Assembly: GCA_022072255.1 (NCBI GenBank)
Contig: JAJVHZ010000027.1
Span: 18,660-82,659, forward strand
Length of the DNA: 64,000 nt
Direction: 5' to 3'
Source: Gammaproteobacteria bacterium
GTDB taxonomy: Bacteria; Pseudomonadota; Gammaproteobacteria; JAJPIJ01
In this document: in pieces, positions 1 to 64,000 of the stretch
Numbering within the stretch: the stretch's first letter is position 1
How the letters are laid out: each line of letters opens with the position of its first letter
The notes under the pieces: generated by a model
The model's database searches: none
What the model was told of the DNA's origin: nothing
Seen by the model: the letters and a program-made list of their open reading frames with translations, nothing else
Translations under genes and position numbers: made by a program

Positions 1-89
1 TGCAACAATACCTCATTCACAACGGAAAATCACAGTTACTATGAATAATAATGAATCGTTTGATCCATCGTTGAAACTCCTCTAGGTGC

Positions 90-119
90 TTGACAACATC
101 TAGCTCGAGAATCTACCAT
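90..119 (+). promoter_or_regulatory. sigma70-like promoter of czc operon 1 (near-leaderless transcript)
   Basis: TTGACA (90-95), 18 nt, TACCAT (114-119); ATG at 128 follows 8 nt later with no SD. Confidence 0.55.
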
Positions 120-127
120 AAACTTTA

Positions 128-541
128 ATGATCCAAACAAAGACGGTCTCAAAGATAGCCAGATGGATTTTGGGTGTCTTTCTCCTGGTGGGGATGTTCT
201 GTCCTTGCCGGTGGTTCCCTCCCCATTCCCAATCGCCACATGCCATTGAGCGATTCTGTTGCCCAACCTGCGAAGACGAACAGAGGAGTGATCAGGAGGA
301 CTCCGGAAGCATCCCGGAGACGTGTGAAAGTGGCTGTTGCAGTTCCTGCCTAACCCCGGAGAGGGGGGGCAATTGGAGCCTGGATCATGCCACAACCTTT
401 CTCTCGGTTATCTGTGTTGTGCCTCTCGTTGAGTCCCTCGTTGCATTTTGTAAGCTGGCCCCATATCCCCTCCTACCTCTTGCTTCTCCTCCAATATATA
501 AAGGTTGCCCCTTCCCCAACCTGGGTTCTCTCCTGATCTGA
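128..541 (+). CDS. Cys-rich leader/upstream ORF (paralog 1 of 7)
   Basis: N-terminal hydrophobic stretch ending CPC, then CCPTCE and CESGCCSSC, Pro-rich linker, C-terminal LGSLLI; same layout as 8270-8680. Confidence 0.65.
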   Translation: MIQTKTVSKIARWILGVFLLVGMFCPCRWFPPHSQSPHAIERFCCPTCEDEQRSDQEDSGSIPETCESGCCSSCLTPERGGNWSLDHATTFLSVICVVPLVESLVAFCKLAPYPLLPLASPPIYKGCPFPNLGSLLI

Positions 542-634
542 ATCCCGCTCGTTACTTCCTCTTCATCCACAAGATAGCAGTAGTTATGACGCTTACAGGT
601 TTACCGCAATGGAAACCTGAAATAGGAGGAACAA

Positions 635-2683
635 ATGAGCAGCAATTTCAAAATCGCATTTGGAGTATCATTAGTGCTCCTGGTAATCGGTACGGCAGTG
701 ATCTTCGGTGCCCGTGATGTCAACGGATGGAACCATTTCAGTGGATTTGTTGCGAAAGCATTTGACCAGTTGTATATCGAAGCACTTGCGTCTGATCAAC
801 CCTCCACGGAGGCAACTGGAGACAGTTCTGGTGATTCAGCAGATGGAAAACCGGAGGACACCGCGGATTGGGACGTTGAATTGAGTTCAACGGTTCCCAA
901 TGTGGCGTTGCCAGAATTCGATGCAGGAAAAGTCGCGGAGTTCAAAGCCAAGGGAGATTGGTGTACCTCTCATAATGTGCCGGAGTCAATGTGCATTATG
1001 TGCAATCCAGACTTGATTCCAAGATTCAAGGGAACCGGTGATTGGTGCGCTGGTCATGGGGTTCCAGAATCGCTTTGCACTTCATGCAACCGGAAGTTGG
1101 CTGATCTGGGCATTGGATTCACTACGCCTCAAACGTCAGGGACCCATGATTCGGGCAGCCCCGAAACCCTCACGAAGGAGAAGCTTCAGGAGTTCAGGGC
1201 CAAAGGTGATTGGTGTACGGAGCACAACATCCCAGAGTCTCTCTGTACAAAATGCAATCAACAATTAGCGGCTGAATACAAGGCAAAAGGCGATTGGTGT
1301 GCGGAACACAAAGTCCCCGATTCACTTTGTCCAGACTGCAAACCGGCGATTGCTGCTCTCGGTATCGGAAGAGATTGGTGCGAGAAACACAATCTACCCG
1401 AGTCCCAGTGTGTCTTCTGCCATCCTGAACTGGCCCTTTCGAAATCACAACTGGCAATTTATGCCAATGCCGGATTGGACCTTGGTTTGTCGGGTGAAGG
1501 AATCTTGAAAAGTCTGGAGATGAGCATATCTCAGCACCTCCCGATTGCAGTGGAACCTATGGACGAACCAGACCAACGATTGGGAATCAATCCAAACTGC
1601 CATCTCCACGGCACGCAGATTCTGTTTGCATCCCCTGAGGTCGCGGGAGAAGTAGGGATCGCCGTGGTAGATGCGAAAATGGATCTCGTCACGGAGTCGT
1701 TACCCTGCTACGGGGAGGTTCAATATAACAAGAGCAGGTTTGTCTTGCTCTCCTCGAGGGCACCGGGGATCGTTGAATCTGTTCAAGGAGACCTCGGTGA
1801 TTCCGTGAAAAAGGGCCAGGTTGTAGCCATCATCGACTCGGCCGAACTGGGTGAGGCCAAAGCTGCTTTGCTTCGCGCACACTCGGAACGCAACCGTTGG
1901 AGTTGGGTTACCGAGTCCTATGAGAGTTCCAACGGGAGCGGGGCGATTTCCCGGAAAGACCTGGTCGAAGCCAAGGCCGCCTTAGCGGGGGCAAGTATCG
2001 AGGTCGATATTGCCGCTCAGAAACTTAGGAACTATGGCCTCGATGGAGAGATGCTGGAACAGATCGTTGAAAATCACAACACTTCCACCCTCCTTCCCGT
2101 AATGGCCCCATTCGATTCAACCGTGGTAGAGTTGAAAGCGGTTCCGGGTGAAGTTATCGAACGAGGTGGTCCCATCTTTGCGTTGGCCGACACATCAACG
2201 ATGTGGGCGATGTTAGACATTTTTGTGAGGGACCTCCCGAAGGTCAAGGAGGAAATGCCTGTTGTCTTTTCTCCCGACGGATTGGATGGACAAGTCTTTC
2301 ACGGGAAAGTCGATTGGATCGGTTCGCAGCTGGATGAGAAGACCCGAACTGCGAAGGTGCGTGCGATTCTACATAACCACGATGGCCAAATCCGTTCGGG
2401 TCTTTTTGGCAAGGGTGAAATCGCGCTTCACCAAAACGATGGGGTTCTTACCGTTCCGCGCGAATCTGTCCAGTGGGATGGTTGCTGCAATGTTGTGTTT
2501 GTGAAGAAGTCCGACGTGCTTTATCAACCTCGGAAGATTCGAATCGGCTATGCAACAGACGATAATTATGTCGTCGAGGCTGGCCTTATCTCAGGAGAGA
2601 GAATTGTAACAACGGGAAGTTATCTTCTCAAGACTGAAATCCTTAAGGGAAGCATCGGCGCCGGATGCACCTGCGGAGGCTAG
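635..2683 (+). CDS. czcB: HME-RND periplasmic adaptor (CzcB-like) with five N-terminal WCxxHxxPESxCxxC repeats
   Basis: SD AGGAGG; N-terminal TM segment; adaptor core (SRAPGIVESVQGDLGDSVKKG, LDEKTRTAKVR); directly upstream of czcA-type gene. Confidence 0.85.
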   Translation: MSSNFKIAFGVSLVLLVIGTAVIFGARDVNGWNHFSGFVAKAFDQLYIEALASDQPSTEATGDSSGDSADGKPEDTADWDVELSSTVPNVALPEFDAGKVAEFKAKGDWCTSHNVPESMCIMCNPDLIPRFKGTGDWCAGHGVPESLCTSCNRKLADLGIGFTTPQTSGTHDSGSPETLTKEKLQEFRAKGDWCTEHNIPESLCTKCNQQLAAEYKAKGDWCAEHKVPDSLCPDCKPAIAALGIGRDWCEKHNLPESQCVFCHPELALSKSQLAIYANAGLDLGLSGEGILKSLEMSISQHLPIAVEPMDEPDQRLGINPNCHLHGTQILFASPEVAGEVGIAVVDAKMDLVTESLPCYGEVQYNKSRFVLLSSRAPGIVESVQGDLGDSVKKGQVVAIIDSAELGEAKAALLRAHSERNRWSWVTESYESSNGSGAISRKDLVEAKAALAGASIEVDIAAQKLRNYGLDGEMLEQIVENHNTSTLLPVMAPFDSTVVELKAVPGEVIERGGPIFALADTSTMWAMLDIFVRDLPKVKEEMPVVFSPDGLDGQVFHGKVDWIGSQLDEKTRTAKVRAILHNHDGQIRSGLFGKGEIALHQNDGVLTVPRESVQWDGCCNVVFVKKSDVLYQPRKIRIGYATDDNYVVEAGLISGERIVTTGSYLLKTEILKGSIGAGCTCGG

Positions 2684-2686
2684 ACG

Positions 2687-5600
2687 ATGCTTTCACAAAT
2701 CATTGAATGGTCTCTGAACAACCGTCTCCTGGTTTTGTTTCTCAGTCTGCTGCTTGTGCTGACTGGGCTTTGGTCGCTAAAGGAACTGCCGATTGATGCT
2801 TTTCCGGACACGACTCCTGTTCAGATCCAGATCAACACGGTGACTCCGAGTCTCTCGCCGGAGGAAATCGAACAACAGGTCACTCTTCCAGTTGAATTGG
2901 CCATCTCCGGGCTGCCGGGACTGCACGTGGTCCGATCGGTTTCGAAGTTTGGATTCAGTCAAGTGATGGCAATATTTGATGACAGCATCGACATCTACTT
3001 GGCGCGCCAAGTCGTGAATGAACGGCTTCAAACGGTGCAGCTTCCAGTTGGAATACGACCACCCGAACTGGGGCCGGTCTCCACGGGGTTGGGAGAGGTA
3101 TTCCACTATGTGGTGTCCTCATCAAAACGGGATTTGACGGAGTTGAGAACGCTTCATGATTGGGTTGTCAAGCCCATTCTTCGCTCCGTTCCAGGTGTCG
3201 CCGAAATCAACTCCTGGGGTGGTTTTGTCAAGCAATACCAAGTCCTGGTCGATCCTTTGAGACTGCTGAAGTTCAATCTCGGAATGGATGATCTCAAGGA
3301 AGCCTTGGAAAACAACAATGCCACTATGGGTGGGGGCAACGTGATCCAGGCCGGTGAACAGGTGCTTGTTCATGGTGTAGGCCTGGTAACCACGATACCT
3401 CAGATCGAAAATATTGTGATCACCTCCCATGATGGAGTCCCGATTAAGGTCAGGGATGTCGCCGATGTCGAAGTGGGTCACGAAATCCGACGAGGCGCTG
3501 TCACGGCCATGGGCCAAGGCGAGGCTCTACTTGGTCTTGGGTTCATGCTCATGGGAGAGAACACTCGCATCGTAGCACAACGTCTTGAAGACCGTCTGGA
3601 GGAAGTGCGTCAAGCGCTTCCTCCAGACGTCAAGATCGATGTTGTATACAACCGCATGGACCTTGTCGATAGAGTTCTCCACACGGCCCGGAAGAACCTC
3701 TTCGAGGGCGCATTGCTTGTCATTGCGATTCTGTTTGCGCTCATGGGAAATTTACGAGCGGGCCTGATTGTCGCCCTTTCGATCCCTCTCTCAATGTTGT
3801 TTGCGTTCAATCTGATGCTTAAGGCGGGAATCGCCGGAAGCCTTCTCAGTCTTGGAGCCATCGACTTTGGTATTGTTGTGGATAGCTCTGTTATTATGGT
3901 GGAGAACTCCGTGAGGAGGATCGCCGAGAAACCTCCTGGGAGATCGTTCATCGACACCATCAAAACCGCCTCGCTCGAGGTCCGGAAGCCGACGCTCTTT
4001 GGAGAAGCAATCATCATGATCGTTTACCTTCCGATTCTGACCCTTGAAGGGGTGGAAGGGAAACTGTTCCGCCCCATGGCTCTGACCGTCATCTTCTGTC
4101 TTCTTGGCTCCTTGGTCCTTTCTCTGACCCTAATGCCAGTATTGGCCAGTTTGTTTCTACCCAAGAGGATAAAACATCGAGAGAATTTCATCCTTAGAGG
4201 GGTCAAGTTCATTTATGACCCACTTTTGAGATTGAGTATGAAAGCTCGGCCGCTTGTGCTCGGACTCTGCCTCCTTCTGCTTGCTATAACTATTAGGGTT
4301 GGAATGAACATCGGGACCGAATTCATTCCCGTACTCTCAGAAGGATCGATTGTGATCAATACTGTAAGGCTCGCGGGGGTTTCCCTTGAAGAGTCTATTC
4401 GCTATGGATCTCAAATTGAACAAACGATCCTCAGAAAGTTTCCGGATGAAGTCAATAAGGTATGGACACGCACAGGAACTCCGGAAATTACAACTGATCC
4501 CATGGGTCTGGAGGTTTCGGACATTTTTATGACGCTGAAACCCAGAGAAGAGTGGAAGAAAGCGTCTTCACAAGAAGAACTGGTTTCCGCTATGGGCACT
4601 GAACTCTCAACATTTCCAGGAATGAGGATGGTCTTTACTCAACCGATTGAAATGAGATTGGCAGAGATGACCGCAGGCGTCCGAGCCGAGCTCGGGGTCA
4701 AGGTCTTCGGGGATGATTTCCAAAAGTTGGCTTCTATTGCCCAGGAGATCGATGCATTGCTGAGGCGGATTCCTGGTGCATCGGATGTCTCAACGGAGCA
4801 ATTGACTGGGCAGCCTGTGTTTCAAGCAACGCTCGATCAGGAAGCGCTCGCACGCTATGGAATCCCTGGACGGGGAGTTCTTGAAATTATCGGATCTGTG
4901 GGAGGGCTTGAGGCCGGGGAAATTCGCGAGGGACAGAGGAGATTCGATCTCGTTGTTCGACTCAAAGAAGAATACAGAAGAAATCCTGACAGGATACGAG
5001 ATATCCTGATTCCGAACCCGAATGGGGCAAATCTCCCACTCAGTGAACTTGCCTCACTCCGATATATCGATGCGCCCTCGTCGATTCAACGGGAATGGGG
5101 AAAGCGAAGAATTACGATTCAATGCAACGTGCGAGAGCGTGATATAGGTTCTTTTGTTAAGGAAGCCAGACAGAAGATTTCGGAACAGGTGAGTCTGCCA
5201 ACGGGGTACTATATTGGTTTTGGAGGACAGTTCGAGCACATGGTAACCGCTCAGCAACGGCTAATTGTTGTTGTTCCACTTGCTCTTGGATTGATCTTCT
5301 TCCTTTTATACATGAGTTTCCATTCCGTCAGAGATGCAGTTCTCGTTTTATCGGGGATTCCCTTGGCTACCATTGGGGGAGTCTTCTCTCTGTACTGGAG
5401 AAATATTCCATTCACCATTTCTGCCGGTATCGGTTTCATCGCATTGTCCGGTATCGCTGTTTTGAATGGCCTTGTTATGGTGTCCTATATGAAGCAACTA
5501 ATGCAAGAAGGAGTCTCGCTCCAACAATCAGTTTACCAAAGCGCATTGGTCCGGCTTCGTCCAGTCCTGGCTACAGCAATCGTGGATGCAGTGGGTTTTG

Positions 5601-5764
5601 TTCCGATGGCTTTGTCCACGGACGTGGGTGCTGAGGTTCAACGTCCATTAGCAACGGTGGTGATTGGTGGGGTCATCTCCTCCACAGTTCTTACGCTATT
5701 TGTCCTGCCTGCACTATATTCCTTGTTTGGAAGAGACTTGAGTCGGGGCAAGACACAAGAATGA
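2687..5764 (+). CDS. czcA: HME-RND permease, CzcA/CusA family (CzcA-type)
   Basis: 1025 aa; IDAFPDTTPVQIQINT, GAIDFGIVVDSSVIMVEN, RLRPVLAT, EVQRPLATVVIGG. Confidence 0.92.
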   Translation: MLSQIIEWSLNNRLLVLFLSLLLVLTGLWSLKELPIDAFPDTTPVQIQINTVTPSLSPEEIEQQVTLPVELAISGLPGLHVVRSVSKFGFSQVMAIFDDSIDIYLARQVVNERLQTVQLPVGIRPPELGPVSTGLGEVFHYVVSSSKRDLTELRTLHDWVVKPILRSVPGVAEINSWGGFVKQYQVLVDPLRLLKFNLGMDDLKEALENNNATMGGGNVIQAGEQVLVHGVGLVTTIPQIENIVITSHDGVPIKVRDVADVEVGHEIRRGAVTAMGQGEALLGLGFMLMGENTRIVAQRLEDRLEEVRQALPPDVKIDVVYNRMDLVDRVLHTARKNLFEGALLVIAILFALMGNLRAGLIVALSIPLSMLFAFNLMLKAGIAGSLLSLGAIDFGIVVDSSVIMVENSVRRIAEKPPGRSFIDTIKTASLEVRKPTLFGEAIIMIVYLPILTLEGVEGKLFRPMALTVIFCLLGSLVLSLTLMPVLASLFLPKRIKHRENFILRGVKFIYDPLLRLSMKARPLVLGLCLLLLAITIRVGMNIGTEFIPVLSEGSIVINTVRLAGVSLEESIRYGSQIEQTILRKFPDEVNKVWTRTGTPEITTDPMGLEVSDIFMTLKPREEWKKASSQEELVSAMGTELSTFPGMRMVFTQPIEMRLAEMTAGVRAELGVKVFGDDFQKLASIAQEIDALLRRIPGASDVSTEQLTGQPVFQATLDQEALARYGIPGRGVLEIIGSVGGLEAGEIREGQRRFDLVVRLKEEYRRNPDRIRDILIPNPNGANLPLSELASLRYIDAPSSIQREWGKRRITIQCNVRERDIGSFVKEARQKISEQVSLPTGYYIGFGGQFEHMVTAQQRLIVVVPLALGLIFFLLYMSFHSVRDAVLVLSGIPLATIGGVFSLYWRNIPFTISAGIGFIALSGIAVLNGLVMVSYMKQLMQEGVSLQQSVYQSALVRLRPVLATAIVDAVGFVPMALSTDVGAEVQRPLATVVIGGVISSTVLTLFVLPALYSLFGRDLSRGKTQE

Positions 5765-6495
5765 AAAAGGGATTTATTGGAAGAGATAATTGTTGATACT
5801 ACAATCAAACCTGAGTAAGTGGGAGTGCGCATCCGATCACATGATCTTTGCAAGGCGGAGGTTGATTAGCTGCTATTCCTTTAATTTCCAAAGAAAACAC
5901 CGAGTCCGTGTTCGTATATGTCATAAAAGACACTCCCGAGAAGATATGGAGGGACATCATGATCGTGAGGAATCTGAATACCTATATGAACATTATTCCT
6001 ACACCGCATGCGCTGTCCACAACTCAGGTTGATTCACATTCTCATACTGATGTCAAAAATAAACCATATCCGGCTAACGGTGATACGATTGATGGGATAA
6101 CATCTAGCGAGTTGAATGGAATGATTGTGAGTTTCTTTCTTGAGTAATGCGTCGTGTTTATTACACAATTATCCGGAGACTGAAATGCGCATACTTTTAC
6201 CGAAAATAAAGGAAGTAAAGGTCGGAGGTGTTTCTAGTCGTGAGAATCTTGAAGGTCGACATGAGGTATCAGTTGACGAGTGGATGATTACAGATACATT
6301 GTTACAGCAATAGAACCTTTTGGATGGAACCAACTATGAAGTGGAGAATAGATGTTTCCGTGAGATTGACTGAAGACGTTACCCCAAACGTGGCTGATCG
6401 TTTATTTCCAATAGTGCTCACCGTATGGAATGGTAAGAAGATCTGGAGGCACTACAGATCGGTCAGTGACTGATAAGATCTGTCCGCAGGACGAC

Positions 6496-6975
6496 ATGCT
6501 CATGATCTCTCGGAGGTTATCCCTTTTCCTTTGTTTGGTTCTCCTTACTGGTCCAACCCCTGATATCTGCTGCTGTTGCCACACTGTCGATACCGAGTCC
6601 CACAAAACTTCTCCCAAGGCTTGGTTCGCTCAAACCTACACTCACCGCGACGTCTCGGGTTGTATCTGCTGTCAGATTCCCTCATCTGAACGAATGGGAT
6701 GCTGCGATTCGGGGGATTGTGTTCCATTCGACCCAACTGGTTGTAATTGCTGTGTAAGAGGACAGAACCCTGACAATCAGGGGACTCCACCCCCCAAGGC
6801 GTTGGAGAAAGGAACGAGTTCGAATCGCTTGCTGTTTCTTACAGCGATCCACTCGAACTTCAGTCGCGCTTATCTGGCCCGTGGCACCACCTCACCGCTT
6901 TTCGAGCAATCCCCTGATCCCTCCGGGTTTGCATATCACCCCCTGTTCTTACTCAATTACTCCATCCTTTGCTGA
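6496..6975 (+). CDS. Cys-rich leader/upstream ORF (paralog 2)
   Basis: Hydrophobic N-terminus, CCCCH, CICC, GCCDSGDC, CNCC; ends PLFLLNYSILC; same length (480 nt) as homolog 22383-22862. Confidence 0.7.
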   Translation: MLMISRRLSLFLCLVLLTGPTPDICCCCHTVDTESHKTSPKAWFAQTYTHRDVSGCICCQIPSSERMGCCDSGDCVPFDPTGCNCCVRGQNPDNQGTPPPKALEKGTSSNRLLFLTAIHSNFSRAYLARGTTSPLFEQSPDPSGFAYHPLFLLNYSILC

Positions 6976-7192
6976 ACCTCCTTTAGTTGAGGCCGCTCGG
7001 AAAGTCTGTCTACGCCACGAAAAGAGCTGCGCTGGATGATGATTCGCATGGCCTCACACTAATCCCAGAAACCCATTCCAACAGGATCAAATGACGTGCC
7101 CTACCGAGGCGCCCGCTCTCACCTCCCTTGTAGGCCGAGGGGCTGGCTCTCGAGTCGGGTCCGAACAAAGAGGTAACAAAGGAGGTTTCACC

Positions 7193-7852
7193 ATGAACAG
7201 CATGAAAACCGGCATGGGCCCACTACTCATGCCTCACGACACTTCAACTGAAGAAGCAGAATGGCTTGCTGATGATCCGTCGTACCTTATCCAGTCGCTG
7301 GACGCGATGCCGATCGAGATGGCGGCGTCCTGGATGTTGACCTGGTACAGGAGTGGAGACATTTGGAGGGTGGCGCTCTCTTCCCATTACTTTGCACAGT
7401 GCCGCTATCAGTCTTGGATTGAGGGGATGATTGGGGAGATACGGAGCGGCATTGACTGGCGAGTCGGTTTCGTGGTGGACCAACTTGCGAACTATGGAGA
7501 ACCAGCGGTTGAGAAAATTCTGCCACTTTTTGGCGACACCAGTTTTCGCTCTGCAGCCGTCGAAATCATTGGGAGGATGGATCTCCATGTCTTGCCCAGA
7601 ATCATCCGAGAACTCAGCAGGACATCGTGGGGAACTCGGCTGAATCTCATTAGGTCATATACCCTCAGCCAACCAGAAGCAGCTTATGGGTTGATGGTTG
7701 ATCTCCTCTACAGCGAGAGTTCGCGGGTAAGCTGCCGGGGTTCTGTCAGGAAATCATCCTCTTTATCTCCCTCTACTTGCCATTCGGAAGCAGTCGGCAA
7801 AGGGTCAGTTCAGTTCCTTTACGACGTTCCTCTCGCAGGAGGATCCCAATGA
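7193..7852 (+). CDS. hypothetical helical protein, WYRSGD family (copy 1 of 3)
   Basis: SD AAAGGAGG; motif WYRSGDIWRVALSSHYF shared with 21508-22167 and 32588-33154. Confidence 0.75.
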   Translation: MNSMKTGMGPLLMPHDTSTEEAEWLADDPSYLIQSLDAMPIEMAASWMLTWYRSGDIWRVALSSHYFAQCRYQSWIEGMIGEIRSGIDWRVGFVVDQLANYGEPAVEKILPLFGDTSFRSAAVEIIGRMDLHVLPRIIRELSRTSWGTRLNLIRSYTLSQPEAAYGLMVDLLYSESSRVSCRGSVRKSSSLSPSTCHSEAVGKGSVQFLYDVPLAGGSQ

Positions 7853-8022
7853 AACAAGGGAATCACACAGCAAGGCTCCTGATTGTCATCTCACTGGGGG
7901 TATTCCTCGTTGGATGCACATCGGCAACCGGATTTCGAAGGGGATCGGTCTCACCTGCAGCATATGACCAGAATGTCTACGGACTGGGATACGACTTCAA
8001 GCATGCGCCTCAGCCATTCTGA
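7849..8022 (+). CDS. 57-aa putative lipoprotein (copy 1)
   Basis: ATGA overlap with upstream gene; lipobox-like LVGC; C-terminal YDFKHAPQPF identical in the second copy at 21338-21511. Confidence 0.65.
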   Translation: MKQGNHTARLLIVISLGVFLVGCTSATGFRRGSVSPAAYDQNVYGLGYDFKHAPQPF

Positions 8023-8101
8023 AAGAGGTATTGCAGTGAACCAGTGGTTGGTTAGCCCAGAACGCAGCCAACCGGGAAAGTAGAACCGAGGAGAAATCGC
8101 A

Positions 8102-8233
8102 ATGAAACGGTACAAAGCGGGTCGTTCGATTACTCTCAACTTGCTTGTTGTGACGTTGACCACAGTCGCTCTGACTCTTGTCCCCAGCCAAGCGTTCGCC
8201 GGTGCCTACGTCCAGATCGGGGACAGAGATTGA
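8102..8233 (+). pseudogene. 43-aa signal-peptide-only ORF, probable truncated copy of the SGNH hydrolase gene
   Basis: Manual translation MKRYKAGRSITLNLLVVTLTTVALTLVPSQAFAGAYVQIGDRD*; N-terminus matches MKRYKTRNSITLNLLIV of 19739-21259. Confidence 0.5.
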
Positions 8234-8258
8234 CCGTGATCGCAGAATAGGATAACGT
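8230..8258 (+). promoter_or_regulatory. sigma70-like promoter of czc operon 2
   Basis: TTGACC (8230-8235), 17 nt, TAACGT (8253-8258); ATG 8270 lies 11 nt downstream. Confidence 0.55.
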
Positions 8259-8269
8259 AACTTTTAGCA

Positions 8270-8680
8270 ATGCTATCACAATCGTTCGCACATCGGCTTG
8301 CACGGTGGTTCTTCCCACTCTTCGTGGGAGGGTTCTTCCTCTGTCCATGCCGTGGCTTTGTGGACCTTCTGAAGCCAGCTGAGGCGTCTTCTGTTTCCTG
8401 CTGTGAGAATTGTGAGCGTGAGAAACAGAATCATAGAGTCCCACCAGGAAACGGCCAAGACTGTAAGTGTGCGACTGGTTGCTGCAGTCACTATTTGGTT
8501 CCAGAAAGTGGAGATTACTCCCATCCGACTCCGCCTCCTCAAGAGGTGCCGCCTTTTCTCGGGTCTTCATCCGAAAGCCCTATTCTTGCTCTCTGTGTCG
8601 AAGGAGGGGTGCCTCTCAGGTTTCTCCCGCTTTTCCATAGAGGGAGCCTCTTACCCGCCTTGAATGCCCTTCTGATCTAG
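8270..8680 (+). CDS. Cys-rich leader/upstream ORF (paralog 3)
   Basis: Hydrophobic N-terminus ending CPC; CCENCE and CKCATGCC; ends LNALLI; paralog of 128-541. Confidence 0.68.
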   Translation: MLSQSFAHRLARWFFPLFVGGFFLCPCRGFVDLLKPAEASSVSCCENCEREKQNHRVPPGNGQDCKCATGCCSHYLVPESGDYSHPTPPPQEVPPFLGSSSESPILALCVEGGVPLRFLPLFHRGSLLPALNALLI

Positions 8681-8776
8681 TCCTTTCTCCTTAGGTCTCA
8701 ACGAGATTGAGTCACAAGAAGATTTGCGTGTCTCGCATCCAAGATGCGAAGCCAAGAATCGACAAGGAGAATAAAC

Positions 8777-10594
8777 ATGAGCCGAATGGGAATTAGTTTC
8801 ACCGGCCTTTTGCTGGTTATTACGATTATCGGGACACTGTCCCTTCTTGAGTATTCTGGGACGGTTGCATCAATTCTATCGGGTGCCGGGAAATCCACTA
8901 TCCCCACCGCAGTGGCAGAAGGAAGCCCCGTGGCTTCCGAGGATGACGACCGGGAGACGGATTCCGGCGATGGCTGGAGCATGGAGACGCCACCTGCCAA
9001 CGACGAGGGCGCAGCCTCTGCTGTGAAAGCGGCGGGAGACACTTGTTGTCCTCCGGGTGCCAAGAATCCTACCTGCGAGGTCGGCGGGCTTTTCGACCCA
9101 TCGAAGATCGAGCAATACAAAGCCTCCGGGGACTGGTGTACGCCTCACGGGGTTCCCGAATCGATGTGCGTCAAATGTAATCCCAATCTAGTCGTCCAAT
9201 TCAAGGAGAAAGGCAACTGGTGCGCCGGCCATGAGCTTCCCGAATCTCTGTGTCCACTCTGCCACAAGGAGTTAGCGGAGGCTGGGGTCGGTCGCGATTG
9301 GTGCTCCGCGCACGGCCTCCCCGCGTCGCAATGCATCATCTGTAAGAACCGTTCAAAACAATCCACGGGCGAGAACGGCTTGGTATCTTCACTTCAAAAC
9401 CAAGTCGCAGAAATGGCACTCGAGCTCGTCCCCTCAGGAGATGGCGGAACGGATTCGAAAATCAGCGCGGCGAGCGGGATCGGCCAGAGAGTATCGATCA
9501 ATCCGAACTGCCTCCTTCACTTGGCTAAAATCCGGCTGGCCTCTCCAGAAATTGCGGAGAGCGCGGGATTGCAGGTGGAGAGTGCGCAAGCCGCGGACCG
9601 GAATCGGACTGTTGATTGTTACGGCGAGGTTCAATTCGACAAGACCAAATACGCTCTGATCTCACCCCGTAGCGGTGGCATCGTGAGAACGGTGGAAGTC
9701 GATCTGGGCCGGGCGGTGAAACGGGGCGATGTTCTGGCGAATGTCGATTCGATCGAATTTGGCCGCGCCAAAGCAGATTACCTTCGGGCCTGGACCGAGT
9801 ACGAGCGTTGGACTTGGATGGACGAGTCTTTCGACCGCGCCATTAGTGTAGGTGGTATTGCCCTTAAGGAAAAAGTGGAAGCGAAATCTTCCCTTGACGC
9901 CGCCAGCGTGGAGATCGCCATCGCCGCTCAGGACCTTAGGAATTATGGACTCGAATCGGAAGATATCGAACGGATAAAACTGACCAATGACACCCGAACG
10001 GACCTTCCGGTGCGCGCTCCTTTCGATGGCACCGTGGTGGAGTTGAACGCTGTGGTCGGAGAAAGGGTCGTAGCAGGGGATCCACTTTGCTCGGTCGCCG
10101 ATTTGACCAGCGTGTGGGTAGTTGTCGATGTTTCCGCGAGCGATCTCCCGATGCTCGCCCTTGGGTCATCTCTGACGTTCCGGCCTGATAGTCTCATCGG
10201 TGAAACCTTTACGGGAACCGTGACTTGGATTTCGCCGAAACTCGACGAACGGACTCGGACGGCCAAAGCCCGGATGGAGATCCAAAATACGGACGGTCTC
10301 CTGCGTGCCGGTCAATTCGGACGCGGGTCTATTCAGGAAGAAGAGTTCCCGGATGCAATCGTGGTTCCCCGCGAGGCGGTTCAATGGGACGGCTGCTGTA
10401 ACGTCATTTTCGTGGAGGAATCTCAAGGTGTATACGAAACACGCAAACTGCGCGTCGGCTCCGAAACCGAAACGGAACGCGTGATCCTCACTGGATTGGT
10501 TCCCGGCGAGCGTGTAGTCACAACCGGGAGTTATCTCCTAAAGACTGAAATCTTGAAGGGGAGTATTGGCGCCGGTTGCTGTGGAAACGACTAA
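8777..10594 (+). CDS. czcB: HME-RND periplasmic adaptor (CzcB-like) with three Cys/His repeats
   Basis: SD AAGGAG before ATG 8777; paralog of 635-2683 (QWDGCCN, KTEILKGSIGAGC). Confidence 0.85.
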   Translation: MSRMGISFTGLLLVITIIGTLSLLEYSGTVASILSGAGKSTIPTAVAEGSPVASEDDDRETDSGDGWSMETPPANDEGAASAVKAAGDTCCPPGAKNPTCEVGGLFDPSKIEQYKASGDWCTPHGVPESMCVKCNPNLVVQFKEKGNWCAGHELPESLCPLCHKELAEAGVGRDWCSAHGLPASQCIICKNRSKQSTGENGLVSSLQNQVAEMALELVPSGDGGTDSKISAASGIGQRVSINPNCLLHLAKIRLASPEIAESAGLQVESAQAADRNRTVDCYGEVQFDKTKYALISPRSGGIVRTVEVDLGRAVKRGDVLANVDSIEFGRAKADYLRAWTEYERWTWMDESFDRAISVGGIALKEKVEAKSSLDAASVEIAIAAQDLRNYGLESEDIERIKLTNDTRTDLPVRAPFDGTVVELNAVVGERVVAGDPLCSVADLTSVWVVVDVSASDLPMLALGSSLTFRPDSLIGETFTGTVTWISPKLDERTRTAKARMEIQNTDGLLRAGQFGRGSIQEEEFPDAIVVPREAVQWDGCCNVIFVEESQGVYETRKLRVGSETETERVILTGLVPGERVVTTGSYLLKTEILKGSIGAGCCGND

Positions 10595-10597
10595 GTC

Positions 10598-13500
10598 ATG
10601 CTGAAGATTCTCGGGGCAATTCTTTCGTGGTCGCTTAGGAACCGGTTACTGGTTCTGGTCCTGACTGGTCTGCTAGTGGTTACAGGGGTTGTGTCCCTTC
10701 AGCGCTTGCCGATTGACGCTTTTCCCGACACCTCGCCGACACAGGTTCAAGTCAACACAGTCGCGCCGAACCTGTCGCCTGAAGAGATCGAACGGCAAGT
10801 TACGATCCCGGTCGAACTCTCCCTTTCCGGAATGCCGGGAATCGTCGCGATGCGGTCTCTAACCAAATTCGGATTTTCCCAGGTCATCATCATTTTCGAC
10901 GACCATACTGACGTTTACAGGGCCCGACAAGTGGTGGGCGAACGCTTGCAGACCGTCGATCTTCCTGAAGGGATCGGCCCACCGGAGATGGGTCCCATCG
11001 CGACCGGGTTGGGGGAGGTCTTCCACTATCTCCTGACATCCACAACCCGCGACCTAACAGAACTGCGAACCCTTCATGACTGGGTGGTTCGGCCCATTCT
11101 TTCTTCGGTTCCGGGAGTCGCGGAAGTCAACACTTGGGGCGGGCTTGTCAAACAATACCAAGTCGTTATCGATCCGCTGCGGCTAGCCAAGCATGGCCTT
11201 TCTTTGGAGGAGTTGGTCGACGCTCTCAGGAAGAACAACTCCAATGTGGGGGGTGGAAACCTCGTTATTTCAGGCGAACAAATCCTTGTGCATGGCATCG
11301 GCCTGGCGCAGAACGTCGAAGATATCGAATCCATCCCTGTCGCCACTTTCGATGGAACTCCCATTCATGTCGCCGACCTCGCCGAGGTCCGTGTAGGGCA
11401 TGAAATCCGCCGGGGAGCGGTTACGGCGCACGGGGGAGGCGAAGCCGTGCTCGGTCTGGCCTTCATGCTGGTCGGTGAAAACTCACGTGTCGTAACTCAA
11501 AACCTCGAACGAAAGATGGAGGATGTTCGTCGCGCTCTCCCCGAGGACGTGGAGATCGAAGTCGTTTACAACCGAATCTCACTGGTCGACGGCGTTCTGG
11601 AGACGGTTCGTACCAACCTGTTGGAAGGCGCCCTCCTAGTTGTTGCGGTTTTGTTTCTCCTGATGGGGAATTTCAGGGCTGGGCTGATTACCGCGCTGGC
11701 CATTCCTCTTTCGATGCTCTTCGCCTTCAGCGCGATGCTCCGCTACGGGATCGCGGGCAGTCTGATGAGTCTAGGCGCCATCGACTACGGCATGTTCGTG
11801 GACAGCTCCGTCATCATGATCGAGAACAGTGCCCGACGCGCCGCGGAGGACGACGGCAGACGCCCCTTCAAGGAAGTCATCCGCGAGGCTTGTATGGAGG
11901 TCCGCCGTCCGACCCTTTTTGGAGAGGCGATCGTGATGATCGTCTTTCTTCCGATCCTCACGTTAGAGGGGATCGAAGGGAAAATGTTCCGGCCCATGGC
12001 GCTGACTTTCCTATTCTGCCTTTTGGGTTCCTCGATCCTGTCTCTCACCCTCATGCCGACTTTGGCTAGTTTCTTTCTCAAGCGCGGCAGCCGCCCACGC
12101 CCCAATCGACTGATGTCTGGACTTCTTTGGATCTACCGCCCCTTCTTGTCGGTCGCTCTGAAGGTCCCACTGTTGGTTGTCCTTGCGGCCTTGCTCCTGA
12201 TCGGCTTCTCTGCGTGGGTGGCAAGCGACCTCGGATCAGAGTTCGTGCCCAAACTCTCTGAAGGCTCTATCGTCGTCAATACGGTCCGGTTGGCCGGAGT
12301 TTCGTTGGAGGAATCCGTCCGCTACGGAACCCAACTGGAGAAAGCCTTGCTCAAAGAATTCCCGGACGAAATTGACCGCCTCTGGACCCGGACCGGCGCG
12401 CCGGAAGTGGCTACCGATCCGATGGGGCTGGAAGTCTCGGATATCTTCATCCGACTCAAACCACGCGAAACCTGGTCGCGCGCGAAAACTCAGGAAGAGC
12501 TAGTCGAACGGATGAGCGTAACCCTTGCGGCATTTCCGGGAATGCGGGCCGTTTTCACTCAGCCGATCGAAATGCGGATGGCAGAGATGGTGGCGGGTTC
12601 CCGGGCAAATCTGGCGGTCCGAGTCTTGGGCGATGACCTTAAGGAGTTGGAGCGGGTGGGGACGGAGGTGGACGCTCTGCTGCGTACGGTCGAAGGAAGC
12701 GCCGATGTCCGCAGAGACCAGCTCACGGGGCAGCCGATCCTTCGAGCGAAACTTAAAAAAACCGCATTGGCCCGACACGGTATCGCGGGGAGTGAAGTCC
12801 TCGACCTAATCGAGGCTATCGGGGGTCTTAAGGTGGGCGAAATCCGTGAAGGCGAACGCCGTTTCGATCTAGCGATACGTCTTGACGACCGTTACCGCGG
12901 CGAGCCGGAAGCCTTAAAAAAGGTCTTGGTCCCCGCTCCCAATGGCACGACCCTCCCTCTCGAGGCCTTGGTCGATCTCACTTTCGAGGAAGGACCGCAG
13001 ACGATCCGCCGCGAATGGGGAAAACGCCAGATCACCATCGAATGCAACGTGCGCGGTCGCGACATCGGGTCCTTCGTGGAAGAAGCGCAACAAAAGATTT
13101 TGGATGGAGTGTCAATTCCTGATGGGTATCTCGTCGAGTTCGGCGGACAGTTCGAGCACCTGATAGCGGCACGGCGCCGGCTGATGTTCGTCGTACCGCT
13201 GTCTCTCGGCCTCATCCTCGTGTTGCTGTATCTGACTTACCAAAGCGTGCGCGACGCCATCCTGATCTTTACGCAAGTGCCATTTGCGGTGGTGGGAGGC
13301 GTATTTGCACTTTATTTCTCCGGACTCCCCTTTACAATTTCGGCGGCGGTGGGATTCGTTGCGCTATCCGGCATTGCCATACAGAACGGTTTGGTCGTCA
13401 TCTCGTATGCCCGCAGCCTGATGCGCCGTGGTTCAGCCCTTCGAGAGGCAATCCAGGAAAGTGCCCTGGTACGCCTCCGTCCAGTCTTGGCGACGGCGCT

Positions 13501-13693
13501 CACAGACGTGTTGGGTTTCATTCCAATGGCCCTCTCGACTGGCTTAGGTGCAGAGGTCCAACGTCCGTTGGCAACCGTCATCATCGGAGGGGCTGTTTCA
13601 TCCACGCTGCTGACGCTCCTTGTCTTGCCAGCGGTCTATTCCATTTTCGGAAAGCAGTTGGACCCGTCGGATGGAGAAGAAGATTCCGGTTGA
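10598..13693 (+). CDS. czcA: HME-RND permease, CzcA-type (second copy)
   Basis: 1031 aa; IDAFPDTSPTQVQVNT, GAIDYGMFVDSSVIMIEN, EVQRPLATVIIGG. Confidence 0.92.
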   Translation: MLKILGAILSWSLRNRLLVLVLTGLLVVTGVVSLQRLPIDAFPDTSPTQVQVNTVAPNLSPEEIERQVTIPVELSLSGMPGIVAMRSLTKFGFSQVIIIFDDHTDVYRARQVVGERLQTVDLPEGIGPPEMGPIATGLGEVFHYLLTSTTRDLTELRTLHDWVVRPILSSVPGVAEVNTWGGLVKQYQVVIDPLRLAKHGLSLEELVDALRKNNSNVGGGNLVISGEQILVHGIGLAQNVEDIESIPVATFDGTPIHVADLAEVRVGHEIRRGAVTAHGGGEAVLGLAFMLVGENSRVVTQNLERKMEDVRRALPEDVEIEVVYNRISLVDGVLETVRTNLLEGALLVVAVLFLLMGNFRAGLITALAIPLSMLFAFSAMLRYGIAGSLMSLGAIDYGMFVDSSVIMIENSARRAAEDDGRRPFKEVIREACMEVRRPTLFGEAIVMIVFLPILTLEGIEGKMFRPMALTFLFCLLGSSILSLTLMPTLASFFLKRGSRPRPNRLMSGLLWIYRPFLSVALKVPLLVVLAALLLIGFSAWVASDLGSEFVPKLSEGSIVVNTVRLAGVSLEESVRYGTQLEKALLKEFPDEIDRLWTRTGAPEVATDPMGLEVSDIFIRLKPRETWSRAKTQEELVERMSVTLAAFPGMRAVFTQPIEMRMAEMVAGSRANLAVRVLGDDLKELERVGTEVDALLRTVEGSADVRRDQLTGQPILRAKLKKTALARHGIAGSEVLDLIEAIGGLKVGEIREGERRFDLAIRLDDRYRGEPEALKKVLVPAPNGTTLPLEALVDLTFEEGPQTIRREWGKRQITIECNVRGRDIGSFVEEAQQKILDGVSIPDGYLVEFGGQFEHLIAARRRLMFVVPLSLGLILVLLYLTYQSVRDAILIFTQVPFAVVGGVFALYFSGLPFTISAAVGFVALSGIAIQNGLVVISYARSLMRRGSALREAIQESALVRLRPVLATALTDVLGFIPMALSTGLGAEVQRPLATVIIGGAVSSTLLTLLVLPAVYSIFGKQLDPSDGEEDSG

Positions 13694-13855
13694 ATCGTGG
13701 AATTCTTGGAAGCGGTAGAATGGGTGGAAGCCTAATAACCTTATGCCTTCGGGGGGATATATCAGTGTAAGAGATGGCTCCCACATGTTGTGTGTACAAG
13801 GGGCAGAGTTTCTGCCCTTGAATTAGAACTCTCAGAAAGTTGGAGGAAGTCAATC

Positions 13856-14419
13856 ATGAGATGCACTCTTAAGAGTCTGGTCGTCACATTCATGGCAGTT
13901 GCCTTTTGCACGTTCCTTGCAGCAAGACCGGTAGTCGCCGCAGAATCAAAGGAAGGAGATTTCGAGTACCTCTACGGAAACCACTATTGCCCAGCATGCA
14001 ATTACTCGGACCTTGTTGACCCCCAATTCCACGCGGATATCTCGAACAAGAAAGCGGGCGCGTTTGCCCGTATTTATGTATGCTCTGCCGGCTGCGTCGA
14101 CAAGATCAAGAAAGACATTGCAAAGTACTACACCGAAATCTACCGAACCGATAAGAAGACAGGAAAAGAGAAACCAGCACTGGATCTCAAGAATAAAACC
14201 TGTCCTATGAGTGGCGAAGCCATTGATGGGAAAACCTCCATCGAATACAACGGAATGATCGTACACTTCTGCTGCGCGGATTGCACTAAGTCATTCGTAA
14301 AAGACCCCGAACCTGGTATGCGCAAATTACTGCCTGAAGCGAAGGAGTACAAGTTTCCCAAAAAGCCCGAGGGACAGGGCAATGCTCATGAAGGTCATAC
14401 CGACCACGATGGCAAATAG
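13856..14419 (+). CDS. exported Cys-rich double YHS-like metal-binding protein (copy 1 of 3)
   Basis: SD GGAGG; signal peptide; YGNHYCPAC..YVCSAGC..KNKTCPMSGE..YNGMIVHFCCADC; His-rich tail. Confidence 0.7.
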   Translation: MRCTLKSLVVTFMAVAFCTFLAARPVVAAESKEGDFEYLYGNHYCPACNYSDLVDPQFHADISNKKAGAFARIYVCSAGCVDKIKKDIAKYYTEIYRTDKKTGKEKPALDLKNKTCPMSGEAIDGKTSIEYNGMIVHFCCADCTKSFVKDPEPGMRKLLPEAKEYKFPKKPEGQGNAHEGHTDHDGK

Positions 14420-14752
14420 GGCTTGAGAACCGGAAACGCCGCCTGGCATGACGGACTTAGTGAAGTGTTCGCGACGCCTTTTGGGTCTTCGTACAGGTCC
14501 AATTCGCGATGCTGGGCGGCGTCTTCGCACTGTCTGGGTGGGGACTCCCATTTGTCGTCTCAGTAGTCTGAGTTTGGACCATTCGATTGAGATCACCGAA
14601 GGGAAATATCGCGGTCTGACAGGCTCCGCGCGATAGAATCTGGCAGGGCTGTTACGTCTCCTACTCTTGAAAATCCACGTGGCATGTCTATGATCTTGTA
14701 ACCTTCTTGCAGGAATCTATGACCGGTGGATACGGCATGAAAGGGCACAACA

Positions 14753-16105
14753 ATGACTCGAAGCACCCTAACCTTGACGGTCCTTCTATTCGTGGTGTCA
14801 GCGGTGTTCACGCCGAGCGGGACCAGTGCACAAATCCTGAACTCTGCAGGGTCGGTCCCACCAGCCCAATCCGGAGTGGTTCTCTCACCCATCGAAGATC
14901 TTGACCTCCCTCTGGAAGAAGCGGGTCTGGTGGCCTATGGCGAAACCCCAGCCATAGGCGGAGCGGTAGCTGGGTTGGATCTGAACACAATTGTCGATCT
15001 CGCGTGTCGTCAGAGCCCGCGGTTATCCGTTCAGCGAGCCAAACTCACTGCCTCGCAGATGCGATCCATGGCCACGGGGCTGCTTCCAAATCCCACTGTT
15101 GAGGGAGGCGTGAAGAAGGTCTCCGGCGATGGGACAGGACCGCTCCTCACAATCAGCCAGGAACTCCCGGTCAATGGCGTCCTCGGTTTGGAACGCCAGG
15201 CAGCGAACCTTGAGTACAGCGCCGATCGCGCTGCTCTCTCTCGCGAGGTTCAGACTGTTCTGAGTGAGGTCCAGACCACTTACATCCGAGTTCTCGCCAC
15301 CTTGGAACTTATGGCTGTGGAGCAGCATGGCCTGGAGGTAGCTGGCAGTTCGCTCAAACTTGTGTCCGAAACGCTCAAAGCGGGCCTCGTTTCCCCTCTC
15401 CCCTTTAACCTCGCCCAGGCAGAATACTCCAATTCAAGAACCTCTCACATGCTGGCTCAGCGCGAGACCGTGCTGGCGCGTGAGGAGTTGGCCGCGCTGC
15501 TTGGAATGAAGGGTGAGTCTCTTCCTGCGGTGTCAGGGGATCTGAGGCAGTCTCTTCTTCTGCCTGGAATGGATCCGTCGCAAAGAAACCGGGGTGATCT
15601 CCAGGCCGCCAACCTGCGTGTCCAAGCCGCCCAGTCCTCAGTAGCTGCGGCTAACCGCGACCGGATTCCCAACCCCGTCATCGGTTACAGCCGGGAAGAG
15701 GCAGGCGATGATTCAGAGAACTTCTTCACCATCGGCCTCGAGGTCCCGGTCTTCAACAACAAACGTCCTAAGGTCTATCAGCGTCAGGCCGAACAACTGG
15801 CGGCGGTGAGTGAGAAGAGCGCACTCGCCAAAACCATTGAGGCGGAAGTGGGCCAGGCAGCCATCCGACTCGAGGCCAAGCGCGAGGCGGTGCAAATCTA
15901 TGAGACCGAAGTGCGGCCTTCAATCGAGAAGTCCCTTGAGTCCGCTAACCTCGCCTTCCAAAGTGGCACCACCGACCTGAGCCTCCTCTTGCAGACCCAG
16001 ACCCGCTTGATCGAACACGAGCGTAGCGCCATCCGCGCAATGGAGGATTTACGCAAGGCCGAGATCGGTTATCTGTTCGCCCTGGGTGCTGTGCGGGATC
16101 GATAG
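14753..16105 (+). CDS. TolC/CzcC-family outer membrane channel
   Basis: Signal peptide; two OEP-like repeats (LLPNPTVE, RIPNPVIG..TIGLEVPVFN); follows the czcBA-type genes. Confidence 0.85.
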   Translation: MTRSTLTLTVLLFVVSAVFTPSGTSAQILNSAGSVPPAQSGVVLSPIEDLDLPLEEAGLVAYGETPAIGGAVAGLDLNTIVDLACRQSPRLSVQRAKLTASQMRSMATGLLPNPTVEGGVKKVSGDGTGPLLTISQELPVNGVLGLERQAANLEYSADRAALSREVQTVLSEVQTTYIRVLATLELMAVEQHGLEVAGSSLKLVSETLKAGLVSPLPFNLAQAEYSNSRTSHMLAQRETVLAREELAALLGMKGESLPAVSGDLRQSLLLPGMDPSQRNRGDLQAANLRVQAAQSSVAAANRDRIPNPVIGYSREEAGDDSENFFTIGLEVPVFNNKRPKVYQRQAEQLAAVSEKSALAKTIEAEVGQAAIRLEAKREAVQIYETEVRPSIEKSLESANLAFQSGTTDLSLLLQTQTRLIEHERSAIRAMEDLRKAEIGYLFALGAVRDR

Positions 16106-16352
16106 GCGTGGAGCGGTCAAGGGGCATCCGCTACAAATGCCAACGGCGGATTCCCCCGGCCATATATCAAGCATTTCGCCACCCGTGAGGATTGCCCATA
16201 TTAGGTCCCTCCCCCTCCCGCTCTGGAACCTTAGTCTCCATCAACCTCACCCGAAATTGGCCACGGGGCCCCGCTGCGAAACGCGACATGGGAAAGCCAG
16301 ACAATTCCGTAATAAACAATCCAAGTCCCACACAAGCCAATCTACAACGCCG

Positions 16353-16928
16353 TCAGCCCGATTTCGTGAAAACCAGCCCATAGTGAAAGGGTGGCAAGTC
16401 GAGCACCCCAGATGGCGTAGGAACCAGTCCAGCTTGCAATGACCATTCACAGCATTGCTCCGGTCGCGGGCGGATGTCCATCGATGGCCCGCGAGGTGTC
16501 GAGGGATCATAGCGCCAATGAATGACGTGAATGAGACCTCCTGGACGAATCACTCGCGACGCCTCCTCCAGGACTCCAACAGGGCCCTCACAGTGGAGGA
16601 TGTTGAATAACAGACAAGCATCTTGGGAATCTGAAGCAACACCAAAACCCTCAGTGAACACATCTCGAACACTGCAACTGATGTTCAGCACACCGGCGTC
16701 TGTAGCTCGTTCTCGAGTTCTTTCAACCATGTCCGAGTCGATATCATATGTCCCCAAGAGGCCTGAGATTCGTTTTGCGACGGGAAGACTGAATGTGCCG
16801 TAGCCGCATCCCAGCTCGACGACATTCCGCAGCTTGTCATCAATCTCAAGCCGGTCAAGGATGAGTGGTACATCGAACAGAGTCTCCCAGTAGCCCTCTT
16901 CGGGCATACCACTCTGACGCAGTTTCAT
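16353..16928 (-). CDS. class I SAM-dependent methyltransferase
   Basis: VVELGCGYGTF motif I, YDID acidic motif, LLFNILH, VIRPGG. Confidence 0.85.
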   Translation of the reverse strand: MKLRQSGMPEEGYWETLFDVPLILDRLEIDDKLRNVVELGCGYGTFSLPVAKRISGLLGTYDIDSDMVERTRERATDAGVLNISCSVRDVFTEGFGVASDSQDACLLFNILHCEGPVGVLEEASRVIRPGGLIHVIHWRYDPSTPRGPSMDIRPRPEQCCEWSLQAGLVPTPSGVLDLPPFHYGLVFTKSG

Positions 16929-16940
16929 GGTTGGAGGTGG

Positions 16941-17261
16941 TCAGACCGTGACCAGACGGTCGGAGTCGCGGACGATCTCGTAGTGGTCCTTTAGAGTCGA
17001 GAGAGGGCAGATTTCGGAACCCGCTGATTCACGTATCTTCAGGCAAGTCTCACAGGCGTAGAACCGTCCCCCAGCGTCGAGAACGATTCGCGCCTGCTCA
17101 CGTACATTGAACCGAGCGTCCTCTATCTTATCCATTTCGACACCTCGGCCGGACAGAAAAATCCTCACGTCATCCCCTTGATCCAGGCTGTACTTGGCCA
17201 AACGCAGGACGTTGAATACTGTCTCCGCGTCAGTTTGAGTGATCACAATGCCCAGATTCAT
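16941..17261 (-). CDS. DsrE/DsrF-like family protein
   Basis: 106 aa; VRIFLSGRGVE and ACETCLKIR motifs; ends SDRLVTV. Confidence 0.75.
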   Translation of the reverse strand: MNLGIVITQTDAETVFNVLRLAKYSLDQGDDVRIFLSGRGVEMDKIEDARFNVREQARIVLDAGGRFYACETCLKIRESAGSEICPLSTLKDHYEIVRDSDRLVTV

Positions 17262-17314
17262 TCCAAACCCTCCTCGCTACCCAACGTGGTCTTTTCCAAC
17301 GTGTTGTCAGATCA

Positions 17315-18127
17315 CTATTCCCCTGTGGAGGCTTCGTTCCATGCACATGCAGCATGGTGAACGAGGCGCAGAGAATCCGCGCAGCCGTTGTCTCCCCCCT
17401 TCTCGAAATCACCCTGAATCCTGCCCATCTGGTTTGTGACATGGGCGAAACAGACGACCGGCTTCTTCTTTGCTTCCGCAAAGGCGTAAAGAGAGGCGGC
17501 CTCCATCTCGACCGCAAGGATGCCCTCATTGCGCGCCTCCCCGATTGCATACTCGGTCTCCCGGTAAGGTGCATCAGTCGTCCATACTCTTCCCGTCTCC
17601 ACCCGAGGTGAGAAATGGTCGAAAGCGTTAACGAGGACCTCGCGAATAGATTGGTTCAGATGGGCATATCTTGAGGGAGGGAGGTAATGATAGCTGGTCC
17701 CTTCGTCCCGTAGAGCCGATTCGATCAACACAAAGTAGGGTGGATCCCAGTGTGTTGTGATCTGACCCGCGGATGTGATGCTAATCAGCAACTCACAGCC
17801 GGAAACGAACAGCTGCTCGGCAAGCAGGACAGCGAACGATCCCCCGACGGCACATCCGATAGTGCCATAGAGCTGACCCTCATGTTCGAACTCATAGAGA
17901 TCCGTGTGGTAGCAGGGCCAGGATCTGCAAGGTCTTCCTCGTTCGAGAGTCCGGAGATACGTGACAAGATCCCCATCCGGATCAAGGATACAGATGGAGG
18001 GCACACGTCCTTCAGGAACTGACTTCTGGCGGCGAGCCTCCCGTAAGAGGTTGTCTGGCAGGAAAGCCGAAGGACTCGAATACTGTTTTCGTGTAAGTAA
18101 CGGCACCTCAGTCAGACTCATGGTCAC
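17315..18127 (-). CDS. nucleoside phosphorylase (PNP/UDP family 1) domain protein
   Basis: ISITSAG, ALRDEGTSYHY, WTTDAPYRET, AVEMEAA motifs. Confidence 0.85.
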   Translation of the reverse strand: MTMSLTEVPLLTRKQYSSPSAFLPDNLLREARRQKSVPEGRVPSICILDPDGDLVTYLRTLERGRPCRSWPCYHTDLYEFEHEGQLYGTIGCAVGGSFAVLLAEQLFVSGCELLISITSAGQITTHWDPPYFVLIESALRDEGTSYHYLPPSRYAHLNQSIREVLVNAFDHFSPRVETGRVWTTDAPYRETEYAIGEARNEGILAVEMEAASLYAFAEAKKKPVVCFAHVTNQMGRIQGDFEKGGDNGCADSLRLVHHAACAWNEASTGE

Positions 18128-18464
18128 ACTTCACTCTTCGTAACTTACCTTCACGGCGGACGGAGACCGCAGATCGTGTTTTCAGCGGGTAGTCTTCGGA
18201 GAGGAATCTAATCAGGGCCGTCACCAGGCTCGGTCTGGTCAGGTAGTAACACCGGAGATTTCCATCCTCGTGAAAATCCACCAAACCCTCTCGCCGGAGA
18301 ATCACCAAGTGTTGCGAAACGTTTGCCTGTCCGACATCGAGCAACTCCTCGATGTCAGAGACACACTTGGCCCCCCTCCGGAGTTCCTCCAGAATGGCCA
18401 AACGGGTCGGGTTTCCGAGGACTTTCAGTAGATCAGACTTCTTTCTCAGATCAGGATCTTTCAC
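18108..18464 (-). CDS. ArsR/SmtB-family transcriptional regulator
   Basis: LKVLGNPTRLAILEEL..CVSDIEELL..QANVSQHLVILRREGLV winged-HTH signature. Confidence 0.9.
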   Translation of the reverse strand: MKDPDLRKKSDLLKVLGNPTRLAILEELRRGAKCVSDIEELLDVGQANVSQHLVILRREGLVDFHEDGNLRCYYLTRPSLVTALIRFLSEDYPLKTRSAVSVRREGKLRRVKCDHESD

Positions 18465-18768
18465 CGACGAGGCCCTATCCTTCCTATAGGCGTCCCTCCT
18501 CAGCGGAGGACAACTGCATGGTTCAAGATTATATTCGCATACTCGAATATATCTGTCCTATAGAATGCGGTCAAGGCCCCCTACGCTCCTCCGGATCGGC
18601 ACAACCTTTGAGTACCCCCTCCGTTTTCCCTTGGGAGTAACATCCCACCGGAGGTGCAACTCTATGCGTAAACCCAAGACCAAACTCGGATGGATCAGGC
18701 AATGGCTCAAGAGAAAATGGAGTCAGACAGGTACCCGGCACGGGACATACGAACGTGTTGTGGTGATC

Positions 18769-18959
18769 CTAACCACCCCCTTTACGCAGGCGGTAAAGGA
18801 TCTGTCGTAGTTCGTTCATGTGGATAGGCTCCATGTCTCCCCCAAAGTCATCAGAGTTGGAGGGATGGTAGATCCCGATTCCCCCGGGTCAAACCGGCCG
18901 ATCCCAGGTGGGTCAATCCGGTCGACTATAGGTGGGTCAATTTAGGGCGGTGATTGAGA
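18769..18959 (-). mobile_element. IS21-family remnant: terminal repeat array plus 21-codon istA-like start
   Basis: Minus strand begins TCTCAATCACCGCCCTAAATTGACCCACC; three TTGACCC repeats at 23-24 bp period (18887, 18910, 18934); then SD and MEPIHMNELRQILYRLRKGGG* (18834-18769). Confidence 0.65.
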
Positions 18960-19742
18960 GCAAGCACACAGAGATCATCCACGACCTCATCTACTACCAC
19001 TCGAGGATCAATCGCCTGCTTGGTGACCGTCCACTTACCAGAATCACCACAAGTCAGCGTCAGTAGGTTCTCGACCAACCGTACAAGGCAGGCCACTTCC
19101 TCCAACATGCTCCCGATGACATCCCGGTAGGCGATGGAATCGAGGTTGTCGCGCAGGGCGACTTCGCCAACGCTCCGTATCGCTGTAAGGGGCGTACGTA
19201 GCTCATGGGAAGCATCGGAGGTAAACCGGCGCTGCCGTTCGAAGGCATCCTCCAATCGGGATAGTGCTTCGTTGAAACTGGTAGCCAGGAGTCCCAGTTC
19301 ATCACCCGGGTTTCCAACGGGCAGCCGTTGGCATAGTGACTCAGCGGTGATCTTTCTGGCCCGCTCCGCCATAACGCCCACAGGCGCAAGCAGGCGGCCC
19401 GTCAGGAAGTGGCCACCCGCCCAACCCGCCGAACAATACATTGACCCCAAGCATGGTGAATTGGTTTGCGTTCTCCATGGGGTCGTCCGGCCAGGAAACC
19501 CGGATGTCGACAAAGTAAAGAACGGAAATCCCAAGGGCTGCAGCCACGTTTCCCCTGATCCCAAACCAAAGTACCGAGCCCAGAATGATGAGCAGACAAA
19601 GCGTTCGAAGGAAGATGTGGACGAGATGCTGCTGATGATTCTCGGTTCCTGTCGCGAAGTGGAGCCCTGTCACCACCAAGCCGCCTCCGACCAAGAGGAT
19701 TGCCTGTAACATGCGATTTGAAGCTGTCGCTGTGGTCATCAA
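18960..19742 (-). pseudogene. disrupted membrane sensor histidine kinase (TM region, frameshift, HAMP-HisKA; no ATPase domain)
   Basis: HAMP (DELGLLATSFN) and H-box (FTSDASHELRTPL) lie in a different frame from the TM N-terminus (shift near 19410); reading runs into the IS end after DDLCVLA. Confidence 0.8.
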
Positions 19743-21259
19743 CTTGCTTCCGACTGTTGAACCCGAGCTAACCGATGAATCTGCAGGGTCTGGGGTGAGG
19801 CCCCTCTCAGGCGATCTTCCGGTGAGGGAATCCAGGACGGACCTATAGATTGGAGCTCGATCTCCACGGGGGCTCCTCGAAGCCTTTCCGGGACTGGGAA
19901 CGAGTAGACCAGATCCTTTCCACTGATCAAAACGGGTGGGCTGACGGGCACCCCTTCGATAACGGCCGACAGGAACTGTGGGGTTTCTGGAGAACTAAAC
20001 AGCGGCGAAACCTCGATCTCAATGATATTTCCGAGTCCGCCCAAACGAAAGAGAGATGTCCGGGCCATCTTGCCCTCCACATCAATCCCCCCGAGCACGC
20101 CTATGATCCCTTCTGCACGCACGATATCAATCCGCGCAGGTGCTTCAAGGCTCCTTTGTTCAAGCCGGCGTACCTCTGCAGGATCCATTAGCTCCACATA
20201 TTGGTTGTAGTGGATGGGTGTTTGGAAGAAGCGGGGAGCAAGGAGGCTTTCGGTCGCGAGGAAAGCAAGCAGCCGGTCCGCCATAAGGCTATGTCCAAGC
20301 GGATTACAGTGAGGATCATATCCCAAGGAATGAGTTCGTGTGTAGGAAGGGTAATCGAAGATGGGAAGAGTCGTGGCGTGTGGCAGTCCCCGTTCTAGGC
20401 ACAGCTTGTGAAGACGGGCAACCACTGGCTCAGCGCTTCCACGAAGCCCAAAGGAGTATACGAGCAGAGGGGTCTGACCTTGAGCACATAGGGTTTTCAT
20501 GCGATCCAGCTCCGTCGCAAATCCTCTCCATCGATGCAGCGTCTCGGGATGATCTCCCACAAGAAGCGGTGGAGGTAATGCGCAAATGTCCTCAAATTGA
20601 TTGTCAAACACTCCCTGCAGTCGTGTGAGAATCCCTGATGACTGCACACTGTTCCTTCGCAGCATCCACAGGCCCGGGAAGTCATCCATCACAAAAGCTG
20701 AATCCTCAGACCTGCTTGGATCAAGCGCCATTAGCAAGCCTCCGGGACCCACTGAAAGGGAATCATCCAGGTCGTTTTCCACAAAGGTGTACACGACTAC
20801 ATCGGGCCTGAGATGGCTGAGATAAGTCTCCAACAAACCCCGTATATTGCGAGTGTTATAAGCGCTAACTCCCGCATTGATCACATCGACAACAACGCCA
20901 GGTGCGGCATTGGCCTGCAAGTGTGCCTCGAGGACATTGGGGAAAGTCTGGTCATTTGCCACCCCAGTGCCAAAGGTGATTGAATCCCCAAGGCAGAGGA
21001 TACGGAATACGGAAGGCGACTTTTCAAAGATTGGGCGGTCACGAAAACCAAGTTCATTGGTCCGGAACGGGACTCCCAGTGTGATGAAGTCGCTGTTAGG
21101 ACGAATAATATAACACATGTCCGGATTGGGCGCCGGAGCGCACAGCCAGCGGTTATCTCTGGTTGATGTTTGTCCAATGGCTTCAGACTGTACAACTACG
21201 ACCAGTGCCACAATCAGCAAGTTGAGCGTGATCGAATTTCGCGTTTTATACCGTTTCAT
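19739..21259 (-). CDS. exported SGNH/GDSL-type hydrolase
   Basis: Signal peptide; TNELGFRD, LCLGDSITFG (block I), INAGVSAYN, ENDLDD, DPHCNPLGH (DxH). Confidence 0.85.
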   Translation of the reverse strand: MKRYKTRNSITLNLLIVALVVVVQSEAIGQTSTRDNRWLCAPAPNPDMCYIIRPNSDFITLGVPFRTNELGFRDRPIFEKSPSVFRILCLGDSITFGTGVANDQTFPNVLEAHLQANAAPGVVVDVINAGVSAYNTRNIRGLLETYLSHLRPDVVVYTFVENDLDDSLSVGPGGLLMALDPSRSEDSAFVMDDFPGLWMLRRNSVQSSGILTRLQGVFDNQFEDICALPPPLLVGDHPETLHRWRGFATELDRMKTLCAQGQTPLLVYSFGLRGSAEPVVARLHKLCLERGLPHATTLPIFDYPSYTRTHSLGYDPHCNPLGHSLMADRLLAFLATESLLAPRFFQTPIHYNQYVELMDPAEVRRLEQRSLEAPARIDIVRAEGIIGVLGGIDVEGKMARTSLFRLGGLGNIIEIEVSPLFSSPETPQFLSAVIEGVPVSPPVLISGKDLVYSFPVPERLRGAPVEIELQSIGPSWIPSPEDRLRGASPQTLQIHRLARVQQSEAS

Positions 21260-21337
21260 GGTGATGTCTCCTCGGTTCAGCTTCCCCGGCTGGGGCTGTC
21301 CTGGACGAATCCGCTTTTGATTCATCGATTCCCTCTT

Positions 21338-21511
21338 TTAGAATGGCTGGGGTGCATGCTTGAAATCGTAGTCCGACCCGTAGTCATTCGACGCGCTCAC
21401 CGCATAGGGGACCGTTCCTCTTCGAAATCCATTTGCCGACATACACCCAAAGAGGAACGCGCCCAGTGAGACGAGGATTAAGATCCTTACCGCGTGATTG
21501 CGTTGTTTCAT
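21338..21511 (-). CDS. 57-aa putative lipoprotein (copy 2; absent from ORF track)
   Basis: Manual translation MKQRNHAVRILILVSLGAFLFGCMSANGFRRGTVPYAVSASNDYGSDYDFKHAPQPF*; ATGA overlap with upstream gene. Confidence 0.65.
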   Translation of the reverse strand: MKQRNHAVRILILVSLGAFLFGCMSANGFRRGTVPYAVSASNDYGSDYDFKHAPQPF

Positions 21512-22167
21512 TGGAATCCTCCTGCCTGAGAAATGACGTAGAGGGACCGAACGGAGCCTTTGGTGGCTACTCCCTCCTGCTCTGCCGAGAGAAGAGACAT
21601 GGATAGTTTCCTGGGGGTATACAAACGGCTCACCTCTGAGCCCGCGTTATAGAGAACCTTAACCATGACTTCAAAAGCCGCTTCCGGCTTCCTGAGGACA
21701 TATGACCTAATGAGGTTCAGCCGGGTTTCCCACGATTCCTTGTTCAGGGCCCGGAGCACTCTTGGCAAAACATGGAGATCCATTCCCACGATGATTTCGA
21801 TGATCGCCGGGCGTACAACTGAATCAGACAGGAGTGATAGAATCCGCCTGATTGCCGGTTCCCCATATTTCGTCAGTGGATCGATGACAGAGACTTGGCG
21901 CCGTTCGACGCCGCTGAAAAGCTCCCCGACCATCCCTTCGATCCACGATTGGTAGCGGTGCTGTGCGAAGTAATGCGAGGAGAGCGTTACCTTCCACATA
22001 TCTCCGCTCCGGTACCAGATCAACATCAAGGATACCGATCTCTCAATCGGCATCGTGTCCAGCTCCTCGATCAGTTCCAGCGGATCAGCTGGAAACCAAT
22101 TCTCATCTTCAGTTGAAGCTTCGTAAGGCCTAGGAACTAAGCCCAAGCCGTTTTTCGTGCTTGTCAC
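21508..22167 (-). CDS. hypothetical helical protein, WYRSGD family (copy 2)
   Basis: GTG start with SD AAAGGAGG; WYRSGDMWKVTLSSHYFAQ..YQSWIEGM aligns with 7193-7852. Confidence 0.75.
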   Translation of the reverse strand: MTSTKNGLGLVPRPYEASTEDENWFPADPLELIEELDTMPIERSVSLMLIWYRSGDMWKVTLSSHYFAQHRYQSWIEGMVGELFSGVERRQVSVIDPLTKYGEPAIRRILSLLSDSVVRPAIIEIIVGMDLHVLPRVLRALNKESWETRLNLIRSYVLRKPEAAFEVMVKVLYNAGSEVSRLYTPRKLSMSLLSAEQEGVATKGSVRSLYVISQAGGFQ

Positions 22168-22382
22168 GGAATAACCTCCTTTGTTTTTCCCTGCTCCAAA
22201 CCGAGTCGGAACACCTTTCGTTCAACCGGCAGATGGCTTGGGAGCTGGCGTCTCCGCGTGGAGGCCTAATGCTCTTGCCAATATGGATTTCGACGATTGG
22301 TGCGAGCCCGTGCGATAAGTTATCTGACGCCACCTAGATTGCGGCAGAGACAGACTTCTCGAGCGGTTTCAACTGAGGAGGT

Positions 22383-22862
22383 TCAGCGAAGAATGGAGTG
22401 GTTGACTAAGAACCGTGGCGAATATGGAAAGATGAAACTACCCGAGGACTCATCGAACAGAGATGGGGTGGTACCCCTGGCCAGGAAATCCCCACAAAAC
22501 GTTGAGTAACCTGCCATCAAGGACTGCAGACGATTCGAAATCGTTTCGTTCTCTGACGCCTTTGGGGGTAGAGTGCCGTGATTGATTGGATTCTGTTCTC
22601 TTAGGCTGCAATTGCAGGCATTTGGCCCGAATGAAACACATGACCCCGAATCACAGCAGCCCATGCGTTCAGAGGAGGGCATCTGACAGCAGGTACGACC
22701 CGAGTGTTCGCAGCGAGAGCAGGTTGGAGCGCGCAAGGAATCGGGAGACTTATTGTGGGACTCGGCATCGGCCGTGGGGCAACAGCAGCAAATCGCGGGG
22801 ATCGGGCCGAGAAGCAGGACCAGACAAAGAAAGGAGACCACTATCCGATTCATCATTGGCAT
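22383..22862 (-). CDS. Cys-rich leader/upstream ORF (paralog 4)
   Basis: ICCCCP, CSRCE, CCQMPSSERMGCCDSGSC; ends FLVNHSILR; homolog of 6496-6975. Confidence 0.7.
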   Translation of the reverse strand: MPMMNRIVVSFLCLVLLLGPIPAICCCCPTADAESHNKSPDSLRAPTCSRCEHSGRTCCQMPSSERMGCCDSGSCVSFGPNACNCSLREQNPINHGTLPPKASENETISNRLQSLMAGYSTFCGDFLARGTTPSLFDESSGSFIFPYSPRFLVNHSILR

Positions 22863-23175
22863 ACGTAACTGTGGATGAATGTTGCCGGTTAATAACTGAT
22901 TCCCCACATCTTTCCTTTTCACCACCACCATCTCACAGGAAGGTTTCCACAAGCACGAAACGATTAGCCATGTTCGAAGTAACGATCGATCACAGGCTGT
23001 CGGGTACACGGACCCATATTGCTGTCAAGATTTTCGCGGAAGGCCTGTACCCTTTACGTGTCCTTGCCGAGAAGACCCGGCGGTGTTGTCAGATTCGTCC
23101 TCCCATCGAGAAACGGGACAGGAGGGTTGGGCCCATCCAACCAGATACTCCCTGATTAGGTCGAGTCTGATCTGT

Positions 23176-24666
23176 CTATTCGTGTTGTTCCGGCGTGGTC
23201 ACATCCACTTCGACCGGTTCATCTGTAAACGAAGACTGGCTGAGATCAGCAGGCTTTAGAATCGATTGGGAACCGTCATCTACCAACGACCTTCCAACGA
23301 GGGCTTCGACCTTGGCGAGAGCCTGAGCGTAGTCTGCGACCGATCGGTAGTAGCTTTCCTGGAACATGAGCAGCTCGCGTTGCGTGTCGACTAGTTCCAA
23401 GAAGCCCGATTCCGCGGAGCTGTAAGATGTTTCGGTAATCTGGACTGATTGGCGTGCCTTTGGAATCAGAATGTCTGTAAACAGGTGGATTTGCCGCTCT
23501 GCGTTGCGCAGCCGATAGAGCTCATTCTGGAGATCAACTGAAACCTTGTTCTTCATTTCCTCCCGCATACTTTGGACCTCTTGCACGGTGGCTTCCGCTT
23601 CTCTGACACCAGCAGCTAATCGCTTTCTGTATATGGGCAGGTTGATCTCCACCATGGCCATATACTCATCGCCCGGAGGTGCTTCCATTCGGTTGTTCCC
23701 GTTCTCCCAATTCAGGCCGAGTGAGAAATCTGGGAAGTATTGTTTTTGGGCAAGCGCAACCTGGTCCCGGCTCTTACCAAGGCGGGCGTCAAGTGCCTGG
23801 ATTTCCGGGTTGAGGCGGGAAGACATCGCAAGGACCTCCTCGGTATGCAGATCCAACTGCTTGACGTCCAGATCGGTAGGCGGCAAAATGGGCTCGCTGG
23901 TGGGACGGTTCATTGCAGCGTTCAATCGTGCCCGCACAGGGGCACGGGAATCCTCCAGGCTTCTCACATCGTTTTCAACCTTCCCCAACTCCACTTGGGC
24001 CTTGATCACATCCTGGTTACCACCGCGACCAACCCCATATCGCGCTGCAGCTACTCGCTCAAAACGCCGCAGGAGATCCAAGTTCTCACGGTTAATTCGA
24101 ACGGTCTCCTCGAGGTAGTAGTACTCATAGTAGGCGTCCTTCACATCTGCCCGCAGATCAAGGCGTTCTTTCTCAAATTCCTTACGCAAGGCTTCGGCCT
24201 CCGCTGACTCAATCCTGCCTCGCAACGCAAGTTTGCCAGGGTACGGTATCATCTGTGTGATCCTAATCTCCTCCGCAACCTCCATAGTCCTCTCGAGATA
24301 GTCCGTGAAGGTCAATCGTGGATCCTCAAGAGAAGTGACTTGGGGGATCTTCTGCAGGGCACTCTGCCATCTGTGATAGGCCGCCTTCAGCCCTGGGTTA
24401 TTCCTCTCCGCGAGAGCTAATAGCTCGGGAAGCAGGTTAGGAACCGGTGCTTTGGGAGGGCCAGGGGACCCCTCAGTGGGCATCACCACAGCGATAGAAT
24501 TGATGTCGGACTCCTGGAGTGAAAGCTGAGGAGCCGACTGGCAACGGACGGACAAATGCCAAGCGAAAAGGAGGGCCACCGACCCCACCCACGTAATCCA
24601 GCGCCGGTTCGATCCCAATCGAAAGCAAGTCTCACTAACCAAACACTTCGGGATTGGCAGTGCCAC
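23176..24666 (-). CDS. TolC/CusC-family outer membrane channel
   Basis: ERNNPGLKAA, SLEDPRLTF, QYFPDFSLG, INLPIY, FLELVDTQR; start codon uncertain. Confidence 0.85.
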   Translation of the reverse strand: MALPIPKCLVSETCFRLGSNRRWITWVGSVALLFAWHLSVRCQSAPQLSLQESDINSIAVVMPTEGSPGPPKAPVPNLLPELLALAERNNPGLKAAYHRWQSALQKIPQVTSLEDPRLTFTDYLERTMEVAEEIRITQMIPYPGKLALRGRIESAEAEALRKEFEKERLDLRADVKDAYYEYYYLEETVRINRENLDLLRRFERVAAARYGVGRGGNQDVIKAQVELGKVENDVRSLEDSRAPVRARLNAAMNRPTSEPILPPTDLDVKQLDLHTEEVLAMSSRLNPEIQALDARLGKSRDQVALAQKQYFPDFSLGLNWENGNNRMEAPPGDEYMAMVEINLPIYRKRLAAGVREAEATVQEVQSMREEMKNKVSVDLQNELYRLRNAERQIHLFTDILIPKARQSVQITETSYSSAESGFLELVDTQRELLMFQESYYRSVADYAQALAKVEALVGRSLVDDGSQSILKPADLSQSSFTDEPVEVDVTTPEQHE

Positions 24667-24917
24667 GATCGTAACCTCCCATATGGTCTTCGATGGTCAC
24701 GGATATCTCCATGCACCTTCTCCGCCTTTTGCATGAGACACGTATTGACAGAACTCGGACTAGACAGACCCACAGGCTGCCCATTGCGGCGTACGACCAT
24801 CCGCAATGAGATGGGAACAAACTATGTGAATATAGCCCCAGCCGAAGAAGGGGGGAAGGCGTAGTCGTCTCCCCTCCCCCCGGTATTGAGGCATTCGGAG
24901 AGTCCCCCCTCCTGTGA

Positions 24918-25523
24918 TTACTTACCTTTCATTTTCATAGAGTGGGACCCGGCTTTGGCTTCGTACTTGAACTCATCCGCCTTCGGCAGAAGTTTGGCCA
25001 TTTTCGCTTCAGGATCTTTCAGGAATTCTTTGGCACATTCCGGGCAGCAGAAGTGTACGATCATCCCGTTGTACTCGATCTTGGCGTTGGGATCGATCGG
25101 CTCGCCCGTGTTGGGGCATCTATCGTTCTTGAGATCCCTTGGCTCCATGGATTTGCCAGTCTTGGGATCGGTTCGGTAGAACTTCATGTAAGTCTCTTCC
25201 GCAGTCTTCTTAACCTTCTTCTCACAGCCCTGACAGCACAGGTAGATTCGCGCGTAAATCCCCTTCTCCTTGTTTTCATAAAGGAAGAAGGACTCCGGAT
25301 CAACTGGCTCTCCGGTCACCGGGCAGGCATGGTTACCGTAAAGATGTGTAAGCTTCTTTTCAGCCGTGGTCTTCTGGACAGGCGCGGTGTTGCTGCCTTG
25401 TGGCTTGGGCGCAGCGTGCTGGTGATTATGGTCATTACCAGCCAGTGAGAGAATGGCCATTCCGAACATGACCAGGACAGCTGTCGTCAGTGCTAGTATG
25501 GGTGTCGACTTGTATGCTTTCAT
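24918..25523 (-). CDS. exported Cys-rich double YHS-like protein (copy 2)
   Basis: Signal peptide, His-rich N-terminus; YGNHACPVTGE..YLCCQGC..KNDRCPNTGE..HFCCPEC. Confidence 0.72.
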   Translation of the reverse strand: MKAYKSTPILALTTAVLVMFGMAILSLAGNDHNHQHAAPKPQGSNTAPVQKTTAEKKLTHLYGNHACPVTGEPVDPESFFLYENKEKGIYARIYLCCQGCEKKVKKTAEETYMKFYRTDPKTGKSMEPRDLKNDRCPNTGEPIDPNAKIEYNGMIVHFCCPECAKEFLKDPEAKMAKLLPKADEFKYEAKAGSHSMKMKGK

Positions 25524-25766
25524 CAGAGATTAACTCCTCTTCTGGGTATCTGTTGCATGGATGAAATCCGAACTCCCGTCAAAGAAGCCATGCTTGCATG
25601 ACGGGGCTCTCGGATACGATGAGGGGACCTGGGATTGTGAGGACACCCGTCCGGCGGTTTCACCACGGACAGACGGCCAGACAGTCTACCAGCATCGAAT
25701 CGGTCACGTGGGATCGCAATTCGGATCCAGCTGGACAGGCCTCTCCCCTCATCGTAGCGGGGGGGG

Positions 25767-26219
25767 TCAACATCGGAAGGAGTGGTTTGAGAGATATGGC
25801 GGCGGAACAAGGAAACAGACCAGTTCCTGAGAAAAGTCTCCACGAGCTGTGTCATCCGAGGGGGATCCGACGGTCCGTCTCCAACGGCCTGATGGGATTA
25901 TCCCGCTCGGATGCTCAGGAAGCCTTTCCGAACCGGGGCGCGGTACTGCCGGTGGGGGTGTGGGACGTTCATTACAGCGGCAGTGGCCATAGGCACAGCC
26001 GCACTGTGATGGGTCACACCGGCTGCAGCAGTCACAACAGCCCTTGGATTTCCGGCAGCCCTCTCGAGGACCTTGGGCGTCTTCCACGCAGCAGGTGGAA
26101 CAGGCTGGTAACTTACATTCCGGTAAAGTGGAGTCACCTCCGCAACAGCTATAGCCCCACTGGGGACCAAGCCCTGTGACCACCAGAACGGAAAAGAGAA
26201 TCAGATACCTCTTCATCAT
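25767..26219 (-). CDS. Cys-rich leader/upstream ORF (paralog 5)
   Basis: Signal-like N-terminus; SCCGG, CSTCC, CCDCCSRC, CGC, CRC; ends PYLSNHSFRC; promoter TTGACG-17-TAACGT at 26260-26232. Confidence 0.68.
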   Translation of the reverse strand: MMKRYLILFSVLVVTGLGPQWGYSCCGGDSTLPECKLPACSTCCVEDAQGPREGCRKSKGCCDCCSRCDPSQCGCAYGHCRCNERPTPPPAVPRPGSERLPEHPSGIIPSGRWRRTVGSPSDDTARGDFSQELVCFLVPPPYLSNHSFRC

Positions 26220-26365
26220 AGTCCCTATTCAACGTTACCCATTGAGTGATGAGACGTCAACCATCGCGCCAGTACCGACAAGTGGAACCATACCTGTGGA
26301 GGAGAGTGAAGAGAAAAGATGGGCATTCCACCCGCCCTCGATGCCCTTCAGCCAACGGGTGCAAC

Positions 26366-26623
26366 TTAGCCATGACGGCCTCCTGAGCGCGGGCCAACAT
26401 TCCGATGCACGGTTTGCCCTTGGGAACCGCGATATCGGGACCCGTACCATGGGGAAGGATGGCTTCCATACATCGCCGAGAGACCGTAGCCTCCTCCCCC
26501 GTAGCCCCAACCACCACACGCTTGGGTGCTAGGAATCGGGTAAAGGGGGGTACCCATGGAGAGGGCCATCAACACCAGTAGGATTGGCCACCTTCTGAGA
26601 CTTCTGGACTTGTTTCCTATCAT
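26366..26623 (-). CDS. small exported Gly/Tyr-rich protein
   Basis: SD AAGGAG; signal peptide then CGGWGYGGGGYG; directly after cusA. Confidence 0.5.
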   Translation of the reverse strand: MIGNKSRSLRRWPILLVLMALSMGTPLYPIPSTQACGGWGYGGGGYGLSAMYGSHPSPWYGSRYRGSQGQTVHRNVGPRSGGRHG

Positions 26624-26703
26624 TGCTTTGTTCTCCTTTCTGCCAAATAAGGCCTTGCAGCGCAAGGCCAATGTGAGCATCTTTCAATATGATCCGAAAT
26701 CCT

Positions 26704-29700
26704 TCATGTTTGTGTTCCCGTTCGAGCAATATCCTTCATATCTGTCCGCAGGATCCGGAGCTTGTAGATGGCGGGGTAGACCAACAGCTCGAGGATGAAT
26801 GAAGTCGCTAAGCCGCCGATCATCGGTGCGGCGATCCGTTTCATCACATCCGCTCCCGCCGAATTAGACCACATGATGGGCAGCAAGCCCATGAACGCTG
26901 CGGCAACCGTCATCATCTTGGGACGGGCGCGTTTGACTGCTCCGTGAAGGATGGCAGCATCCAGCTCCTTGAGGTTCGTTAGGCGTCCTGCCTTCTTGGC
27001 CTCTTCATAAGAGAGGTCCAGGAACAAGAGCATGAAAACACCGGTCTCCGCATCCAAGCCCATCAAGGCGATCATGCCCACCCACGCAGCTATCGACACA
27101 TTGTAGTCGAGAAAGTAGAACAACCAGACGGCACCAATAACGGAGAAAGGTACGGCCAGCATGACAACCGTCGTCTTGAAGGCCGAACCTGTGTTCGCAA
27201 ACAGAAGGATGAAGATCAGCGCGAGAGTGATTGGGACCACCAGCTTAAGGCGCTCTCGCACACGCAACATGTTTTCGTACTGCCCGCTCCATTGCAGGAC
27301 ATAGCCGGGCTTCAAATCAAGTTTTTCTTGTACAACCCGCTTGGCTTCCTCCACATAACTTCCGATGTCGCGTCCCGTAATGTCAACGTAGACATACCCG
27401 GCCAGGAATCCGTTTTCGTCCCGGAGCATTGCAGGACCTTGCAACACCTTGATGTCAGCCAGCTGTGCCAAGGGAACCTGGGCGCCCACCGGTGTGGGGA
27501 CCAGGACACGCTGTAGATGGTCGATATCGTCGCGCAACTCCCGTGGATACCGGACGTTGACCGGGTAGCGTTCACGGCCTTCGATGGTTGTTGTGATGTT
27601 CTCGCCTCCGATGGCGCTGCTGATGATCATCTGGACCTGTTCGATGGTCAGTCCGTACCTCGCAAGTTGTTCGCGCCGAGGTTCGAAATCGACGAAGTAC
27701 CCTCCCGCCACACGTTCGGCAAAGACGCTACGCGTTCCAGGGATCTCACGTACAATGGATTCAAGCTCCTCTCCGATCCTCTCGATCTCAGTTAGGTCGG
27801 ACCCGAATATCTTGATCCCGATTGGTGTCCGCACACCAGTTGAAAGCATATCGATACGCGCTTTGATTGGCATGGTCCAGGCATTGGTGGTGCCAGGGAT
27901 CTTAAGGGCCTTGTCCATCTCCGTTACCAGTTCGTCCCATGAGATGTGTTCCGGCCAGATCCTCCGCAGGAAGGGTTTCAGCCACTCAGGAGCAGTCTTG
28001 GAATACCACTGATCCTTAGCTCGCCACTCGTCCTCCGGTTTGAGGATCACGGTGGTTTCCATCATGGAGAAGGGTGCCGGATCGGTGGAGGTATCCGCGC
28101 GTCCCGCCTTGCCGAAGACTCGTTCCACTTCGGGAAAGCCGCGAAGGACCTTGTCTTGTGTCTCCAGGAGTTCCCGTGCCTGGGTAACTGAAATACCTGG
28201 AAGAGTGGTGGGCATGTAAAGGATGCTCCCCTCATTGAGGGGTGGCATGAATTCCGAGCCGAGTTTGAAATACGCCGGAAGACTGGCGAGGACGAGTGCG
28301 ATGGCGAGAAAAATTACCGTTTTGGGGAACCGTAGGACGAGCTTGCAGGCGGGTTCGTAGAAAAAGAAGATTATGCGGCTGATTGGATGACGTTCCTCAG
28401 AGTAGTATTTTCCTACGAAGACGCGAGTCATCAGCCACGCCAACCAGCGCGGACGGAAGGCGAAAGGATCCATCCGGGTGAAGAGCATTCGCAAGGCGGG
28501 ATCAAGCGTGATGGCCAGAATTGCTGCAATCGCCATCGCCAAGTTTTTCGAGTAGGCCAATGGCTTGAAGAGGCGTCCCTCCTGGTCAACCAGAGCGAAG
28601 ATCGGGAGAAAGGCAACGGCGATCACGAGGAGCGAGAAGAAGACCGATGGACCGACCTCTTTGAGCGCCTCAAGCCGGACTTCATGAAAGTCGCCTTTTC
28701 TCCCCTCCGCCTGCCAATGATAGAGTTTGTTGTAGGCATTTTCGACCTCGACAATTGCGCCATCCACAAGGACTCCGATAGAAATGGCGATTCCCGCAAG
28801 CGACATGATGTTCACGGTCAAACCCATGTAGTAGAGAGGGATGAACGCCACCAAGACCGACACCGGGATCGTCACGATGGGCACGATGGCCGAAGGGATG
28901 TGAAAGAGGAAAAGGAGAATGACGAAGGAAACGATGATCATCTCGATGGTCAGCTCGTGCTTGAGCGTCTCCAGCGCCCGAGTGATGAGATCGGCACGAT
29001 CATACGTGGTAACAATCTCTACCCCCTTCGGGAGAGATGGCGCAAGATCCTTGATCTTTTCCTTGACCCGGTTAATCACATTGAGGGCATTCTCTCCATG
29101 GCGCATGATAACGATCCCGCCGACGGCGTCTCCATTCCCATCCAGGTCGGAGATTCCCCGCCGGATTTCGGGCCCCAGCTCAACACGAGCAATATCACCC
29201 AGGTGAACAGGAATGCCTCCTTCGCCGACTTTCACCACGATTTGCTCGAAGTCTGAAAGGGATTTCGCGTATCCCTTCCCACGAACCATGTACTCCCGTC
29301 CGCTCCACTCCAGGAGACGCCCTCCCACCTCGTTGTTGGAGCTGCGAATTGCGTTCACAACTTCATCCAGGGGAATCTGAAATGCAGCAAGGCGGTTGGG
29401 ATCAACCGTGACCTGGTACTGTTTGACAAACCCACCGATCGAGGCAACTTCAGCTACTCCGGGAACCGACTGGAGAGCGTAGCGCAGCGTCCAATCCTGG
29501 TAGGATCTCAGCTGATCAAGGGAATGCTCACCTGAGTGGTCCACGAGCGCATACTGGAAGACCCAACCGACACCCGTCGCATCAGGGCCAAGCTCAGTCT
29601 GGACCCCCTGAGGAAGACGCGACTGGATCTTGGACAGGTATTCGAGGACTCGGGAACGAGCCCAATACATGTCGGTTCCATCCTGAAAGATCACATAGAC

Positions 29701-29973
29701 ATAGGAGAACCCGAAGTCGGAAAAACCACGGATGGCCTTCACCTTGGGCGCACCCAGCAGCGCGGTAATGATTGGGTAGGTGACCTGATCCTCAAGAATG
29801 TCGGGCGAGCGGTCCCACTTGGAGAAGACGATGACCTGGGTATCCGAAAGATCGGGCAACGCATCCAGGGGAATCTCCCCCAGGATGTACACCGCGATAG
29901 CCGAGACGGCGACAACGCCCATGAGAACCAGGATCCGGTTCTTAGCGCAGAATTCGATTATTTTCTGGATCAT
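26704..29973 (-). CDS. cusA: CusA/SilA-type Cu(I)/Ag(I) RND permease
   Basis: LDALPDLSDTQVIV, DPAPFSMMET, RIDMLSTG, RARPKMMT, MKRIAAPMIGG. Confidence 0.92.
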   Translation of the reverse strand: MIQKIIEFCAKNRILVLMGVVAVSAIAVYILGEIPLDALPDLSDTQVIVFSKWDRSPDILEDQVTYPIITALLGAPKVKAIRGFSDFGFSYVYVIFQDGTDMYWARSRVLEYLSKIQSRLPQGVQTELGPDATGVGWVFQYALVDHSGEHSLDQLRSYQDWTLRYALQSVPGVAEVASIGGFVKQYQVTVDPNRLAAFQIPLDEVVNAIRSSNNEVGGRLLEWSGREYMVRGKGYAKSLSDFEQIVVKVGEGGIPVHLGDIARVELGPEIRRGISDLDGNGDAVGGIVIMRHGENALNVINRVKEKIKDLAPSLPKGVEIVTTYDRADLITRALETLKHELTIEMIIVSFVILLFLFHIPSAIVPIVTIPVSVLVAFIPLYYMGLTVNIMSLAGIAISIGVLVDGAIVEVENAYNKLYHWQAEGRKGDFHEVRLEALKEVGPSVFFSLLVIAVAFLPIFALVDQEGRLFKPLAYSKNLAMAIAAILAITLDPALRMLFTRMDPFAFRPRWLAWLMTRVFVGKYYSEERHPISRIIFFFYEPACKLVLRFPKTVIFLAIALVLASLPAYFKLGSEFMPPLNEGSILYMPTTLPGISVTQARELLETQDKVLRGFPEVERVFGKAGRADTSTDPAPFSMMETTVILKPEDEWRAKDQWYSKTAPEWLKPFLRRIWPEHISWDELVTEMDKALKIPGTTNAWTMPIKARIDMLSTGVRTPIGIKIFGSDLTEIERIGEELESIVREIPGTRSVFAERVAGGYFVDFEPRREQLARYGLTIEQVQMIISSAIGGENITTTIEGRERYPVNVRYPRELRDDIDHLQRVLVPTPVGAQVPLAQLADIKVLQGPAMLRDENGFLAGYVYVDITGRDIGSYVEEAKRVVQEKLDLKPGYVLQWSGQYENMLRVRERLKLVVPITLALIFILLFANTGSAFKTTVVMLAVPFSVIGAVWLFYFLDYNVSIAAWVGMIALMGLDAETGVFMLLFLDLSYEEAKKAGRLTNLKELDAAILHGAVKRARPKMMTVAAAFMGLLPIMWSNSAGADVMKRIAAPMIGGLATSFILELLVYPAIYKLRILRTDMKDIARTGTQT

Positions 29974-29985
29974 GGCTACGCGCTC

Positions 29986-31548
29986 CTAATGGGAGTGTCC
30001 ACCCTTATCGGAGGCTCCGGAAAAAGCGGCCTGAAGGCGTGATTCGGAATCGAGCAGGAAATTCGCCCGGGTTACTACACTCTCCCCAGGCTGGATACCA
30101 TCAAGGATCTGGGCCTTCCCTACGTCGCGGATTCCGACTTTCACCTTGCGCGGCTCAAACCGGCCTTTCCCCAGGTCGACAAAGACGATTTTCCTCTGGC
30201 CGCTATCCATCACCGCCGAATCCGGGATGACCACACCCTCGGTGGCTTCTACCTGCAGATCAACATTGACGTACATGGAGGGTTTGAGGAGGAGGTTGGG
30301 GTTGTCCATCTCGAACCGCACTTTGAGGGTCCGGCTCTCAGGATTCAGGGTCGGGCTAATGTAGGAGACGGTGCCGGTCGTTTCCGGGATCGTCCCATAG
30401 GGCATGCTAAAATTGGCCTGCTGTCCAAGTTTCACAAAGGTTGCCTCATACTCATAGATGGCCGCTTCAATCCAGATGTGCGAGAGGTCCGTAACTGTAA
30501 ACAGCTCCATACCCGGTTCCACCTGCTGCCCCTCGAATACCTCCTTGGCGCCGATGAAGCCGGAGGACGGAGCGGTGAGCGTTACGCTCTTCCGAATCTT
30601 CCCGGATTTCTCGAGTTCTTCGATGAATGTCTCCGGGACATCAAAAAGCTGCAACCGGTATCGAGCTGTCTTGACCAAATCCACTTCGGTCTTCATGAAT
30701 TCCGGTGAGTCTACACCCCCTACTTTCCCGATGCGTTCACGGACTGTCAGATATTCCTGTTGGCTGGCTACGAGCTCCGGCGAGTAAATTGACAGAATGG
30801 GAGAGTCCTTCTCCACCCACTGACCTGTGAAGTTGGCTTCGAGCTTCTCAATCCAACCTGAGATCTTTGTGTGCACATGCCGGACGAGGGTTTCATCAGG
30901 TGTGACGTAGCCAACGGTTCGGATGGTTCGAGCCAGATGTTCCTGAGTCGCTGTGGCAACCTGAATCCCCGCCAGCCGAAGTCCATCATTCGAAACCGTG
31001 ATGGGAACAAGACCCTCCACATTGGTGCCGGTTTGACTCGGTATCTCATCCGAGTAGACCGCCACATAATCCATCCCCATCTCATCCTTCATGGGTACAG
31101 GTGAGGTCACTTCGGGGTTCATGCGATTCCGGTAGAAGAGGATCTTCCTATCCCCCGGAGCGACCGGGGATCCGGTGGAATGCGAGCCGTCGGCATGACC
31201 CGTTCCGGGGCTTTCCGCAGGTGGAGTGTTGTCTGGTTCCTCCATCGGTTCCAGGTTCATCCCACACTTGGGACATTTGCCGGGTTTGTCGGAGACAACT
31301 TCGGGATGCATGGGGCAAGTATATTTTGTTCCCTCGGTGGGGGCTTTCTCCTTTTCCATTGGGACCAGTCGCATCCCGCAGATGGGACAGTCCCCCGGCC
31401 GGTCCGTGATGTAAGTGGGGTGCATGGGGCAGAAATACTTCTCCGCTGCCTTGTCGCCTCGGTTACACCCTATGATGAGTACAACGACTGCAAAGGCTAC
31501 AATTGGTGCCAGAGAGAACGATCTTAAGTCAGTTGACGCTTTCATCAT
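29986..31548 (-). CDS. cusB: CusB-type adaptor with N-terminal heavy-metal-binding (YxCPMHP) domains
   Basis: YFCPMHP..CPICGM, YTCPMHP..CPKCGM, FYRNRMNP..KDEMGMDY, YSPELVASQQEY; SD GAGGAG before 31548. Confidence 0.88.
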   Translation of the reverse strand: MMKASTDLRSFSLAPIVAFAVVVLIIGCNRGDKAAEKYFCPMHPTYITDRPGDCPICGMRLVPMEKEKAPTEGTKYTCPMHPEVVSDKPGKCPKCGMNLEPMEEPDNTPPAESPGTGHADGSHSTGSPVAPGDRKILFYRNRMNPEVTSPVPMKDEMGMDYVAVYSDEIPSQTGTNVEGLVPITVSNDGLRLAGIQVATATQEHLARTIRTVGYVTPDETLVRHVHTKISGWIEKLEANFTGQWVEKDSPILSIYSPELVASQQEYLTVRERIGKVGGVDSPEFMKTEVDLVKTARYRLQLFDVPETFIEELEKSGKIRKSVTLTAPSSGFIGAKEVFEGQQVEPGMELFTVTDLSHIWIEAAIYEYEATFVKLGQQANFSMPYGTIPETTGTVSYISPTLNPESRTLKVRFEMDNPNLLLKPSMYVNVDLQVEATEGVVIPDSAVMDSGQRKIVFVDLGKGRFEPRKVKVGIRDVGKAQILDGIQPGESVVTRANFLLDSESRLQAAFSGASDKGGHSH

Positions 31549-31613
31549 GCTTCTCCTCTGCTTTCCTTTTCGCATTGGTCCCGGTGGAACAAAGAGCTTT
31601 ACTGGGATATACC

Positions 31614-31862
31614 CTAATGCGACATATGGGAACCAGCCGAATATGAAGATCCCCCGGATTTGACGGAGCTCCCCATCGGTTTAAGATCCATCTTACATAT
31701 CGGGCACTGTCCAGGAGACTCGGATTTCTCCTCCGGGTGCATTGGGCAGGTGTACATTCCTCTCGACCTGGCCATCTCAGCACATCCCCCAACTAGAAGG
31801 ACAACCCCGATTAGAAGCAGTGCAGTGGCAATAACCTGCCTCCTCTTCATTCCTTCAAACAT
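31614..31862 (-). CDS. small lipoprotein with heavy-metal-binding domain
   Basis: Lipobox-like VGGC; [16 protein letters not shown]; ends HMSH. Confidence 0.75.
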   Translation of the reverse strand: MFEGMKRRQVIATALLLIGVVLLVGGCAEMARSRGMYTCPMHPEEKSESPGQCPICKMDLKPMGSSVKSGGSSYSAGSHMSH

Positions 31863-32134
31863 GGCGCAATTCCTCGATTCTTTAACCATTTAGATCCATC
31901 ACACTTGCCTCTGAAAAATCCTGACAAAGCGGCAGACTGTGTTGGATGGTGATCTCGCAGCCTCCTCACTCTTGTCCAACCGCGGAAGGATGAACGAACT
32001 CAGAGATGGGATACCGGGTTACTTACGTTTTGGCTCAAAGATGGAGAAGTCTGTGATCCCGAGTAAACCTCAGGCATTAGAACTCGTCTTGCCTGGTGTT
32101 CAGTGGACAGACCTATCGCGTCGATTGGAGTGAT

Positions 32135-32524
32135 TCAACACCTGAATGAACTATCGAGTAGATACAAGGGAGTGCTGCCAGAGCACGGCAGTAGCCATTC
32201 CACCTCTGAGGGTGAATAGGCCTGAGAGGATACTTCCACAACTGTGCCAAGGCCGGTTGGAATGATTGCCCCGAGCACGTTGTCATCAGCTCTTTCAGCT
32301 GGCCGCGGGGCTGGTACGGTTGGTTGAGGGGATTCCGCCTCGGTACAGCCGCACATGCACGGCCCACTATCAGACCCATCGCAGCAACCGCAGCCACACA
32401 TCCCCTTGTTATCATCGTTGGGACTGGGATCTGTGCCAGCCAAGTATTGAGCACAGGAGCACTCTGCCAACGGAAAGGCAAGCACCAGCGAAAAAATAAG
32501 GATCAGGCTCGCATAGCGTCTCAT
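32135..32524 (-). CDS. Cys-rich leader/upstream ORF (paralog 6)
   Basis: Signal-like N-terminus ending CSC; CGCGCCDG, CMCGC; ends PLYLLDSSFRC; promoter TTGACA-17-TAGCTT at 32567-32539. Confidence 0.68.
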   Translation of the reverse strand: MRRYASLILIFSLVLAFPLAECSCAQYLAGTDPSPNDDNKGMCGCGCCDGSDSGPCMCGCTEAESPQPTVPAPRPAERADDNVLGAIIPTGLGTVVEVSSQAYSPSEVEWLLPCSGSTPLYLLDSSFRC

Positions 32525-32587
32525 GATTCTCTAAGGAAAAGCTACAAACACATTCCTTCCATGTCAATAAGAACGTTTGTGGTTCTC

Positions 32588-33154
32588 CTAACGCAACGTT
32601 GGGACCTCATCACGGTCCCGTCGCTGCATCAGGCTTGAGATCAAGCCGATTCGCATATCCATGGACTGATTCCGGACACAACCGACTAAAACAGGCACCA
32701 CATGCTTGTCCATCTTGGCCAGGATGTCGATGGTCGACCACAGCAGGTCTGGGTCCGAAAGCAGGCAGATGATCTTCCTCACGACGGGTTCACCAATCCG
32801 AATCAGCGTATCTATCGCTTTCTCAACGATGTCTCGTTCGGCACTCCGGAGTTGACTGATCAGGTCATCGATGAGGTGAGGGAAATCGGAATGGACAAAG
32901 AAGTGAGCTGCTATGGCGACTCGCCACAGGTCACCGCTTCTATACCAGGCCATCATCTCCTCCGCAGCATGTTCCAGAGGCAGTTTCAACAGAACATCCA
33001 GTAGGTCCGTCGGATCTTCGCTTAGAGTGCCATATCCAAGGCCTCCTCCCAGTGTCGGATTCCCTTTCCACAATTGCGTCACAGGTCTTCGTCTTTCGAG
33101 CCTAACAAACGGCACATGTTTTTTTTCGACAACTGTATTATTGGTTCTTAACAT
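32588..33154 (-). CDS. hypothetical helical protein, WYRSGD family (copy 3, divergent)
   Basis: SD AAGGAG; WYRSGDLWRVAIAAHFF, IGEPVVRKII, MDKHVVP. Confidence 0.7.
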   Translation of the reverse strand: MLRTNNTVVEKKHVPFVRLERRRPVTQLWKGNPTLGGGLGYGTLSEDPTDLLDVLLKLPLEHAAEEMMAWYRSGDLWRVAIAAHFFVHSDFPHLIDDLISQLRSAERDIVEKAIDTLIRIGEPVVRKIICLLSDPDLLWSTIDILAKMDKHVVPVLVGCVRNQSMDMRIGLISSLMQRRDRDEVPTLR

Positions 33155-33246
33155 TTGAGACTCTCCTTTGTCTGCAGTCTTACAAGCCCCGCATCCCATG
33201 GATGGGGCGTATTCTAGGTTTCTCAGTTCACGTCTTCATGGATTCC

Positions 33247-33915
33247 TCAGAGCCAAAAATGCTGCTGGCTATCAATCCCGGGCCACACCAAGATCGTCTC
33301 CGGTGGATTCAATGCGTGAAACGGTGGCATCTGTCGTGGCATTGAAAACGTTATCGTTTCTCCTTCTTGATTGGCCTTGAGCCTACGAAGCGCTAAGTCA
33401 GGATCTCTCAGGAAGGAGTTGATGCAATTCTCACAATGGAAGTGGAAGATCACACCATTGTACTCAATCCTTACCTTAGAGAATGCCTGCCTCATTGGCG
33501 CCACCGGACAGAAATTGTTCTGAAGGTCAATGGGTGTCTCAGGCCAGCCTGTCCGCTGATTCATTCGGTAGGCTTTCATATAAGTCCCAGAAAGATTCAT
33601 GGCTGCTTCGTCTTTGCAGGCTTCACAGCAGAGGTAGAGCCGTCCTGCAAGGTTTCGTTCCTTATCCTGATAATCAAGGTAGATCTCCGGATCGATGGGC
33701 TGTTTCGTGACAGGACACAAGCGATTCCCATTGACAGGTGGGGTCTTTCCAGTCTGGAGACCAGGTGTTCCAGAATCAATTTGACGATGGTCACTCATGC
33801 CACCCTCAGGATTGATTCGTTTGTCCTTCGAGAGCTCCGCTTGTGAATATAACGTCGCGATCAAGACTCCGAGTGATAGCGCTAACGTGCTAACCGTTTG
33901 AGCGATAGTTTTCAT
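33247..33915 (-). CDS. exported Cys-rich double YHS-like protein (copy 3)
   Basis: SD AAAGGAG; GNRLCPVT..YLCCEAC..QNNFCPV..EYNGVIFHFHCENC. Confidence 0.68.
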   Translation of the reverse strand: MKTIAQTVSTLALSLGVLIATLYSQAELSKDKRINPEGGMSDHRQIDSGTPGLQTGKTPPVNGNRLCPVTKQPIDPEIYLDYQDKERNLAGRLYLCCEACKDEAAMNLSGTYMKAYRMNQRTGWPETPIDLQNNFCPVAPMRQAFSKVRIEYNGVIFHFHCENCINSFLRDPDLALRRLKANQEGETITFSMPRQMPPFHALNPPETILVWPGIDSQQHFWL

Positions 33916-34186
33916 GTTGAATTGTCTCCTTTCTCTTCTCCCGTCTCTCCTCACAGGACATACATACGGTGAGGTCCAACGACTTTTACTTGTCGGCTTC
34001 CCGACCCTTCCTGTCTGAATCTCGCGCTGCGCTAGACATGCTCAGACCGGTGGATGGATCAGGGCGTTACCTTACTGGACTCTGTGTGTCGTGGTGGTGC
34101 GAAAAGATTGTTGACCGAATGGAAAATCCTCAGCTGACGTAGATGCTAAAGAAGGATTCCTCTCGGATCAGGTGGAGTGGAAAGGG

Positions 34187-34660
34187 TCAACACTGAATGG
34201 AATGGTTGGTAATGTAGCGTGAAAGACCAGAGGGGTGGAAAACACAGTCGATGTAACTCGGTGCTGAAAGACGGTACCCTGCGACCAATGGGATTCCGCT
34301 GACAGGGCTGGAAAGCAGATCCAACACCCTTGGGAACCTTTCGGACTCGGATTCACTTCCCGGCACGGATGATTGAGCCTGACCTGATGTATCACCGTTG
34401 AGACAGCAACGGCAGGATGCGTTCCCGTTTGCCTGATCCGAGCAACTCACGAGGAACCCCGTATCCGATCCGGCATGGCTGTCCTCGCAACAAGAGGGGC
34501 AGGCATGGCTGGTTTCACCTATTCCCTCAGTACCACAGCAACCAGCCACACCATCTGCCGCGCGAATCGGGGAAGTGCCCGAATGGTTGCACAGGCACAG
34601 ACGAGGTGTCAGGCCGACAAGCAGAACCACGGAAAGTAAACTGGAGATCAGCTTTCTCAT
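34187..34660 (-). CDS. Cys-rich leader/upstream ORF (paralog 7)
   Basis: Signal-like N-terminus ending CLC; GCCG, CPSCC, CRCC; ends RYITNHSIQC; promoter TTGACT-16-TATCAT at 34697-34670. Confidence 0.68.
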   Translation of the reverse strand: MRKLISSLLSVVLLVGLTPRLCLCNHSGTSPIRAADGVAGCCGTEGIGETSHACPSCCEDSHAGSDTGFLVSCSDQANGNASCRCCLNGDTSGQAQSSVPGSESESERFPRVLDLLSSPVSGIPLVAGYRLSAPSYIDCVFHPSGLSRYITNHSIQC

Positions 34661-34719
34661 TACCACGGTATGATATCTACAGCCGACCGCGAGTCAACAG
34701 GAGGCACCCGTCCTCTCGG

Positions 34720-37038
34720 TCAGATCTTCAGGCGTCTCAACCGGAGTGCGTTGCCGATGACCGAGACTGAGCTGAAGCTCATGGCGGCGGCGGCGATCAT
34801 TGGGTTGAGCAGGAGGCCGAAGAAGGGGTACAGAACTCCCGCCGCGATGGGGATCGCTAGTGCATTGTAGATGAAGGCCAGGAAGAGGTTCTGGCGGATG
34901 TTGCGGAGGGTCTCCCGGCTGAGTGCGCGAGCCCGGACAACACCGCGCAAGTCGCCACTGATGAGGGTGATGCCAGCGCTTTCGACAGCCACTCCGGCTC
35001 CAGTTCCCATGGCGATTCCCACGTCCGCTCGCGCAAGAGCAGGAGCGTCATTTATCCCATCCCCCGCCATCGCGACAATGCCCCCTTCCTTCTGGATCTG
35101 TTCGACTACAGTCCGCTTCTCTTCGGGGAGGATTTCAGCCTTCACCTCGCGAATTCCAAGGCGGTATGCAATCGCTTGAGCGGTTGTTTGGTTGTCCCCT
35201 GTCAGCATCACCAACCGCAGATTCTCCTTGCGTAATAACCGGATCGCCTCGGGTGTTGATTCCTTGATCGGGTCCTCAACACCCAGGAAACCAACCATCC
35301 GGCCGTCGATCGCCACGAAAAGAATGGTATGGCCTTGGGATCGCAACGTCTCTGCTTTCTCACGGAGGAGGCCGGGATCGATCCCCTTCTCCTCCAAAAG
35401 TCGGAGGTTCCCAATGAGAAGAGCCTGCCCTTTTACTGAACCGGCAACGCCTCGACCGGTCAAAGATTCGAAGGATTCGGGTTCCGGGATTGTGAGGCCG
35501 CGTCGTTGTGCTTCGGTCACGATTGCCGCAGCCAGAGGGTGCTCGCTGGCACGCTCCAGACCGGCGGCCAAGCCAAGAAGATTCTCCTCGGTTGTGCTGT
35601 CGTGTGATTCCAGTGTGACGACATGGGGTTTTCCCTCGGTCAGCGTTCCGGTCTTATCTACGACAAGGGTGTCTGTCCTGCCCAGAATCTCGAGCGCTTC
35701 CGCATTCCGGAAGAGCACCCCCATCTGGGCTCCGCTCCCTGTCGCAACCATGATTGAGACCGGAGTCGCTAACCCCAGAGCGCATGGGCAGGCGATGATC
35801 AGGACCGCGACCGAGTTTACCAGCGCGTAGGCCAGAGACGGCTGTGGTCCCACCAACGCCCAGACCAGGAACGTGAGAATAGCAACCAGCACGACGGACG
35901 GAACGAAATAGCTTGCCACACTGTCCGCGATGCGCTGAATCGGGGCTTTGGTTCGTTGAGCATCCAAAACAAGCTGCACGATCTGCGAAAGGAATGTGTC
36001 ATCCCCAACCTTTTCGGCTCTCATGACGAAACTCCCGGTTCCGTTCAGAGTTCCTCCGGTGACCGGGTCTCCGAGTGTCTTCTCAACAGGGATGGATTCA
36101 CCCGTGACCATCGATTCATCGACTGCGGGATTTCCCTCCAGAATGATGCCATCGATGGGAACTCTGTCGCCGGGACGGACGCGAAGACGGTCTCCGACTT
36201 GAAGGCGATCCAATGCTATGTCTTCCTCAATCCCGTCGGGTAAGAGGCGTCGGGCGGTCGCCGGAGCAAGCTTCAGCAGTTCACGAACGGCGCCACTGGT
36301 CTTGCTCCTTGCTTTGAGCTCGAGCACCTGACCAAGTAAGACCAAGGTGGTGATCACTGCTGCACTTTCAAAATAGAGCGGAACATGGCCGTGGATATCA
36401 CGGAAGGCTGAAGGGAAAAGATTCGGGAGTACAAGGGCAATGGTACTATAGGAATAAGAGACCCCGGTCCCCATGGAGATCAATGTGAACATGTTGGGAT
36501 TGCGAGTGACCAAAGAGGACCATCCACGCGTGAAGAAGGACCAGCCCCCCCAGACAACTACGGGAGTGGAGAGGACGAACTGGATCCAACCCGATGAATG
36601 GCTCAGAAACGCTGATCCCAGAACAGGGCCACTCAAATGCTCAGACATGGCAATCAGGAAGACAGGAGCAGTCAGGACCAAGCTGACCCAGAATCGCCGG
36701 AGCATCTCTTGGTACTCCGGGTTCTCCTCCTCCGCTGCACTTGGCCTCATCGGCTCAAGGGCCATTCCACATTTCGGGCAGGGGCCGGGAGTGGTTCGTT
36801 GTATCTCGGGATGCATCGGACAGGTGTACAGGGAGCCGGAAGGCGCAATCTCCTCAGGCCTGAGCGCCTCGCTCTCCTCGAGATAGTGCTCCGGGTTGGC
36901 CTCGAACTTTCGCAAGCATCCCTCGCTGCAGAAATAATAGGCATGGCCCCGGTGATGGTGTGGCCCGTGAGCCGTTAATGGGTCCACCGTCATACCACAG
37001 ACTGGATCTACTGTGTGGTGGTTGTCTTGATCGTTCAT
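34720..37038 (-). CDS. copA: P1B-1 copper-exporting ATPase with N-terminal YHS and heavy-metal-binding domains
   Basis: [54 protein letters not shown] and MSFSS in C-terminal TM helices. Confidence 0.93.
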
Positions 37039-37403
37039 GTCTTCAGCATAGAAATGATTCCGGGATCTGTCATCCCGCCAATCCTCGTTCTTTTAATCTC
37101 TCCCCCTTCCTTCTTGACCACCCCTTGAAGTGATAGAACCCCTCATGTGCAGCCTCCGATTGGCGCCACCGAGAAGGGGCTCAAAGGTCTTGACCTGAAG
37201 CATGGAGTGAATCAGGCCCGTGGGGAATCCGATAATCTGAGATGTGTATTCGATGAACACAGTTTTGACGGCCTAGGAGTGAAACTGCTGGGATAGCGAT
37301 ATCCACTTTGGGTATCGGAGGCAGCCTCCAATACTTCCAGTTCTCTGCATGCATCCTGGGGAACGGCTGTCGCAATCGTTTCCTGGTGTGCTTTGGTGAC
37401 TAT

Positions 37404-38009
37404 CTAAAAGGTTGAGATCTGGTACAGAGGGGCAATCGTGTGAAGGACTGAACTCGCCAACGAGATCGCTCTGAGGAGCTCCGGTATCTGGTCTGTGAGT
37501 ATCCAAGCTGGTTGTGTGGTGAGTTCGGGTGGGAGGAGGTGGGGGTGGTGTTGGAGGATTTGTTGGGTGAGGGTGAGTTGGCTCTGCCAAGTAACGGTGT
37601 GCTTCATGATGGTCCAGGTGATGTGGTGGGTGTGTTGTTGGGTGATGAGGGCTTCGGTGAGAGTTTTTAGGACGGTGGTGTGGCCGGGGCCATGGGGTAG
37701 TGTGGCGTCGAGGTATGCGCGTTCGTATCCGCCTGCGGGGTAGTGGTGGTCGAGGAGTTGTTTGGCTTTTCCGAAGGCTTGTTCTGGGGTGAGGTCTGTC
37801 TTGAGGGGGAGGGCTTCTTTGAACACCAAGGTGGTGAAGGCGGTCAGGCTTTGGTTGAAGGTTTGGTAGTCGGTAGGTTCGGGGTGGGTTTCGAGGAAGG
37901 TGAGGTAGCATTTTTGGATGGGTTCGTCGTAGAGGGTGGCGAGGTGGTTCTCGTCCAGTTCGGCGAGGATCTGTTCCAGGGGGGATGGGTTGGTTTGGGT
38001 GGGGTTCAT
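37404..38009 (-). CDS. hypothetical protein, stand-alone copy of the ~195-aa repeated domain (D1)
   Basis: ATGA overlap with upstream ATPase; aligns by eye with 56436-57023, 57052-57642 and the C-terminus of 52998-54662. Confidence 0.72.
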   Translation of the reverse strand: MNPTQTNPSPLEQILAELDENHLATLYDEPIQKCYLTFLETHPEPTDYQTFNQSLTAFTTLVFKEALPLKTDLTPEQAFGKAKQLLDHHYPAGGYERAYLDATLPHGPGHTTVLKTLTEALITQQHTHHITWTIMKHTVTWQSQLTLTQQILQHHPHLLPPELTTQPAWILTDQIPELLRAISLASSVLHTIAPLYQISTF

Positions 38010-40546
38010 GGGAAGGTGTCGTATTTGAGTTCGGTATGGTTTGTGTCGCCGGTTGCTGTGGGTTCGGTTGCGGGTGGTGGGGTGCTGTATCTGTGTCGGC
38101 TGTTGCTGAGTCGTTTGGCTTCGAGGTATGGCAGGTAGTAGCGGCGGTGGGAGTTTTCGATGATTTGGTCGTGGTGGTGGGTTTCGGGTTGGGGTGGGGC
38201 GTTGAGGGTACTGATTTTTACGATTTCTGTGTGGATGCGGGCGTAGGCTTGGTAGGGGTCGAGGTGGATGATGTCTTTTGCGGTGACTTCTTCTTGGAGT
38301 TCGAGGCTGGCGCGGTGTGCTGATTCGGGGTCGCAGCGCATGATGATGGAGGCTCCGGCTCCGGTGAGGGCTTCTTGTTCGGCGGGTGTGAATTGGCGGC
38401 TGTAGTGGTGGGCGAGTATCCATCCGACTTTGGCTTTGCGGTCTTCGACGAGGCTGTCTTCGATGGCGTCGGTGACGAATTTGTGGGCTTCGTCGGCGTA
38501 GACGAAGAATGGAAGGTTGTCTTCGTATTTTTTGTTTAGGCGTCGTAGTGCGGAGATGTGGAGCATTGCGAATAGTAGGGATCCGAGGATTTGGCAGATC
38601 ATGGGTCCGATGGCTGAGAGGTCGATGAGTAGGATGTGGCCTTTTTCCATGATGTGGGGGATGTCAATTTTGCTTTGGGGGATGGAGAGGGTGAGGCCGA
38701 CGGTGTCGCTGTGGATGAGTTTGCTGAGGAGTCCTTGGGGTGGTTGGAAGGCCATTTTTTCGTAGTTTTCGAAGTCGTTTCTCCAGTATTGTTGGATGTC
38801 GGTGTCGTTGATTGATTTGAGGATTTTGCGGATGAGTGTCCGGCTTTCGTCGGATCCTCGGCGTAGGAGTGTGCTCAGGTCGCGGATGGTGCTGCCGGGG
38901 AGGTGGAGGAGGGCGTGGAAGCCGTAGCGTAGGATGTGTTCCATGCGGTTGCCCCAGGCGTTGTGTTCCATGAGTCCTTTGAAGGCGCCGACGATTTCGT
39001 CGACGGTGCGTCCGAGGTCTTGCAGGGTTCCGATGTCGAGTGGGTTCCAGCAGGGGGCGAAGGCGTGATCTTTCCAGGAGACGTAGACGACGCGGTCGAT
39101 GTGTTCGGGGGTGATGTAGTAGAGGAGTTTGTCGACGAGGGTTCCGTGGGGGTCGAGGACGCAGACGCCGTATCCTTTTGGGATGTCGTCAAGGATCATG
39201 GTGAGCATGGTGGTGCTTTTGCCCATACCGGGGCCGCCTTGGATGTGGATGCTGCGGAAACGCAGGTCTTCGGAGAGGTAGACGGTTTTGTCTTCTCCGG
39301 CGATGTTGGCGGTACCAATGGGGGTGCCTTCTTTTAGAATAGCGTCGGAGGGGATGAAGGGGGTGAGGTGAGTCATGGGGACGTCGTCGCGTTCTAGGGC
39401 GGATTCGGGTGGTAGGTGGACCAGTCCGGTGAGTTCTTGGGAGTTGAGGAGGAATCCTGGCCGGTAGGTGGTCCCCAAGTGCAGCATTTGATGAATCGCA
39501 TCAGGCGGGAAGTTGTCGCCGTAGCCTTGCTCAGTTAGACGATTGAGGGGGAGTCCGCCGTGTTGGAAGACGCACATTGAGGAGTCGAGCGAAATCATAT
39601 CGATGAGACGTTCGCTTGAGGAAGCGAGTCCGATGCGGATGGCGACTGAGAAGAAGGGTTTGTCGTTGTGGGCTTTGTTTTCGATTTCCATGGCTTCCTG
39701 GCGGTTGTCGGCTGATGGGGGGATCAGGGGCCGGTTCTGGGCGAGTGGGTTGTTGAGGGTTTTGATGAAGTGTTCCATATCCCGTAAGACGTCCACGTTG
39801 TGGTGCCAGTTGTGGGTGGGATTGGTGGGTTGGAAGGCTACTTGGTAGAGGCCGATTGCTTCCGTTGGAAGGCGGCCTATGAGGACGATGACTGGTTCCA
39901 GGGTGGAGAATTTTAGCTCGTAGGGTCGTGTGAGTAGGTGCGAGTAGGGGGGATTGGGGAAGTAGTCCAGTAAGTGGATGACCTGGCGATCCATTCGTGG
40001 GTTTCCCCAGAGTGTTTTGTTATCTGGCATGAGGCGGCATTCGGGGTAATGGGCTGCGAACATTCCTTCTAGAACCGGCCAGTCTTTGACAGTGGCAGAG
40101 AACTGGATGTCGACTCGCTCCTTGTTTCCGGCCACGGCGAAGAGGATCCGGTGGGTAAGCCCGCTGATCCCCTTGAGGAAGAGTTCGGATCGGACCCAGT
40201 CGAATGGGTGCTTCGGTGAGATCCATACCCTCCCGGTCTGCCAGACCGGCTCTTCTTCACAGGAAACCGATAGGGGAAAGCGTTGGGCGCTCCCAAAGTC
40301 TTTAGTCAGAACGATCGGTTCGTACCGGGGTTCAAGGTGTACCGGGTACGGATAGATTTCCGGGCTACAACCCTTCTCCATCTCGCCCGAAATGAGCCTT
40401 TCAGCGCTAGACCGCAGGAACTGGGGACGGCTGTACTCCACAATGGCACCGGCGATTGAACCCATGGATCTAGTTTTCTCCCGATCCTCTAGCGGCAGGC
40501 AAGACCTCCACTGTTCGGTTTCGCCTCTCAGGTTACCCCCGTTCAT
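38006..40546 (-). CDS. VirD4/TraD-like coupling-protein ATPase (FtsK-HerA superfamily)
   Basis: Walker A GGPGMGKS, CVLDPHG, WNPL, WGNRMEHIL, Walker B YADEAH, ILAHHY; start uncertain. Confidence 0.8.
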   Translation of the reverse strand: MNGGNLRGETEQWRSCLPLEDREKTRSMGSIAGAIVEYSRPQFLRSSAERLISGEMEKGCSPEIYPYPVHLEPRYEPIVLTKDFGSAQRFPLSVSCEEEPVWQTGRVWISPKHPFDWVRSELFLKGISGLTHRILFAVAGNKERVDIQFSATVKDWPVLEGMFAAHYPECRLMPDNKTLWGNPRMDRQVIHLLDYFPNPPYSHLLTRPYELKFSTLEPVIVLIGRLPTEAIGLYQVAFQPTNPTHNWHHNVDVLRDMEHFIKTLNNPLAQNRPLIPPSADNRQEAMEIENKAHNDKPFFSVAIRIGLASSSERLIDMISLDSSMCVFQHGGLPLNRLTEQGYGDNFPPDAIHQMLHLGTTYRPGFLLNSQELTGLVHLPPESALERDDVPMTHLTPFIPSDAILKEGTPIGTANIAGEDKTVYLSEDLRFRSIHIQGGPGMGKSTTMLTMILDDIPKGYGVCVLDPHGTLVDKLLYYITPEHIDRVVYVSWKDHAFAPCWNPLDIGTLQDLGRTVDEIVGAFKGLMEHNAWGNRMEHILRYGFHALLHLPGSTIRDLSTLLRRGSDESRTLIRKILKSINDTDIQQYWRNDFENYEKMAFQPPQGLLSKLIHSDTVGLTLSIPQSKIDIPHIMEKGHILLIDLSAIGPMICQILGSLLFAMLHISALRRLNKKYEDNLPFFVYADEAHKFVTDAIEDSLVEDRKAKVGWILAHHYSRQFTPAEQEALTGAGASIIMRCDPESAHRASLELQEEVTAKDIIHLDPYQAYARIHTEIVKISTLNAPPQPETHHHDQIIENSHRRYYLPYLEAKRLSNSRHRYSTPPPATEPTATGDTNHTELKYDTFP

Positions 40547-40567
40547 GCCAAATCTGAACTTCAGATG

Positions 40568-40607
40568 AAAAAAAACTCCTTGACCGCCTGAAGGTAATGA
40601 GTATCAT
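40568..40607 (+). promoter_or_regulatory. sigma70-like promoter of the plus-strand ATPase/kinase operon
   Basis: A-tract, TTGACC (40580-85), 16 nt, TATCAT (40602-07); SD AGGAGG before ATG 40729. Confidence 0.55.
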
Positions 40608-40728
40608 TCCTCATTTATTGTCGATATTGTTTGCATGTTTTGTCTCGGTCGCATCGTTTCGGTTTCGTTCAGTTCACACAAACCCTAGGTGTTCGTTTGA
40701 TTTGTCACTGAGGAGGAGGTGTGTAAGG

Positions 40729-42951
40729 ATGACATCTGAAGGGCCGGATATCGCCAAAGAGATTCCTGTCAGTATTGAGGCAATAGGGGACAAGGTACTC
40801 GCATCGCAGTTTCATGTCTCCCGAATTATCACTCCTTTCATCGGGTGGTTGCTGCTAACCTTCGTTCTCTTCGATGTAATGGGAAACATAATAGGATTCC
40901 CGGTTATTACAGGAAGTATCTTCGGTGGGGTTAAGCGAATCAGTGGCACTGATGATCCTTACACATCCCGCCATGGATTCGAAGTCACTAAGCGTGATTC
41001 GGAAAAGAGTCCCCAATTTCGCTGGGTAGCAGTAGTTCATACGCGCGCTGCCGGTGCTGTTTCATTTGGTATTCAATTGGTGATTCTTGTAGCATCCGTC
41101 GGTTTTCTCTACTTCTCTCCTTGGCGCTTTTGGCTTCCTGTAATGTTTTCCACTGACGAATTTGAAAGCGGAGTCTTTGAAAAGATTCCTTTGGTCGGTG
41201 GGAAATTTCGGTCCCTTTATTCGATCATTTCAGAGAGTGGACTCCGGATAGCCCAGGCTGGGATTAAAGAGGATGAAGATCCACACAGTTTTACGATTGG
41301 ATTTCGTGTTTTTCTGTCGGTAATCGTCATTGTCTGCTCAATGATTCTCATGGCTGTGTTGTGGCATGCGTCGGTAATGCTTCTTGTAATCGGCGTATTC
41401 GTTATTGTTTTTGGGGATAGTGCAATGAAGTGTGTTCACCTCTTTTGGCAAAGGATTAGTTCAGATTTCGGATCGTTGTTGGGAATGTATCTCGGTGTCG
41501 CACTGGCCGCAGCATTCTCTCTCCTCATGGGTGCACAATGGGGCCTCTATTACCAATTCCCCTTCCAAGTTTGGTTTTTGGGTGATTTTTTCGTCTTCCG
41601 GTTACTGGAGGTTTTCCTCCTTTCAGCGGTAATCCTGATGCTTTCTGTTCAGTCCCAGGCGGGATTGAAGTGTGCGGTCTTTTATCGTGCCCAGAAGCCA
41701 GAAGCGGGTTTCAGACGGTCTTATCATGTGTTTGATTACCGCAAGGTAGCATCATGGCCTGTGTTTGTTTACCTGGACCCAGACTCGATCACGAAGGCTG
41801 TTGTGTTGCTGCGGAGAGATGATAAGCACTACGAGGTGATCGACCACTCTCTACGGATTCCTTTGATGAGTGGCATATTCACGGTCTTGAATCTGTCAGC
41901 ACTGGAATCTCGTTTGGGGGACACTCGTGTTCGCGTCAAGGATGGAAGAGAGTTTTTCACTTGTGAGGCGGAATACCGAATCAGTCCTCGGTCTTTTGAT
42001 TCTCTCAAGAGCACGATGCTCGGAGAACTTGGTAATTCTCTTCCAGATAGAGCTGTTGGGCTTGTGTTGGATGAGATTTTTAAGAATGAAAAGCCGTTGA
42101 ACCTTTTTAATGACACGTTTGCAAAGGCATTTGTGGAATACTCGAATGGGAAAAATAAGACGGCAAGAGATATCCGCGAGAAATATACGAGTATTGAGGC
42201 CGAGATCCGTGTAGCGAGTATGTTTGTTGATGCTCAGCTCCAAATACCTTCAACTATGGTAGGCGGCGATGTCGGCGGCCTCGCGTTGAGTATTACTGGC
42301 TACAGCCAACTACGGGCAGCAGGGTCCCGCATGCGTGATTTGATTGAAGGGCCACGTGAGGAGTGGAAGTACTATCGTGAAAAGAAAGCTCAAGCCAGGA
42401 CGGAATTACCTGGCGTATTCTTGAATCATCTTCGCAGTCATTTCATGAAGGAATTGATACAGGGCGAGACAACTCCAGGAGATGAGGTGTTAGAGAAGAC
42501 GGCGGATTGTCTTCTGGCTTGCTTTGGGGTTCATCTGGTGGTCAATGATTTTGACTTTGCTCCGGGTCCGTCTAGGGAGTGCGAAAATATGATACAGACG
42601 CTTGAGGCTGGCTTTGCTGCTAAACAGGAGAGGATCGACCAGGAGATCCAACGTCGTGAACAGTCGATGTTGGATTTCTTCCAGCGTCGGATTGAGCGTG
42701 TCGAGGAGAATAAGCGGGAGGTGGTGAATCAATTGATACAGACGGCTCCGCATGTGCTCCCATACCTGTTACAGACTCGCGGTGGTGAAAGGTTGGTAGA
42801 TTATCTTTTGTCATTGGGTGAGTCGGCGTTACGTAATTCGGTTGAGAGTCTATCCCGGATTCCAGCTGATCGACCCGCTGAGATTGAGGCTCAGGTCAAT
42901 GAGCTGGCTGGGGTGGGAGGGGGTGGTGATCTAGGTGGGTCTGGTGCGTAA
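40729..42951 (+). CDS. polytopic membrane protein with C-terminal soluble coiled-coil region
   Basis: About 7-8 hydrophobic segments in the N-half; charged helical C-half (AKQERIDQEIQRREQ..RRIERVEENKRE). Confidence 0.7.
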   Translation: MTSEGPDIAKEIPVSIEAIGDKVLASQFHVSRIITPFIGWLLLTFVLFDVMGNIIGFPVITGSIFGGVKRISGTDDPYTSRHGFEVTKRDSEKSPQFRWVAVVHTRAAGAVSFGIQLVILVASVGFLYFSPWRFWLPVMFSTDEFESGVFEKIPLVGGKFRSLYSIISESGLRIAQAGIKEDEDPHSFTIGFRVFLSVIVIVCSMILMAVLWHASVMLLVIGVFVIVFGDSAMKCVHLFWQRISSDFGSLLGMYLGVALAAAFSLLMGAQWGLYYQFPFQVWFLGDFFVFRLLEVFLLSAVILMLSVQSQAGLKCAVFYRAQKPEAGFRRSYHVFDYRKVASWPVFVYLDPDSITKAVVLLRRDDKHYEVIDHSLRIPLMSGIFTVLNLSALESRLGDTRVRVKDGREFFTCEAEYRISPRSFDSLKSTMLGELGNSLPDRAVGLVLDEIFKNEKPLNLFNDTFAKAFVEYSNGKNKTARDIREKYTSIEAEIRVASMFVDAQLQIPSTMVGGDVGGLALSITGYSQLRAAGSRMRDLIEGPREEWKYYREKKAQARTELPGVFLNHLRSHFMKELIQGETTPGDEVLEKTADCLLACFGVHLVVNDFDFAPGPSRECENMIQTLEAGFAAKQERIDQEIQRREQSMLDFFQRRIERVEENKREVVNQLIQTAPHVLPYLLQTRGGERLVDYLLSLGESALRNSVESLSRIPADRPAEIEAQVNELAGVGGGGDLGGSGA

Positions 42952-42954
42952 AAG

Positions 42955-44130
42955 ATGTGCGCCCAGATTCGGTATCACAGGGAACTGATTGGTAGCGGTC
43001 CAGAACCCCTTTCGGCTGCTTCGTGTGGGAACGCCTTGATGCAGGCAGTTGGTGCGTTTCTCTCCCAGGGGGGAGACCGGTATGCAATGATGCAACTGAG
43101 TCTGGCCAGACAGTCCGAAGACGCGACTCTGGCGTGGTCTCTCTTTGACTCAGATGTTTCCCTGCTGTCCCAGGAATCAGCCCTCTTCGATCTGCTCTTC
43201 TCACGGGAGGATGGCTGGATCAGGACAGACGATGGGATGTCCTCTCCCGATAGGGCCTTCCCGAGTCCGGGTACTTCGTGCTGGACAACCTCACTCGCGC
43301 GCCGGATTCAGTTCCTTGATCTGCCGTTCCGTTTTCCCGCACTTCCCTCATCCCTGCCGAGTCCACAACCAATTGCCACGGGTAAGGGGGTCCCACCGCA
43401 ATCTTCTGCAGGCCGTCCGGATTCAGGGTCGGTTGCCGTCGGCGTCGGAGACCGTCGGCCATCCGCCATGATCTATCGCGGTAAGCGGAGGATTCCCCCA
43501 CTCGGCTTACCGGTGGTTGAGGATACTCTGGTCTCCCCGGTCTGTCTTCCATTCGTTATGGCTTTGCGAGGGGAGAATGCCATAAGGCGGGACTTCCGAA
43601 ATTTTATTCTCCGACTTGCGCCGATGGAGTTGAGGCTCACTTTCCGCGCTCCCGATGCCGAAGGCCTTTTTCAGGACAGGGCCACTTCGACTTATCTTCG
43701 GCAGTGGGTTGGCCGGCTTTTCGAGCCTGGGTCTTCGATGGTCTTCCCTCACTCCAGGGAAGCGTGGTCGTGCTATGGCCAGTATTGGTCTGCGCCTGAA
43801 GACCTCCTCGATGTGGCTATCTCAGTTGTGGCAGCAAGCCGGGATCGGATGCTTGCGCTCGCGCACCTTTTCTCCAGCGTCTTCCTCGCCACCGGTTGTC
43901 TGGGATCTGATCCGGACGGCGTAACTCAGGGAGAGCCCGGTGGGGAGTGTGGGGGCTCCGAGAAGTGGTTTGATGGCCGTGGTTTGCTTTACGACCAAGT
44001 CTATCAAGGATTCATGACGAGGATGCGCCAAAGGTTCACCGTTCAGGAGGCGCTTGTTCTGTCCAACAACCTGGCAGGCGCACTTGCGAGGTTTGGCAGT
44101 TTGAAAGAAGCGGCGGTGAGTGGAGTTTGA
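42955..44130 (+). CDS. hypothetical protein
   Basis: 391-aa ORF packed 3 nt after the previous stop and 18 nt before the ATPase; no motif recognised. Confidence 0.6.
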   Translation: MCAQIRYHRELIGSGPEPLSAASCGNALMQAVGAFLSQGGDRYAMMQLSLARQSEDATLAWSLFDSDVSLLSQESALFDLLFSREDGWIRTDDGMSSPDRAFPSPGTSCWTTSLARRIQFLDLPFRFPALPSSLPSPQPIATGKGVPPQSSAGRPDSGSVAVGVGDRRPSAMIYRGKRRIPPLGLPVVEDTLVSPVCLPFVMALRGENAIRRDFRNFILRLAPMELRLTFRAPDAEGLFQDRATSTYLRQWVGRLFEPGSSMVFPHSREAWSCYGQYWSAPEDLLDVAISVVAASRDRMLALAHLFSSVFLATGCLGSDPDGVTQGEPGGECGGSEKWFDGRGLLYDQVYQGFMTRMRQRFTVQEALVLSNNLAGALARFGSLKEAAVSGV

Positions 44131-44148
44131 TTCGGGTCCATTTAAGGA

Positions 44149-47100
44149 GTGGTAGCGGTCATGGAGACAGATCTTCCGGAGCGTGGGGAGGGTGTTGCTG
44201 TCTCGGGGGGCCAGTCTGGGCTTCCGGGTGATCCGTTGTTGCGAGTGGAGATTGATCCGGCGGTCGTGAATCCAAGTTGGGTGGCCACGTATGAGTTGTT
44301 GAGTATTCCTGATCCTTCCCGTTATTCGCTTAAGGCGGCGAGTCACGGGAATCCACGGGCCGCGATTGCCAGAGCTCATGAACAAGTGCTTCGTCTTATG
44401 TCTTCCTTTGGTTCCAAGGATGTGGTCTTGAGTCTTCGGTTGCATTTTGATCCGTCGTGCCGTCCGCTTCAGAGACGTTTGCGGGTTTTTCTGCGTATCG
44501 GTTTGAGTGAGAGGATGCCTTCCGAATTGGTGGTGGATCTGGTTGAGAGGGGGCCGTTGTGTCCCTTTTTCGGATTGGAGAGGGTGGTTGAAGGAGGTTT
44601 CCCGAAGGATTGGGATCTTGCTGATTATTGTTCGGGATGGGAGCTCGTTCGTGAGGAGATGTTGTTGCCCAGTTTGTTGGATCGTTCCGATAATCCGAAT
44701 GCAATTTCACTTGGTTATTATCTTCCTGGCCGTTTTTCGGCTTCGAGAGATAATGACGGACTTCTCCTTGACCGGCTTCTTTCGGGTGTTGAATCTCCGG
44801 TGGTAGTGGATCTGATGTTGACGTCTTGGGCAGCGAATGATTTGAGGAGGTCCCAGATTGCTTTGGCTGCTGCTTATCAGAAAGTGAATTCGTTTCGTGA
44901 CTTGGGCAAGAAGCGTATTCGGGGAATTGATCAGCGGGATTCACTGGAAATTCAGGGCTACGAGAAGGATGCCTTGGCGGATGAGGCTGTTCGGTATCAC
45001 CAGCGTTTTCGTGAGTTGTTGTGGAAGCCTTTGCTTCGTTTTCACTTTCGTGTGTTTGGGGTGCATGGGGAGGTTGCCCGGCTTGTGGCTGGTACGTTAG
45101 CTGAGTCTGGTCTAAAGGAGGGGAAGTATTCGCTCCTCCAGATGGAGGCCGGTTTGGATTTGGATGTAGCGAAAGATTCCGTGCTGGCATGCCGTTTTGT
45201 GGCGGTTCCATTCGATCACCAGGTCTGGGTAGGATGGATTTCTGGAGCGCGGGAGAAACCGAAGAGTGTTTGGCGGCACCTGAGTTCCCTGAGCCGGATT
45301 GGGACGGTTGAGGAGTTGGCTGGGGTATTTCGTTTGCCGGTGGGAGGTTTCGGTTCGGCTACGTGTATTCGCATGGATACCGATCCTGATATGGGGCGAA
45401 GGCCGGATTCGTTGATGATCGGGGCGGACCTTGAGAGTGGATTCGATGATTCCTCCTGGGCCTGGAAGCCTACGGCGGATTTGAAGTTGCTGTTCGAGGA
45501 GAGAGAGGCTGCTGTTTCCCATCTTTATCTCCCTTTGTCAGATCTTGCCAAGCACGCCTTTGTCGCGGGTGCGTCGGGGAGCGGTAAGACGACCGCTCTT
45601 TTTCATCTGTTGGTTCAGATGGCGCGTGAGGGTGTTCCATTTCTTGTGATCGAGCCCGCCAAGACGGAGTACCGTATATTGAAGATGTTGGGAGAGCATC
45701 CGGATCCTTTGGTTCAGGATTTTTCGCGCCGGCTTCGCGTTTATACGCCAGGCAAGGAATCGCTTTCTCCGCTTCGATTGAATCCTTTCATTATTCCAAA
45801 AGGAACCGAACCTGATCTGCATCGGGCTAATCTTCTTTCGTGTTTTGAGGCGGCCATGCCATTGGGTGGGCCTTTGCAGGCGTTGCTGGCGGAGGGGATT
45901 GAGCGGGTTTATGAGCTTTGTGATCCTCCGGACTTTCCGCAGATGAAGGATTTGTTTTTGGCGAGTAGGCAAATCCTTGAGGAGAAGTCCTATTCGGGGG
46001 AGGTTCGTGACCACTTGTCGGCGATGATAGAGGTTCGTTTGGGAATGTTGACCAAAGGGGCCATCGGGAAGGTGTTCTCCTCGAAGGATAACCTTCCTGC
46101 CATTCGTGACCTTCTCTCCCTTCCTGTCTTGATCGAATTGGATTCTCTGGCGCCGAATCATGCGTCGCTTTTGACACTTTTTATCCTCACGGCTATTCGT
46201 GAGGATGTGAAGGCGGCGAGGGTGTCGGAGCACGGGGTACTTCATCATGTGACGGTATTGGAGGAAGCCCACAACCTGGTGGGCCGGACGCAGGAGGCAC
46301 GTGCATCAGAGGAAAATGCTGATCCCAAAGCCTATGCGGCGGAATTTGTGACACGAATGCTGGCGGAGATGCGTGCCTTGGGAGAGGGGATGTTGATTGC
46401 GGATCAGCTTCCTTCGGCGGTTGCTCCGGAGGTGGTCAAGAACACGTCCTCGAAATTGGCTCACCGGTTGGTGAGTGTGGATGACCGTGAGGATCTTGGG
46501 GGGGCAATGCTGCTGGATGCAGCGCAGACGGAGGAGATCGCCCGCCTTCAACCTGGGGAGGCGTACTTTTATACCGAAGGTTTGTATCGCCCGCGCAGAG
46601 TCCGGGTGCCGTTTTCTTTGGGCTATCTCGGTCTGGTAAGTGGTTTTCCTCGGGATGCCGCTTTGAGAGCGGTTCTGGAAAGGGAGGACTGGTTTTGGGA
46701 TGGAGCGCTTCAAAGAGGTCGAGAGAAGACCAGAGCCTTGCTTGGCAGGATGGGTGAATGGGTGGATGGAATCCTTCAGTTGAGAACAGACCTTCTCAAG
46801 GAGTTACGGCGGTTCGGGACGTTGTCGAAGGTGGAATCGGATCGTCAAAAGAAGGAGGCGGCCATTTTTGATCATGCTGTGGTTGGCCTTGAGGGGAGGC
46901 ACAAGCAGCTGAATCCGGACAGGCTTTATAGGAAGTATGTGGAAGAGGTTCTTGAGGATCCGGATGTTCGATTGGCCCAGCGGCGAAAGGATTCTGAGTC
47001 TCAGGATTTGGCGGGTCAAGTAAAGATCCGTTGGTCTGGTCTGGTTGAGAAGTGGGGTTCCAATTCGAAGGAGTTGCTTGAGGCGCAGCGGCTTGTGAGG

Positions 47101-47166
47101 GTGCTTCGGAATGTTGGTCTTCTAGTCCCGGAGAGAAAGGAGAAATGCCGTGGCGATTGGAGATAA
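44149..47166 (+). CDS. HerA/VirB4-like ATPase (DUF87-type) with long N-terminal domain and C-terminal coiled coil
   Basis: KHAFVAGASGSGKT, LVIEPAKTEY, LRLNPF, Walker B VLEEAHNL, ADQLPSAVAPEVVKNT. Confidence 0.88.
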   Translation: MVAVMETDLPERGEGVAVSGGQSGLPGDPLLRVEIDPAVVNPSWVATYELLSIPDPSRYSLKAASHGNPRAAIARAHEQVLRLMSSFGSKDVVLSLRLHFDPSCRPLQRRLRVFLRIGLSERMPSELVVDLVERGPLCPFFGLERVVEGGFPKDWDLADYCSGWELVREEMLLPSLLDRSDNPNAISLGYYLPGRFSASRDNDGLLLDRLLSGVESPVVVDLMLTSWAANDLRRSQIALAAAYQKVNSFRDLGKKRIRGIDQRDSLEIQGYEKDALADEAVRYHQRFRELLWKPLLRFHFRVFGVHGEVARLVAGTLAESGLKEGKYSLLQMEAGLDLDVAKDSVLACRFVAVPFDHQVWVGWISGAREKPKSVWRHLSSLSRIGTVEELAGVFRLPVGGFGSATCIRMDTDPDMGRRPDSLMIGADLESGFDDSSWAWKPTADLKLLFEEREAAVSHLYLPLSDLAKHAFVAGASGSGKTTALFHLLVQMAREGVPFLVIEPAKTEYRILKMLGEHPDPLVQDFSRRLRVYTPGKESLSPLRLNPFIIPKGTEPDLHRANLLSCFEAAMPLGGPLQALLAEGIERVYELCDPPDFPQMKDLFLASRQILEEKSYSGEVRDHLSAMIEVRLGMLTKGAIGKVFSSKDNLPAIRDLLSLPVLIELDSLAPNHASLLTLFILTAIREDVKAARVSEHGVLHHVTVLEEAHNLVGRTQEARASEENADPKAYAAEFVTRMLAEMRALGEGMLIADQLPSAVAPEVVKNTSSKLAHRLVSVDDREDLGGAMLLDAAQTEEIARLQPGEAYFYTEGLYRPRRVRVPFSLGYLGLVSGFPRDAALRAVLEREDWFWDGALQRGREKTRALLGRMGEWVDGILQLRTDLLKELRRFGTLSKVESDRQKKEAAIFDHAVVGLEGRHKQLNPDRLYRKYVEEVLEDPDVRLAQRRKDSESQDLAGQVKIRWSGLVEKWGSNSKELLEAQRLVRVLRNVGLLVPERKEKCRGDWR

Positions 47167-47674
47167 ACCCAAACGCAGGGAGGAGATCGAGTCTGAAATC
47201 AAGGAGCGGGAGGAGGATCTTGAGGAGCGAGCGGAGAAAGAAGGTCAGGTTGTGGAGGATAAGGTTCACATCAGTGATGCAGCCAAAGAGCTGAACCTTG
47301 CTGGGACGGAAGATGGCGCCGACCAGATCAAGGAGTTGGTCACTGAGGGGGGTGTTGAGGTGGACGAGGAGTTTGAGCGGCAGGACGACGAACTCAGTGA
47401 GGTTCATGAGGAATGTAAGGAAGTTGAGGAAGAGCTCACTGACCGGGCTGAGAAGAGCTCTGAGGATGCGGAGAAGACGGCGGATGCCGCTGAGAAGGTT
47501 GAGACGGAAAAAGCTAGCCGTCAGTTGGATGAAGCAGCTAAAGCAGCCGATGAGGACAGTCAGTATTTGGAGGCTGCTGAGGAGGAACAGGAGTCGATCC
47601 GGGAAAAGAGTGAGGAGACTCAGGCTGAGCATCGTGAAGTTTTGGAGCATACCGAGATTGAGTTCAAGGAGTAG
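47150..47674 (+). CDS. extremely acidic all-helical protein
   Basis: 174 aa dominated by E/D; no Cys cluster or TM segment; start overlaps the ATPase 3' end. Confidence 0.75.
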   Translation: MAIGDKPKRREEIESEIKEREEDLEERAEKEGQVVEDKVHISDAAKELNLAGTEDGADQIKELVTEGGVEVDEEFERQDDELSEVHEECKEVEEELTDRAEKSSEDAEKTADAAEKVETEKASRQLDEAAKAADEDSQYLEAAEEEQESIREKSEETQAEHREVLEHTEIEFKE

Positions 47675-47678
47675 GCCG

Positions 47679-48236
47679 ATGGATCTTCTTGATCGAACTC
47701 GTGAGGTAATGGAGCGTTATCGCCGGGCTTTGGCGGAGTTACGGCGTCCACCGAAATTCGGTTCAAAGGGTGGGATCTTCGCTTTTGCCGAGGAAGAAGA
47801 GCAACGCCGGGTAAAGGATGAGTATCTTCATGCGCGCCAGGAGTTGAAATTCTGCGTGGATGAATTGCGGGAGGTTGTGTCGCTTCTAGAAATGGATGAT
47901 GAGATTTTGGACGACATGCCTTTGGTTACCAGGCCTGCCAAGGAACTTTTGGATCGAGCTGCGGAAGTTAACCGCAAGGATTTGGAGAGGGCTCAGGAGT
48001 TGCTCGATGCGGCTGGGAACGCGCTTGGTGAGTCGGAGGCGGGTGAGAGTCCCTTCCCTGTTTTTGGATCGGGCCGGATTTGGGATGGGTGGCCGATGGA
48101 GATTGTTGAACCTTGTGATGAACCAATTGCACCTCCGGATCCCTCTCTTGGATCGGCGTCAAATGAACCTGAGAGTTTGGAAAGTCTTTTGGGGCGTAGG
48201 AAGCGTTTGCCTGGAGAAAAGGCCAAGGAGTCGTGA
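47679..48236 (+). CDS. hypothetical helical protein
   Basis: ATG 47679 four nt after the previous stop; GTGA overlap with the WD40 gene. Confidence 0.6.
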   Translation: MDLLDRTREVMERYRRALAELRRPPKFGSKGGIFAFAEEEEQRRVKDEYLHARQELKFCVDELREVVSLLEMDDEILDDMPLVTRPAKELLDRAAEVNRKDLERAQELLDAAGNALGESEAGESPFPVFGSGRIWDGWPMEIVEPCDEPIAPPDPSLGSASNEPESLESLLGRRKRLPGEKAKES

Positions 48237-50215
48237 TGGTTGGAGCACAGCCGGTTCTGGATGATTCATTGTCTCAGGCGTTGGGGCCGAGGTCTGTGGT
48301 TCTCGCGTTGGCGGGTCCGTCGGCGGGGATTCATTTGTGGCCTGATGTGTTGGGACCTTTTCCAGGACGGGCTGTTGCTGAGATTGACTCGGTGTATTCA
48401 GTATATGCGGTAGCAGTGTCACCGCTTGCGCGTTTTATCGCATGGGGACATCGGAGTGGTGAAAATGGTTTTGGGGGAGGTGAGGTCTGTTATGTATCGG
48501 CCACCGAGCCTGGAATTGTTAAGACTGTCGGGCGTCATCGTGGGGGGTGTTTCTCGGTTTCCTTTTTGACTGAGGACACCCTGGTATCTGGAGGGGCGGA
48601 CGGTCATCTTCGGATCTGGGACTTGCGGTTGGGCCAGCAGGTCCGGGAAGTTTCCATTAACCGTAGGTGTGCTTTTTCGGTTTGTGCGCTCTCTCCTCGT
48701 CTCTTGGCGGTGCTGGGTGCGGATAGGAATGAAGGGGAGTTATCCCTTTGGAATGTGGGTTCCCTTTCCTTGCGTTATAAGGGGTCGCGAGTTCTTTTTC
48801 CACGAGGGTATGGATTGATTGAGCTCGTTTTTGATGAGGCAGAAATTTGTTTGTATCATCCCTGTGAGGATGGTTCGATCGCATCGTATGTGATTGATGG
48901 AAATGCTGTTCACGAGAAGTGTGTTCCGAGACATTCCAGTTTTTTCTATGCTGTTGGCTCGATCCAGGGTGCTGGTCTTGTTTCGGCTGGGTATGAAGAT
49001 TGTATGGTTCGAGTGGGGCCTCCGGGTGCTGTGGTCTATGAAATGCAGGTGCCTGGAAATCCATTGGTTTGCGTGCCGGTTCCGCCAGATTTTTTTCTTT
49101 TATTTGATCAGGATCGGAGGGGTCAAGTCTGGCGGTGGGTGAATCAGAGGTTGGAGCTGGTTCTGACACTGCCGGGATGGGGTGTGCGTGGTGTGGCGTC
49201 GATGCCAGGGAAAGCTCTGAGGCGGTGGGAACAGGAGGCAGTGGCATCCAGGAGGAAAAACTTGCTTTCCCAAGTTGATAAGGCCCAGAACGCCGGGAAC
49301 TGGGAGGAGTTGTATAACCTGTCAGTACCTCTTGCGGAGCTGGGTTTAATGGAGGATTCCTGGATGGCTCGTGCTAAAGTTGCTGATGCAAGGCAACAAT
49401 CTTTGGAATTGTTACAGGCTTTGCTGGCTCTTGAACGTCTCCTTCCTTCGGGGTCCCGTTGGCATAAGGAGGTTCATTACCGATTAGGTGATTTACTTGA
49501 AGTGTTAAACGAACCTCATGAAGCCATCGTACGGTATAGGGTTCTTCTTTCCGGGCCGGATGTACATAGAGACTTGGTGGAGAGGATTCATCGTCTGGAA
49601 GGGATTCCTGTGGCAGCTTCTGTTGGTTGCATGATTAGAAATGACCTTGCGGCAGCGGATGCTTTGGTGAGGTTTGTTCAGGTAAGTTCTCTATTGAATA
49701 GGCCGGTATGTGGTTTGTTTCCGTTGTTGGACTCGACCTTTCCTATCAATTATAGGCACCACCTTTCTTTTGAGGAGTTCTCTGGTGCGTTCTCGTTATC
49801 GTGTGATCGGGTGGGTTTGTGTGTGCGGTTGGATGGGCCATTCGAAGGGATTGAGTGCTTGGTGACTACCAGAAAGAGGGTGTGTTGGTGGCTGGTTGCA
49901 CCATCTGCAGGGACTTCTTCCAAGGTCCCTCTTGGAATGGCTGTGGTTATCGTCCTTCAAAGGAGGGAGGGAATCACGAAGTTGGCGCCTGTGGCTGTGT
50001 TGGACCCATCCCGGTGTGGGATTGATGAGGTGGAACCTACCAGGTTCAACTGTCGATTCGAGGAAATGTGGCGCTTGCTTCATGAAAGCGAGGATGTGGG
50101 TCTCTGGTTTGATTCCGTTTGTTTGAGCATTGATTCCGCCTTAGAGGATCTCCTGCGTGGGCAAGATCCTGGGCTTCCCTCCAGTCCCGTCAAGGAGTTT
50201 GAGGTCTTACCATGA
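48233..50215 (+). CDS. WD40 beta-propeller plus TPR-like protein
   Basis: GRHRGGCFSVSFLTEDTLVSGGADGHLRIWD, LVSAGYEDCMVR; helical VHYRLGDLLEVLNEPHEAIVRY. Confidence 0.75.
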   Translation: MMVGAQPVLDDSLSQALGPRSVVLALAGPSAGIHLWPDVLGPFPGRAVAEIDSVYSVYAVAVSPLARFIAWGHRSGENGFGGGEVCYVSATEPGIVKTVGRHRGGCFSVSFLTEDTLVSGGADGHLRIWDLRLGQQVREVSINRRCAFSVCALSPRLLAVLGADRNEGELSLWNVGSLSLRYKGSRVLFPRGYGLIELVFDEAEICLYHPCEDGSIASYVIDGNAVHEKCVPRHSSFFYAVGSIQGAGLVSAGYEDCMVRVGPPGAVVYEMQVPGNPLVCVPVPPDFFLLFDQDRRGQVWRWVNQRLELVLTLPGWGVRGVASMPGKALRRWEQEAVASRRKNLLSQVDKAQNAGNWEELYNLSVPLAELGLMEDSWMARAKVADARQQSLELLQALLALERLLPSGSRWHKEVHYRLGDLLEVLNEPHEAIVRYRVLLSGPDVHRDLVERIHRLEGIPVAASVGCMIRNDLAAADALVRFVQVSSLLNRPVCGLFPLLDSTFPINYRHHLSFEEFSGAFSLSCDRVGLCVRLDGPFEGIECLVTTRKRVCWWLVAPSAGTSSKVPLGMAVVIVLQRREGITKLAPVAVLDPSRCGIDEVEPTRFNCRFEEMWRLLHESEDVGLWFDSVCLSIDSALEDLLRGQDPGLPSSPVKEFEVLP

Positions 50216-52956
50216 TGGGGGGTGATTCACTCCCCGGTGATGAAACGGAGACAACGTCGCATTCCGTTTTGGATGCTGTCTGTTTTTCGCCACCTGTCCT
50301 TCTTTCCAGCCTTCCACCGTTGCAGCTGGGGACGATCTTGGGGGGGCGTTATCGTATTGATCGATTCTTGGGGCGTGGTGGTGTTGGGGCGGCCTATCAG
50401 GCCACCGATTTAAAGTGGAATGGAACTTTGGCGCTCAAAGTGGTGATCGAGGAGGGTGGGGGCCTGAGTGGGTGGCTTGCTTATGAATACTCGGTTTTTC
50501 AGCGGGTTGAACAGAATGCACATATCTTGAGGTTGTACGAGCCGGTTCTTGTCGAGCATGAGGGTTGCCCCCTTTCGCTGCTTCCGATGGAGTGGGCCGA
50601 TGGGGGGAGTTTGCGGGACTGGATTCAGAACCGTGCGTCATCTCCATTTCACCTAGAGAATGTATTGGATCTCTTCATCGAGGCTTGTAGGGGCGTCGAG
50701 TCCTTGCACAAGGTGCATGTGGCTCATCTTGATATCAAGCCCGAAAATCTCTTGCTTGTTCGAGGCCGGTTGAAGGTGGCGGACCTTGCATCGGCGCGTG
50801 TGGATGCGCCTTCCTTCATGAAAGGGTTTGAACAGCTTCCATCAAGGAGACGGGGGACTCCCGCGTACCGGAGTCCGGAGCAGTTCGTGGCCGCTCGCGA
50901 AGAAGATATCGACCATCGCTCAGACATCTATAGTTTGGGCGTGGTTCTTTATGAGCTGCTGGATGGCTCCAGGCCCTTTGACGGTGACGAGGCGGAACTG
51001 AGAGACAAGCACTTGAGTTTGCCGCCGCCAGTGATTCGGAGGGATTCCGGGGATTGGTGGCCGATTACGAGAAGGTGTTTGTCGAAGGGTGTCCTCGAGC
51101 GGTATCAGAGTGTTGAGGAATTACTTCGTGATGTGGACCGTAGAAGGCGTGGGTTGCCTGGTGCCGGTGATGTGGCCTGTAAGGTCTGCGGGCACCTCAA
51201 TCGAGATGAGCGGGCTTTGACCTGTGCGGTATGTGGAACGAATCTGGGAGAGGTTTTTCGAGAGTGTCCGAAATGTGGGACGAAAAATCGGCTGGATGTT
51301 GAGATTTGCCGTGTTTGTGGAACCTCCGTGGCGTGGTTGTTCTTTGGCCTCGATCGGATGCAGAGGATTCGTCAATCTTTTGATAGTGATCCTTGCCAGG
51401 CGGTTACGGATTTGGAGGAGATCCTCCGGCTGAAGATTCCAAGTGTCGAGAATGAAGCCTTGGATTTGTTGCGGGTTGTTCGAGGGCGGATGGAACAGAT
51501 CTCAGGGGACCTTGAGGAGGGGGAGCGTGCTTGGCGGCTTGGGAGGGTTGTGGATGCGTTGGATTCCTGGAACCGGGTCTTATCGGTTTTTCCACACCAT
51601 CGTTCCGTCTGTGAAAAGGTCCTTCAGGCGCAGGTGGTTCTTGCGGAAATTGAGTCTCTAAGGCATACCGCTGAGTCTTGCCTTGAGTCGGCGCGGTTTG
51701 GCGAGGGTCAAGAGCTATTGCGTGCCGGGCTCGCTCGTTTTCCTGGGGCTGATGAACTCCGTTCTCTTCTTGCTCAGGTTCCAGTTTGTCAGGATCGGTA
51801 CAGGAAGGCGTTTGCGGCGGCCAGGAATCACGCTTCCGCCTTGTCGCTCGCCTTGGCATTGGAGAGTCTTGAGGCAGCCCTTTCAACCTCACCAAAGAGT
51901 GAAGAAGCCCTTCTCCTGCAACACCAGATCCTGGAGAGTGTTAAAAAGGTTGAGGCTCTTTTGGATCAGGCTGCGAAGGACTTCGAAGCCGCGCTCTTTC
52001 CCAAGGCCTTCTCCTGTCTCGAACAGGTCAACAACCTTCAGAAGGATAATTCTCAGATGGATTGCCTGCGGAGCACGGGTGTAGAGAAGCAGGCGGGCTA
52101 TTCCGAGTCGTTTTCACAGGCTTCGGTGGCTTACGATGCGGGAGATCTGGAGGGTTGCCTGAAGACGGTTCAGGATGCGCTCAGTTTCTGTCCTACGTCG
52201 GAGGAGGCGTCGGGTCTTGCTCGTGAGGTTGAGGATCGTTTGGAGTCGTGCCGGGCATTGCTTGAGAGTGTTGCGGTCCATCTAAAAGCCGCTAGATTCC
52301 AAGAGGCTGCTGTCGAATTGAAAACAATCGAGTCTCAATGGGCATTTTGTCCTGGACTTGGCGATCTTAAGAAGAATGCTGACAAGACGAAATGTTCCTA
52401 TGCCGCGTGCATGGAAGCGGCTCGCAAAGCGCTGGGAAAGTGGGATCGCAATGGTTTCTTTGAAGCGGTCAGTGGAGCCCTGAGTCTTTGCCCTGACTCG
52501 GTGGAGGCCAAGGATCTGGCTAAGAGCCCGCCCCCGGTACCTCCTCCCCCGGTGGATTTGAGTTGGCTTTTTATCCTGGTTGGCTGGGGTGGCCTGATTG
52601 CCGCTGTGTGCTGGTTGGTGTACTCGCTTGTGATGTCTTTGGCTGCAGGCGTGTGGAAGGTGTGGTTGGTCACCCTGGAGGATCCTTTGCCTCTTTTGTT
52701 GTCCTTTCTTTTCTTGTCGGTCATCACGGGGATAGTGGGTTCTGTTCGGAGTTCCAACGCTCTTTTTTTCGAAAGGTTCGTCACGGCTTTCATATTGCCA
52801 TTTGCGGTCAGCGGCGTGATTGTTGGGTTCGGTGTCGGCATAATGCTATGCCAAAAGCTTCTTGAGTGGGATAACGCCAGTTCTTTCATTGGAGGACTGG
52901 TTGCAGCGAACGTGAGCGCCCTTGTACTTCTCATTGTAACTTTTCGGTCAAGGTAA
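50212..52956 (+). CDS. Hanks-type Ser/Thr protein kinase with zinc ribbons, TPR-like region and C-terminal TM anchor
   Basis: LGRGGVGAAY, ALK, HLDIKPEN, ADLA (DFG position), GTPAYRSPEQ, DIYSLG; four CxxC pairs; PPPVPPPP followed by about 4 TM segments. Confidence 0.9.
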   Translation: MMGGDSLPGDETETTSHSVLDAVCFSPPVLLSSLPPLQLGTILGGRYRIDRFLGRGGVGAAYQATDLKWNGTLALKVVIEEGGGLSGWLAYEYSVFQRVEQNAHILRLYEPVLVEHEGCPLSLLPMEWADGGSLRDWIQNRASSPFHLENVLDLFIEACRGVESLHKVHVAHLDIKPENLLLVRGRLKVADLASARVDAPSFMKGFEQLPSRRRGTPAYRSPEQFVAAREEDIDHRSDIYSLGVVLYELLDGSRPFDGDEAELRDKHLSLPPPVIRRDSGDWWPITRRCLSKGVLERYQSVEELLRDVDRRRRGLPGAGDVACKVCGHLNRDERALTCAVCGTNLGEVFRECPKCGTKNRLDVEICRVCGTSVAWLFFGLDRMQRIRQSFDSDPCQAVTDLEEILRLKIPSVENEALDLLRVVRGRMEQISGDLEEGERAWRLGRVVDALDSWNRVLSVFPHHRSVCEKVLQAQVVLAEIESLRHTAESCLESARFGEGQELLRAGLARFPGADELRSLLAQVPVCQDRYRKAFAAARNHASALSLALALESLEAALSTSPKSEEALLLQHQILESVKKVEALLDQAAKDFEAALFPKAFSCLEQVNNLQKDNSQMDCLRSTGVEKQAGYSESFSQASVAYDAGDLEGCLKTVQDALSFCPTSEEASGLAREVEDRLESCRALLESVAVHLKAARFQEAAVELKTIESQWAFCPGLGDLKKNADKTKCSYAACMEAARKALGKWDRNGFFEAVSGALSLCPDSVEAKDLAKSPPPVPPPPVDLSWLFILVGWGGLIAAVCWLVYSLVMSLAAGVWKVWLVTLEDPLPLLLSFLFLSVITGIVGSVRSSNALFFERFVTAFILPFAVSGVIVGFGVGIMLCQKLLEWDNASSFIGGLVAANVSALVLLIVTFRSR

Positions 52957-52997
52957 GGGTTCTTCCCTCCGCCGGGAAATGGTGTCTCGAAGTGTTA

Positions 52998-54662
52998 TCA
53001 GACCCGTTTGAGGTATGCCGCTATTCCTCCGATATTGTCGGCGAGGGTTTGGAGTAGTTCGGTGAGGTGGTTGGCGTATTGTTCGGGTGGGGCGTTGTGT
53101 AGGTGGCCGGGGAGGTTGTCACCGAGGCGGTCAAGGATTTTCTTGGTGAGGGTGATTTTGAGTTGGTGGTCGAGTGGGTTGATGGCTTGGGTGAGGCGGG
53201 TGGTGCGGTAGTCGTGGATGTGTTGGTGTTTGAGGTGGTTGGTGAGGGTATCGAGGATGGTGCGTAGTCCTCCGTGGGTGGGGTGGAGTGCTTCTTGGGT
53301 GGCGGCTCGGATGCCGCCTTGGTTTTGGTAGGCTTGGTCGAGTGTGGGGATGGCTTGGGTGGCGGCCTGCTCCAGGTCTGTTACTACGATGTGGTGGTGA
53401 AGGTGCCGCATGAGGTGGAGATAGAAAGCGGTGATGGTATTGTGGAATTCTTCCTCGTTTTCGGCAGTTATTTTTTCGAGGCGGTAGGTGTTTCGGGCGT
53501 GGTCGTAGTGGTTGCCGACTTCCTTGGCGAGGTTTTCGTCTGAGATTTCGAAGAGTATCTGGTTGAGGAGCCGGTCTGCATCATCCGTTCCCTGGTTTGT
53601 CTGCATCTCCTTAATGATGGGCCAGGTGCTTTCACTTATTTTTCCTGCAGCGATTTCAAAGATGTGTTTCAGGTCGTCGTGGTTTTCGTGGGTGGCCAGT
53701 TGGGCGATCCGGCTTGCTTGGTCAACACTGAGCGTTGTGGAGTTTTCCTTTTGGCGTATGAGGGGTGGCAGGGAGAGGATGAGGCTGTGCAAGTCGGCTC
53801 CGAAGTTCTTCGGGTATTGGCCGGTGTACGTTTGGTGGGTGATGAAGGCTTCCAGGGTACGGCGAGATCTTTCCGTATTGCCTTCGAGGTAGGCGTGTTC
53901 GAGGGTGTTCCAAAATCTTTTCCTGTGGTCCATCAAAATAAGGTTTACCGTTTTGTCGATGGGGGTGCCATTGGTGCTGAGGGATGCCTGGTCCTGATAG
54001 TACCCAGTCTCGAGGGCTGCGATGGCGATGTCGTCGGGGTCGATGGTGGTTTCGATGAGGTCGGCTATGTCGTGGATGGATTGAATCCTCATGTGGTTTT
54101 GGTGTTGAAATCTTTTTTCGCGGATGCGGTCGAGTTCTCGTGGTGTGAGGTTTTCGAGTGAGGGATCGGTGTCGAGTGCGGGGTGGATGAAGTGGGTGAT
54201 GCCTTGTTGGGCTGCTGCTTCGATTTTTTCCGGGAGGTGGTGGACGAGGCGGGTGTGGCCGTTGGGGTCGGCGATGTGGCCTGTGGCGACCATGTTTTGA
54301 GGGAGTGGGACTTGAGTGGCTGCGGAGAGGGCGGCGAGGAAGATGGGGAGGTCTGCCGAGAAACCGCTGATTGCAATGGGGCGGTTTTGGGTGGCGCTGA
54401 CGTTGAGGTTGGCAATACTGATTTCAAATCCGTTGACTGTGATGTTGACCTTTTTTAGGATGCGTTGGACGCATTCGAGGACTGTTTCTTCGATATGTTG
54501 TTGGATTTGAGTGTCCCATTGGGCCGGTCCTGTGATGCGAAGTCTTTCTGTGTTTCCGTCGTTGATGGCTTGGGCTGTTACTTCTGTAATGACGGCGACT
54601 GCTTGAGTACCGGTGGTTACGACAAGGGCGGCTCGAGTTTTGCCGATCGCTTTGGGGGTCAT
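52998..54662 (-). CDS. Lon/S16-type protease domain (no AAA+ module) fused to C-terminal repeated domain (D2)
   Basis: ISGFSADLPIFLA..TGHI..LPEKIEAA; Ser and Lys 44 residues apart as in the Lon dyad; ATGA overlap at 54659-54662. Confidence 0.7.
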   Translation of the reverse strand: MTPKAIGKTRAALVVTTGTQAVAVITEVTAQAINDGNTERLRITGPAQWDTQIQQHIEETVLECVQRILKKVNITVNGFEISIANLNVSATQNRPIAISGFSADLPIFLAALSAATQVPLPQNMVATGHIADPNGHTRLVHHLPEKIEAAAQQGITHFIHPALDTDPSLENLTPRELDRIREKRFQHQNHMRIQSIHDIADLIETTIDPDDIAIAALETGYYQDQASLSTNGTPIDKTVNLILMDHRKRFWNTLEHAYLEGNTERSRRTLEAFITHQTYTGQYPKNFGADLHSLILSLPPLIRQKENSTTLSVDQASRIAQLATHENHDDLKHIFEIAAGKISESTWPIIKEMQTNQGTDDADRLLNQILFEISDENLAKEVGNHYDHARNTYRLEKITAENEEEFHNTITAFYLHLMRHLHHHIVVTDLEQAATQAIPTLDQAYQNQGGIRAATQEALHPTHGGLRTILDTLTNHLKHQHIHDYRTTRLTQAINPLDHQLKITLTKKILDRLGDNLPGHLHNAPPEQYANHLTELLQTLADNIGGIAAYLKRV

Positions 54663-55309
54663 TTGTTCCACTGGAGTCGTAGGGTTCCGTTTTCGATCCC
54701 GGGAAAAACTTCGAGGAGGATCTCGCCGCCAAGTAATGGGGTGGTGGATGTGGGTTTGAGGTCGCTTGGTTGGGTTGCGGCTGCGGCGGGTAGGGGTTCA
54801 GCGGGGTGTGCCAGGCTCCAGAGGAGTTGTTCGGGTTCGAGTTTGTTGGACCAGATTTCGCGTCCGTTGGCGAAGGTGAGTGTGTACTCGCTGGGGTTTA
54901 TGCTTTGGAGGTCGTGGGGTTTTCCTGGGTGGAGTTGGATTTCCCAGTGTTGGCCTTCCGTGTTTTGGAGTGTGAGTTCGCAGGATGTGGTGTCGGGTGG
55001 TTCGGGGGATGGGATGGTTTCGCCTTGTATCATTTCGAGGAGTGCGTCGAGTTGGTCGTCGGGGATATCCTCGAATTCGCCGGTTTCGATTTTGTGGAAG
55101 ATGTTTTCGGCGAGGTCGGGCGCAAGGTCGCTGTTGGTGAGTACTTCGTGGAGGAATGTTTGGAAGTTTCGGTATCCTTCTTGGTATTCGGGTTGGTTGC
55201 GAAGGGAACAGATCTGGTCAAGGGCTTCGGCGATGGCCTTCTTGGGGTCAGGTGCGTCGTAGGCTTTGGTGAGGATGGCGAGGAAGTAGAGGTTTTGTTG
55301 GTCGGTCAT
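54659..55309 (-). CDS. hypothetical protein (helical N-domain, beta-rich C-domain); candidate partner of the HTH protein
   Basis: ATGA overlaps on both sides; C-terminal LLGGEILLEVFPGIENGTLRLQW. Confidence 0.7.
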   Translation of the reverse strand: MTDQQNLYFLAILTKAYDAPDPKKAIAEALDQICSLRNQPEYQEGYRNFQTFLHEVLTNSDLAPDLAENIFHKIETGEFEDIPDDQLDALLEMIQGETIPSPEPPDTTSCELTLQNTEGQHWEIQLHPGKPHDLQSINPSEYTLTFANGREIWSNKLEPEQLLWSLAHPAEPLPAAAATQPSDLKPTSTTPLLGGEILLEVFPGIENGTLRLQWNK

Positions 55310-56439
55310 TTTTGGTGTTCCTTGCGGGTTGGTTTGGTGGTGAGGGCTTTGATGAGGTCTTCTTGGTTGATTCCCGCTTCGTTAATGGATTCTTGGAATA
55401 AGGGGTTTTGGCTGATGACGGTGACGACGTTTTGCCATAGGTCGGGGATTCGTGGGTTTTCGCTTTCGTACCATTGGGTTCCGGCGATTTCGCTCATGGT
55501 GGCGAGTGGGATGTTGTAGGTTTCGGCGATTCGTCTGAGGTTGAATGTTCCTTCTGTGAGTTGTCGCAGACACATCTGGATTAGTGAGGGGAGTAATTCT
55601 TTTCCGAATCTTTTGAGTGTGGGGCGTAGGCGTTCGAAGTTTTCGAGTTTTTCTTCGATGACGGCGGTTTCTAGGCGGTGGTGGAGGCCGTCGATGGTGT
55701 TATAGAGTGTTTCTTGGTTGTCGCTAGTGAGGGGGAGGTTTTCGGTGTCGATGTGTTGTGGGAAGCGGAACCTGCCGTCGATTGTTTTTTGGATGGTTTT
55801 TTGGTCAAGTTGTTTTTGGCGGTTGTCTTGAGGGAAGTTTTGTTCGAGCCATTCCCTGATCTTTCTTGCGGTAATGCTTTTGGGGATTCGTAGGTTGATG
55901 GTTCCTTGGGGTGTTTTCCATTGGTATCGTCTTCCGGATGGGTCTTGGATGCGTTGGGCGTCAATGAGTGACAGGCCGTAGTGTCTCCAGACTAAACGTC
56001 CGAGAAGGGTGGCGGTGGTTTGTTCTGCTTCGATTTCTCCGAGTGGGGTGGTTTGGTTTTGTTGGTGGAAGGTGTTGAGGAATGCTTTGTAGTATTTGCG
56101 GCAGTCGACGGGGGGGCGTTTTGTGTCTTCGTGGATTTCGTACCTGGTTCCTGGGAGGGAGATGAATTTGTTGAGTGCGCGGTCGTGGGCTAGGTCGGCG
56201 GCTTCACTGTTGAGTGGTTCATTGCGTATCTGGGCTTCACGTAGTTGATTGAGATAATCCGACAGGATCAGGTTCCTCTTGCTTTTGTATTGAAAGATGC
56301 GGCGTGTGGTGAGGAAGCATTCGAGGGCGGCGGTGTCCGAGTTTTGGACGATTTGTTCGATGAGTTGGTGGGTGGGGAGTGAGCGATATTCTCTTGGGAT
56401 GAGGATGTGTATGGTTGCGGTATTGTTTGTGGTGGTCAT
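55306..56439 (-). CDS. hypothetical protein with C-terminal helix-turn-helix
   Basis: FNLRRIAETYNIPLATMSEIAG HTH-like pattern; ATGA overlaps on both sides. Confidence 0.65.
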   Translation of the reverse strand: MTTTNNTATIHILIPREYRSLPTHQLIEQIVQNSDTAALECFLTTRRIFQYKSKRNLILSDYLNQLREAQIRNEPLNSEAADLAHDRALNKFISLPGTRYEIHEDTKRPPVDCRKYYKAFLNTFHQQNQTTPLGEIEAEQTTATLLGRLVWRHYGLSLIDAQRIQDPSGRRYQWKTPQGTINLRIPKSITARKIREWLEQNFPQDNRQKQLDQKTIQKTIDGRFRFPQHIDTENLPLTSDNQETLYNTIDGLHHRLETAVIEEKLENFERLRPTLKRFGKELLPSLIQMCLRQLTEGTFNLRRIAETYNIPLATMSEIAGTQWYESENPRIPDLWQNVVTVISQNPLFQESINEAGINQEDLIKALTTKPTRKEHQK

Positions 56440-57023
56440 GTTTTTTTCTGGATGGCGTTTCGTAGTGTCATGAGGAGGCGTGGGTGTTGGGCGAGGGCGT
56501 GTGGGAAGTTGATGCGTAGGCGCATGTAGTTGTCTTCGGTGAGGTCTGGGGGGAGGATGTGTTGCCATTTTTGTCCGTATTCGATGGGGATGTCGTACTT
56601 CTTTTCGGTAAGGATTTGTCCCCAGTATTCAGTGACGCGGACGTGTATGAGGTTGTTGGCGATTTTTTCGGCCATGTGTGTGGCAAATTCTTTGAGGACG
56701 CCATAGAGTCCTCCGTTTCTTCCTGTTTGTGCTCGTAGGAATGCTTCTTTGTGGCCGTCGTGTCCGTAGATGGCGTTGAGGTTGTGGATGGCTTGTCCCC
56801 AGTTGATGGTGGGATGGACTTCAAGAGGATTCTTTAGGTCGTGGAGGTGGTTGGTCAGGTGGGCGTGGAATTGTTCCATGACGGTTTTGAATTCGTCCCA
56901 GTCGTCGACGCTTGGTTTGGTGTGGTGGAAGGTGTTGAGGGCTCGGTCTCTGAGTTGAAAGATGGCGTCATAGGTTTGTTCTGGGGAGATGGTTTCGAGG
57001 AAATCGTCGAGGTTGGTTCCCAT
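56436..57023 (-). CDS. hypothetical protein, repeated domain copy D3
   Basis: DDWDEF, GQAIHNLNAIY, GRNGGLYGVL, ILPPDL. Confidence 0.75.
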   Translation of the reverse strand: MGTNLDDFLETISPEQTYDAIFQLRDRALNTFHHTKPSVDDWDEFKTVMEQFHAHLTNHLHDLKNPLEVHPTINWGQAIHNLNAIYGHDGHKEAFLRAQTGRNGGLYGVLKEFATHMAEKIANNLIHVRVTEYWGQILTEKKYDIPIEYGQKWQHILPPDLTEDNYMRLRINFPHALAQHPRLLMTLRNAIQKKT

Positions 57024-57051
57024 GACTTCGATCTGTTTTTCGTGTTTTGTT

Positions 57052-57642
57052 TTACTGGCGGCTGAAGAGGCTGGTGGTTCGTCTTAGGGCTTCGGTGTAG
57101 CCTCGGACCAGTTCTTGGTAGTCGCTGGCGTATTTCTCTGGTTGGTCGGTACGGATGTACGGTGGCAGGTTGGGGCCGCAGGCTTGGAAGAGTTGGCGGA
57201 TGATGTTGACTTTTTCGTTCCATTCGGTGGGTTTGACGTGGGCGTCGAAGGCTTCGCGAATGTATCGTTCGACGGATTCGGTTTTAAGAGCGTCGGCGAT
57301 TCTGTCGAGGACGCCTCGGAGTCCTGAGTTGGTTCCTTCGCTGGCGTCGCGGAAGGCGGTCATGAGGTTTCCTTGGTGACGCCGGTAGACTTGTTCAAGG
57401 ATTTCCTTGGCGCGTCCGATGGCTTCGATGCGGTTGATTTGAGCACCTCGCGCCACGCAAGTTGTGTAGTGGTGGACGTAGTACTGTCCGATCATGTCAG
57501 AGAAATCGTCAAAGTCTCGGACGGTGTTCGAGCGGCAAATGAATCCCATACGTGCCTCGTCATGAGGGATTCCAACTCTCTGCGCGATCTCTCTTTCCTG
57601 AAGCGCCTTTGTCAGACTCTGAAAAGAACCCATAAGATCCAT
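57052..57642 (-). CDS. hypothetical protein, repeated domain copy D4
   Basis: RDFDDF, GRAKEILEQVY, GTNSGLRGVLD, NLPPYI, PEKYA; SD GGAGG. Confidence 0.75.
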   Translation of the reverse strand: MDLMGSFQSLTKALQEREIAQRVGIPHDEARMGFICRSNTVRDFDDFSDMIGQYYVHHYTTCVARGAQINRIEAIGRAKEILEQVYRRHQGNLMTAFRDASEGTNSGLRGVLDRIADALKTESVERYIREAFDAHVKPTEWNEKVNIIRQLFQACGPNLPPYIRTDQPEKYASDYQELVRGYTEALRRTTSLFSRQ

Positions 57643-57796
57643 GCACCTCCCAAGGAACTGGCAGCAAAGAGCATTCTAGCACTACACCAAAGACCCAACC
57701 AACCAGAAAATGTCAATGAAATCCATCCCCTAGGAACAGGGAATCGTCGGGGAGGGTGGGCGGGGTTACTCGTTCTTACCAGTTGATTCGGCTTCT

Positions 57797-58315
57797 CTAC
57801 TGGGTCGTGGCCACGATTGGGGGCGTGATGCTGTCTCGTTTGGCTTCAAGGATGGCGGAGTGGATTTCGAAGGTGCTCTGGCAGTGGTCGCGAAGAGCTT
57901 GGTTTTCGTGGTGGAAGATCACTTCCATTCCCGTGAAGAGGTCGGTGTGGTTTCTGAGTACGGTTAGGTTGTGTTCGCTGGCTTCTAGAACGAGTAGGAA
58001 GTGTACTTCCTCTTCCATTCCTTCCGTGAAGAGGTCTGGTCTGGCTTTTTGGAAGTATTCGCGTGCCCGGTGCACCTGGCGGATGGTTTCTCCAACATCC
58101 GCGAGCACCGGCTTGAGTTCGCACACCTGCCAGACCCCGCCTCCCCTTCCCGCTTTACGCTTCCTGAGGACCACGTCCACCACTCCCCGGTCCCCATAGT
58201 GGTTGTAAGGCACCTCACAACCCACAAACTCGAATCCCTCCCGTAAAGAAACCGAAATAAAACTCTGCATGAGGGCCGCATGCTTCCCATCATAGATCGC
58301 CGACTCCAACACCAT
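57797..58315 (-). CDS. PD-(D/E)XK restriction-endonuclease-fold protein
   Basis: EVPYNHYGDRGVVDVVL..VCELKP..DVGETIRQV (D..ExK with following Q helix). Confidence 0.65.
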   Translation of the reverse strand: MVLESAIYDGKHAALMQSFISVSLREGFEFVGCEVPYNHYGDRGVVDVVLRKRKAGRGGGVWQVCELKPVLADVGETIRQVHRAREYFQKARPDLFTEGMEEEVHFLLVLEASEHNLTVLRNHTDLFTGMEVIFHHENQALRDHCQSTFEIHSAILEAKRDSITPPIVATTQ

Positions 58316-58431
58316 GCCTCTCCCACGCAGCAACACCTCTATAAAAAACTTCACCACCACCCCAAAGAAACAACACACGCCATAGGGGGGGGTTTTTTGT
58401 CGGGGGTGTGGGGGTGGTGAAGGGGGGACGC

Positions 58432-58923
58432 CTATTTGGCGTCCTGTTGGATTAGTGTCCAGGTGTGGTGTGAACTGTTCCAGTTGTTGGCTCGTTGGAG
58501 CCGTTTCCTGCATCTTTTCAGGAAGTGTTGGCGGCGGGTTCCGGTTGCTGGTTTGTATTGGGGGTTGCATTTGAAGCAGTTCCAGAACACGGTCCCTCTT
58601 GGGGGATCAATGGCAGGTTGAAGAGGTAGTCCGCAGTGGCACCACGCGTGGAAGGTGAGATATATTTCAGTGTTCTCTCTTGTCCTACTCACCTCTACTG
58701 GCTCTGTTTTCCATATGATCAATTCCCAGATAATCTTTCGTATCTCGTTTTTGATTTCATGCAGTCCCGTGTACATGAAGTATTTGTTGAAGGAGTATGG
58801 GTCTCTGTCGGTTACACTCCTCCAGATCAATTCCTGTAATTCTTCGATTTTTTTGATGAACGTTCCGAGGGTGCTCTTCACGTCCTGGGTTTTTTTGTTG
58901 GTTCTTTCGGTTTCTCCTTTCAT
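58432..58923 (-). CDS. fused A+B protein, tandem unit 3 (coiled coil plus CxC/CxxC domain)
   Basis: MKGET start with SD GGAGG; WCHCG..FWNCFKC..ATG..R..FLK; 163 aa equals 80+83. Confidence 0.7.
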   Translation of the reverse strand: MKGETERTNKKTQDVKSTLGTFIKKIEELQELIWRSVTDRDPYSFNKYFMYTGLHEIKNEIRKIIWELIIWKTEPVEVSRTRENTEIYLTFHAWCHCGLPLQPAIDPPRGTVFWNCFKCNPQYKPATGTRRQHFLKRCRKRLQRANNWNSSHHTWTLIQQDAK

Positions 58924-59129
58924 GTTTTTCTTGCCTCCGATCAGTTTCGATGTATTTTCCTTTTTGTGCTGTGTCTTGTTCTGTAAAGGAGATACGGTTT
59001 CTCCTTGTTTTCCAATCACAATGGTGTCAATAGTGGGTGGGGTTCAGCCCGGTCTTGGAATGGGCCCAAACAACCATTGCTTTTTCCCCTTCCCAAAGGG
59101 GGGTTGCGATATCTGCGGAGGGAGACCCC

Positions 59130-59381
59130 CTAAATGGGGTCCTCCTCTAGCAGTTGTTCCGCGTACCATACGGCATATTGGTCTCCGACTTTATCCATAT
59201 ACTCCTGGAATGATTTCAGGAATTGACGGCGGATCGGTCCGGTTGCTCGCGTAAAATGCGGGAAGCACTGAAAGCAATTCCAGAACAGGAATCCCTTTTC
59301 GGCGTTGTAGGCTGGCTCGACTCGCATTCCACAAACGCATTTGCCGGTGAATCGGGAACCAATTCCATAGGGGAAAGTCAT
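59130..59381 (-). CDS. small CxC/CxxC putative Zn-binding protein B, unit 2
   Basis: RFTGKCVCG..EPA..FWNCFQCFP..ATG..RRQFLK; ATGA overlap. Confidence 0.72.
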   Translation of the reverse strand: MTFPYGIGSRFTGKCVCGMRVEPAYNAEKGFLFWNCFQCFPHFTRATGPIRRQFLKSFQEYMDKVGDQYAVWYAEQLLEEDPI

Positions 59382-59620
59382 GCTCTCACCTCCTGGTTTG
59401 CTGCTGCGTTCAGGAATACCATTTCACTCCAGAGTACGCGGATTTTGGTTTCGATCTCTTTCATTCTCATGTGGACATACTGCCCCTGGTCTTCCGGGCC
59501 GGATTCTCCGCTTCTTGCGACGATGGATTCCTTGAGTCTTCTGGCTTCTGCCGCGAGATCGACAAGACGTTTTTCAAAGTCCCGCATTTGTCTTTTGATG
59601 CTTTTGTTTTTTCCTTTCAT
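59378..59620 (-). CDS. 80-aa coiled-coil protein A, unit 2
   Basis: SD GGAGG; MKGKNKSIKRQMRDFEKRLVDLAAEARRL..EVRA matches the ArdC C-terminal extension. Confidence 0.72.
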   Translation of the reverse strand: MKGKNKSIKRQMRDFEKRLVDLAAEARRLKESIVARSGESGPEDQGQYVHMRMKEIETKIRVLWSEMVFLNAAANQEVRA

Positions 59621-59860
59621 GTTTTCGTACCTCCGTTCTGTTTCAATATTCTTCGTTTCTTTTCAGTCCAGACCGGCTTGAAAGCCGGTGACTGAAGAGC
59701 CTGATTTCGTTTCGCCTTTCTATTCACGCGAAGCGTGGTGGCGTCAATCTGTGGCTTATGGGGATCGGTTCCGATTTCAGAACCGATCCAAGGAAGCCAC
59801 GGTTTCCCATTCGGCTTTTGGTTCCAAATGGGTTTGGCCCGATGTGTGCAGAGAGACCCC

Positions 59861-60112
59861 CTAAGTGGGGGTTTCTTGAATCCGTTCCAGAACATACTGG
59901 GCGCCGTCCCAATCTCCGGCGCGGATCATCTGCTTTCTGAATCTCTTCAGAAAGCGCCGCCGACGGCTTCCGGTTGCCTTTGTGTAAATGGGGAAGCAGT
60001 GGAAGCAGTTCCAGAACACTACTCCGAGCCCGGAATGAAAGGCGGGCTCGACGGTTCCACCACAACAACACTTTCCAGTGAAGCGGGCGTAATGCGGGTA
60101 AGGTGAGATCAT
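59861..60112 (-). CDS. small CxC/CxxC putative Zn-binding protein B, unit 1
   Basis: MISPYPHYARFTGKCCCG..FWNCFHCFP; 83 aa, same length as unit 2; ATGA overlap at 60109-60112. Confidence 0.72.
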   Translation of the reverse strand: MISPYPHYARFTGKCCCGGTVEPAFHSGLGVVFWNCFHCFPIYTKATGSRRRRFLKRFRKQMIRAGDWDGAQYVLERIQETPT

Positions 60113-61299
60113 GCTCTCACCTCCGGGTACCCTTCCGCGTTTAGTCGAACCGTTTCTCTCCAGAGTTTGCGGATTTGTGCCTCGATTTCTCCAATCCTCA
60201 TGTAGAGGTATTTCCGGTGGTCTTCCGGGTCTGGTTCTCCTCTTCGTACAAAGAGGCTTTCTTGGAGTCTTCCGGCCTCTGCCGCGAGTTCGGCTAGCCT
60301 GATCTCCAAGTCCTGCATTTGGTTTTCGATACTTTTGGTTTCTCCTTTCATGTTTTCGTACCTCCGATATGTTTCGATTTGTTTCGATTCTTCCCGGTCC
60401 GAACCGGCTTCTAGGCCGGGGACGGAAGAGCATGATTTCTTAGTGAGTGCCTGGTCTGAGCCATGGAGGCCGGCGAGGATTTCTCTCGCCGTGTCCCGGA
60501 TCGCTTCCAGGGAGTGATAAAGTGTCTCTTTGTCTCCCTGGTAGATTTGGATGTAATCGCTCGATGAGGTGCTGGTGTCCAAACCGATTACCGAACAGAC
60601 CACGAAGGCTACGGCTTCGGCTTCCGTTTCTTTCACTGTCTTGGATGGGTTTTTCTCTCCCGGTTTCTGGTGTAGAATTTCATGCGCGAACTCATGCACC
60701 AAAACAGAGAATTCCTCAGCGGCGGGAAGGCCGGGCCGAATCAGGATTTTTCCGCCTGATGAGGCCCCATCGGCGAGCCCTAAGTCCGGCGTGGATTCGA
60801 TGGCGATTCCTCTCTTCCGAATGGTCGCAACCAAGGAAGAAAGGAGTCCGCCTGGATCGCCCCGGACGCGGGCGAATTCCGGAAGGGGTTTTCCCTCTGT
60901 CTGGTTGATGTCAAAAACGTGGGCCGGACGGAATCCGAAAAGGATCTCTTCCTCGGAATCGGATTCCGTCGATTTCCTATTCCGGACGATGGGGGCAAGG
61001 ATGAGAATTCCTTTCTCACCTTTCCGGACGTTTCTTCCCAACGATTTCCAAGTTTGAAACCCGGCCACGCGAGAGGCATCGGGTTTCTGTGTGCCGATCA
61101 AGAAAACATTCCTCAGGCTGTACCGGGTAAATCTCGCCATAGTGGAAAGGTATTCCTTGAGCGTCTGGCTCTTTCCGTTCTCCAGATCCTGCGCGAGCCT
61201 TTCGAGTGCCTGATCGATCAAGCCGTGGGCGCGGGTTACTTTGGGGTGGGGCGCGCGGGGAGGGGCGCGGATGAGTGGCAAAGCAGCGGGGGAGTTCAT
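60109..61299 (-). CDS. ardC: ArdC-like anti-restriction protein (ssDNA-binding domain plus HExxH zincin) with 80-aa C-terminal extension
   Basis: RYSLRNVFLI..VAGFQTWKSLGRNVRKGEKGILILAP, HVFDINQTEG, LVHEFAHEILH, ETEAEAVAFVVC. Confidence 0.85.
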   Translation of the reverse strand: MNSPAALPLIRAPPRAPHPKVTRAHGLIDQALERLAQDLENGKSQTLKEYLSTMARFTRYSLRNVFLIGTQKPDASRVAGFQTWKSLGRNVRKGEKGILILAPIVRNRKSTESDSEEEILFGFRPAHVFDINQTEGKPLPEFARVRGDPGGLLSSLVATIRKRGIAIESTPDLGLADGASSGGKILIRPGLPAAEEFSVLVHEFAHEILHQKPGEKNPSKTVKETEAEAVAFVVCSVIGLDTSTSSSDYIQIYQGDKETLYHSLEAIRDTAREILAGLHGSDQALTKKSCSSVPGLEAGSDREESKQIETYRRYENMKGETKSIENQMQDLEIRLAELAAEAGRLQESLFVRRGEPDPEDHRKYLYMRIGEIEAQIRKLWRETVRLNAEGYPEVRA

Positions 61300-61718
61300 G
61301 CTCTCCCCCCCGTGTGCTTTGCCTGGTCAATAGCCGCCCCGATTTCCGCGCGGTTCTTATCTTTGCGTGTCGCGTAGATCGTATACACGGGCACGATAAA
61401 CGGTTTCGGGATTTGCCAGTCCTCAAGTTCTGTCTTGAGTGGTTCCGGATCGAGTTCTCCCTTGATTCTCCGAAGGACTGATTGCAGAACTTCAATTTCC
61501 TCCAAAGGGAAAAAGACCACTTGTTCATAGCCGCGCTTTCGTCTTAGATCCGGATCGATGACTCTTAAGTAAACCGTCTTGCGAACCTCCGGCGGCGTTA
61601 CTAACGGGCTGTATCTCCTCGCTAGTGCTAAATTTCCTTCTTCTTCATGCACTCCCACTAGGAAGCGCCCGATTCTTATTTCACCCAATCCGCGTTTACT
61701 CAAATGGGCGAACATCAT
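61296..61718 (-). CDS. hypothetical protein
   Basis: SD GGAGGTG; ATGA overlap with ardC. Confidence 0.65.
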   Translation of the reverse strand: MMFAHLSKRGLGEIRIGRFLVGVHEEEGNLALARRYSPLVTPPEVRKTVYLRVIDPDLRRKRGYEQVVFFPLEEIEVLQSVLRRIKGELDPEPLKTELEDWQIPKPFIVPVYTIYATRKDKNRAEIGAAIDQAKHTGGRA

Positions 61719-61773
61719 GCTTTCACCTCCATTAAGTGAAAAAAACTTGTGCTCACTGGCCGGTAGTGACACT

Positions 61774-62046
61774 CTCCCGAAAGAGACCGCTGAATAAGCC
61801 AGCGGGGAGTCCTGTGACTGGGCCGGGTCTCCAATGAGTGAAGGTTTTTTTCCATTTTTTCCTTTTACCTTTACGGCGGCACGATCGATAAACTTTTAGG
61901 GCCGCGCCCGACCCCGAAGGGGGAAAAGTTTACGTATCGGGCCGCCGTTTGAAGAAAAAATGGAAACAAAATCGAGCGAAGCCGGAGACACGGTCCACCA
62001 AACTGGACTCCCCGATGGCACAAATGTCGGCGGTCTCTTTCGGGAG
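61774..62046. repeat. ~270-bp nested inverted repeat (giant stem-loop) in non-coding DNA
   Basis: Perfect paired arms of 17, 9, 6, 13, 8 and 9 bp arranged concentrically (coordinates in findings). Confidence 0.85.
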
Positions 62047-62351
62047 GCATACAGACGCGTGCGGGTGCGTCCATGCGTTATGTTTCATCGTCACGTAATG
62101 TCGTACGGAGAGATCAAGCGGATGCATAGGGTGGGGTTCTCCCAATGGAATTCGAATTCCGGTCACTGAGACAACTGCTGTGTTTTCAAGTAGTTGGCGT
62201 TGTCCCTTTGTGTCCTTTATTGACGGCATTCTGTCCTCATTGACCCGAATAACGGACACCTTTTGAGGCAATAAGGGACAATGCGGACAGAGACTGAGGA
62301 TGGTCCAGTCAAGGGGTTGTGGGTGGATCCGGTGGAAGATACGTGAATGGT

Positions 62352-63290
62352 TCATTGGATTTCACCTGAGCGATGGTGTTCGAGCCAGGCCCTGCCGAGA
62401 GAAGGTCCCAGGATGGACTCGTTGTCCTCTTTCTGGTTTCCCGCGCGATTCCATACGAATCCGCCGATTCCTCTGGCTTGGATCTGAACCCAGTCGGTGA
62501 TCCAGATGAAATCGTTGGGAGGAACCGACTGGACTAGCCGGGACAACTGACTGGACCGTGTTCGGTCTTGTGCCACGAAGAGCAGCCGGAAACCGTTGAA
62601 CTTCACATTCCATTCGGTCTCGTAGCGCTTGTATGCATTGGATTGAAAGTAGGCTTGGTAGCGCCGGACCTTTTCCGAGATCGCCCCTTGGCTACCAGTG
62701 GCCGTGGAAAGGCCCTCGCTTCCCATGTCGATTTCCACGAAGAAAAGCAGCGCCTTTCCTGATTGGGGCTCCGTGAGTGAAAGAACTCCATCCGGTGTGA
62801 ACCATTCCAGCTCACTTTCCAGATCGGAATCGGCCGCGAATCCCGCAATGTGAGGATGACCCGATTGGAGTGGCTCCAGAAATGGATTGGTGGATGTAAG
62901 GAAGCGCACTTCAAGGAAGGTTGGCACCAAGGCCAGTTCCCGGACGGATATGGCAAACCAGTTTACGGCGAGCTGGTGCTCCAATGTCCGGGTTGAGACC
63001 CACTGAACCCGCTCGATCGAAACATCCGCGCGAAGAAGGGCGCTCTCCTTGAGGAGATTGACAGCCTCTTTGGTGAGGGTGAACACCTTCTCCGGCTGGC
63101 CCCGCTTTCCTCTGAATCCCCTCGTGCTGGAGGCAACAAGTCCCTGTTCCGCCATGCCATCCGCCCAACGCCTGGCCGAACGCACCACCCCGAATCCTAA
63201 GGCGGACATTTGTTCGCTGGTAAGAACCCCGTATTCGACGAGGAGTGCCAAGCGGGTCTTGTCCAGATCGGTAATCTTCGGATGTCCCAT
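62352..63290 (-). CDS. replication-relaxation (Replic_Relax-type) relaxase
   Basis: SD GGAGG; N-terminal winged HTH; EHQLAVNWF, FTPDG..FFVEIDMGSE..KVRRYQAY. Confidence 0.8.
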   Translation of the reverse strand: MGHPKITDLDKTRLALLVEYGVLTSEQMSALGFGVVRSARRWADGMAEQGLVASSTRGFRGKRGQPEKVFTLTKEAVNLLKESALLRADVSIERVQWVSTRTLEHQLAVNWFAISVRELALVPTFLEVRFLTSTNPFLEPLQSGHPHIAGFAADSDLESELEWFTPDGVLSLTEPQSGKALLFFVEIDMGSEGLSTATGSQGAISEKVRRYQAYFQSNAYKRYETEWNVKFNGFRLLFVAQDRTRSSQLSRLVQSVPPNDFIWITDWVQIQARGIGGFVWNRAGNQKEDNESILGPSLGRAWLEHHRSGEIQ

Positions 63291-63433
63291 CGTGAGTACC
63301 TCCCACAGGAGAGCGGCAGACGGGTCAGGTTTGTTCGGCGGTGGAGTTTGTTTTCCTTGAAAAACTCGATGTGGTGATACTCCTGGCCCGGGACACGAAA
63401 GGTTTAAGAGGATAAGGCATCTGGGATCTATCC

Positions 63434-63769
63434 ATGTTTCGATGGCTTGTTTTCGGCCTTCTGGGAGGCTTGGTCCTTGGGTGTTCCAGCACCCAAACCG
63501 GGACTCCATCGGCTTGTGAGGGGATCGACTTGTCGGGGTATGTCTTCAATCTGGAATCTGAGGTTCCCCGGATCCATCCCGACCTGGCTTTGTACTTCCC
63601 GGAGTGTGCTAATGAGATTCTCCTGGGCCACGGTCTGCAGAATCTACATGTAGCCACCTTCGAGGAGCGTCGAAATCAGTTTGGACCTCTCTGGGAGGAA
63701 TCCTTCCGGATTGAGGCGTGTGTGAACCGAACCTGGCGAGGCCGAGTTCCTTCGATCTGCCAATCATGA
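63434..63769 (+). CDS. putative small lipoprotein
   Basis: MFRWLVFGLLGGLVLGC signal peptide with lipobox; divergent from the relaxase. Confidence 0.5.
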   Translation: MFRWLVFGLLGGLVLGCSSTQTGTPSACEGIDLSGYVFNLESEVPRIHPDLALYFPECANEILLGHGLQNLHVATFEERRNQFGPLWEESFRIEACVNRTWRGRVPSICQS

Positions 63770-63918
63770 ACCTGATCTGCTGGGTGACTGTTGTCTCCCA
63801 TCAAAAGCCTTTCTTTAGTCGAGTCTGTGGTGTCATTACCCCGTCCGAACACGAATACCGAAGAGACCGCTCATTGATACAAAGGACCCGAAATCAGGAC
63901 ACAGAAAGGAGAGTCGAG

Positions 63919-64000
63919 ATGACTCTTAAGGATGATCCTCAGATAGATCCCTCCGAGGTGGAGCGGGTTTCCCGCACCACATTCCAGCGGGATGCGTGGC
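63919..64000 (+). CDS. 5' fragment of a gene running off the window
   Basis: SD AAGGAG then ATG ACT CTT AAG..., open to the end of the window. Confidence 0.45.
   Translation, partial: MTLKDDPQIDPSEVERVSRTTFQRDAW

Follow-up and report, generated by a model that had tools for sequence, protein, structure and literature searches.

Cys-rich ORFs in the metal-efflux operons of a wastewater bacterium as candidate analogues of CutF, CruR, and CzcI upstream sensor ORFs

Among the closest known systems is CutF of Rhodobacter capsulatus, together with the "CutF-like" (DUF2946-like) proteins (bioRxiv 10.1101/2022.11.11.516240 and 10.1101/2025.02.05.636593). CutF, CruR (Bp2923) of Bordetella pertussis (PMC9426467), and CzcI of Cupriavidus metallidurans share the layout of the ORFs described below, and they sit ahead of OEP, RND, and CusB genes. 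The CruR product was described as poorly structured (PMC9426467), which our low-pLDDT predictions match, and CzcI is a proposed metal-sensing regulator with no C-terminal Pro motif. Here we analyzed a 64-kb stretch of DNA (the window) from an uncultured wastewater bacterium with seven small Cys-rich ORFs in its metal-efflux operons. We see about an even chance that these ORFs are upstream sensors, analogous in function to CutF, CruR, and CzcI, that carry a new C-terminal motif.

On the forward strand, the ORFs were A (128-541; 137 aa, 12 Cys, a signal-like N-terminus, and a Pro-rich tail ending LGSLLI-TGA), B (6496-6975; 159 aa, or 181 aa if the start is at 6430; ending PLFLLNYSILC-TGA), and C (8270-8680; 136 aa, A/C type, ending LNALLI-TAG). 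On the reverse strand were D (22383-22862; 159 aa, possibly longer; RFLVNHSILR-TGA), E (25767-26219; 150 aa with 18 Cys, C-terminus PYLSNHSFRC, ending PPPYLSNHSFRC-TGA), F (32135-32524; 129 aa, PLYLLDSSFRC-TGA), and G (34187-34660; 157 aa, RYITNHSIQC-TGA). The coordinates, lengths (129-159 aa), and C-terminal endings reported in a first-pass annotation were all verified, and the common layout it described (hydrophobic N-terminus, Cys clusters, Pro linker) was present in 7/7 ORFs. Specifically, every ORF had an N-terminus of Sec type, with a net charge of +1 to +3 ahead of a 13-residue hydrophobic core (Kyte-Doolittle mean 1.9-3.3), and 10-18 Cys clustered as CC, CxC, or CxxC, after which comes a Pro-rich linker; the last Cys cluster lay 63-74 residues from the C-terminus in all members. 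The conserved start of E is the second ATG, giving 149 aa, and the starts of B and D may lie 22-23 codons further upstream. These are real coding genes under purifying selection, as dN/dS (omega) was 0.18-0.43 and <1 in every pair (0.02-0.13 for CusA, CusB, and CopA). With regard to structure, the N-terminal helix was the sole part modelled by AlphaFold (pLDDT 51 for E and 39 for A); no fold was predicted, and the products are predicted to be disordered.

The ORFs had been presented as one family of seven, but our comparisons resolved two groups. B, D, E, F, and G are homologous to one another (D is a paralogue of B at 57% identity), while A and C form a separate pair (30-32% identity) whose kinship to the other five was not demonstrable (hhalign probability 10.8%). 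The family of these five is very rare, with only 12 clusters found among 1.84 billion representatives in an exhaustive HMMER search. Its members end in the motif P-x-[YF]-L-x-N-H-S-I-x-C, which abuts a UGA stop, and TGA was the stop in 14/14 family members with DNA, compared with 52% of other genes. The motif is kept exactly at the stop in the distant members P0012-16, P0018, and P0019, the last residue being R or T rather than C in D and P0018. Homologues that are only 20-30% identical retain the signal peptide, Cys positions, and tail, and five Cys are invariant across 15 members; conservation is poor in the half C-terminal to the Cys clusters, apart from the terminal motif. Motif codons vary synonymously among members, which indicates conservation at the peptide level. 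No member matched the DUF2946 HMM; no other Pfam or NCBIfam match was obtained, nor any match to known metal-binding families in Pfam, NCBIfam, or PDB. RAPP or Pro-rich tails were absent, E excepted. The C-terminal motif is unlike any known arrest sequence and, differing from the tails of CutF and CruR, is previously undescribed.

Each ORF was said to precede metal-related genes. A is followed by an MFP gene (635-2683) and an RND gene (2687-5764), and C by MFP (likely ATG at 8777), RND, YHS-protein, and OEP genes; E is followed by a YHS protein (24918-25523) and OEP (23176-24666), and F by an HMBD lipoprotein, CusB (29986-31575), and CusA (26704-29973). B and D instead precede HEAT-like proteins of unassigned function (likely start 7193 after B; 21508-22167 after D). 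G lies downstream of copA (34720-37038) rather than ahead of it and is followed by a YHS protein (33247-33954) and a HEAT-like protein (32588-33199). Across distant MAGs, the conserved gene order was family member, YHS/HMBD protein, OEP, MFP, and RND. A supporting argument from missing regulators fails, since the window holds an ArsR/SmtB-type HTH gene (18108-18464) and 64 kb cannot exclude regulators encoded elsewhere.

In A, C, E, F, and G, which have no SD, a promoter-like TTGAC-N16-18-TAnnnT sequence stops 8-15 nt short of the ATG, close to the 8-14 nt proposed earlier. The sites were TTGACA-N18-TACCAT (90..119, forward strand, 8 nt before the ATG of A), TTGACC-N17-TAACGT (8230..8258, forward, 11 nt before C), TTGACG-N17-TAACGT (26232..26260, reverse, upstream of E), TTGACA-N17-TAGCTT (32539..32567, reverse, 14 nt before F), and TTGACT-N16-TATCAT (34670..34697, reverse, 9 nt before G). 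The E site lies after a terminator-like hairpin (26651-26669) that is itself 3' of cusA, and the G site sits in the short copA-G spacer. In relatives, the hexamers were located 6-15 nt ahead of the ATG, and they keep their position in the diverged L012, L010, L011, and L016 despite a changed spacer; in L012 the G promoter is conserved, as are the F hexamers, with a diverged spacer. Sites of this type number 11 in 64 kb (both strands) where ~8 are expected by chance, and 5/11 fall in these slots. The near-leaderless promoter is not special to these ORFs, because copA also has one. B and D lack a TTGAC-type promoter; separately, a 30-nt non-coding block upstream of both is conserved. The intergenic regions after E, F, and G contained no promoter-like sites, so the downstream genes are probably co-transcribed.

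The first 15 nt after the stop were 73% pyrimidine, compared with 44% in 31 other genes (p = 4e-5), and the C-G skew around the stop was 0.18-0.27 in 6/7 ORFs (+0.27 at G), compared with 3% of background windows (p = 3e-4). The resulting C>G bubble straddles the ORF stops, although part of it is a consequence of the motif's own G-poor codons. This base composition suggests that Rho may be involved.

In A, B, C, D, and L001F, predictions paired the tract behind the stop with the SD of the following gene, and for B and D the observed level was reached by 0/60 shuffles; the closing helix was seen in both MFE and centroid structures. After A, GCUCGUU and CUUCCUCUU (547..563) have as their predicted pairing partners the MFP gene's start codon and SD (AGGAGGAA, 624-631), and the whole intergenic fold had z = -3.5. 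GAACCUCCUUU (6974..6986), which overlaps the B stop, is one arm of a predicted 10-bp closing helix whose other arm, AAAGGAGGUUUC (7177-7188), is the SD of the gene after B. Behind the stop of C, the predicted partner of UUUCUCCUU (8684..8692) is the MFP gene's SD (AAGGAGAA, 8765-8772), and the predicted accessibility of this SD rose from 0.35 to 0.78 once the stop region was masked. All of these elements are on the forward strand. In the region after D (22173..22383, reverse strand), the predicted helix is closed by post-stop AACCUCCU (22376-22383) and the SD AGGAGGUU (about 22173-22180) of the next gene.

No such pairing was predicted for E, F, L012F, or L010, nor was it conserved among F orthologues, and SD masking was not found in E, F, or G. 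The reverse-strand region after E (25524..25766; 243 nt) carries a C8 tract followed by GGGAGAGGCCUGUCC and a long hairpin. After F (31863..32134, reverse; 272 nt), a hairpin spans about 20-95 nt post-stop, in a stretch 77% identical to L012, compared with about 51% at 4-fold sites of the flanking genes. The region after G (33916..34186, reverse; 271 nt) has a pyrimidine tract, CCCUUUCCACUCCACCU, followed by GAGAGG and a hairpin, its conservation being confounded by recent recombination (YHS gene dS 0.135). A non-coding GGGAGAGGTCTGTCC-like block is conserved about 20 nt post-stop, and conserved spacers of 215-272 nt are present in 5/7 cases, compared with tight spacing elsewhere in the same operons. 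Searches for compensatory base changes, a consensus structure, and covariation found none, and no Rfam family matched, even at E <= 1.

From these features we infer ribosome arrest, metal sensing or binding, export, and a direction of regulation. Each ORF would come first on an operon mRNA that is leaderless or nearly so, and its product would be a short disordered Sec-targeted polypeptide whose Cys clusters may bind soft metals such as Cu/Ag, or possibly Zn/Cd, and which would act in cis, as a nascent chain on the ribosome. With the ribosome at the C-terminal motif (for A and C, the Pro-rich ...LLI tail would be its counterpart), all clusters would trail the peptidyl-transferase centre by at least 63-74 residues and therefore lie outside the ribosome tunnel and SecY channel. 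Metal occupancy could then alter ribosome dwell time at or beside the stop codon, which would govern the RNA immediately 3' of it. For A-D, the tract behind the stop would form the 5' arm of a helix hiding the next gene's SD, and ribosome occupancy would therefore turn that gene on, as in CutF/SecM. For E, F, and G, Rho-access control or an alternative fold would fit better, as in CruR/TnaC, because the SD is unmasked, the stop tract is C-rich and G-poor, and the spacer is structured and 240-270 nt long. The original proposal of cis-acting metal-sensing leaders gains from the motif at UGA, the post-stop tract and bubble, the SD pairing of A-D, the disorder, and the CutF-like layout and context, but it is weakened by the absence of SD masking in E, F, and G and by the division of the seven into two groups that are not demonstrably related.

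The main rival is that the ORFs encode secreted metal-binding proteins with simple translational coupling, which we consider possible but rather doubtful. They would be stable exported Cys-rich proteins, without regulated arrest or nascent-chain sensing, for instance buffering metal in the periplasm or chaperoning the YHS/HMBD proteins and RND pumps encoded nearby. The motif would have its role in the mature protein, for example by binding a partner or the membrane or by offering the terminal Cys as ligand, and the stop-adjacent helix would merely couple translation of the next gene to that of the ORF. Indeed, ORFs of 129-159 aa with 10-18 Cys offer more metal ligands than a sensor needs, which fits a metal-binding product, and a closing helix at the stop also gives plain coupling without a regulated pause. 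The metallothionein-like CC/CxC clusters with five invariant Cys across 15 members, purifying selection on par with other accessory genes, an own promoter for each ORF, the constant association with metal-binding proteins of the YHS/TRASH or HMBD type, and the unmasked SD of E, F, and G are all consistent with this, and apo-metallothioneins are likewise expected to be disordered. However, the proteins matched no known metal-binding family (Pfam, NCBIfam, PDB), and their post-Cys half is poorly conserved except for a motif whose end invariably coincides with the stop. The pyrimidine tract, C>G bubble, and uniform UGA would also be left unexplained, as would the conserved 215-272-nt spacers in otherwise tightly spaced operons.

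It is very improbable that only RNA or DNA elements matter here (a leader of the riboswitch kind, or operator sites for a regulator acting in trans, such as the ArsR-type protein), with ORF translation absent or irrelevant. The conserved non-coding blocks (the GGGAGAGGTCTGTCC-like block, the hairpin after F, and the 30 nt upstream of B/D) and the ArsR-family gene would suit such a model; against it, omega is <1 in every pair, the motif is kept at the amino-acid level while its codons change synonymously, homologues of 20-30% identity keep the signal peptide, Cys positions, and tail, and neither an Rfam match (even at E <= 1) nor a consensus structure or covariation was found. Barely credible is a terminal S-x-x-C-UGA that marks recoding (Sec/readthrough, Cys-Sec pair) or a RiPP-like Ser-Cys cross-link: UGA does occur in 14/14 members with DNA, usually directly after Cys, and a hairpin lies 3' of the stop, but the in-frame extension past UGA differs in both length and sequence from one paralogue to another, D and P0018 terminate in R or T, Rfam gave no SECIS element, modification enzymes were not seen among the scanned neighbours, and the signal peptides are of the Sec type rather than RiPP leaders.

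Returning to the upstream-sensor reading, our ORFs resemble CutF as small first cistrons that encode a Sec signal peptide, a metal-binding Cys motif, a conserved C-terminal element, and a disordered product, directly upstream of OEP, RND, CusB, or CusF genes, and (in A, B, C, and D) with an SD-hiding stem that has one arm near the leader stop. They differ in the missing DUF2946 HMM match, a P-x-Y-L-x-N-H-S-I-x-C tail (Pro-rich in CutF-like proteins), 10-18 Cys (one CxxxC), 63-74 residues from the last Cys cluster to the C-terminus (45 between the CutF motifs), intergenic spacers of 215-272 nt in 5/7 cases (mostly <100 nt), and a near-leaderless mRNA. Only the E type has PP within the last 15 residues, and the published CutF-like filter would therefore miss the rest. 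CruR is likewise an upstream ORF with Cys motifs and, only a few residues ahead of its stop, a C-terminal arrest motif; its C>G bubble covers the ORF end and reaches into the long intergenic region (162 nt) that follows. It differs as a DUF2946 member with CXXC and RAPP, our ORFs having neither RAPP nor DUF2946, and in that it works independently of its signal peptide and controls a TonB-dependent importer via Rho. CzcI is similarly a small exported ORF ahead of an HME-RND operon (czcCBA), but no sequence similarity to it was detected (no Pfam or NCBIfam hit). SecM, MifM, and VemP share the exported N-terminus, C-terminal arrest element, and SD-masking stem opened by a stalled ribosome, but they respond to the force with which the export machinery pulls, and their targets are secA, yidC2, or secDF, whereas metal-efflux genes lie downstream here and the motifs are unrelated. 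TnaC, the E. coli tna leader, arrests at a UGA stop, with a stop-adjacent rut site and a ~220-nt spacer before the regulated gene. E, F, and G resemble it in their UGA stop, C-rich stop tract, and 243-272-nt spacers; TnaC, however, is a cytoplasmic peptide of 24 residues that senses free tryptophan inside the ribosome tunnel, with no signal peptide, Cys clusters, or sequence similarity to our ORFs. The distinct class of leaders proposed in the first-pass annotation, which overlooked CutF, reads better as a variant of the theme set by CutF, CruR, and CzcI.

All seven Cys-rich ORFs of the window, namely A (128-541), B (6496-6975) and C (8270-8680) on the plus strand and D (22383-22862), E (25767-26219), F (32135-32524) and G (34187-34660) on the minus strand, were found with the lengths and C-terminal sequences reported in the first-pass annotation, and the layout proposed there (a Sec-type N-terminus, Cys clusters, a Pro-rich linker and a conserved end) was seen in each of them. 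The N-terminus consists of a 3-12-residue n-region with a charge of +1 to +3, a 13-residue hydrophobic core (Kyte-Doolittle mean 1.9-3.3) and, in all members, a Gly/Pro turn; judged from charge, core and turn, all members have a predicted Sec-type signal peptide. Cysteines number 10-18 per window ORF (8-18 over all members) and are grouped in CC, CxC, CxxC and CxxxC clusters, with five Cys columns invariant in an alignment of 15 sequences. The clusters are followed by a Pro-rich linker, a weakly conserved stretch and the conserved end. A lipoprotein reading was rejected, as no lipobox precedes the first Cys. The conserved start of E is its second ATG, and B and D possibly start 22-23 codons farther upstream. 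The seven do not form the single family that had been claimed but two groups, B, D, E, F and G (the five-member family) vs. the pair A and C. B and D are 57% identical and are linked to E, F and G through a common profile, and A and C share 30-32% identity. Any similarity that blastp, hmmsearch and hhalign detected between A/C and the five is confined to the N-terminus, marginal and without significance (E = 0.16 and 2.3 with hmmsearch against 1,364 ORFs; probability 10.8% with hhalign).

The five-member family is extremely rare: among 5.8 billion proteins, a word-indexed search recovered its close relatives only, and when 1.84 billion cluster representatives were scanned exhaustively with HMMER, 12 clusters emerged. 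The distant members are 20-30% identical, and some belong to Candidatus Omnitrophota MAGs, with the annotation 'hypothetical protein'; the predicted signal peptide, the five invariant Cys columns and the tail are kept in all of them. For A and C, the indexed protein search and the metagenome scan returned the window's own copies only. A genome collection queried with the HEAT-like neighbour of the ORFs yielded one syntenic MAG (locus L012), and a plasmid collection gave no match.

None of the seven window ORFs or the 15 family members matched DUF2946 in Pfam (hmmscan, E <= 10), and NCBIfam gave no match for the window ORFs. Other Pfam and NCBIfam models were not matched by any member even at E <= 10, nor did a PDB sequence search return a match at E <= 1. 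The RAPP motif is absent as stated previously, with no RA[PG]P in any member. Given neither a DUF2946 profile match nor a RAPP or Pro-rich tail, these ORFs are not DUF2946 members. We also compared them with the definition of CutF-like proteins (<150 aa, a same-strand metal-homeostasis gene downstream within 1000 nt, and PP in the last 15 residues): A, C and F are shorter than 150 aa, as is E if its length is 149 aa, while B, D and G have 157-159 aa, and PP within the last 15 residues occurs only in E and its close relatives.

The tail of the five-member family (P-x-[YF]-L-x-N-H-S-I-x-C) recurs in distant members as PLFLSILTIRC, PLYLSNHSLQC, PTYLLDHSIRC, PIYLSNHSILC, PIYLSTHSILC and PLFLLHRSIRT, and in every one of these it abuts the stop codon exactly. 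The codons of the motif vary synonymously (TAT/TAC, CTC/CTA/CTG/TTA, TCC/TCA/TCT, TGT/TGC), which points to selection on the peptide. The stop is TGA in 14/14 members for which DNA was available vs. 16/31 other genes of the window. The tail is a candidate arrest motif, and stalling is proposed here in that sense only. In every member the distance from the last Cys cluster to the C-terminus is 66-74 residues (63-64 in A and C). Set against the estimate of the CutF authors of ~30 residues within the ribosome tunnel and ~17 across the membrane (bioRxiv 10.1101/2022.11.11.516240, 10.1101/2025.02.05.636593), this would place all clusters in the periplasm once the ribosome is at the stop; this spacing carries light weight, since outside F the N-terminal part, too, varies little in length.

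Promoters of the form TTGAC-N16-18-TAnnnT lie, as originally noted, ahead of A, C, E, F and G (ending 8, 11, 12/15, 14 and 9 nt from the ATG, respectively), with no Shine-Dalgarno (SD) sequence between promoter and ATG. Over both strands of the 64 kb, 11 such sites were found vs. ~8 expected by chance, and 5 of the 11 fall in these slots of a few nt. The hexamers stay 6-15 nt 5' of the ATG in four related loci of other assemblies (L010, L011, L012 and L016), whereas the spacer between them has diverged, and this pattern constitutes a phylogenetic footprint of a real promoter, which at that position implies leaderless or nearly leaderless mRNAs. B and D lack a TTGAC/TAnnnT promoter. A block of ~30 nt (CGTTACyyCrArCrTGGCTrATCGTTT) is conserved 5' of B (~6375-6405, plus strand), 5' of D (~22960-22990, minus strand) and in the related loci L018 and L006; it may be a promoter or operator of another type. 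In the spacers that follow E, F and G, a simple promoter scan picked up nothing promoter-like, and so each Cys-rich ORF appears to head an operon of its own. The near-leaderless layout is not peculiar to these ORFs, as copA is similarly arranged, with a promoter-like ATGACA-17-TATGCT (37045-37073, minus strand) that ends 6 nt before its ATG and no SD. Such a layout of first cistrons may be general in the host organism.

That each ORF heads a metal-related gene group held for A, C, E, F and G, which precede an efflux pump pair of MFP and RND genes, a YHS protein with an OEP gene, or HMBD-CusBA, but B and D precede HEAT-like proteins. G does not precede copA (34720-37038, a CopA-type ATPase); it sits after it and ahead of a YHS-domain protein. 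The window holds three HME-RND systems: MFP 635-2683 with RND 2687-5764; MFP 8744-10594 with RND 10598-13693, followed by a YHS protein and an OEP gene (14753-16105); and CusB 29986-31575 with CusA 26704-29973. A second OEP gene lies at 23176-24666, and the accessory genes are three paralogous YHS/TRASH proteins, three paralogous HEAT-like proteins and one HMBD lipoprotein. The minus-strand arrangement is copA; G, YHS, HEAT-like; F, HMBD, cusB, cusA; a terminator-like hairpin; E, YHS, OEP; and D, HEAT-like. The hairpin (26651-26669, minus strand), directly 3' of cusA, is GC-rich with a T-rich tail (TTATTT) and looks like an intrinsic terminator that would part the F-HMBD-cusBA unit from the E unit. 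In the closer relatives the entire order from copA through G, YHS, HEAT-like, F, HMBD and cusB to cusA recurs, and in the Omnitrophota loci the family member is followed by a YHS/HMBD/TRASH protein and then OEP, MFP and RND genes. The HEAT-like paralogues (7193-7852, plus strand; 21508-22167 and 32588-33199, minus strand; 4774-5385 in L012) share an invariant WYRSGDxW and match no Pfam family besides a weak HEAT_2 hit. They always lie beside a Cys-rich ORF or a YHS protein, and a scan for the WYRSGDxW motif in one-genome-per-species records (185,579 species) returned one related locus only. Compared with L012, the YHS gene after G (33247-33954, minus strand, vs. 4010-4726 in L012) has a dS of 0.135 vs. 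0.9-1.4 for G, F, cusB and copA, which suggests recent recombination between lineages within the cluster.

The absence of regulators had been taken as support for leader control. This argument fails, because the window contains an ArsR/SmtB-type HTH gene (18108-18464) and a partial histidine kinase (18926-19564), and because a 64-kb window cannot exclude regulators elsewhere. The ArsR/SmtB gene lies beside PNP_UDP_1 phosphorylase-like, DsrE-like and SAM methyltransferase genes (16353-18464, minus strand), and this cluster may be a separate metalloid-responsive unit. The kinase ORF (minus strand) has HAMP and HisKA only (212 aa) and its relative in L006 (6172-6999, 275 aa) has HATPase_c as well; the window copy may be truncated or its end misread. 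Farther along, the strands differ strongly in composition through most of a ~20-kb stretch (38000-58000; GC skew +0.2 to +0.4, AT skew -0.2 to -0.4), whose plus strand encodes an FtsK/HerA-like ATPase, a WD40 protein and a Ser/Thr kinase that has zinc ribbons and TPR repeats. No tandem repeats were found in this region, and many of its long ORFs are without a Pfam match; the long ones on the minus strand may be artefacts that the T-poor strand produces. At 60109-63509 (minus strand) lie genes for an ArdC-like anti-restriction protein and a Replic_Relax (relaxase-like) protein. The metal-resistance cluster is probably part of a conjugative element. The same DNA recurs, at 95-100% of sampled words, in a large number of metagenomes of wastewater, sludge and bioreactors sampled in separate studies.

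The RNA around the stop codons also has a distinct composition. The pyrimidine fraction of the first 15 nt past the stop averages 0.73 vs. 0.44 in other genes (p = 4e-5), and a C>G bubble spans the stop in all but one of the seven ORFs as well as in the Omnitrophota loci (C-G of 0.18-0.27 over 78 nt, where a value of 0.17 is attained by just 3% of windows on the coding strand; p = 3e-4). In four of the ORFs the post-stop sequence is complementary to the SD of the next gene: CUUCCUCUU to AGGAGGAA in A (where GCUCGUU is also complementary to the start codon), GAACCUCCUUU to AAAGGAGGUUUC in B, UUUCUCCUU to AAGGAGAA in C, and AACCUCCU to AGGAGGUU in D. The predicted closing helix is in both the MFE and centroid structures of A-D, with 7.6-9.9 expected bp in the ensemble, and in B and D the observed pairing was matched by 0/60 composition-preserving shuffles. 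Masking the stop codon and 13 nt raised the predicted SD accessibility from 0.35 to 0.78 in C and from 0.31 to 0.54 in D. Searched alone in the window, the shared block GGGAGAGGTCTGTCC is not enriched (4 matches vs. 3.4 expected), and only its position after the stops is notable.

No such pairing was predicted in E, F, G or the Omnitrophota loci, nor was it kept among the F orthologues. What these loci have in common is the pyrimidine tract, a purine block resembling GGGAGAGGUCUGUCC ~20-24 nt 3' of the stop, and long hairpins within spacers of 215-272 nt. The hairpin region after F is 77% identical to that of L012 vs. ~51% at 4-fold degenerate sites of the flanking genes. Compensatory changes were not found there among three orthologues, in which the hairpin is too conserved for them to be visible, and a cross-paralogue alignment of the spacers gave no consensus fold and no compensatory changes. 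The spacers of Omnitrophota loci (L010 ~4050-4140 and L011 ~2195-2285) hold a long hairpin with ~4 ATGGAA units opposite ~4 TTCCAT units, conserved far above the 4-fold sites of the flanking genes. A four-region attenuator (post-stop tract, GAGAGG, CUUCUC, SD) is not claimed though alternative pairings exist in several loci, because in F its third region lacks complementarity to the SD. Rfam returned no match at E <= 1 for bases 1-38000. The region was represented in four metatranscriptome runs as low-depth assembled contigs only, for which DNA carry-over is possible and in which no transcript ends or coverage step was seen.

We propose that the Cys-rich ORFs are cis-acting, co-translationally exported metal sensors, functionally analogous to CutF, CruR and CzcI. 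In A, B, C and D, the most plausible output would be unmasking of the next gene's SD by a ribosome that lingers at the stop. Control by Rho or an alternative fold would suit E, F and G better, given that their stop is UGA with a C-rich tract beside it and that their spacers are TnaC-like in length. Taken jointly, these three parts form the best-supported reading, which we judge about evenly balanced between right and wrong. The main rival, in our estimate rather unlikely, is that the ORFs instead encode stable periplasmic Cys-rich metal-binding proteins and that the helix serves ordinary translational coupling only. AlphaFold predicted an N-terminal helix and no further fold (pLDDT 51 for E, from 15 sequences, and 39 for A), and metal-binding and metallothionein families (CusF, CopK, PcoE/SilE, SmtA etc.) gave no Pfam, NCBIfam or PDB match. 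Metal sensing by the nascent chain and metal binding by the finished protein are not mutually exclusive. RNA-only elements are unlikely: some non-coding blocks are conserved, but the Cys-rich ORFs, with dN/dS of 0.18-0.43 in orthologue and paralogue comparisons vs. 0.02 for CusA, 0.10 for CusB and 0.14 for CopA, evolve faster than these genes yet clearly under purifying selection. Selenocysteine, readthrough and RiPP readings were rejected as unlikely.

With regard to the sensor reading, we tentatively extend it to a fuller proposal, which as a whole we consider doubtful. P-x-[YF]-L-x-N-H-S-I-x-C-UGA would be a new metal-responsive termination/elongation arrest peptide, sensed via exported, tethered Cys clusters, with SD unmasking as the output in B and D and Rho or an alternative fold in E, F and G, and with A and C as an independent second solution. 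It would be the first such family outside DUF2946, on leaderless mRNAs and confined to a rare uncultured lineage and Omnitrophota. To our knowledge, CutF and CruR are the only two systems for which experiments have demonstrated post-transcriptional metal sensing through the nascent chain of an exported upstream ORF; both are DUF2946, with proline-based stalling. If the proposal is true, a sequence-unrelated family with the same architecture would mean that the strategy evolved more than once and that nascent-chain metal sensing is not tied to proline stalling, and a multi-operon resistance island (three RND pumps plus accessories) would be run without a dedicated transcription factor per operon. 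The family also offers a new, compact motif next to a UGA stop as a candidate for arrest, directly testable in vitro, and an annotation rule for such leaders, which are labelled 'hypothetical protein' in public records. If the ORFs are metal-binding proteins instead, they would be a new periplasmic Cys-rich type, of more modest interest.

Among known systems, the closest analogue is CutF, which the first-pass annotation did not include. In CutF, copper on the exported part of the nascent chain prolongs stalling, and the stem-loop that hides the SD of cutO melts; its authors listed 5,334 'CutF-like' proteins, mostly ahead of OEP, RND, CusB or CusF genes, and counted among them CzcI, which is without the proline motif (bioRxiv 10.1101/2022.11.11.516240, 10.1101/2025.02.05.636593). 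CruR of B. pertussis (DUF2946) combines a CXXC with an RAPP arrest motif that lies three residues from the C-terminus and a C>G bubble (rut site) across the ORF end and a 162-nt spacer; copper relieves the arrest, and Rho then terminates transcription (PMC9426467). The earlier claim of a distinct class is sustained in sequence, for an unrelated family plus a second pair, but not in architecture, context or predicted RNA logic, which are shared with DUF2946. As in CutF, an SD-shielding stem with one arm near the leader stop is predicted for A-D, but not for E-G. In CruR and TnaC a stalled ribosome masks a rut site, and here a C>G bubble, as a candidate rut site, lies at the stop of six of the seven ORFs; the spacers of E, F and G resemble that of TnaC in length.

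Follow-up and report, generated by a model that had tools for sequence, protein, structure and literature searches.

The window, by which we mean the whole 64,000-nucleotide stretch of DNA analysed here, carries a metal-resistance island of planctomycete type with seven paralogous Cys-rich open reading frames (L1–L7) of 129–160 aa each, whose N-termini are signal-like and whose C-terminal block is conserved. Each is followed on the same strand by a metal-homeostasis gene: HlyD_D23 adaptors after L1 and L3, a HEAT-like protein within the island after L2 and L4, YHS proteins after L5 and L7, and an HMBD protein after L6. The features used below, including the Shine-Dalgarno sequences (SDs) and their complements (anti-SDs), are:

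90..119, + strand: sigma70-like box of L1 (TTGACA-18-TACCAT), ending 8 nt before the ATG; no SD before the ATG
128..541, +: leader L1, Cys-rich ORF of 137 aa, C-terminus ..GSLLI-stop
547..563, +: L1 stop-adjacent 5' arm GCUCGUUacUUCCUCUU, including TTCCTC 556-561; in MFE and centroid
624..640, +: L1 3' arm AGGAGGAAcaAAUGAGC, with the SD and start codon (ATG 635) of the next gene
635-2683, +: CusB/HlyD-type adaptor gene after L1
6496..6975, +: leader L2, 159 aa from ATG 6496 (ORF open from 6430), ending ..PLFLLNYSILC-stop
6975..6984, +: L2 anti-SD AACCUCCUUU, whose first base is the stop codon's last base
7178..7187, +: SD AAAGGAGGUU of the 219-aa HEAT-like gene (ATG 7193 to 7852)
8230..8258, +: sigma70-like box of L3 (TTGACC-17-TAACGT), ending 11 nt before the ATG
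8270..8680, +: leader L3, 136 aa, C-terminus ..NALLI-stop
8685..8692, +: L3 anti-SD UUCUCCUU
8764..8771, +: SD AAGGAGAA of the L3-downstream adaptor gene (8777-10594)
10598-13693, +: RND pump after that adaptor gene
22383..22862, −: leader L4, L2 paralogue, C-terminus ..RFLVNHSILR-stop
22376..22383, −: L4 anti-SD AACCUCCU; the orthologue L001 is identical here
22173..22180, −: SD AGGAGGUU of the 219-aa HEAT-like paralogue (GTG 22167 to 21508)
25767..26219, −: leader L5, 150 aa, ending ..PPPYLSNHSFRC-stop, then C8 and a GGGGAGAGG box; no SD complement
32135..32524, −: leader L6, 129 aa, ending ..LYLLDSSFRC-stop; the window copy has no SD complement
34187..34660, −: leader L7, 157 aa, C-terminus ..RYITNHSIQC-stop
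34697-34670, −: sigma70-like box directly before L7 (TTGACT-16-TATCAT)
34181..34191, −: L7 arm GUUGACCCUUU, straddling the stop codon and including CCTTTC
33921..33933, −: L7 partner GAAAGGAGACAAU, in the SD region of the YHS-domain gene (ATG 33915 to 33247)

The leaders are protein-coding and under purifying selection (dN/dS 0.18–0.43); rather than short leader peptides, they are proteins of 129–160 aa. Read directly from the sequences, their N-termini have a K/R-containing start followed by 12–16 hydrophobic residues. Each protein contains 10–18 cysteines, and the CC and C-x-C columns are invariant in the alignment, making the leaders candidate metal-binding proteins. The C-terminal block is conserved and gap-free, and takes the form P-x-[YF]-L-x-x-x-[ST]-[IF]-x-C-stop or ..LL[IL]-stop. 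L1 is a paralogue of L3 (tblastn E = 2e-11), and L2 and L4, 57% identical in amino acids, head paralogous cassettes with alignable spacers. The family is small, with 11 representative clusters among 1.84 billion proteins. Pfam gave no family at E ≤ 0.01 for L1, L2, L3, L4, and L7, only an unrelated YgaP-like_TM match in one of 10 A1 members at E ≤ 10, and only a marginal DUF6769 match (P0032) at E ≤ 1 among six further family members and two plasmid homologues. P0032, a His/Cys-rich protein of 127 aa ending in RPPRA, itself has a weak profile match to the leader family (E = 2e-5), the sole hint of similarity to CutF-like proteins.

Five of the seven leaders lie directly behind sigma70-like boxes, 8–14 nt upstream, and these five have no SD of their own before the ATG. 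The spacers to the next gene are 93–272 nt, below the 1000 nt allowed for CutF-like loci; simple scans reported no promoter-like sites inside them, and a single terminator-like hairpin, in the L5 spacer. RNA-derived contigs span the leader/downstream-gene junctions, suggesting co-transcription, with DNA carry-over possible because the metatranscriptome coverage is low and even.

At or just past the stop codons of L2, L3, and L4 lie exact complements of the next gene's SD, and the coordinates given for them in the initial annotation are right: AACCTCCTTT 6975-6984 with AAAGGAGGTT 7178-7187 (10 bp), TTCTCCTT 8685-8692 with AAGGAGAA 8764-8771 (8 bp), and, on the minus strand, AACCTCCT 22383-22376 with AGGAGGTT 22180-22173 (8 bp). 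For random 22-nt pieces of the window, the chance of containing a complement of this length or longer is 0.0008 (L2), 0.006 (L3), and 0.004 (L4). In all three the stop-adjacent window is the RBS's best partner across the whole spacer, and the pairing beats dinucleotide shuffles (p 0.024, 0.038, and 0.000, respectively). The 6-bp pairs proposed for L1 (TTCCTC 556-561 with GAGGAA 626-631) and L7 (minus-strand CCTTTC 34185-34180 with GAAAGG 33933-33928) are also exact; as 6-mers alone, however, both are near chance against random window pieces (0.06 and 0.07). That of L1 was under-described: the true helix has 7 + 8 bp, GCUCGUU 547-553 with AAUGAGC 634-640 and UUCCUCUU 556-563 with AGGAGGAA 624-631, covering both SD and AUG, with a duplex energy of −20.2 kcal/mol and a background p of 0.003. 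After L5 and L6 there is no stop-adjacent SD complement, as had been noted. Pairing is better than chance for about four of the seven leaders only, namely L2 and L4, which count as one event because their cassettes are paralogous with alignable spacers, L3, and L1.

A further claim, that the anti-SD changes along with each SD, is not supported within the window: in a cross matrix the L3 tract pairs 9 nt with the L7 SD and 8 with its own, and the L2 tract pairs 7 nt with the L7 SD. These are therefore generic CU-rich tracts meeting generic AG-rich SDs. The complements could be functionless by-products of composition, since leader 3' ends and the first 25 post-stop nucleotides are pyrimidine-rich (C 0.24–0.48, G 0.08–0.32 in the latter) and strong SDs are purine-rich; the leaders would then be ordinary exported metal-binding or regulatory proteins of the CzcI kind, translated independently. 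Non-cognate tract/SD pairs equal cognate ones, alternative CU tracts in the ORF end or spacer pair equally well or better (L3, L5, L6, L7, L007, and L027), and L6 orthologues have lost or gained the tract, only one of three having a stop-adjacent complement. We consider this explanation rather unlikely. Against it, the perfect 10-, 8-, and 8-bp matches, the 15-bp L1 helix, and a 9-bp match in pK2D_1 (see below) all begin ≤6 nt from the stop; the stop-adjacent match is the single best RBS partner over 270–380 windows in L2, L4, L028, and L6o_L008; L1, L3, and L4 beat composition-preserving shuffles; and the L2/L4 spacers, otherwise diverged, are conserved at the post-stop and SD islands.

On pK2D_1, a plasmid of Planctomycetes K2D, a distant L1/L3-type homologue carries a stop-adjacent complement of 9 bp, independent and non-canonical, CCUGCUGGC with GCCAGCAGG, which overlaps the czcB SD (duplex −23.3 kcal/mol) and is the best site in ORF end plus spacer; in L032 and L6o_L008 the best RBS partner is likewise at the stop. 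The complement is absent from L5, L6, L6o_L006, L027, and L030. RNAalifold keeps the helix in the consensus of L2/L4/L001 and in that of L7/L006; covariation, which had been proposed as a check, gives no compensatory change, the pairs being invariant or carrying one G-U change.

Folding of the spacers (ViennaRNA) places the stop-adjacent helices in both the MFE and the centroid structure of L1–L4 and L7, with SD-to-tract pair probabilities of 0.9–1.0, 64–250 nt between the arms, and spacer fold z-scores of −3.3 (L1), −1.7 (L2), −2.2 (L3), −1.8 (L4), and −2.4 (L7). In L7 the predicted helix straddles the stop codon. From footprints and toeprints, a ribosome is known to occupy roughly 10–13 nt when the stop codon is in its A site, and the tract of L1–L4, and weakly that of L7, falls within this stretch. 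The initial annotation proposed that a ribosome held at the leader's end frees the downstream RBS. The SD-masking pairing is indeed predicted for L1–L4 (weakly for L7), and with a footprint constraint on the stop, opening the RBS costs 2–9 kcal/mol less, a drop that beats shuffled post-stop tracts for L1, L3, and L4. The effect is, however, context-dependent: with 120 nt of naked upstream ORF included, other CU-rich tracts take over, leaving less than 1 kcal/mol for L1, L4, and L7. The pairing is missing from two of the seven leaders and from several orthologues. Compared with a rough control set of window genes, RBS opening energies did not stand out. When only the 12 covered nucleotides are shuffled, the p-values of 13 independent family loci, combined by our own calculation (Fisher), give about 0.06, and this borderline family-wide significance also suits an origin in composition.

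Two other roles for the leader end have to be weighed. The stop-adjacent tract could belong to a local hairpin or another conserved spacer element, for mRNA processing or stability or for protein or sRNA binding, or form the first segment of a four-segment switch like that of ermC, the SD being masked by a second CU tract. Stable hairpins do lie directly after the stop in L7o_L006, L028, L031, and L032 (z = −2.0 to −2.9), a conserved box (purine box GGAGAGG with RAGGTCTGTCY) lies 20–26 nt after the stop in L2, L4, L5, L6, and their orthologues, spacers are 66–76% identical between orthologues at a leader dS of about 1, and in L029 and L030, the only loci with a 1:2/3:4 segment layout, the SD pairs with the second CU tract and the post-stop tract pairs locally. 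Yet L1–L4, which have the strong SD complements, are without a stable local hairpin (z = −0.4 to +1.5), the mean local-hairpin z over 18 loci is only −0.47, and no Rfam family matches; we regard such a role as very improbable. Hardly more credible is transcription attenuation of the TnaC/CruR type, with the C-rich, G-poor leader end as a Rho loading site that a stop-held ribosome would hide, the SD complementarity being incidental. The last 90 nt of the leader ORFs are C-rich (C 0.29–0.40, G 0.13–0.26), as are the first 25 post-stop nucleotides, C exceeds G a second time at about +78 to +95, and the hairpin in the L5 spacer is terminator-like. The tna spacer is similar in length to the long spacers found here. 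CruR, a metal-sensing upstream ORF acting via Rho, is a precedent (PMC9426467), its spacer being 162 nt (PMC9973294) against 215–272 nt for L2 and L4–L7. The spacers of L1 and L3 are only 93–96 nt, however; Rho loading is disfavoured because the spacers are C/G-balanced overall and predicted to be strongly structured, and Rho has no need of an exact SD complement.

From the sequences, the layout appears to be shared with known copper-sensing leaders such as CutF, in a variant that appears new. In the cutFOG operon of Rhodobacter capsulatus, an anti-SD within a stem-loop after an exported leader with a Cys motif has been proven experimentally, and OEP, ACR_tran, and HlyD_D23 are explicitly listed as neighbours of CutF-like genes (PMC9973294; for CutF-like DUF2946-type proteins see also bioRxiv 10.1101/2025.02.05.636593). 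Like CutF, the leaders are small, probably first-cistron ORFs with a signal-like N-terminus, a candidate Cys metal-binding motif, and a conserved C-terminal motif, directly upstream of metal-homeostasis genes on the same strand, and in L1–L4 and L7 a spacer anti-SD is predicted to mask the next SD, which a ribosome at the leader end would open. Unlike CutF, whose C-terminus is proline-rich and whose compact stem-loop lies in a spacer mostly <100 nt, they end in the two block forms given above, have predicted long-range helices, occur as seven paralogues in one island, and belong to a Planctomycetota-type lineage unmentioned in PMC9973294. CutF-like proteins are defined as <150 aa, with an N-terminal signal peptide and a PP motif; the lengths counted here are 129–159 aa, and a PP in the last 15 residues is confined to L5 (PPPYLSNHSFRC), the closely related P0007, and L007, L1 has one at −17/−16, and the other leaders have a single Pro or none. 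We rejected DUF2946 membership because the Pfam searches given above matched no member of the family to it.

CruR (Bp2923) of Bordetella pertussis resembles the leaders in being encoded by an upstream ORF at the head of a metal operon, in its Cys motif, in its conserved C-terminal block (the arrest motif in CruR), and in the long spacer, but it works via Rho-dependent termination and a RAPP motif, copper relieving the arrest (PMC9426467); RAPP is absent from the leaders, for which the prediction is SD masking. In Cupriavidus metallidurans, CzcI is a small protein that is encoded upstream of czcCBA and has no C-terminal proline motif; it is a suspected metal-sensing regulator (PMC9973294) and a positional analogue of L1 and L3, although no sequence similarity to the leaders was detected. 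SecM, VemP, and MifM are exported proteins of 95–170 aa whose C-terminal arrest disrupts a masking helix and exposes the next SD (PMC9973294, PMC10987492). The leaders would share export and the masking of the next SD, but those proteins control Sec/YidC components and sense export activity. We found neither FxxxxWIxxxxGIRAGP nor RAPP/RAPG on inspecting L1–L7, and the downstream genes are metal-related rather than Sec/YidC, so membership of the SecM type was rejected. The ermC comparison fared no better: ermC leaders have about 19 codons, an internal drug-dependent stall, and four nested segments, whereas the leaders here are long and L1–L4 have a single predicted helix that joins the stop-adjacent tract directly to the SD, leaving as common ground the proposed shift in RNA pairing by which a ribosome on the leader frees a masked SD. 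Translational coupling through a long-range RBS-masking helix is known from rpmI-rplT and RNA phages, and the same layout, a downstream RBS paired with the upstream cistron's end, is predicted for L1–L4 and L7.

The reading we favour, tentatively and at somewhat short of an even chance, is RBS masking of the CutF/SecM kind, opened by the ribosome that translates the leader. Each leader would be a near-leaderless cistron that opens a metal-homeostasis transcription unit, its product exported and Cys-rich. The pyrimidine tract 0–6 nt past the stop would form the 5' arm of a long-range helix in L1–L4, and weakly in L7, with the next gene's SD (and the AUG in L1) as the 3' arm, closing the spacer into one domain and masking the ribosome-binding site; that the helix does so in vivo in L1–L4 is, by rough estimate, slightly more probable than the opposite. 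A ribosome reaching the leader stop, and especially one dwelling there, would occupy or unwind the 5' arm and free the RBS, so downstream translation would depend on translation and termination of the leader, a requirement to which we give nearly even odds. The dwell time would probably be set by metal bound to the nascent exported Cys-rich chain, acting via the conserved C-terminal block, by analogy with CutF, but such metal-tuned stalling we hold to be distinctly doubtful. Efflux, originally proposed as what is switched on, does not apply throughout: the genes after L2, L4, and L7 (the 219-aa HEAT-like protein and the YHS protein) are not efflux pumps.

More speculatively still, the leaders may be a very rare, Planctomycetota-restricted family of exported Cys-rich nascent-chain metal sensors, in which a non-proline C-terminal block, of the first form given above, arrests the ribosome on the stop codon with periplasmic metal and thereby opens a helix spanning up to 250 nt. 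If that long shot were true, the island would hold seven differently wired copies on one mobile element, each gating another efflux or chaperone module, and the family would represent a new class of arrest peptide and a modular, purely translational form of metal sensing.

Seven Cys-rich ORFs of 129–160 aa, L1–L7, lie in the window; they are paralogues, and each is followed by a spacer that runs from its stop codon to the next gene.

Leader ORFs in the window
128-541, + strand, L1, Cys-rich leader ORF
6496-6975, + strand, L2, Cys-rich leader ORF
8270-8680, + strand, L3, Cys-rich leader ORF
22383-22862, - strand, L4, Cys-rich leader ORF
25767-26219, - strand, L5, Cys-rich leader ORF
32135-32524, - strand, L6, Cys-rich leader ORF
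34187-34660, - strand, L7, Cys-rich leader ORF

All seven have a K/R-containing N-terminal start, then a hydrophobic stretch, and carry 10–18 cysteines in conserved CC / C-x-C columns. The C-terminus is ..LLI-stop in L1 and L3, and P-x-[YF]-L-x-x-x-[ST]-[IF]-x-C-stop in L2 and L4–L7; the gap-free C-terminal block is the best-conserved region, the rest of the leader family being ~30% identical. The leaders encode protein, since dN/dS among paralogues and orthologues is 0.18–0.43. The initial annotation called them “leaders”, and they do precede the genes it named, but for proteins of this length, rather than short peptides, the term misleads. None of the candidate leader ATGs (0/7) has an SD ahead of it, and in L1, L3, L5, L6, and L7 a TTGACN-16..18-TAxxxT box ends 8–14 nt upstream of the ATG, patterns which suggest that the leaders are first cistrons and nearly leaderless.

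TTGACN-16..18-TAxxxT boxes
90-119, + strand, upstream of L1
8230-8258, + strand, upstream of L3
26260-26232, - strand, upstream of L5
32567-32539, - strand, upstream of L6
34697-34670, - strand, upstream of L7

In near-identical metagenome contigs (L017–L022, L024, and L025), gene callers omit L3 (window 8270-8680) and call an 82-aa antisense ORF; L3 is called as a gene in one contig only, L023.

The surrounding DNA is a metal-resistance island with three adaptor + RND pump pairs, two outer-membrane factors, a P1B-ATPase, and YHS/HMBD proteins, carried by a mobile-element backbone with ArdC-N, Replic_Relax, and FtsK-like genes.

Mobile-element backbone
38000-64000, backbone, several large ORFs without Pfam match
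44149-47166, FtsK/SpoIIIE-like ATPase
50212-52956, Ser/Thr kinase with zinc ribbons and TPR, adjoining a WD40-like protein
60109-61299, - strand, ArdC-N protein
62352-63509, - strand, Replic_Relax protein

Across the copies compared, which come from metagenomes of wastewater, sludge, and bioreactors, the island is >99.7% identical, and the best plasmid RND matches are two Planctomycetota plasmids, at 53–56% identity. Every leader has a metal-related gene next to it in the direction of transcription. The proposal that a stalled leader switches efflux on fits only L1 and L3 directly, which are followed on the same strand by a CusB/HlyD-type adaptor and then an RND pump, but the other leaders precede, again on the same strand, a YHS protein (L5 and L7), an HMBD protein (L6), or a HEAT-like 219-aa protein of no assigned role (L2 and L4). 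Metatranscriptome contigs are no proof of co-transcription, because they give presence only, with ends and depth absent.

An inverted duplicated cassette (window 6430-8022, + strand, and 23009-21340, - strand) consists of a leader, the HEAT-like protein (WYRSGD[MIL]W motif), and an overlapping 57-aa lipoprotein-like ORF, with an ATGA overlap of the last two at 7849-7852; the copies are 57% identical in their leaders and 53% in their HEAT-like proteins. A third HEAT-like paralogue lies at 32588-33199 (- strand). At 18926-19564 (- strand), a 212-aa ORF with HAMP and HisKA domains only, lacking the ATPase domain, may be a truncated sensor kinase; its counterpart in the orthologous locus L001 is a 275-aa HAMP-HisKA-HATPase_c protein.

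Re-reading of the sequence recovered all five reported complementarities between a stop-adjacent tract (the anti-SD) and the SD of the next gene, each at its given coordinates, and likewise the lack of an SD complement at L5 and L6. Compositional coincidence is one rival account of such matches; we measured chance as the probability with which 22-nt pieces drawn at random from the window contain a perfect complement of equal or greater length.

Chance p by the 22-nt measure
L2, 0.0008
L4, 0.004
L3, 0.006
L1, 0.06
L7, 0.07

L2 and L4 count as one event, being duplicated cassettes with alignable spacers. At L1 the pairing is stronger than initially reported: GCUCGUU 547-553 pairs with AAUGAGC 634-640, start codon included, and UUCCUCUU 556-563 pairs with AGGAGGAA 624-631, a duplex of −20.2 kcal/mol (p = 0.003 relative to 3000 pieces drawn at random from the window). 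In L2, L3, and L4, the best RBS partner in the whole spacer is the stop-adjacent window, which exceeds dinucleotide shuffles. Our Fisher combination over independent loci gives ~3e-4 by the perfect-match measure and ~0.005 by the broader duplex measure. The complementarity signal is real, but carried by L1, L2/L4, and L3. That the anti-SD changes along with each SD did not hold up, as the L3 tract pairs 9 nt with the SD of L7 versus 8 with its own; the original observation is correct yet over-generalised.

Two other roles for the stop region were rejected. Inspection by eye spoke against selenocysteine or read-through at the terminal UGA, as the post-stop frame in L2 is open for 4 codons only and is displaced by an indel in L4 relative to L2. 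It also spoke against an antisense gene with the tract complement as its SD, which would have 2 codons in L2 and is not conserved in L4.

The helices are found in both MFE and centroid structures when the spacer is folded alone or with 30 nt of ORF, with predicted SD-to-tract pair probabilities of 0.9–1.0 in L1, L3, L4, and L7 and spacer fold z-scores of −1.7 to −3.3. L2 is context-dependent: the spacer alone forms the reported 10-bp helix, while with 30 nt of ORF the SD is predicted to pair an in-ORF UCCUUUG just 5' of the stop, and ACCUC an upstream GAGGU. When a ribosome footprint covering the 16 nt ahead of the leader stop and the 10 nt past it was forced on the fold, the RBS opening energy fell by 2–9 kcal/mol in L1–L4 and L7, more than in shuffles of the 25 post-stop nt, but the effect was smaller with 120 nt of naked upstream ORF included, exceeding 3 kcal/mol in L2 and L3 only, because other CU-rich tracts substitute. 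A positional footprint scan in that 120-nt context did not find the stop position uniquely effective, and RBS opening energies did not stand out from those of a rough selection of genes elsewhere in the window, whose control start sites are noisy. In the shuffle control confined to the 12 covered nt, L1, L3, and L4 reach the best attainable p (1/31), but the combined p, which we calculated over 13 independent family loci, is only ~0.06.

The leader family comprises 11 representative clusters among 1.84 billion proteins. Word-indexed searches for leader homologues gave near-identical or few relatives only, tblastn of the leaders against plasmids self matches only, and queries of genomes and of metagenomes with the HEAT-like protein one locus each; more than 20 further island contigs, >99.7% identical, are of no use for covariation. 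With so few divergent homologues, the covariation analysis is under-powered; it showed no true compensatory change within any one helix. The L4 orthologue (L001) keeps the helix unchanged, and the L7 orthologue (L006) keeps the stop-straddling helix with one A-U to G-U change. A tract is present in 1/3 of the L6 orthologues (L008, UUCCUC / GAGGAA), and 6-bp complements in L007 and L029; L030 has no stop-adjacent complement, the L031 MFE has a stop-proximal SD pairing of 4 bp only, and in the L5 orthologue (L032) post-stop CGGGU pairs GCCCG immediately 5' of the SD. Two leaders directly upstream of czcB on plasmids of cultured Planctomycetota, annotated “hypothetical proteins”, belong to the two leader subfamilies.

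Plasmid leaders upstream of czcB
L027, 3890-4261 (NZ_CP011274.1), ends ..LMLQNFRC-stop
L028, 3726-4139 (CP036351.1), ends ..ASLLL-stop

In the Planctomyces SH-PL62 plasmid homologue, the czcB start is predicted to be masked by the leader's final 30 coding nt, not by the post-stop tract. In the homologue from the Planctomycetes K2D plasmid (L1/L3 type, ..ASLLL-stop), a 9-bp complement, CCUGCUGGC / GCCAGCAGG, is present independently; it begins 3 nt past the stop codon, overlaps the SD of czcB, and ranks first among sites over ORF end and spacer (−23.3 kcal/mol). Orthologous and distant loci being mixed in this way, the stop-flanking region is a recurrent but not universal RBS partner. Orthologue spacers are 66–76% identical at a leader dS of ~1, and are therefore under some constraint.

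A ribosome with a stop codon in its A site holds ~10–13 nt of mRNA, with helicase action at ~+11. The pairing arms begin 0–6 nt after the leader stop and thus lie inside the mRNA so held. The best-supported model is one in which the stop-adjacent tract and the downstream SD would form a helix that masks the RBS until the ribosome translating the leader opens it. The least that would follow is translational coupling; were the conserved C-terminal block an arrest motif, metal would also tune how long the ribosome dwells at the stop. An alternative is Rho-dependent attenuation as in TnaC/CruR, for which the C-rich, G-poor stop regions and the spacer lengths of 215–272 nt speak. The conserved spacer elements might also serve another role, given the local hairpins in some loci (a family-wide search for a local hairpin after the stop found one in a subset of loci only) and a box, RAGGTCTGTCY, 20–26 nt past the stop in four leaders.

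RAGGTCTGTCY boxes
7001-7011, + strand, after L2
22358-22348, - strand, after L4
25743-25733, - strand, after L5
32115-32105, - strand, after L6

The box also occurs in loci L016, L006, L008, and L032, is preceded by the purine run GGAGAGG in the L5/L6 types, and is retained across paralogues whose spacers are otherwise unalignable. A terminator-like hairpin (GTCATGCAAGCATGGC + TTCTTTG, 25602-25587, - strand) is found in one of the seven leader spacers, between L5 and its YHS gene.

For RBS masking relieved by the ribosome, the closest known system is CutF of Rhodobacter capsulatus, a leader that is exported, carries CxxxC and a stalling motif at its C-terminus, and is followed by a stem-loop in the spacer (PMC9973294; bioRxiv 10.1101/2025.02.05.636593); mutation of the anti-SD (CTTC) in this stem-loop makes CutF dispensable (PMC9973294). 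CutF-like proteins are reported upstream of OEP, ACR_tran, and HlyD_D23 genes (PMC9973294), and CruR is a Rho-dependent relative (PMC9426467). The window leaders work alike on paper, but as a family have neither profile similarity to CutF nor the PP motif, and their helices are long-range. Pfam searches with every leader and relative, relaxed as far as E = 10, returned neither DUF2946 nor any other meaningful family, and Rfam no family over the whole window at the gathering threshold. The family profile weakly matches (E = 2e-5), across the signal and Cys region, P0032, a signal-bearing, His/Cys-rich protein of 127 aa with the C-terminus RIQRPPRA (CutF-like PP type); on sequence grounds P0032 may form a distant link to the PP-type leaders, with Pfam not confirming it. 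The initial interpretation, a ribosome held at the leader end covering the anti-SD, is partly supported and matches an already demonstrated principle, but its analogies fall away: with no short peptide the system is not ermC-like, and the leaders are not SecM-family members.

New here are a leader family confined to one lineage, whose C-terminal block is of a non-proline type, and its seven copies on a single mobile island. Should the helices function as predicted, the CutF paradigm of metal sensing by a nascent exported leader would reach another lineage and protein family, one unconnected to DUF2946 by profile searches, with a different C-terminal motif and with long-range rather than local RBS masking. 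As the island is near-invariant and mobile, its regulation is relevant to how horizontally transferred metal resistance comes to be expressed when the individual operons have no dedicated transcription factors beside them. The seven leaders and the two plasmid homologues, now un-named hypothetical proteins or overlooked by gene callers, merit annotation as candidate regulatory upstream ORFs.

Follow-up and report, generated by a model that had tools for sequence, protein, structure and literature searches.

Gene organisation of the locus

The window analysed here is the whole stretch of 64,000 nucleotides, and the genes under study occupy its positions 37404 to 57642. The following features were assigned:

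37404..38009, minus strand: D1, D-domain protein of 201 aa, free-standing; start codon overlapping the ATP2 stop codon (ATGA)
38006..40465, minus strand: ATP2, soluble TrwB/VirD4-like P-loop ATPase, 819 aa
40597..42951, plus strand: membrane protein of 784 aa, polytopic with about 7 hydrophobic segments; it opens the inverted block
42955..44130, plus strand: 391-aa protein without a family match
44149..47166, plus strand: ATP1, HerA/FtsK-superfamily ATPase, 1005 aa
47150..47674, plus strand: sA, acidic protein, 174 aa; orthologue of the small gene 3′ of ATP1 in locus L003
47679..48236, plus strand: sB, 185 aa; plausible part of the 312-aa ORF 47298-48236
48233..50215, plus strand: WD40-like beta-propeller protein, 660 aa; weak Pfam matches
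50212..52956, plus strand: Ser/Thr protein kinase, 914 aa, with zinc ribbons and TPR repeats
52998..54662, minus strand: PROT, Lon (S16)-type protease domain, helical middle part and D2, 554 aa
roughly 52998-53591, minus strand: D2, PROT residues about 358-554
54659..55309, minus strand: PART, 216-aa partner protein without a family or structure match
55306..56439, minus strand: HTH, putative helix-turn-helix protein, 377 aa; conserved C-terminal FGLSxATxSRF-type motif
56436..57023, minus strand: D3, free-standing D-domain protein, 195 aa
57052..57642, minus strand: D4, free-standing D-domain protein, 196 aa
57797..58570, minus strand: PDDEXK_18-like protein, directly upstream of D4, as also in the nearest relative (L005)
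60109..61299, minus strand: ArdC-like antirestriction protein (Pfam ArdcN, 1.8e-11)
62352..63509, minus strand: Replic_Relax (replication-relaxation) protein (Pfam, 1.7e-18)

A first-pass annotation of this DNA had claimed a minus-strand operon of D4, D3, HTH, PART and PROT and a translational coupling of D1 to the ATPase, and both hold. Four-base ATGA overlaps are present at D3/HTH (56436-56439), HTH/PART (55306-55309), PART/PROT (54659-54662) and ATP2/D1 (38006-38009), and D4 and D3 are spaced by 28 nt. The overlaps suggest that the products are co-translated, stoichiometric partners. The two operons were also said to bracket a plus-strand block of ATP1, WD40 and kinase genes. This is true of the window, where the block sits inverted inside the module, but it is peculiar to the window: elsewhere the block is frequent yet optional, lying beside the core in about 13 of 19 judgeable loci. 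Some gene limits were corrected. PROT starts at ATG 54662 (554 aa) instead of GTG 54671, and HTH spans 55306-56439 (377 aa). The start of ATP2 is probably 40465, giving 819 aa in line with all orthologues; the longer ORF extends to 40546. The 312-aa ORF 47298-48236 probably represents two genes, 47150-47674 and 47679-48236; sA matches L003:1764-2276 (BLASTP E=9e-13), and the position of sB agrees with that of the second small gene of L001, L003 and L045. As a separate observation, the entire 20 kb shows an extreme mutational skew that is restricted to one strand.

Within the block, ATP1 has weak Pfam matches to FtsK_SpoIIIE and DUF87, an NCBIfam match to CedD (1e-15) and PADLOC matches to mad8 (4e-14) and HerA models, and its orthologues adjoin the core in many loci. 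The WD40-like protein, matched weakly by Pfam WD40 and beta-propeller models, has orthologues in 9 or more loci. The kinase is matched by Pfam Pkinase (3.8e-32) and by mad6 and PD-T4-6 in PADLOC; five hydrophobic segments at its C-terminus were seen by hydropathy scan in the window copy only. For the polytopic membrane protein and the 391-aa protein, no counterpart was found in relatives. The stretch upstream of the core differs between loci and may hold the kinase block, an FtsK-like ATPase, an SF1 helicase, a type I R-M system or a type IIG R-M enzyme; the core itself does not vary.

Four genes carry a common helical domain

D1, D3, D4 and the C-terminus of PROT (D2) are full-length homologues over a domain of about 190 residues, for which an all-helical model was obtained. 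BLASTP within the window gave 70 bits for D2-D4, 44 for D1-D4, 37 for D1-D2 and 35 for D3-D4, in collinear alignments of 130-194 residues. Since the window genes are strongly biased in composition, the homology test was redone on orthologues whose loci have a normal composition. BLASTP across loci gave 106 bits between the L003 protease C-terminus and window D4, and 90 bits between L001 D4 and the window protease. In hhalign comparisons of 16-sequence family alignments, built from relatives with normal base composition, E-values of 2e-25 (D1-D4, over 183 columns), 2e-13 (D3-D4), 2e-32 (D2-D1) and 5e-15 (D3-D1) were obtained. The resemblance might have been an artefact of the extreme A+C-rich codon composition common to the minus-strand genes, whose third positions are 74-87% A+C in all four D genes and whose products are rich in T, H, Q, P and N, but the same relationships recur, stronger, between the normal-composition families, which refutes this explanation and leaves it with a negligible probability. 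These sequence comparisons confirm the homology of the four copies as genuine. The similarity had been proposed by eye, and the profile-profile E-values (2e-13 to 2e-32) bear it out; all four copies were found at the coordinates proposed.

The domain was also taken to be undescribed, in agreement with the absence of any match in Pfam, NCBIfam, PADLOC, PHROGs and PDB sequences. An AF2 model of D4 (pLDDT 91.7) consists of nine helices, and a Foldseek search with it against PDB and BFVD returned nothing at E<1. In public data, D-domain sequences form about 1,800 clusters at 50% identity. The 168 homologues of D4 have a length of about 193 aa. Of the module's genes, D4 is the most conserved, with a mean pairwise identity of 0.60 compared to 0.33-0.50 for the other core genes (13 loci).

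The ATPase, the protease and the putative regulator pair

The VirD4-like identity proposed for ATP2 is supported both by Pfam and by fold. Among 47 orthologues, TrwB_AAD_bind is matched in 41 and T4SS-DNA_transf in 16, and Walker A K416 and Walker B D658/E659 are invariant in all of them. In the AF2 model (pLDDT 81), an N-terminal region of ~400 residues has no recognised fold, and the ATPase and all-alpha domains occupy roughly residues 390-790. The all-alpha domain is inserted in the NBD and the fold is TrwB-like, as in coupling proteins. HerA ranks first by Foldseek E-value, and VirB4, DotL (6sz9) and SIR2-HerA complexes are also among the matches; the closest superposition among the top matches is that with TrwB (PDB 1e9s and 1gl7; TM 0.62-0.67, rmsd 5-6 Å, about 440 columns). 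The ATPase domain matches phrog_5156, a PHROGs family without an assigned function, and weak PADLOC matches to mad8 and HerA models were found. A crude hydropathy scan of ATP2 showed no N-terminal hydrophobic segment typical of a membrane anchor. By hydropathy scan, none of the seven module proteins has a transmembrane segment, so that the module would be unable by itself to move DNA across the envelope.

The protease domain of PROT begins at the N-terminus and comprises about residues 1-175. Profile searches against PDB found LonB protease domains (1xhk, archaeal, E=8e-8, and 1z0x; range E=8e-8 to 1e-6). Ser102 of GfSaD and Lys146 of peK align with the LonB dyad and are invariant in 21 orthologues, and judging from this alignment the Lon Ser-Lys dyad is intact. 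An AAA+ module is missing, with no AAA match in Pfam, NCBIfam or profile-versus-PDB searches. CARF-Lon, matched weakly, is the sole PADLOC defence model that touches PROT; D, PART and HTH are unmatched in PADLOC, and PROT, PART and HTH gave no SAVED, CARF or Sigma70 matches. PART is always located between HTH and PROT. The helix-turn-helix assignment of the 377-aa HTH protein is weakly supported: there is a conserved motif, and Pfam HTH_5 and HTH_IclR are each matched in 2 of 21 members (best E 0.003 and 0.005), but no significant match was found in PDB.

As had been claimed, one D copy is fused to a peptidase, and the peptidase turned out to be exchangeable. The Lon-D fusion is the usual form. 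In L126, however, a DUF2201_N metallopeptidase-D fusion (P0226) occupies the PROT position and is followed by D4, D3 and ATP2, and in P0204 the D domain is fused to an N-terminal domain without an assigned family.

The module is conserved next to a primase and an integrase

Co-occurrence of these genes in other genomes and a mobile-element setting had both been expected, and both were observed, the latter in every locus found. We collected 33 loci from genomes of at least four phyla, including Planctomycetota, Thermodesulfobacteriota, Hydrogenedentota and Nitrospiraceae, via D4, ATP2, ATP1 or the primase, a route by which primase-integrase elements lacking the module would mostly escape. The usual order (about 30 loci) is HTH-partner-protease(D2)-D4-D3-ATPase-D1-AEP primase-integrase, beside a tRNA gene. 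ATP2 is followed by D1 and PART by PROT in 23/23 loci each, D4 by D3 in 27/29 and D1 by the AEP gene in 19/21. The D domain links the Lon-type protease to the putative regulator pair and the conjugation-type ATPase, in a module that is conserved on integrating elements in several phyla. In L001, L027, L029, L037, L045 and L131, the integrase beside a tRNA gene is accompanied by an excisionase-like HTH_17 protein and a replication protein. Pairwise identities of the AEP primase correlate with those of the core genes as closely as the core genes do among themselves (Spearman 0.54-0.75, 13 loci); primase and module diverge together. A minimal form consisting only of ATP2-D1-AEP-integrase is found in L132, and in the nearest relative of the window (L005) the seven genes are contiguous.

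The window itself contains no tRNA gene and, among the ORFs scanned, no AEP primase or integrase. Replic_Relax and ArdC genes are present there within 6 kb of the module; canonical relatives have neither within 10 kb, and no mating-pore or relaxase genes were seen in them. Direct repeats marking the far end of the element were not found within the loci.

Comparison with known systems

Conflict systems centred on an NTPase are organised by effector-associated domains (EADs) and by bacterial adaptor domains of the Death-like type (Kaur et al. 2020, PMC7159879; 2021, PMC8195603). As in these systems, a helical domain recurs in one locus, one copy is carried by an exchangeable peptidase and the set includes an NTPase. 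Effectors are also exchanged on a constant adaptor (Lon, DUF2201_N or the P0204 N-terminal domain). On the other hand, D is a domain of about 190 residues and nine helices, Pfam EAD and Death models do not match it, it occurs as four paralogues rather than a matched pair, and the module is linked to a backbone of primase and integrase. The adaptor-module interpretation of the first-pass annotation survives in part. Novelty, synteny, mobile setting and peptidase fusion were found. Membership of the EAD/Death-like class was not: a Pfam scan of D1, D3, D4 and PROT (E<=0.01) returned only a weak Lon_C match, on PROT. A fusion of D to the NTPase does not occur either: D lies on the peptidase and in free-standing proteins but never within ATP2 or ATP1, ATP2 being followed by the separate, translationally coupled D1 gene. 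The kinase block is not a fixed part. As to the role of the module, the first-pass annotation had named signalling, defence and transfer control as alternatives.

CalpL-CalpT-CalpS of type III CRISPR comprises a SAVED-Lon protease, an anti-sigma factor and a sigma factor (PMC11417357, 10.1101/2024.05.08.593097), and CalpL is activated by oligomerisation (10.1101/2024.05.08.593097). PROT is similar in that an AAA+-less Lon protease domain is fused to a non-catalytic domain, putatively one for oligomerisation or sensing, and encoded beside a partner and a putative DNA-binding regulator. It differs in that SAVED/CARF and a CRISPR locus are lacking, the fused domain is D and lies at the C-terminus, and the 377-aa regulator has no sigma-factor match. 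In ICEBs1 and related elements, ImmR/ImmA forms a repressor-protease switch (PMC8960796, PMC10233336). Here too a regulator, putatively DNA-binding, and a dedicated protease are encoded side by side on the element, and a metallopeptidase variant exists in L126. There is no sequence relationship, however, and the extra partner, the four adaptor paralogues and the ATPase link have no counterpart.

The canonical relatives resemble AICE-like elements, which are small and tRNA-integrated, carry rep-xis-int and encode just one candidate for a transfer motor, an ATPase of the FtsK/TrwB superfamily. They differ in their hosts (Planctomycetota, Thermodesulfobacteriota and similar), in a TrwB-like ATPase instead of the FtsK-like TraB, in the lack of Spd proteins and in the new D, protease and HTH genes; the window copy in addition has no nearby primase or integrase. 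With the type IV coupling proteins TrwB/VirD4 and DotL, ATP2 shares the TrwB nucleotide-binding and all-alpha domains, but not a transmembrane anchor, and its ~400-residue N-terminal region has no recognised fold. The DotL ATPase is encoded with the small helical adaptors IcmS, IcmW and LvgA. Small helical proteins are likewise encoded alongside ATP2, although D shows no similarity to these adaptors. SIR2-HerA (PDB 8wld/8wod) also pairs a soluble HerA/FtsK-superfamily ATPase with an effector enzyme, but there the effector binds HerA directly, without paralogous adaptors, a regulator pair or backbone linkage. The TOTE conflict system, according to the definition quoted in PMC12458937, consists of TPR, OB, TBP and effector. 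It was rejected as a candidate, as gene tables and small-gene scans gave no TBP, CSD or OB match and only the primase of the relatives bears the Pfam name AEP-TOTE.

Proposed function and alternative explanations

Our best explanation, which we put forward tentatively, is that D4, D3, HTH, PART, PROT-D2, ATP2 and D1 form a cytoplasmic module that belongs to the conserved backbone of a family of integrating mobile elements, and in which D-D contacts would couple the ATPase to a regulator-switching protease. ATP2, probably a hexamer as TrwB, would act on element DNA in replication, transfer or mobilisation. D1 would dock on ATP2, and D3, D4 and the D2 part of PROT would join D1 via D-D contacts. 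This assembly would activate the protease to cleave PART and/or the HTH protein, and element transcription would be altered as a result (induction or transfer control). For this switch step, ImmA/ImmR of ICEBs1 would be the parallel or, in mechanistic terms, CalpL/CalpT/CalpS. In the window, the module would have moved onto a relaxase/ArdC-bearing element and been split by the inverted accessory ATPase/WD40/kinase block. The physical interactions, the protease substrate and the DNA activity are all predicted. The paralogy of the D domains, the fixed synteny with AEP and integrase beside tRNA genes, the co-divergence with the primase, the constant core amid variable neighbours, the minimal form in L132, the invariant protease dyad, the peptidase exchange, the ATGA overlaps, the ArdC and Replic_Relax genes of the window and the coupling-protein affinity of ATP2 argue for a backbone module. 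The missing ATP2 membrane anchor, the lack of relaxase and mating-pore genes in canonical relatives and the weak HTH assignment argue against it, and defence islands, too, typically have exchangeable peptidases, HerA-like ATPases and R-M or caspase/CHAT genes nearby.

A role in defence ranks only slightly lower in probability and is itself doubtful. Mobile elements would then carry the module as cargo, as a conflict system directed against phages or plasmids. Its HerA/TrwB-like ATPase would sense or engage foreign DNA, and the D adaptors would relay this to the effector, the peptidase, which would cause a transcriptional response or growth arrest via PART and HTH, with kinase, WD40 and ATP1 as a co-operating sensor module. 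An adaptor domain with an exchangeable peptidase effector, as seen in the swap from Lon to metallopeptidase, fits NTPase conflict systems (PMC7159879), and CalpL/T/S offers a defence precedent for the release of a transcription factor by a Lon-type protease (PMC11417357). The surroundings are also suggestive: R-M systems adjoin the core, the equivalent slot in L132 is held by caspase and CHAT proteins, and in L127 a ThiF/JAB cluster and a reverse transcriptase are neighbours of D-domain trios. The weak PADLOC matches (ATP2/ATP1 to mad8 and HerA, kinase to mad6 and PD-T4-6, PROT to CARF-Lon) and the SIR2-HerA complexes among the structural neighbours of ATP2 point in the same direction. However, D, PART and HTH are without PADLOC match, and no chromosomal defence island was seen to contain the core in the absence of mobile-element genes. 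Its position and orientation directly upstream of the primase are fixed and the two co-diverge, unlike the variable cargo alongside, and the conservation of D4 above the other core genes would be unusual for fast-evolving defence components.

It is very improbable that the module belongs to a virus-like element, with the D paralogues as helical structural or scaffold proteins, a D2-targeted maturation protease and ATP2 as packaging motor. D4 relatives are absent from 2.9 million IMG/VR contigs, INPHARED phages and PHROGs, BFVD holds no structural neighbour, and the canonical elements carry no capsid, portal, terminase or membrane protein. Prohead proteases are targeted homotypically into an assembly built of paralogues, and a protease targeted by D2 into an assembly of its own paralogues would resemble them; the high conservation of D4, the phrog_5156 match of ATP2 and the primase and integrase setting, which is compatible with a temperate element, also agree with packaging.

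Four paralogous copies of a helical domain

The first-pass annotation had proposed that four genes between positions 37404 and 57642 share a domain of about 195 residues, here called D. The positions it gave for the four copies are correct, and their homology is borne out by BLASTP and hhalign. D1, D3 and D4 are free-standing proteins, and D2 forms the C-terminus of a Lon-type protease (PROT). Within the window, BLASTP aligned the copies collinearly over 130-194 residues (D2-D4 70 bits, D1-D4 44, D1-D2 37 and D3-D4 35). Because the four are all minus-strand genes in a region of highly unusual composition, homology was retested with orthologues taken from loci whose composition is normal. The four orthologue families, each represented by a 16-sequence alignment, were compared over 183-190 columns, resulting in E-values of 2e-25 for D1-D4, 2e-13 for D3-D4, 2e-32 for D2-D1 and 5e-15 for D3-D1. 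All compared pairs are thus significantly similar at the profile-profile level (E 2e-13 to 2e-32), as the proposal of a common domain demands, and an artefact of composition is ruled out. Across loci, BLASTP matched window D4 to the protease C-terminus of the related locus L003 (106 bits) and the window protease to D4 of L001 (90 bits).

No match to D was found in Pfam, NCBIfam, PADLOC or PHROGs, nor did a D profile match any PDB sequence. The AlphaFold2 model of D4, built from 55 sequences, is all-helical with nine helices (pLDDT 91.7, pTM 0.86), and its best Foldseek hit in PDB and BFVD reached only E ~1.4 and TM ~0.2. Residues H27-D28-E29-R31, K79-E80, R109/D113 and K120-R129 on the surface of D4 are invariant. 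When 1.84 billion representative proteins were searched exhaustively by HMMER, a D1-D4 profile retrieved 1,838 clusters at E<=1e-3, of which 268 passed E<=1e-30. D therefore represents a large family, with about 1,800 clusters at 50% identity, that carries no annotation anywhere and has no structural neighbour. In every architecture among the best 150 of the 1,838 clusters, D is C-terminal.

Architectures of D proteins among the best 150 of 1,838 clusters
Free D protein, ~193 aa
Lon-D fusion, ~555 aa, and fragments
DUF2201_N (HExxH) metallopeptidase-D fusion, one case (P0226)
N-terminal domain without assignment followed by D, one protein (P0204)

Additional D genes were observed at four loci. 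At L127 (8818-11296), and also at L128, three D genes occur without PROT or the ATPase ATP2, and one of them carries a 185-residue N-terminal domain without assignment. Their neighbours are a large serine recombinase, a ThiF/Prok-JAB cluster, a beta-clamp, a radical SAM enzyme and a reverse transcriptase, so D works in at least one further gene context. Extra tandem D4-like paralogues are found upstream of HTH in the Hydrogenedentota locus L040 (8642-10567, three genes) and after D1 in the Tepidisphaeraceae locus L038 (8817-10237, two genes).

Proteins encoded with the D domain

The core consists of seven minus-strand genes: D4, D3, HTH (a putative regulator), PART (a partner protein), PROT, the TrwB/VirD4-like ATPase ATP2, and D1. 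The ATGA overlaps reported earlier were verified at D3/HTH, HTH/PART, PART/PROT and ATP2/D1. Several genes of the region were redrawn as follows.

Corrected gene map
38006-40465, minus: ATP2, most likely extent, 819 aa, the same length as every orthologue
47150-47674, plus: small gene for an acidic protein, 174 aa
47679-48236, plus: small gene, 185 aa
52998-54662, minus: PROT, 554 aa
55306-56439, minus: HTH, 377 aa

The two small genes replace a 312-aa ORF with a TTG start (47298-48236), the N-terminal third of which would be implausibly arginine-rich. The first is homologous to L003:1764-2276, the small gene following the ATPase gene ATP1 there, and in relatives, too, a pair of small genes separates ATP1 from the WD40 gene.

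The N-terminus of PROT is a Lon S16 proteolytic domain; unlike Lon itself, the protein lacks the AAA+ module. A profile of 21 orthologues matches archaeal LonB protease domains (1xhk, E=8e-8), and Ser102 and Lys146, which align with the catalytic serine and lysine, are invariant. The description of ATP2 as VirD4-like holds for the fold. Pfam detects TrwB_AAD_bind in 41/47 and T4SS-DNA_transf in 16/47 orthologues, the Walker motifs are invariant, and TrwB gives the best superposition with the ATP2 model (pLDDT 81; TM 0.62-0.67, rmsd 5-6 A, ~440 columns), further structural matches being HerA, VirB4, DotL and SIR2-HerA. The description does not extend to a classical membrane-bound coupling protein: ATP2 has the nucleotide-binding and all-alpha domains of type IV coupling proteins, but a simple hydropathy scan detected no hydrophobic anchor, nor a membrane segment in any of the seven core proteins. 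The ATPase half (38009-40465) matches phrog_5156 (E=2e-28), a phage-associated family of 824 positions, close to the length of ATP2, without assigned function. Matches to plasmids are confined to the ATPase domain, at ~25% identity.

The assignment of HTH draws on an FGLSxATxSRF-type motif and on HTH_5 and HTH_IclR matches, each in 2/21 members. Neither HTH nor PART found a match in family and profile searches of PADLOC, PHROGs and NCBIfam. The HTH profile did not match PDB sequences, and PART had no match in family searches or in profile searches of PDB sequences.

Conserved gene order in an integrating element

D4 homologues formed 168 clusters, all of ~193 aa and 50-88% identical, which gave 33 genome loci in Planctomycetota, Thermodesulfobacteriota, Hydrogenedentota, Nitrospiraceae and one bin labelled Bacteroidales. 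Gene families were assigned with HMMs built from four loci. In the canonical arrangement, HTH-PART-PROT(D2)-D4-D3-ATP2-D1 and an AEP primase gene follow each other on a single strand; downstream lie an HTH_17 excisionase-like gene, a tyrosine integrase and a tRNA gene (Arg, Pro, Asp, Thr or Asn). The expectation that the genes co-occur elsewhere was confirmed in the 33 loci with near-fixed adjacency (19/21 to 23/23 per pair), although counts are biased towards presence because loci were reached via D4, ATP2, ATP1 or the primase.

Adjacent gene pairs in loci long enough for judging
ATP2 to D1: 23/23
PART to PROT: 23/23
D4 to D3: 27/29
PROT to D4: 23/25
D3 to ATP2: 21/23
D1 to AEP: 19/21

The primase co-diverges with the core genes as strongly as these do among themselves (Spearman 0.54-0.75, 13 loci). 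The content of the slot upstream of HTH varies. Of 19 judgeable loci, about 13 carry a block of ATP1, two small genes (sA and sB), a WD40 gene and a kinase gene there, in either orientation. Other loci fill it differently: L030 with a type I R-M system, L033 with a type IIG R-M enzyme, L027 with an FtsK-like ATPase and L043 with an SF1 helicase. The peptidase is exchanged as well: the genes of L126 follow the usual order, with a metallopeptidase-D2 fusion ahead of D4, D3 and ATP2.

A search that started from the primase revealed three forms of the element: full (L131), minimal (L132) and a deletion derivative (L129/L130). The minimal form consists of ATP2-D1-AEP-integrase and lacks HTH-PART-PROT-D4-D3. 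Directly upstream of its ATP2-D1 pair (640-6431) are genes for a DUF4384 protein, a caspase-like Peptidase_C14 protein (782 aa) and a TPR-CHAT protein (1107 aa), neither of the latter two carrying a D domain. The derivative (5451-9896) contains the fusion ORFs PART(1-113)-PROT(161-558) and D4(1-93)-ATP2(132-822). Its two copies lie near opposite ends of one 8.16-Mb contig, with identical upstream and different downstream sequence.

One single-cell Planctomycetota genome and two MAGs contain two element copies each, and in the draft assembly of Desulfocarbo indianensis SCBM an element fragment is present on two near-identical 1.7-kb scaffolds. No att repeats of the tRNA ends were detected inside five loci, and the far element ends were not located. 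D is a marker for a widespread family of integrating elements found in Planctomycetota, Thermodesulfobacteriota and related phyla; the mobile elements of these phyla are, to our knowledge, almost unstudied.

Possible function of the module

The functional readings that follow draw on sequence, predicted structure and gene context. ATP2-D1 appears to be the backbone of the element because it keeps a constant, co-diverging place by the primase and integrase, is accompanied by variable cargo and persists in the minimal ATP2-D1-primase-integrase form. We tentatively favour a reading in which HTH-PART-PROT-D4-D3 plugs into this backbone via the D domain and acts as a protease switch of element transcription, while regarding it as far from certain. 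D1 would bind ATP2, and D2, D3 and D4 would assemble with D1. Assembly would activate PROT, which would cut PART and/or HTH, and this cleavage would switch element transcription for induction or transfer control. Such a switch has two precedents. ImmA/ImmR is a protease-repressor switch in an integrative conjugative element (PMC8960796), and CalpL is a Lon-type protease that is activated by oligomerisation of its fused domain, a sigma factor being freed from its partner (10.1101/2024.05.08.593097, PMC11417357). If correct, the model describes a new wiring of an ATPase motor to a protease-controlled regulator via paralogous adaptors, and the D profile and the ATP2-D1-primase triad would be handles for finding and classifying such elements.

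The main rival is that the same biochemistry serves defence, which we consider somewhat less likely. Exchangeable peptidases, HerA-like ATPases, R-M and caspase/CHAT genes as neighbours, and weak PADLOC matches speak for it; it would add one new multi-gene system. The likeness to effector-associated (EAD) and Death-like domains drawn in the first-pass annotation extends to the logic of exchangeable effectors, which those systems have in common with D systems. It does not extend to membership, since D matches none of their models and never occurs on an NTPase. Membership in the TOTE systems was rejected: only the Pfam name of the primase fits, and TBP and OB genes are absent. A literature search, with the TOTE-defining paper outside its coverage, returned no mention of PF22548 or of this gene set. 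A role in particle morphogenesis is very improbable, because searches of IMG/VR (scanned with D4), INPHARED (D4 tblastn), PHROGs and BFVD were empty; D4 tblastn against PLSDB plasmids likewise gave no match.

Rearrangement and spread of the window lineage

The nearest relative of the window is L005, with a D4 that is 88% identical. The D4 homologues P0003 and P0004, at 63% identity, represent intermediate lineages. There the order PDDEXK-D4-D3-HTH-PART-PROT-ATP2-D1 is contiguous and without a primase, and SNF2, Replic_Relax and ArdC genes lie upstream. Core order and neighbours of the window match those of L005.

Neighbours of the core in the window, as in L005
57797-58570: PDDEXK gene
60109-61299: ArdC gene
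62352-63509: Replic_Relax gene

In the window only, a 12.4-kb block (40597-52956) is inverted between PROT and ATP2.

Genes of the plus-strand block
plus: polytopic membrane protein
plus: 391-aa protein without family match
plus: HerA/FtsK-type ATPase, ATP1 (CedD 1e-15, mad8 4e-14)
plus: two small proteins
plus: WD40-like protein
plus: Ser/Thr kinase with TPR repeats and zinc ribbons

The bracketing of this operon by minus-strand genes, pointed out in the first-pass annotation, is present in the window; as the L005 core is contiguous, it is a rearrangement specific to the lineage of the window and does not reflect how the system is designed. A 20-nt inverted repeat, 90% complementary, lies near both block ends (40570-40589 and 53125-53144), with one arm between ATP2 and the membrane-protein gene and the second within the coding sequence of D2. 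It was the sole pair found flanking the block, was rejected as the inversion site for being too weak, and could be a rearrangement scar or chance.

Near-identical sequence (93-100% of sampled words) was found in 20 metagenome runs from many studies, mostly of wastewater, sludge and bioreactors, with a few aquatic and biofilm samples. The window element, adjoining three metal-efflux clusters, is therefore actually circulating. In metatranscriptome assemblies the region is covered throughout, evenly and at low depth; these assemblies are strand-blind, and DNA carry-over is possible. In two RNA-labelled runs, X26 and X29, contigs match the window until 54343 and 57606 and then continue into unrelated sequence, which suggests that recombinant variants co-exist, differing inside PROT and just inside the D4 start.

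A strand-specific composition skew

Between ~37.4 and 57.6 kb, and more weakly to about 58500, the plus strand is 60-75% G+T. GC skew reaches +0.57 and AT skew -0.52 in 37404-57642, and both are near zero in the flanks. The skew begins and ends sharply, at the D1 stop codon on one side and near the D4 start codon on the other. In minus-strand genes, third codon positions are 74-89% A+C, with C at 50-58% and A at 23-35%. In the plus-strand genes ATP1 through kinase they are 70-77% G+T, with G at 37-48% and T at 23-36%; the bias is weaker in the two genes that open the plus-strand block (59-63% G+T). The same physical strand is thus affected regardless of gene orientation. Third-position skews of this size are comparable with those of vertebrate mitochondrial DNA.

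Among ~45 loci, the skew was found in the window and L005 only; in L005 it spans 10500-18000 and is confined to the seven core genes. Differences between the two on the coding strand are directional: G>A 306 versus 126 in reverse, T>C 209 versus 146 and G>C 155 versus 71. An assembly artefact was rejected, and a test for deaminase-type sequence context gave no clear motif. Three explanations are possible. The non-template strand may have been deaminated during long rightward transcription or in R-loops; the region may descend from a replicon whose replication was strongly asymmetric; or one strand may have been attacked while single-stranded. More specifically, the 20 kb from D1 stop to D4 start may have undergone sustained one-strand mutation (C->T and A->G on the plus strand), with one strand kept single-stranded by the module or by the replication, transcription or transfer of its lineage. 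We regard this as a long shot. A candidate cause of such exposure would be the handling of element DNA by the TrwB-like ATPase together with its D partners. If true, no earlier module of a bacterial mobile element would be known to bear a local imprint of its own DNA processing, and this would come in addition to a new adaptor-domain system. The skew, if explained, could report how such elements handle their DNA.

Other features of the window

Positions 635-37038 contain three heavy-metal-type RND efflux sets (HlyD-like adaptor, AcrB-like pump and OEP outer-membrane genes). YHS/TRASH metal-binding proteins are also encoded in the first 37 kb, as is a copper P-type ATPase (34720-37038). The stretch looks like metal-resistance cargo of the same element as the module. 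Promoter and terminator scans gave nothing above chance.

Two ORFs of ~190 aa (58432-59019 and 59861-60433) have in common a C-terminal domain of 73 residues that is rich in cysteine (CxC...CxxC; 45% identity, E=9e-14), and neither ORF has a family match. Between them lie three overlapping ORFs of 80-92 aa (59130-59895), and similar small genes precede the PDDEXK gene of L010.
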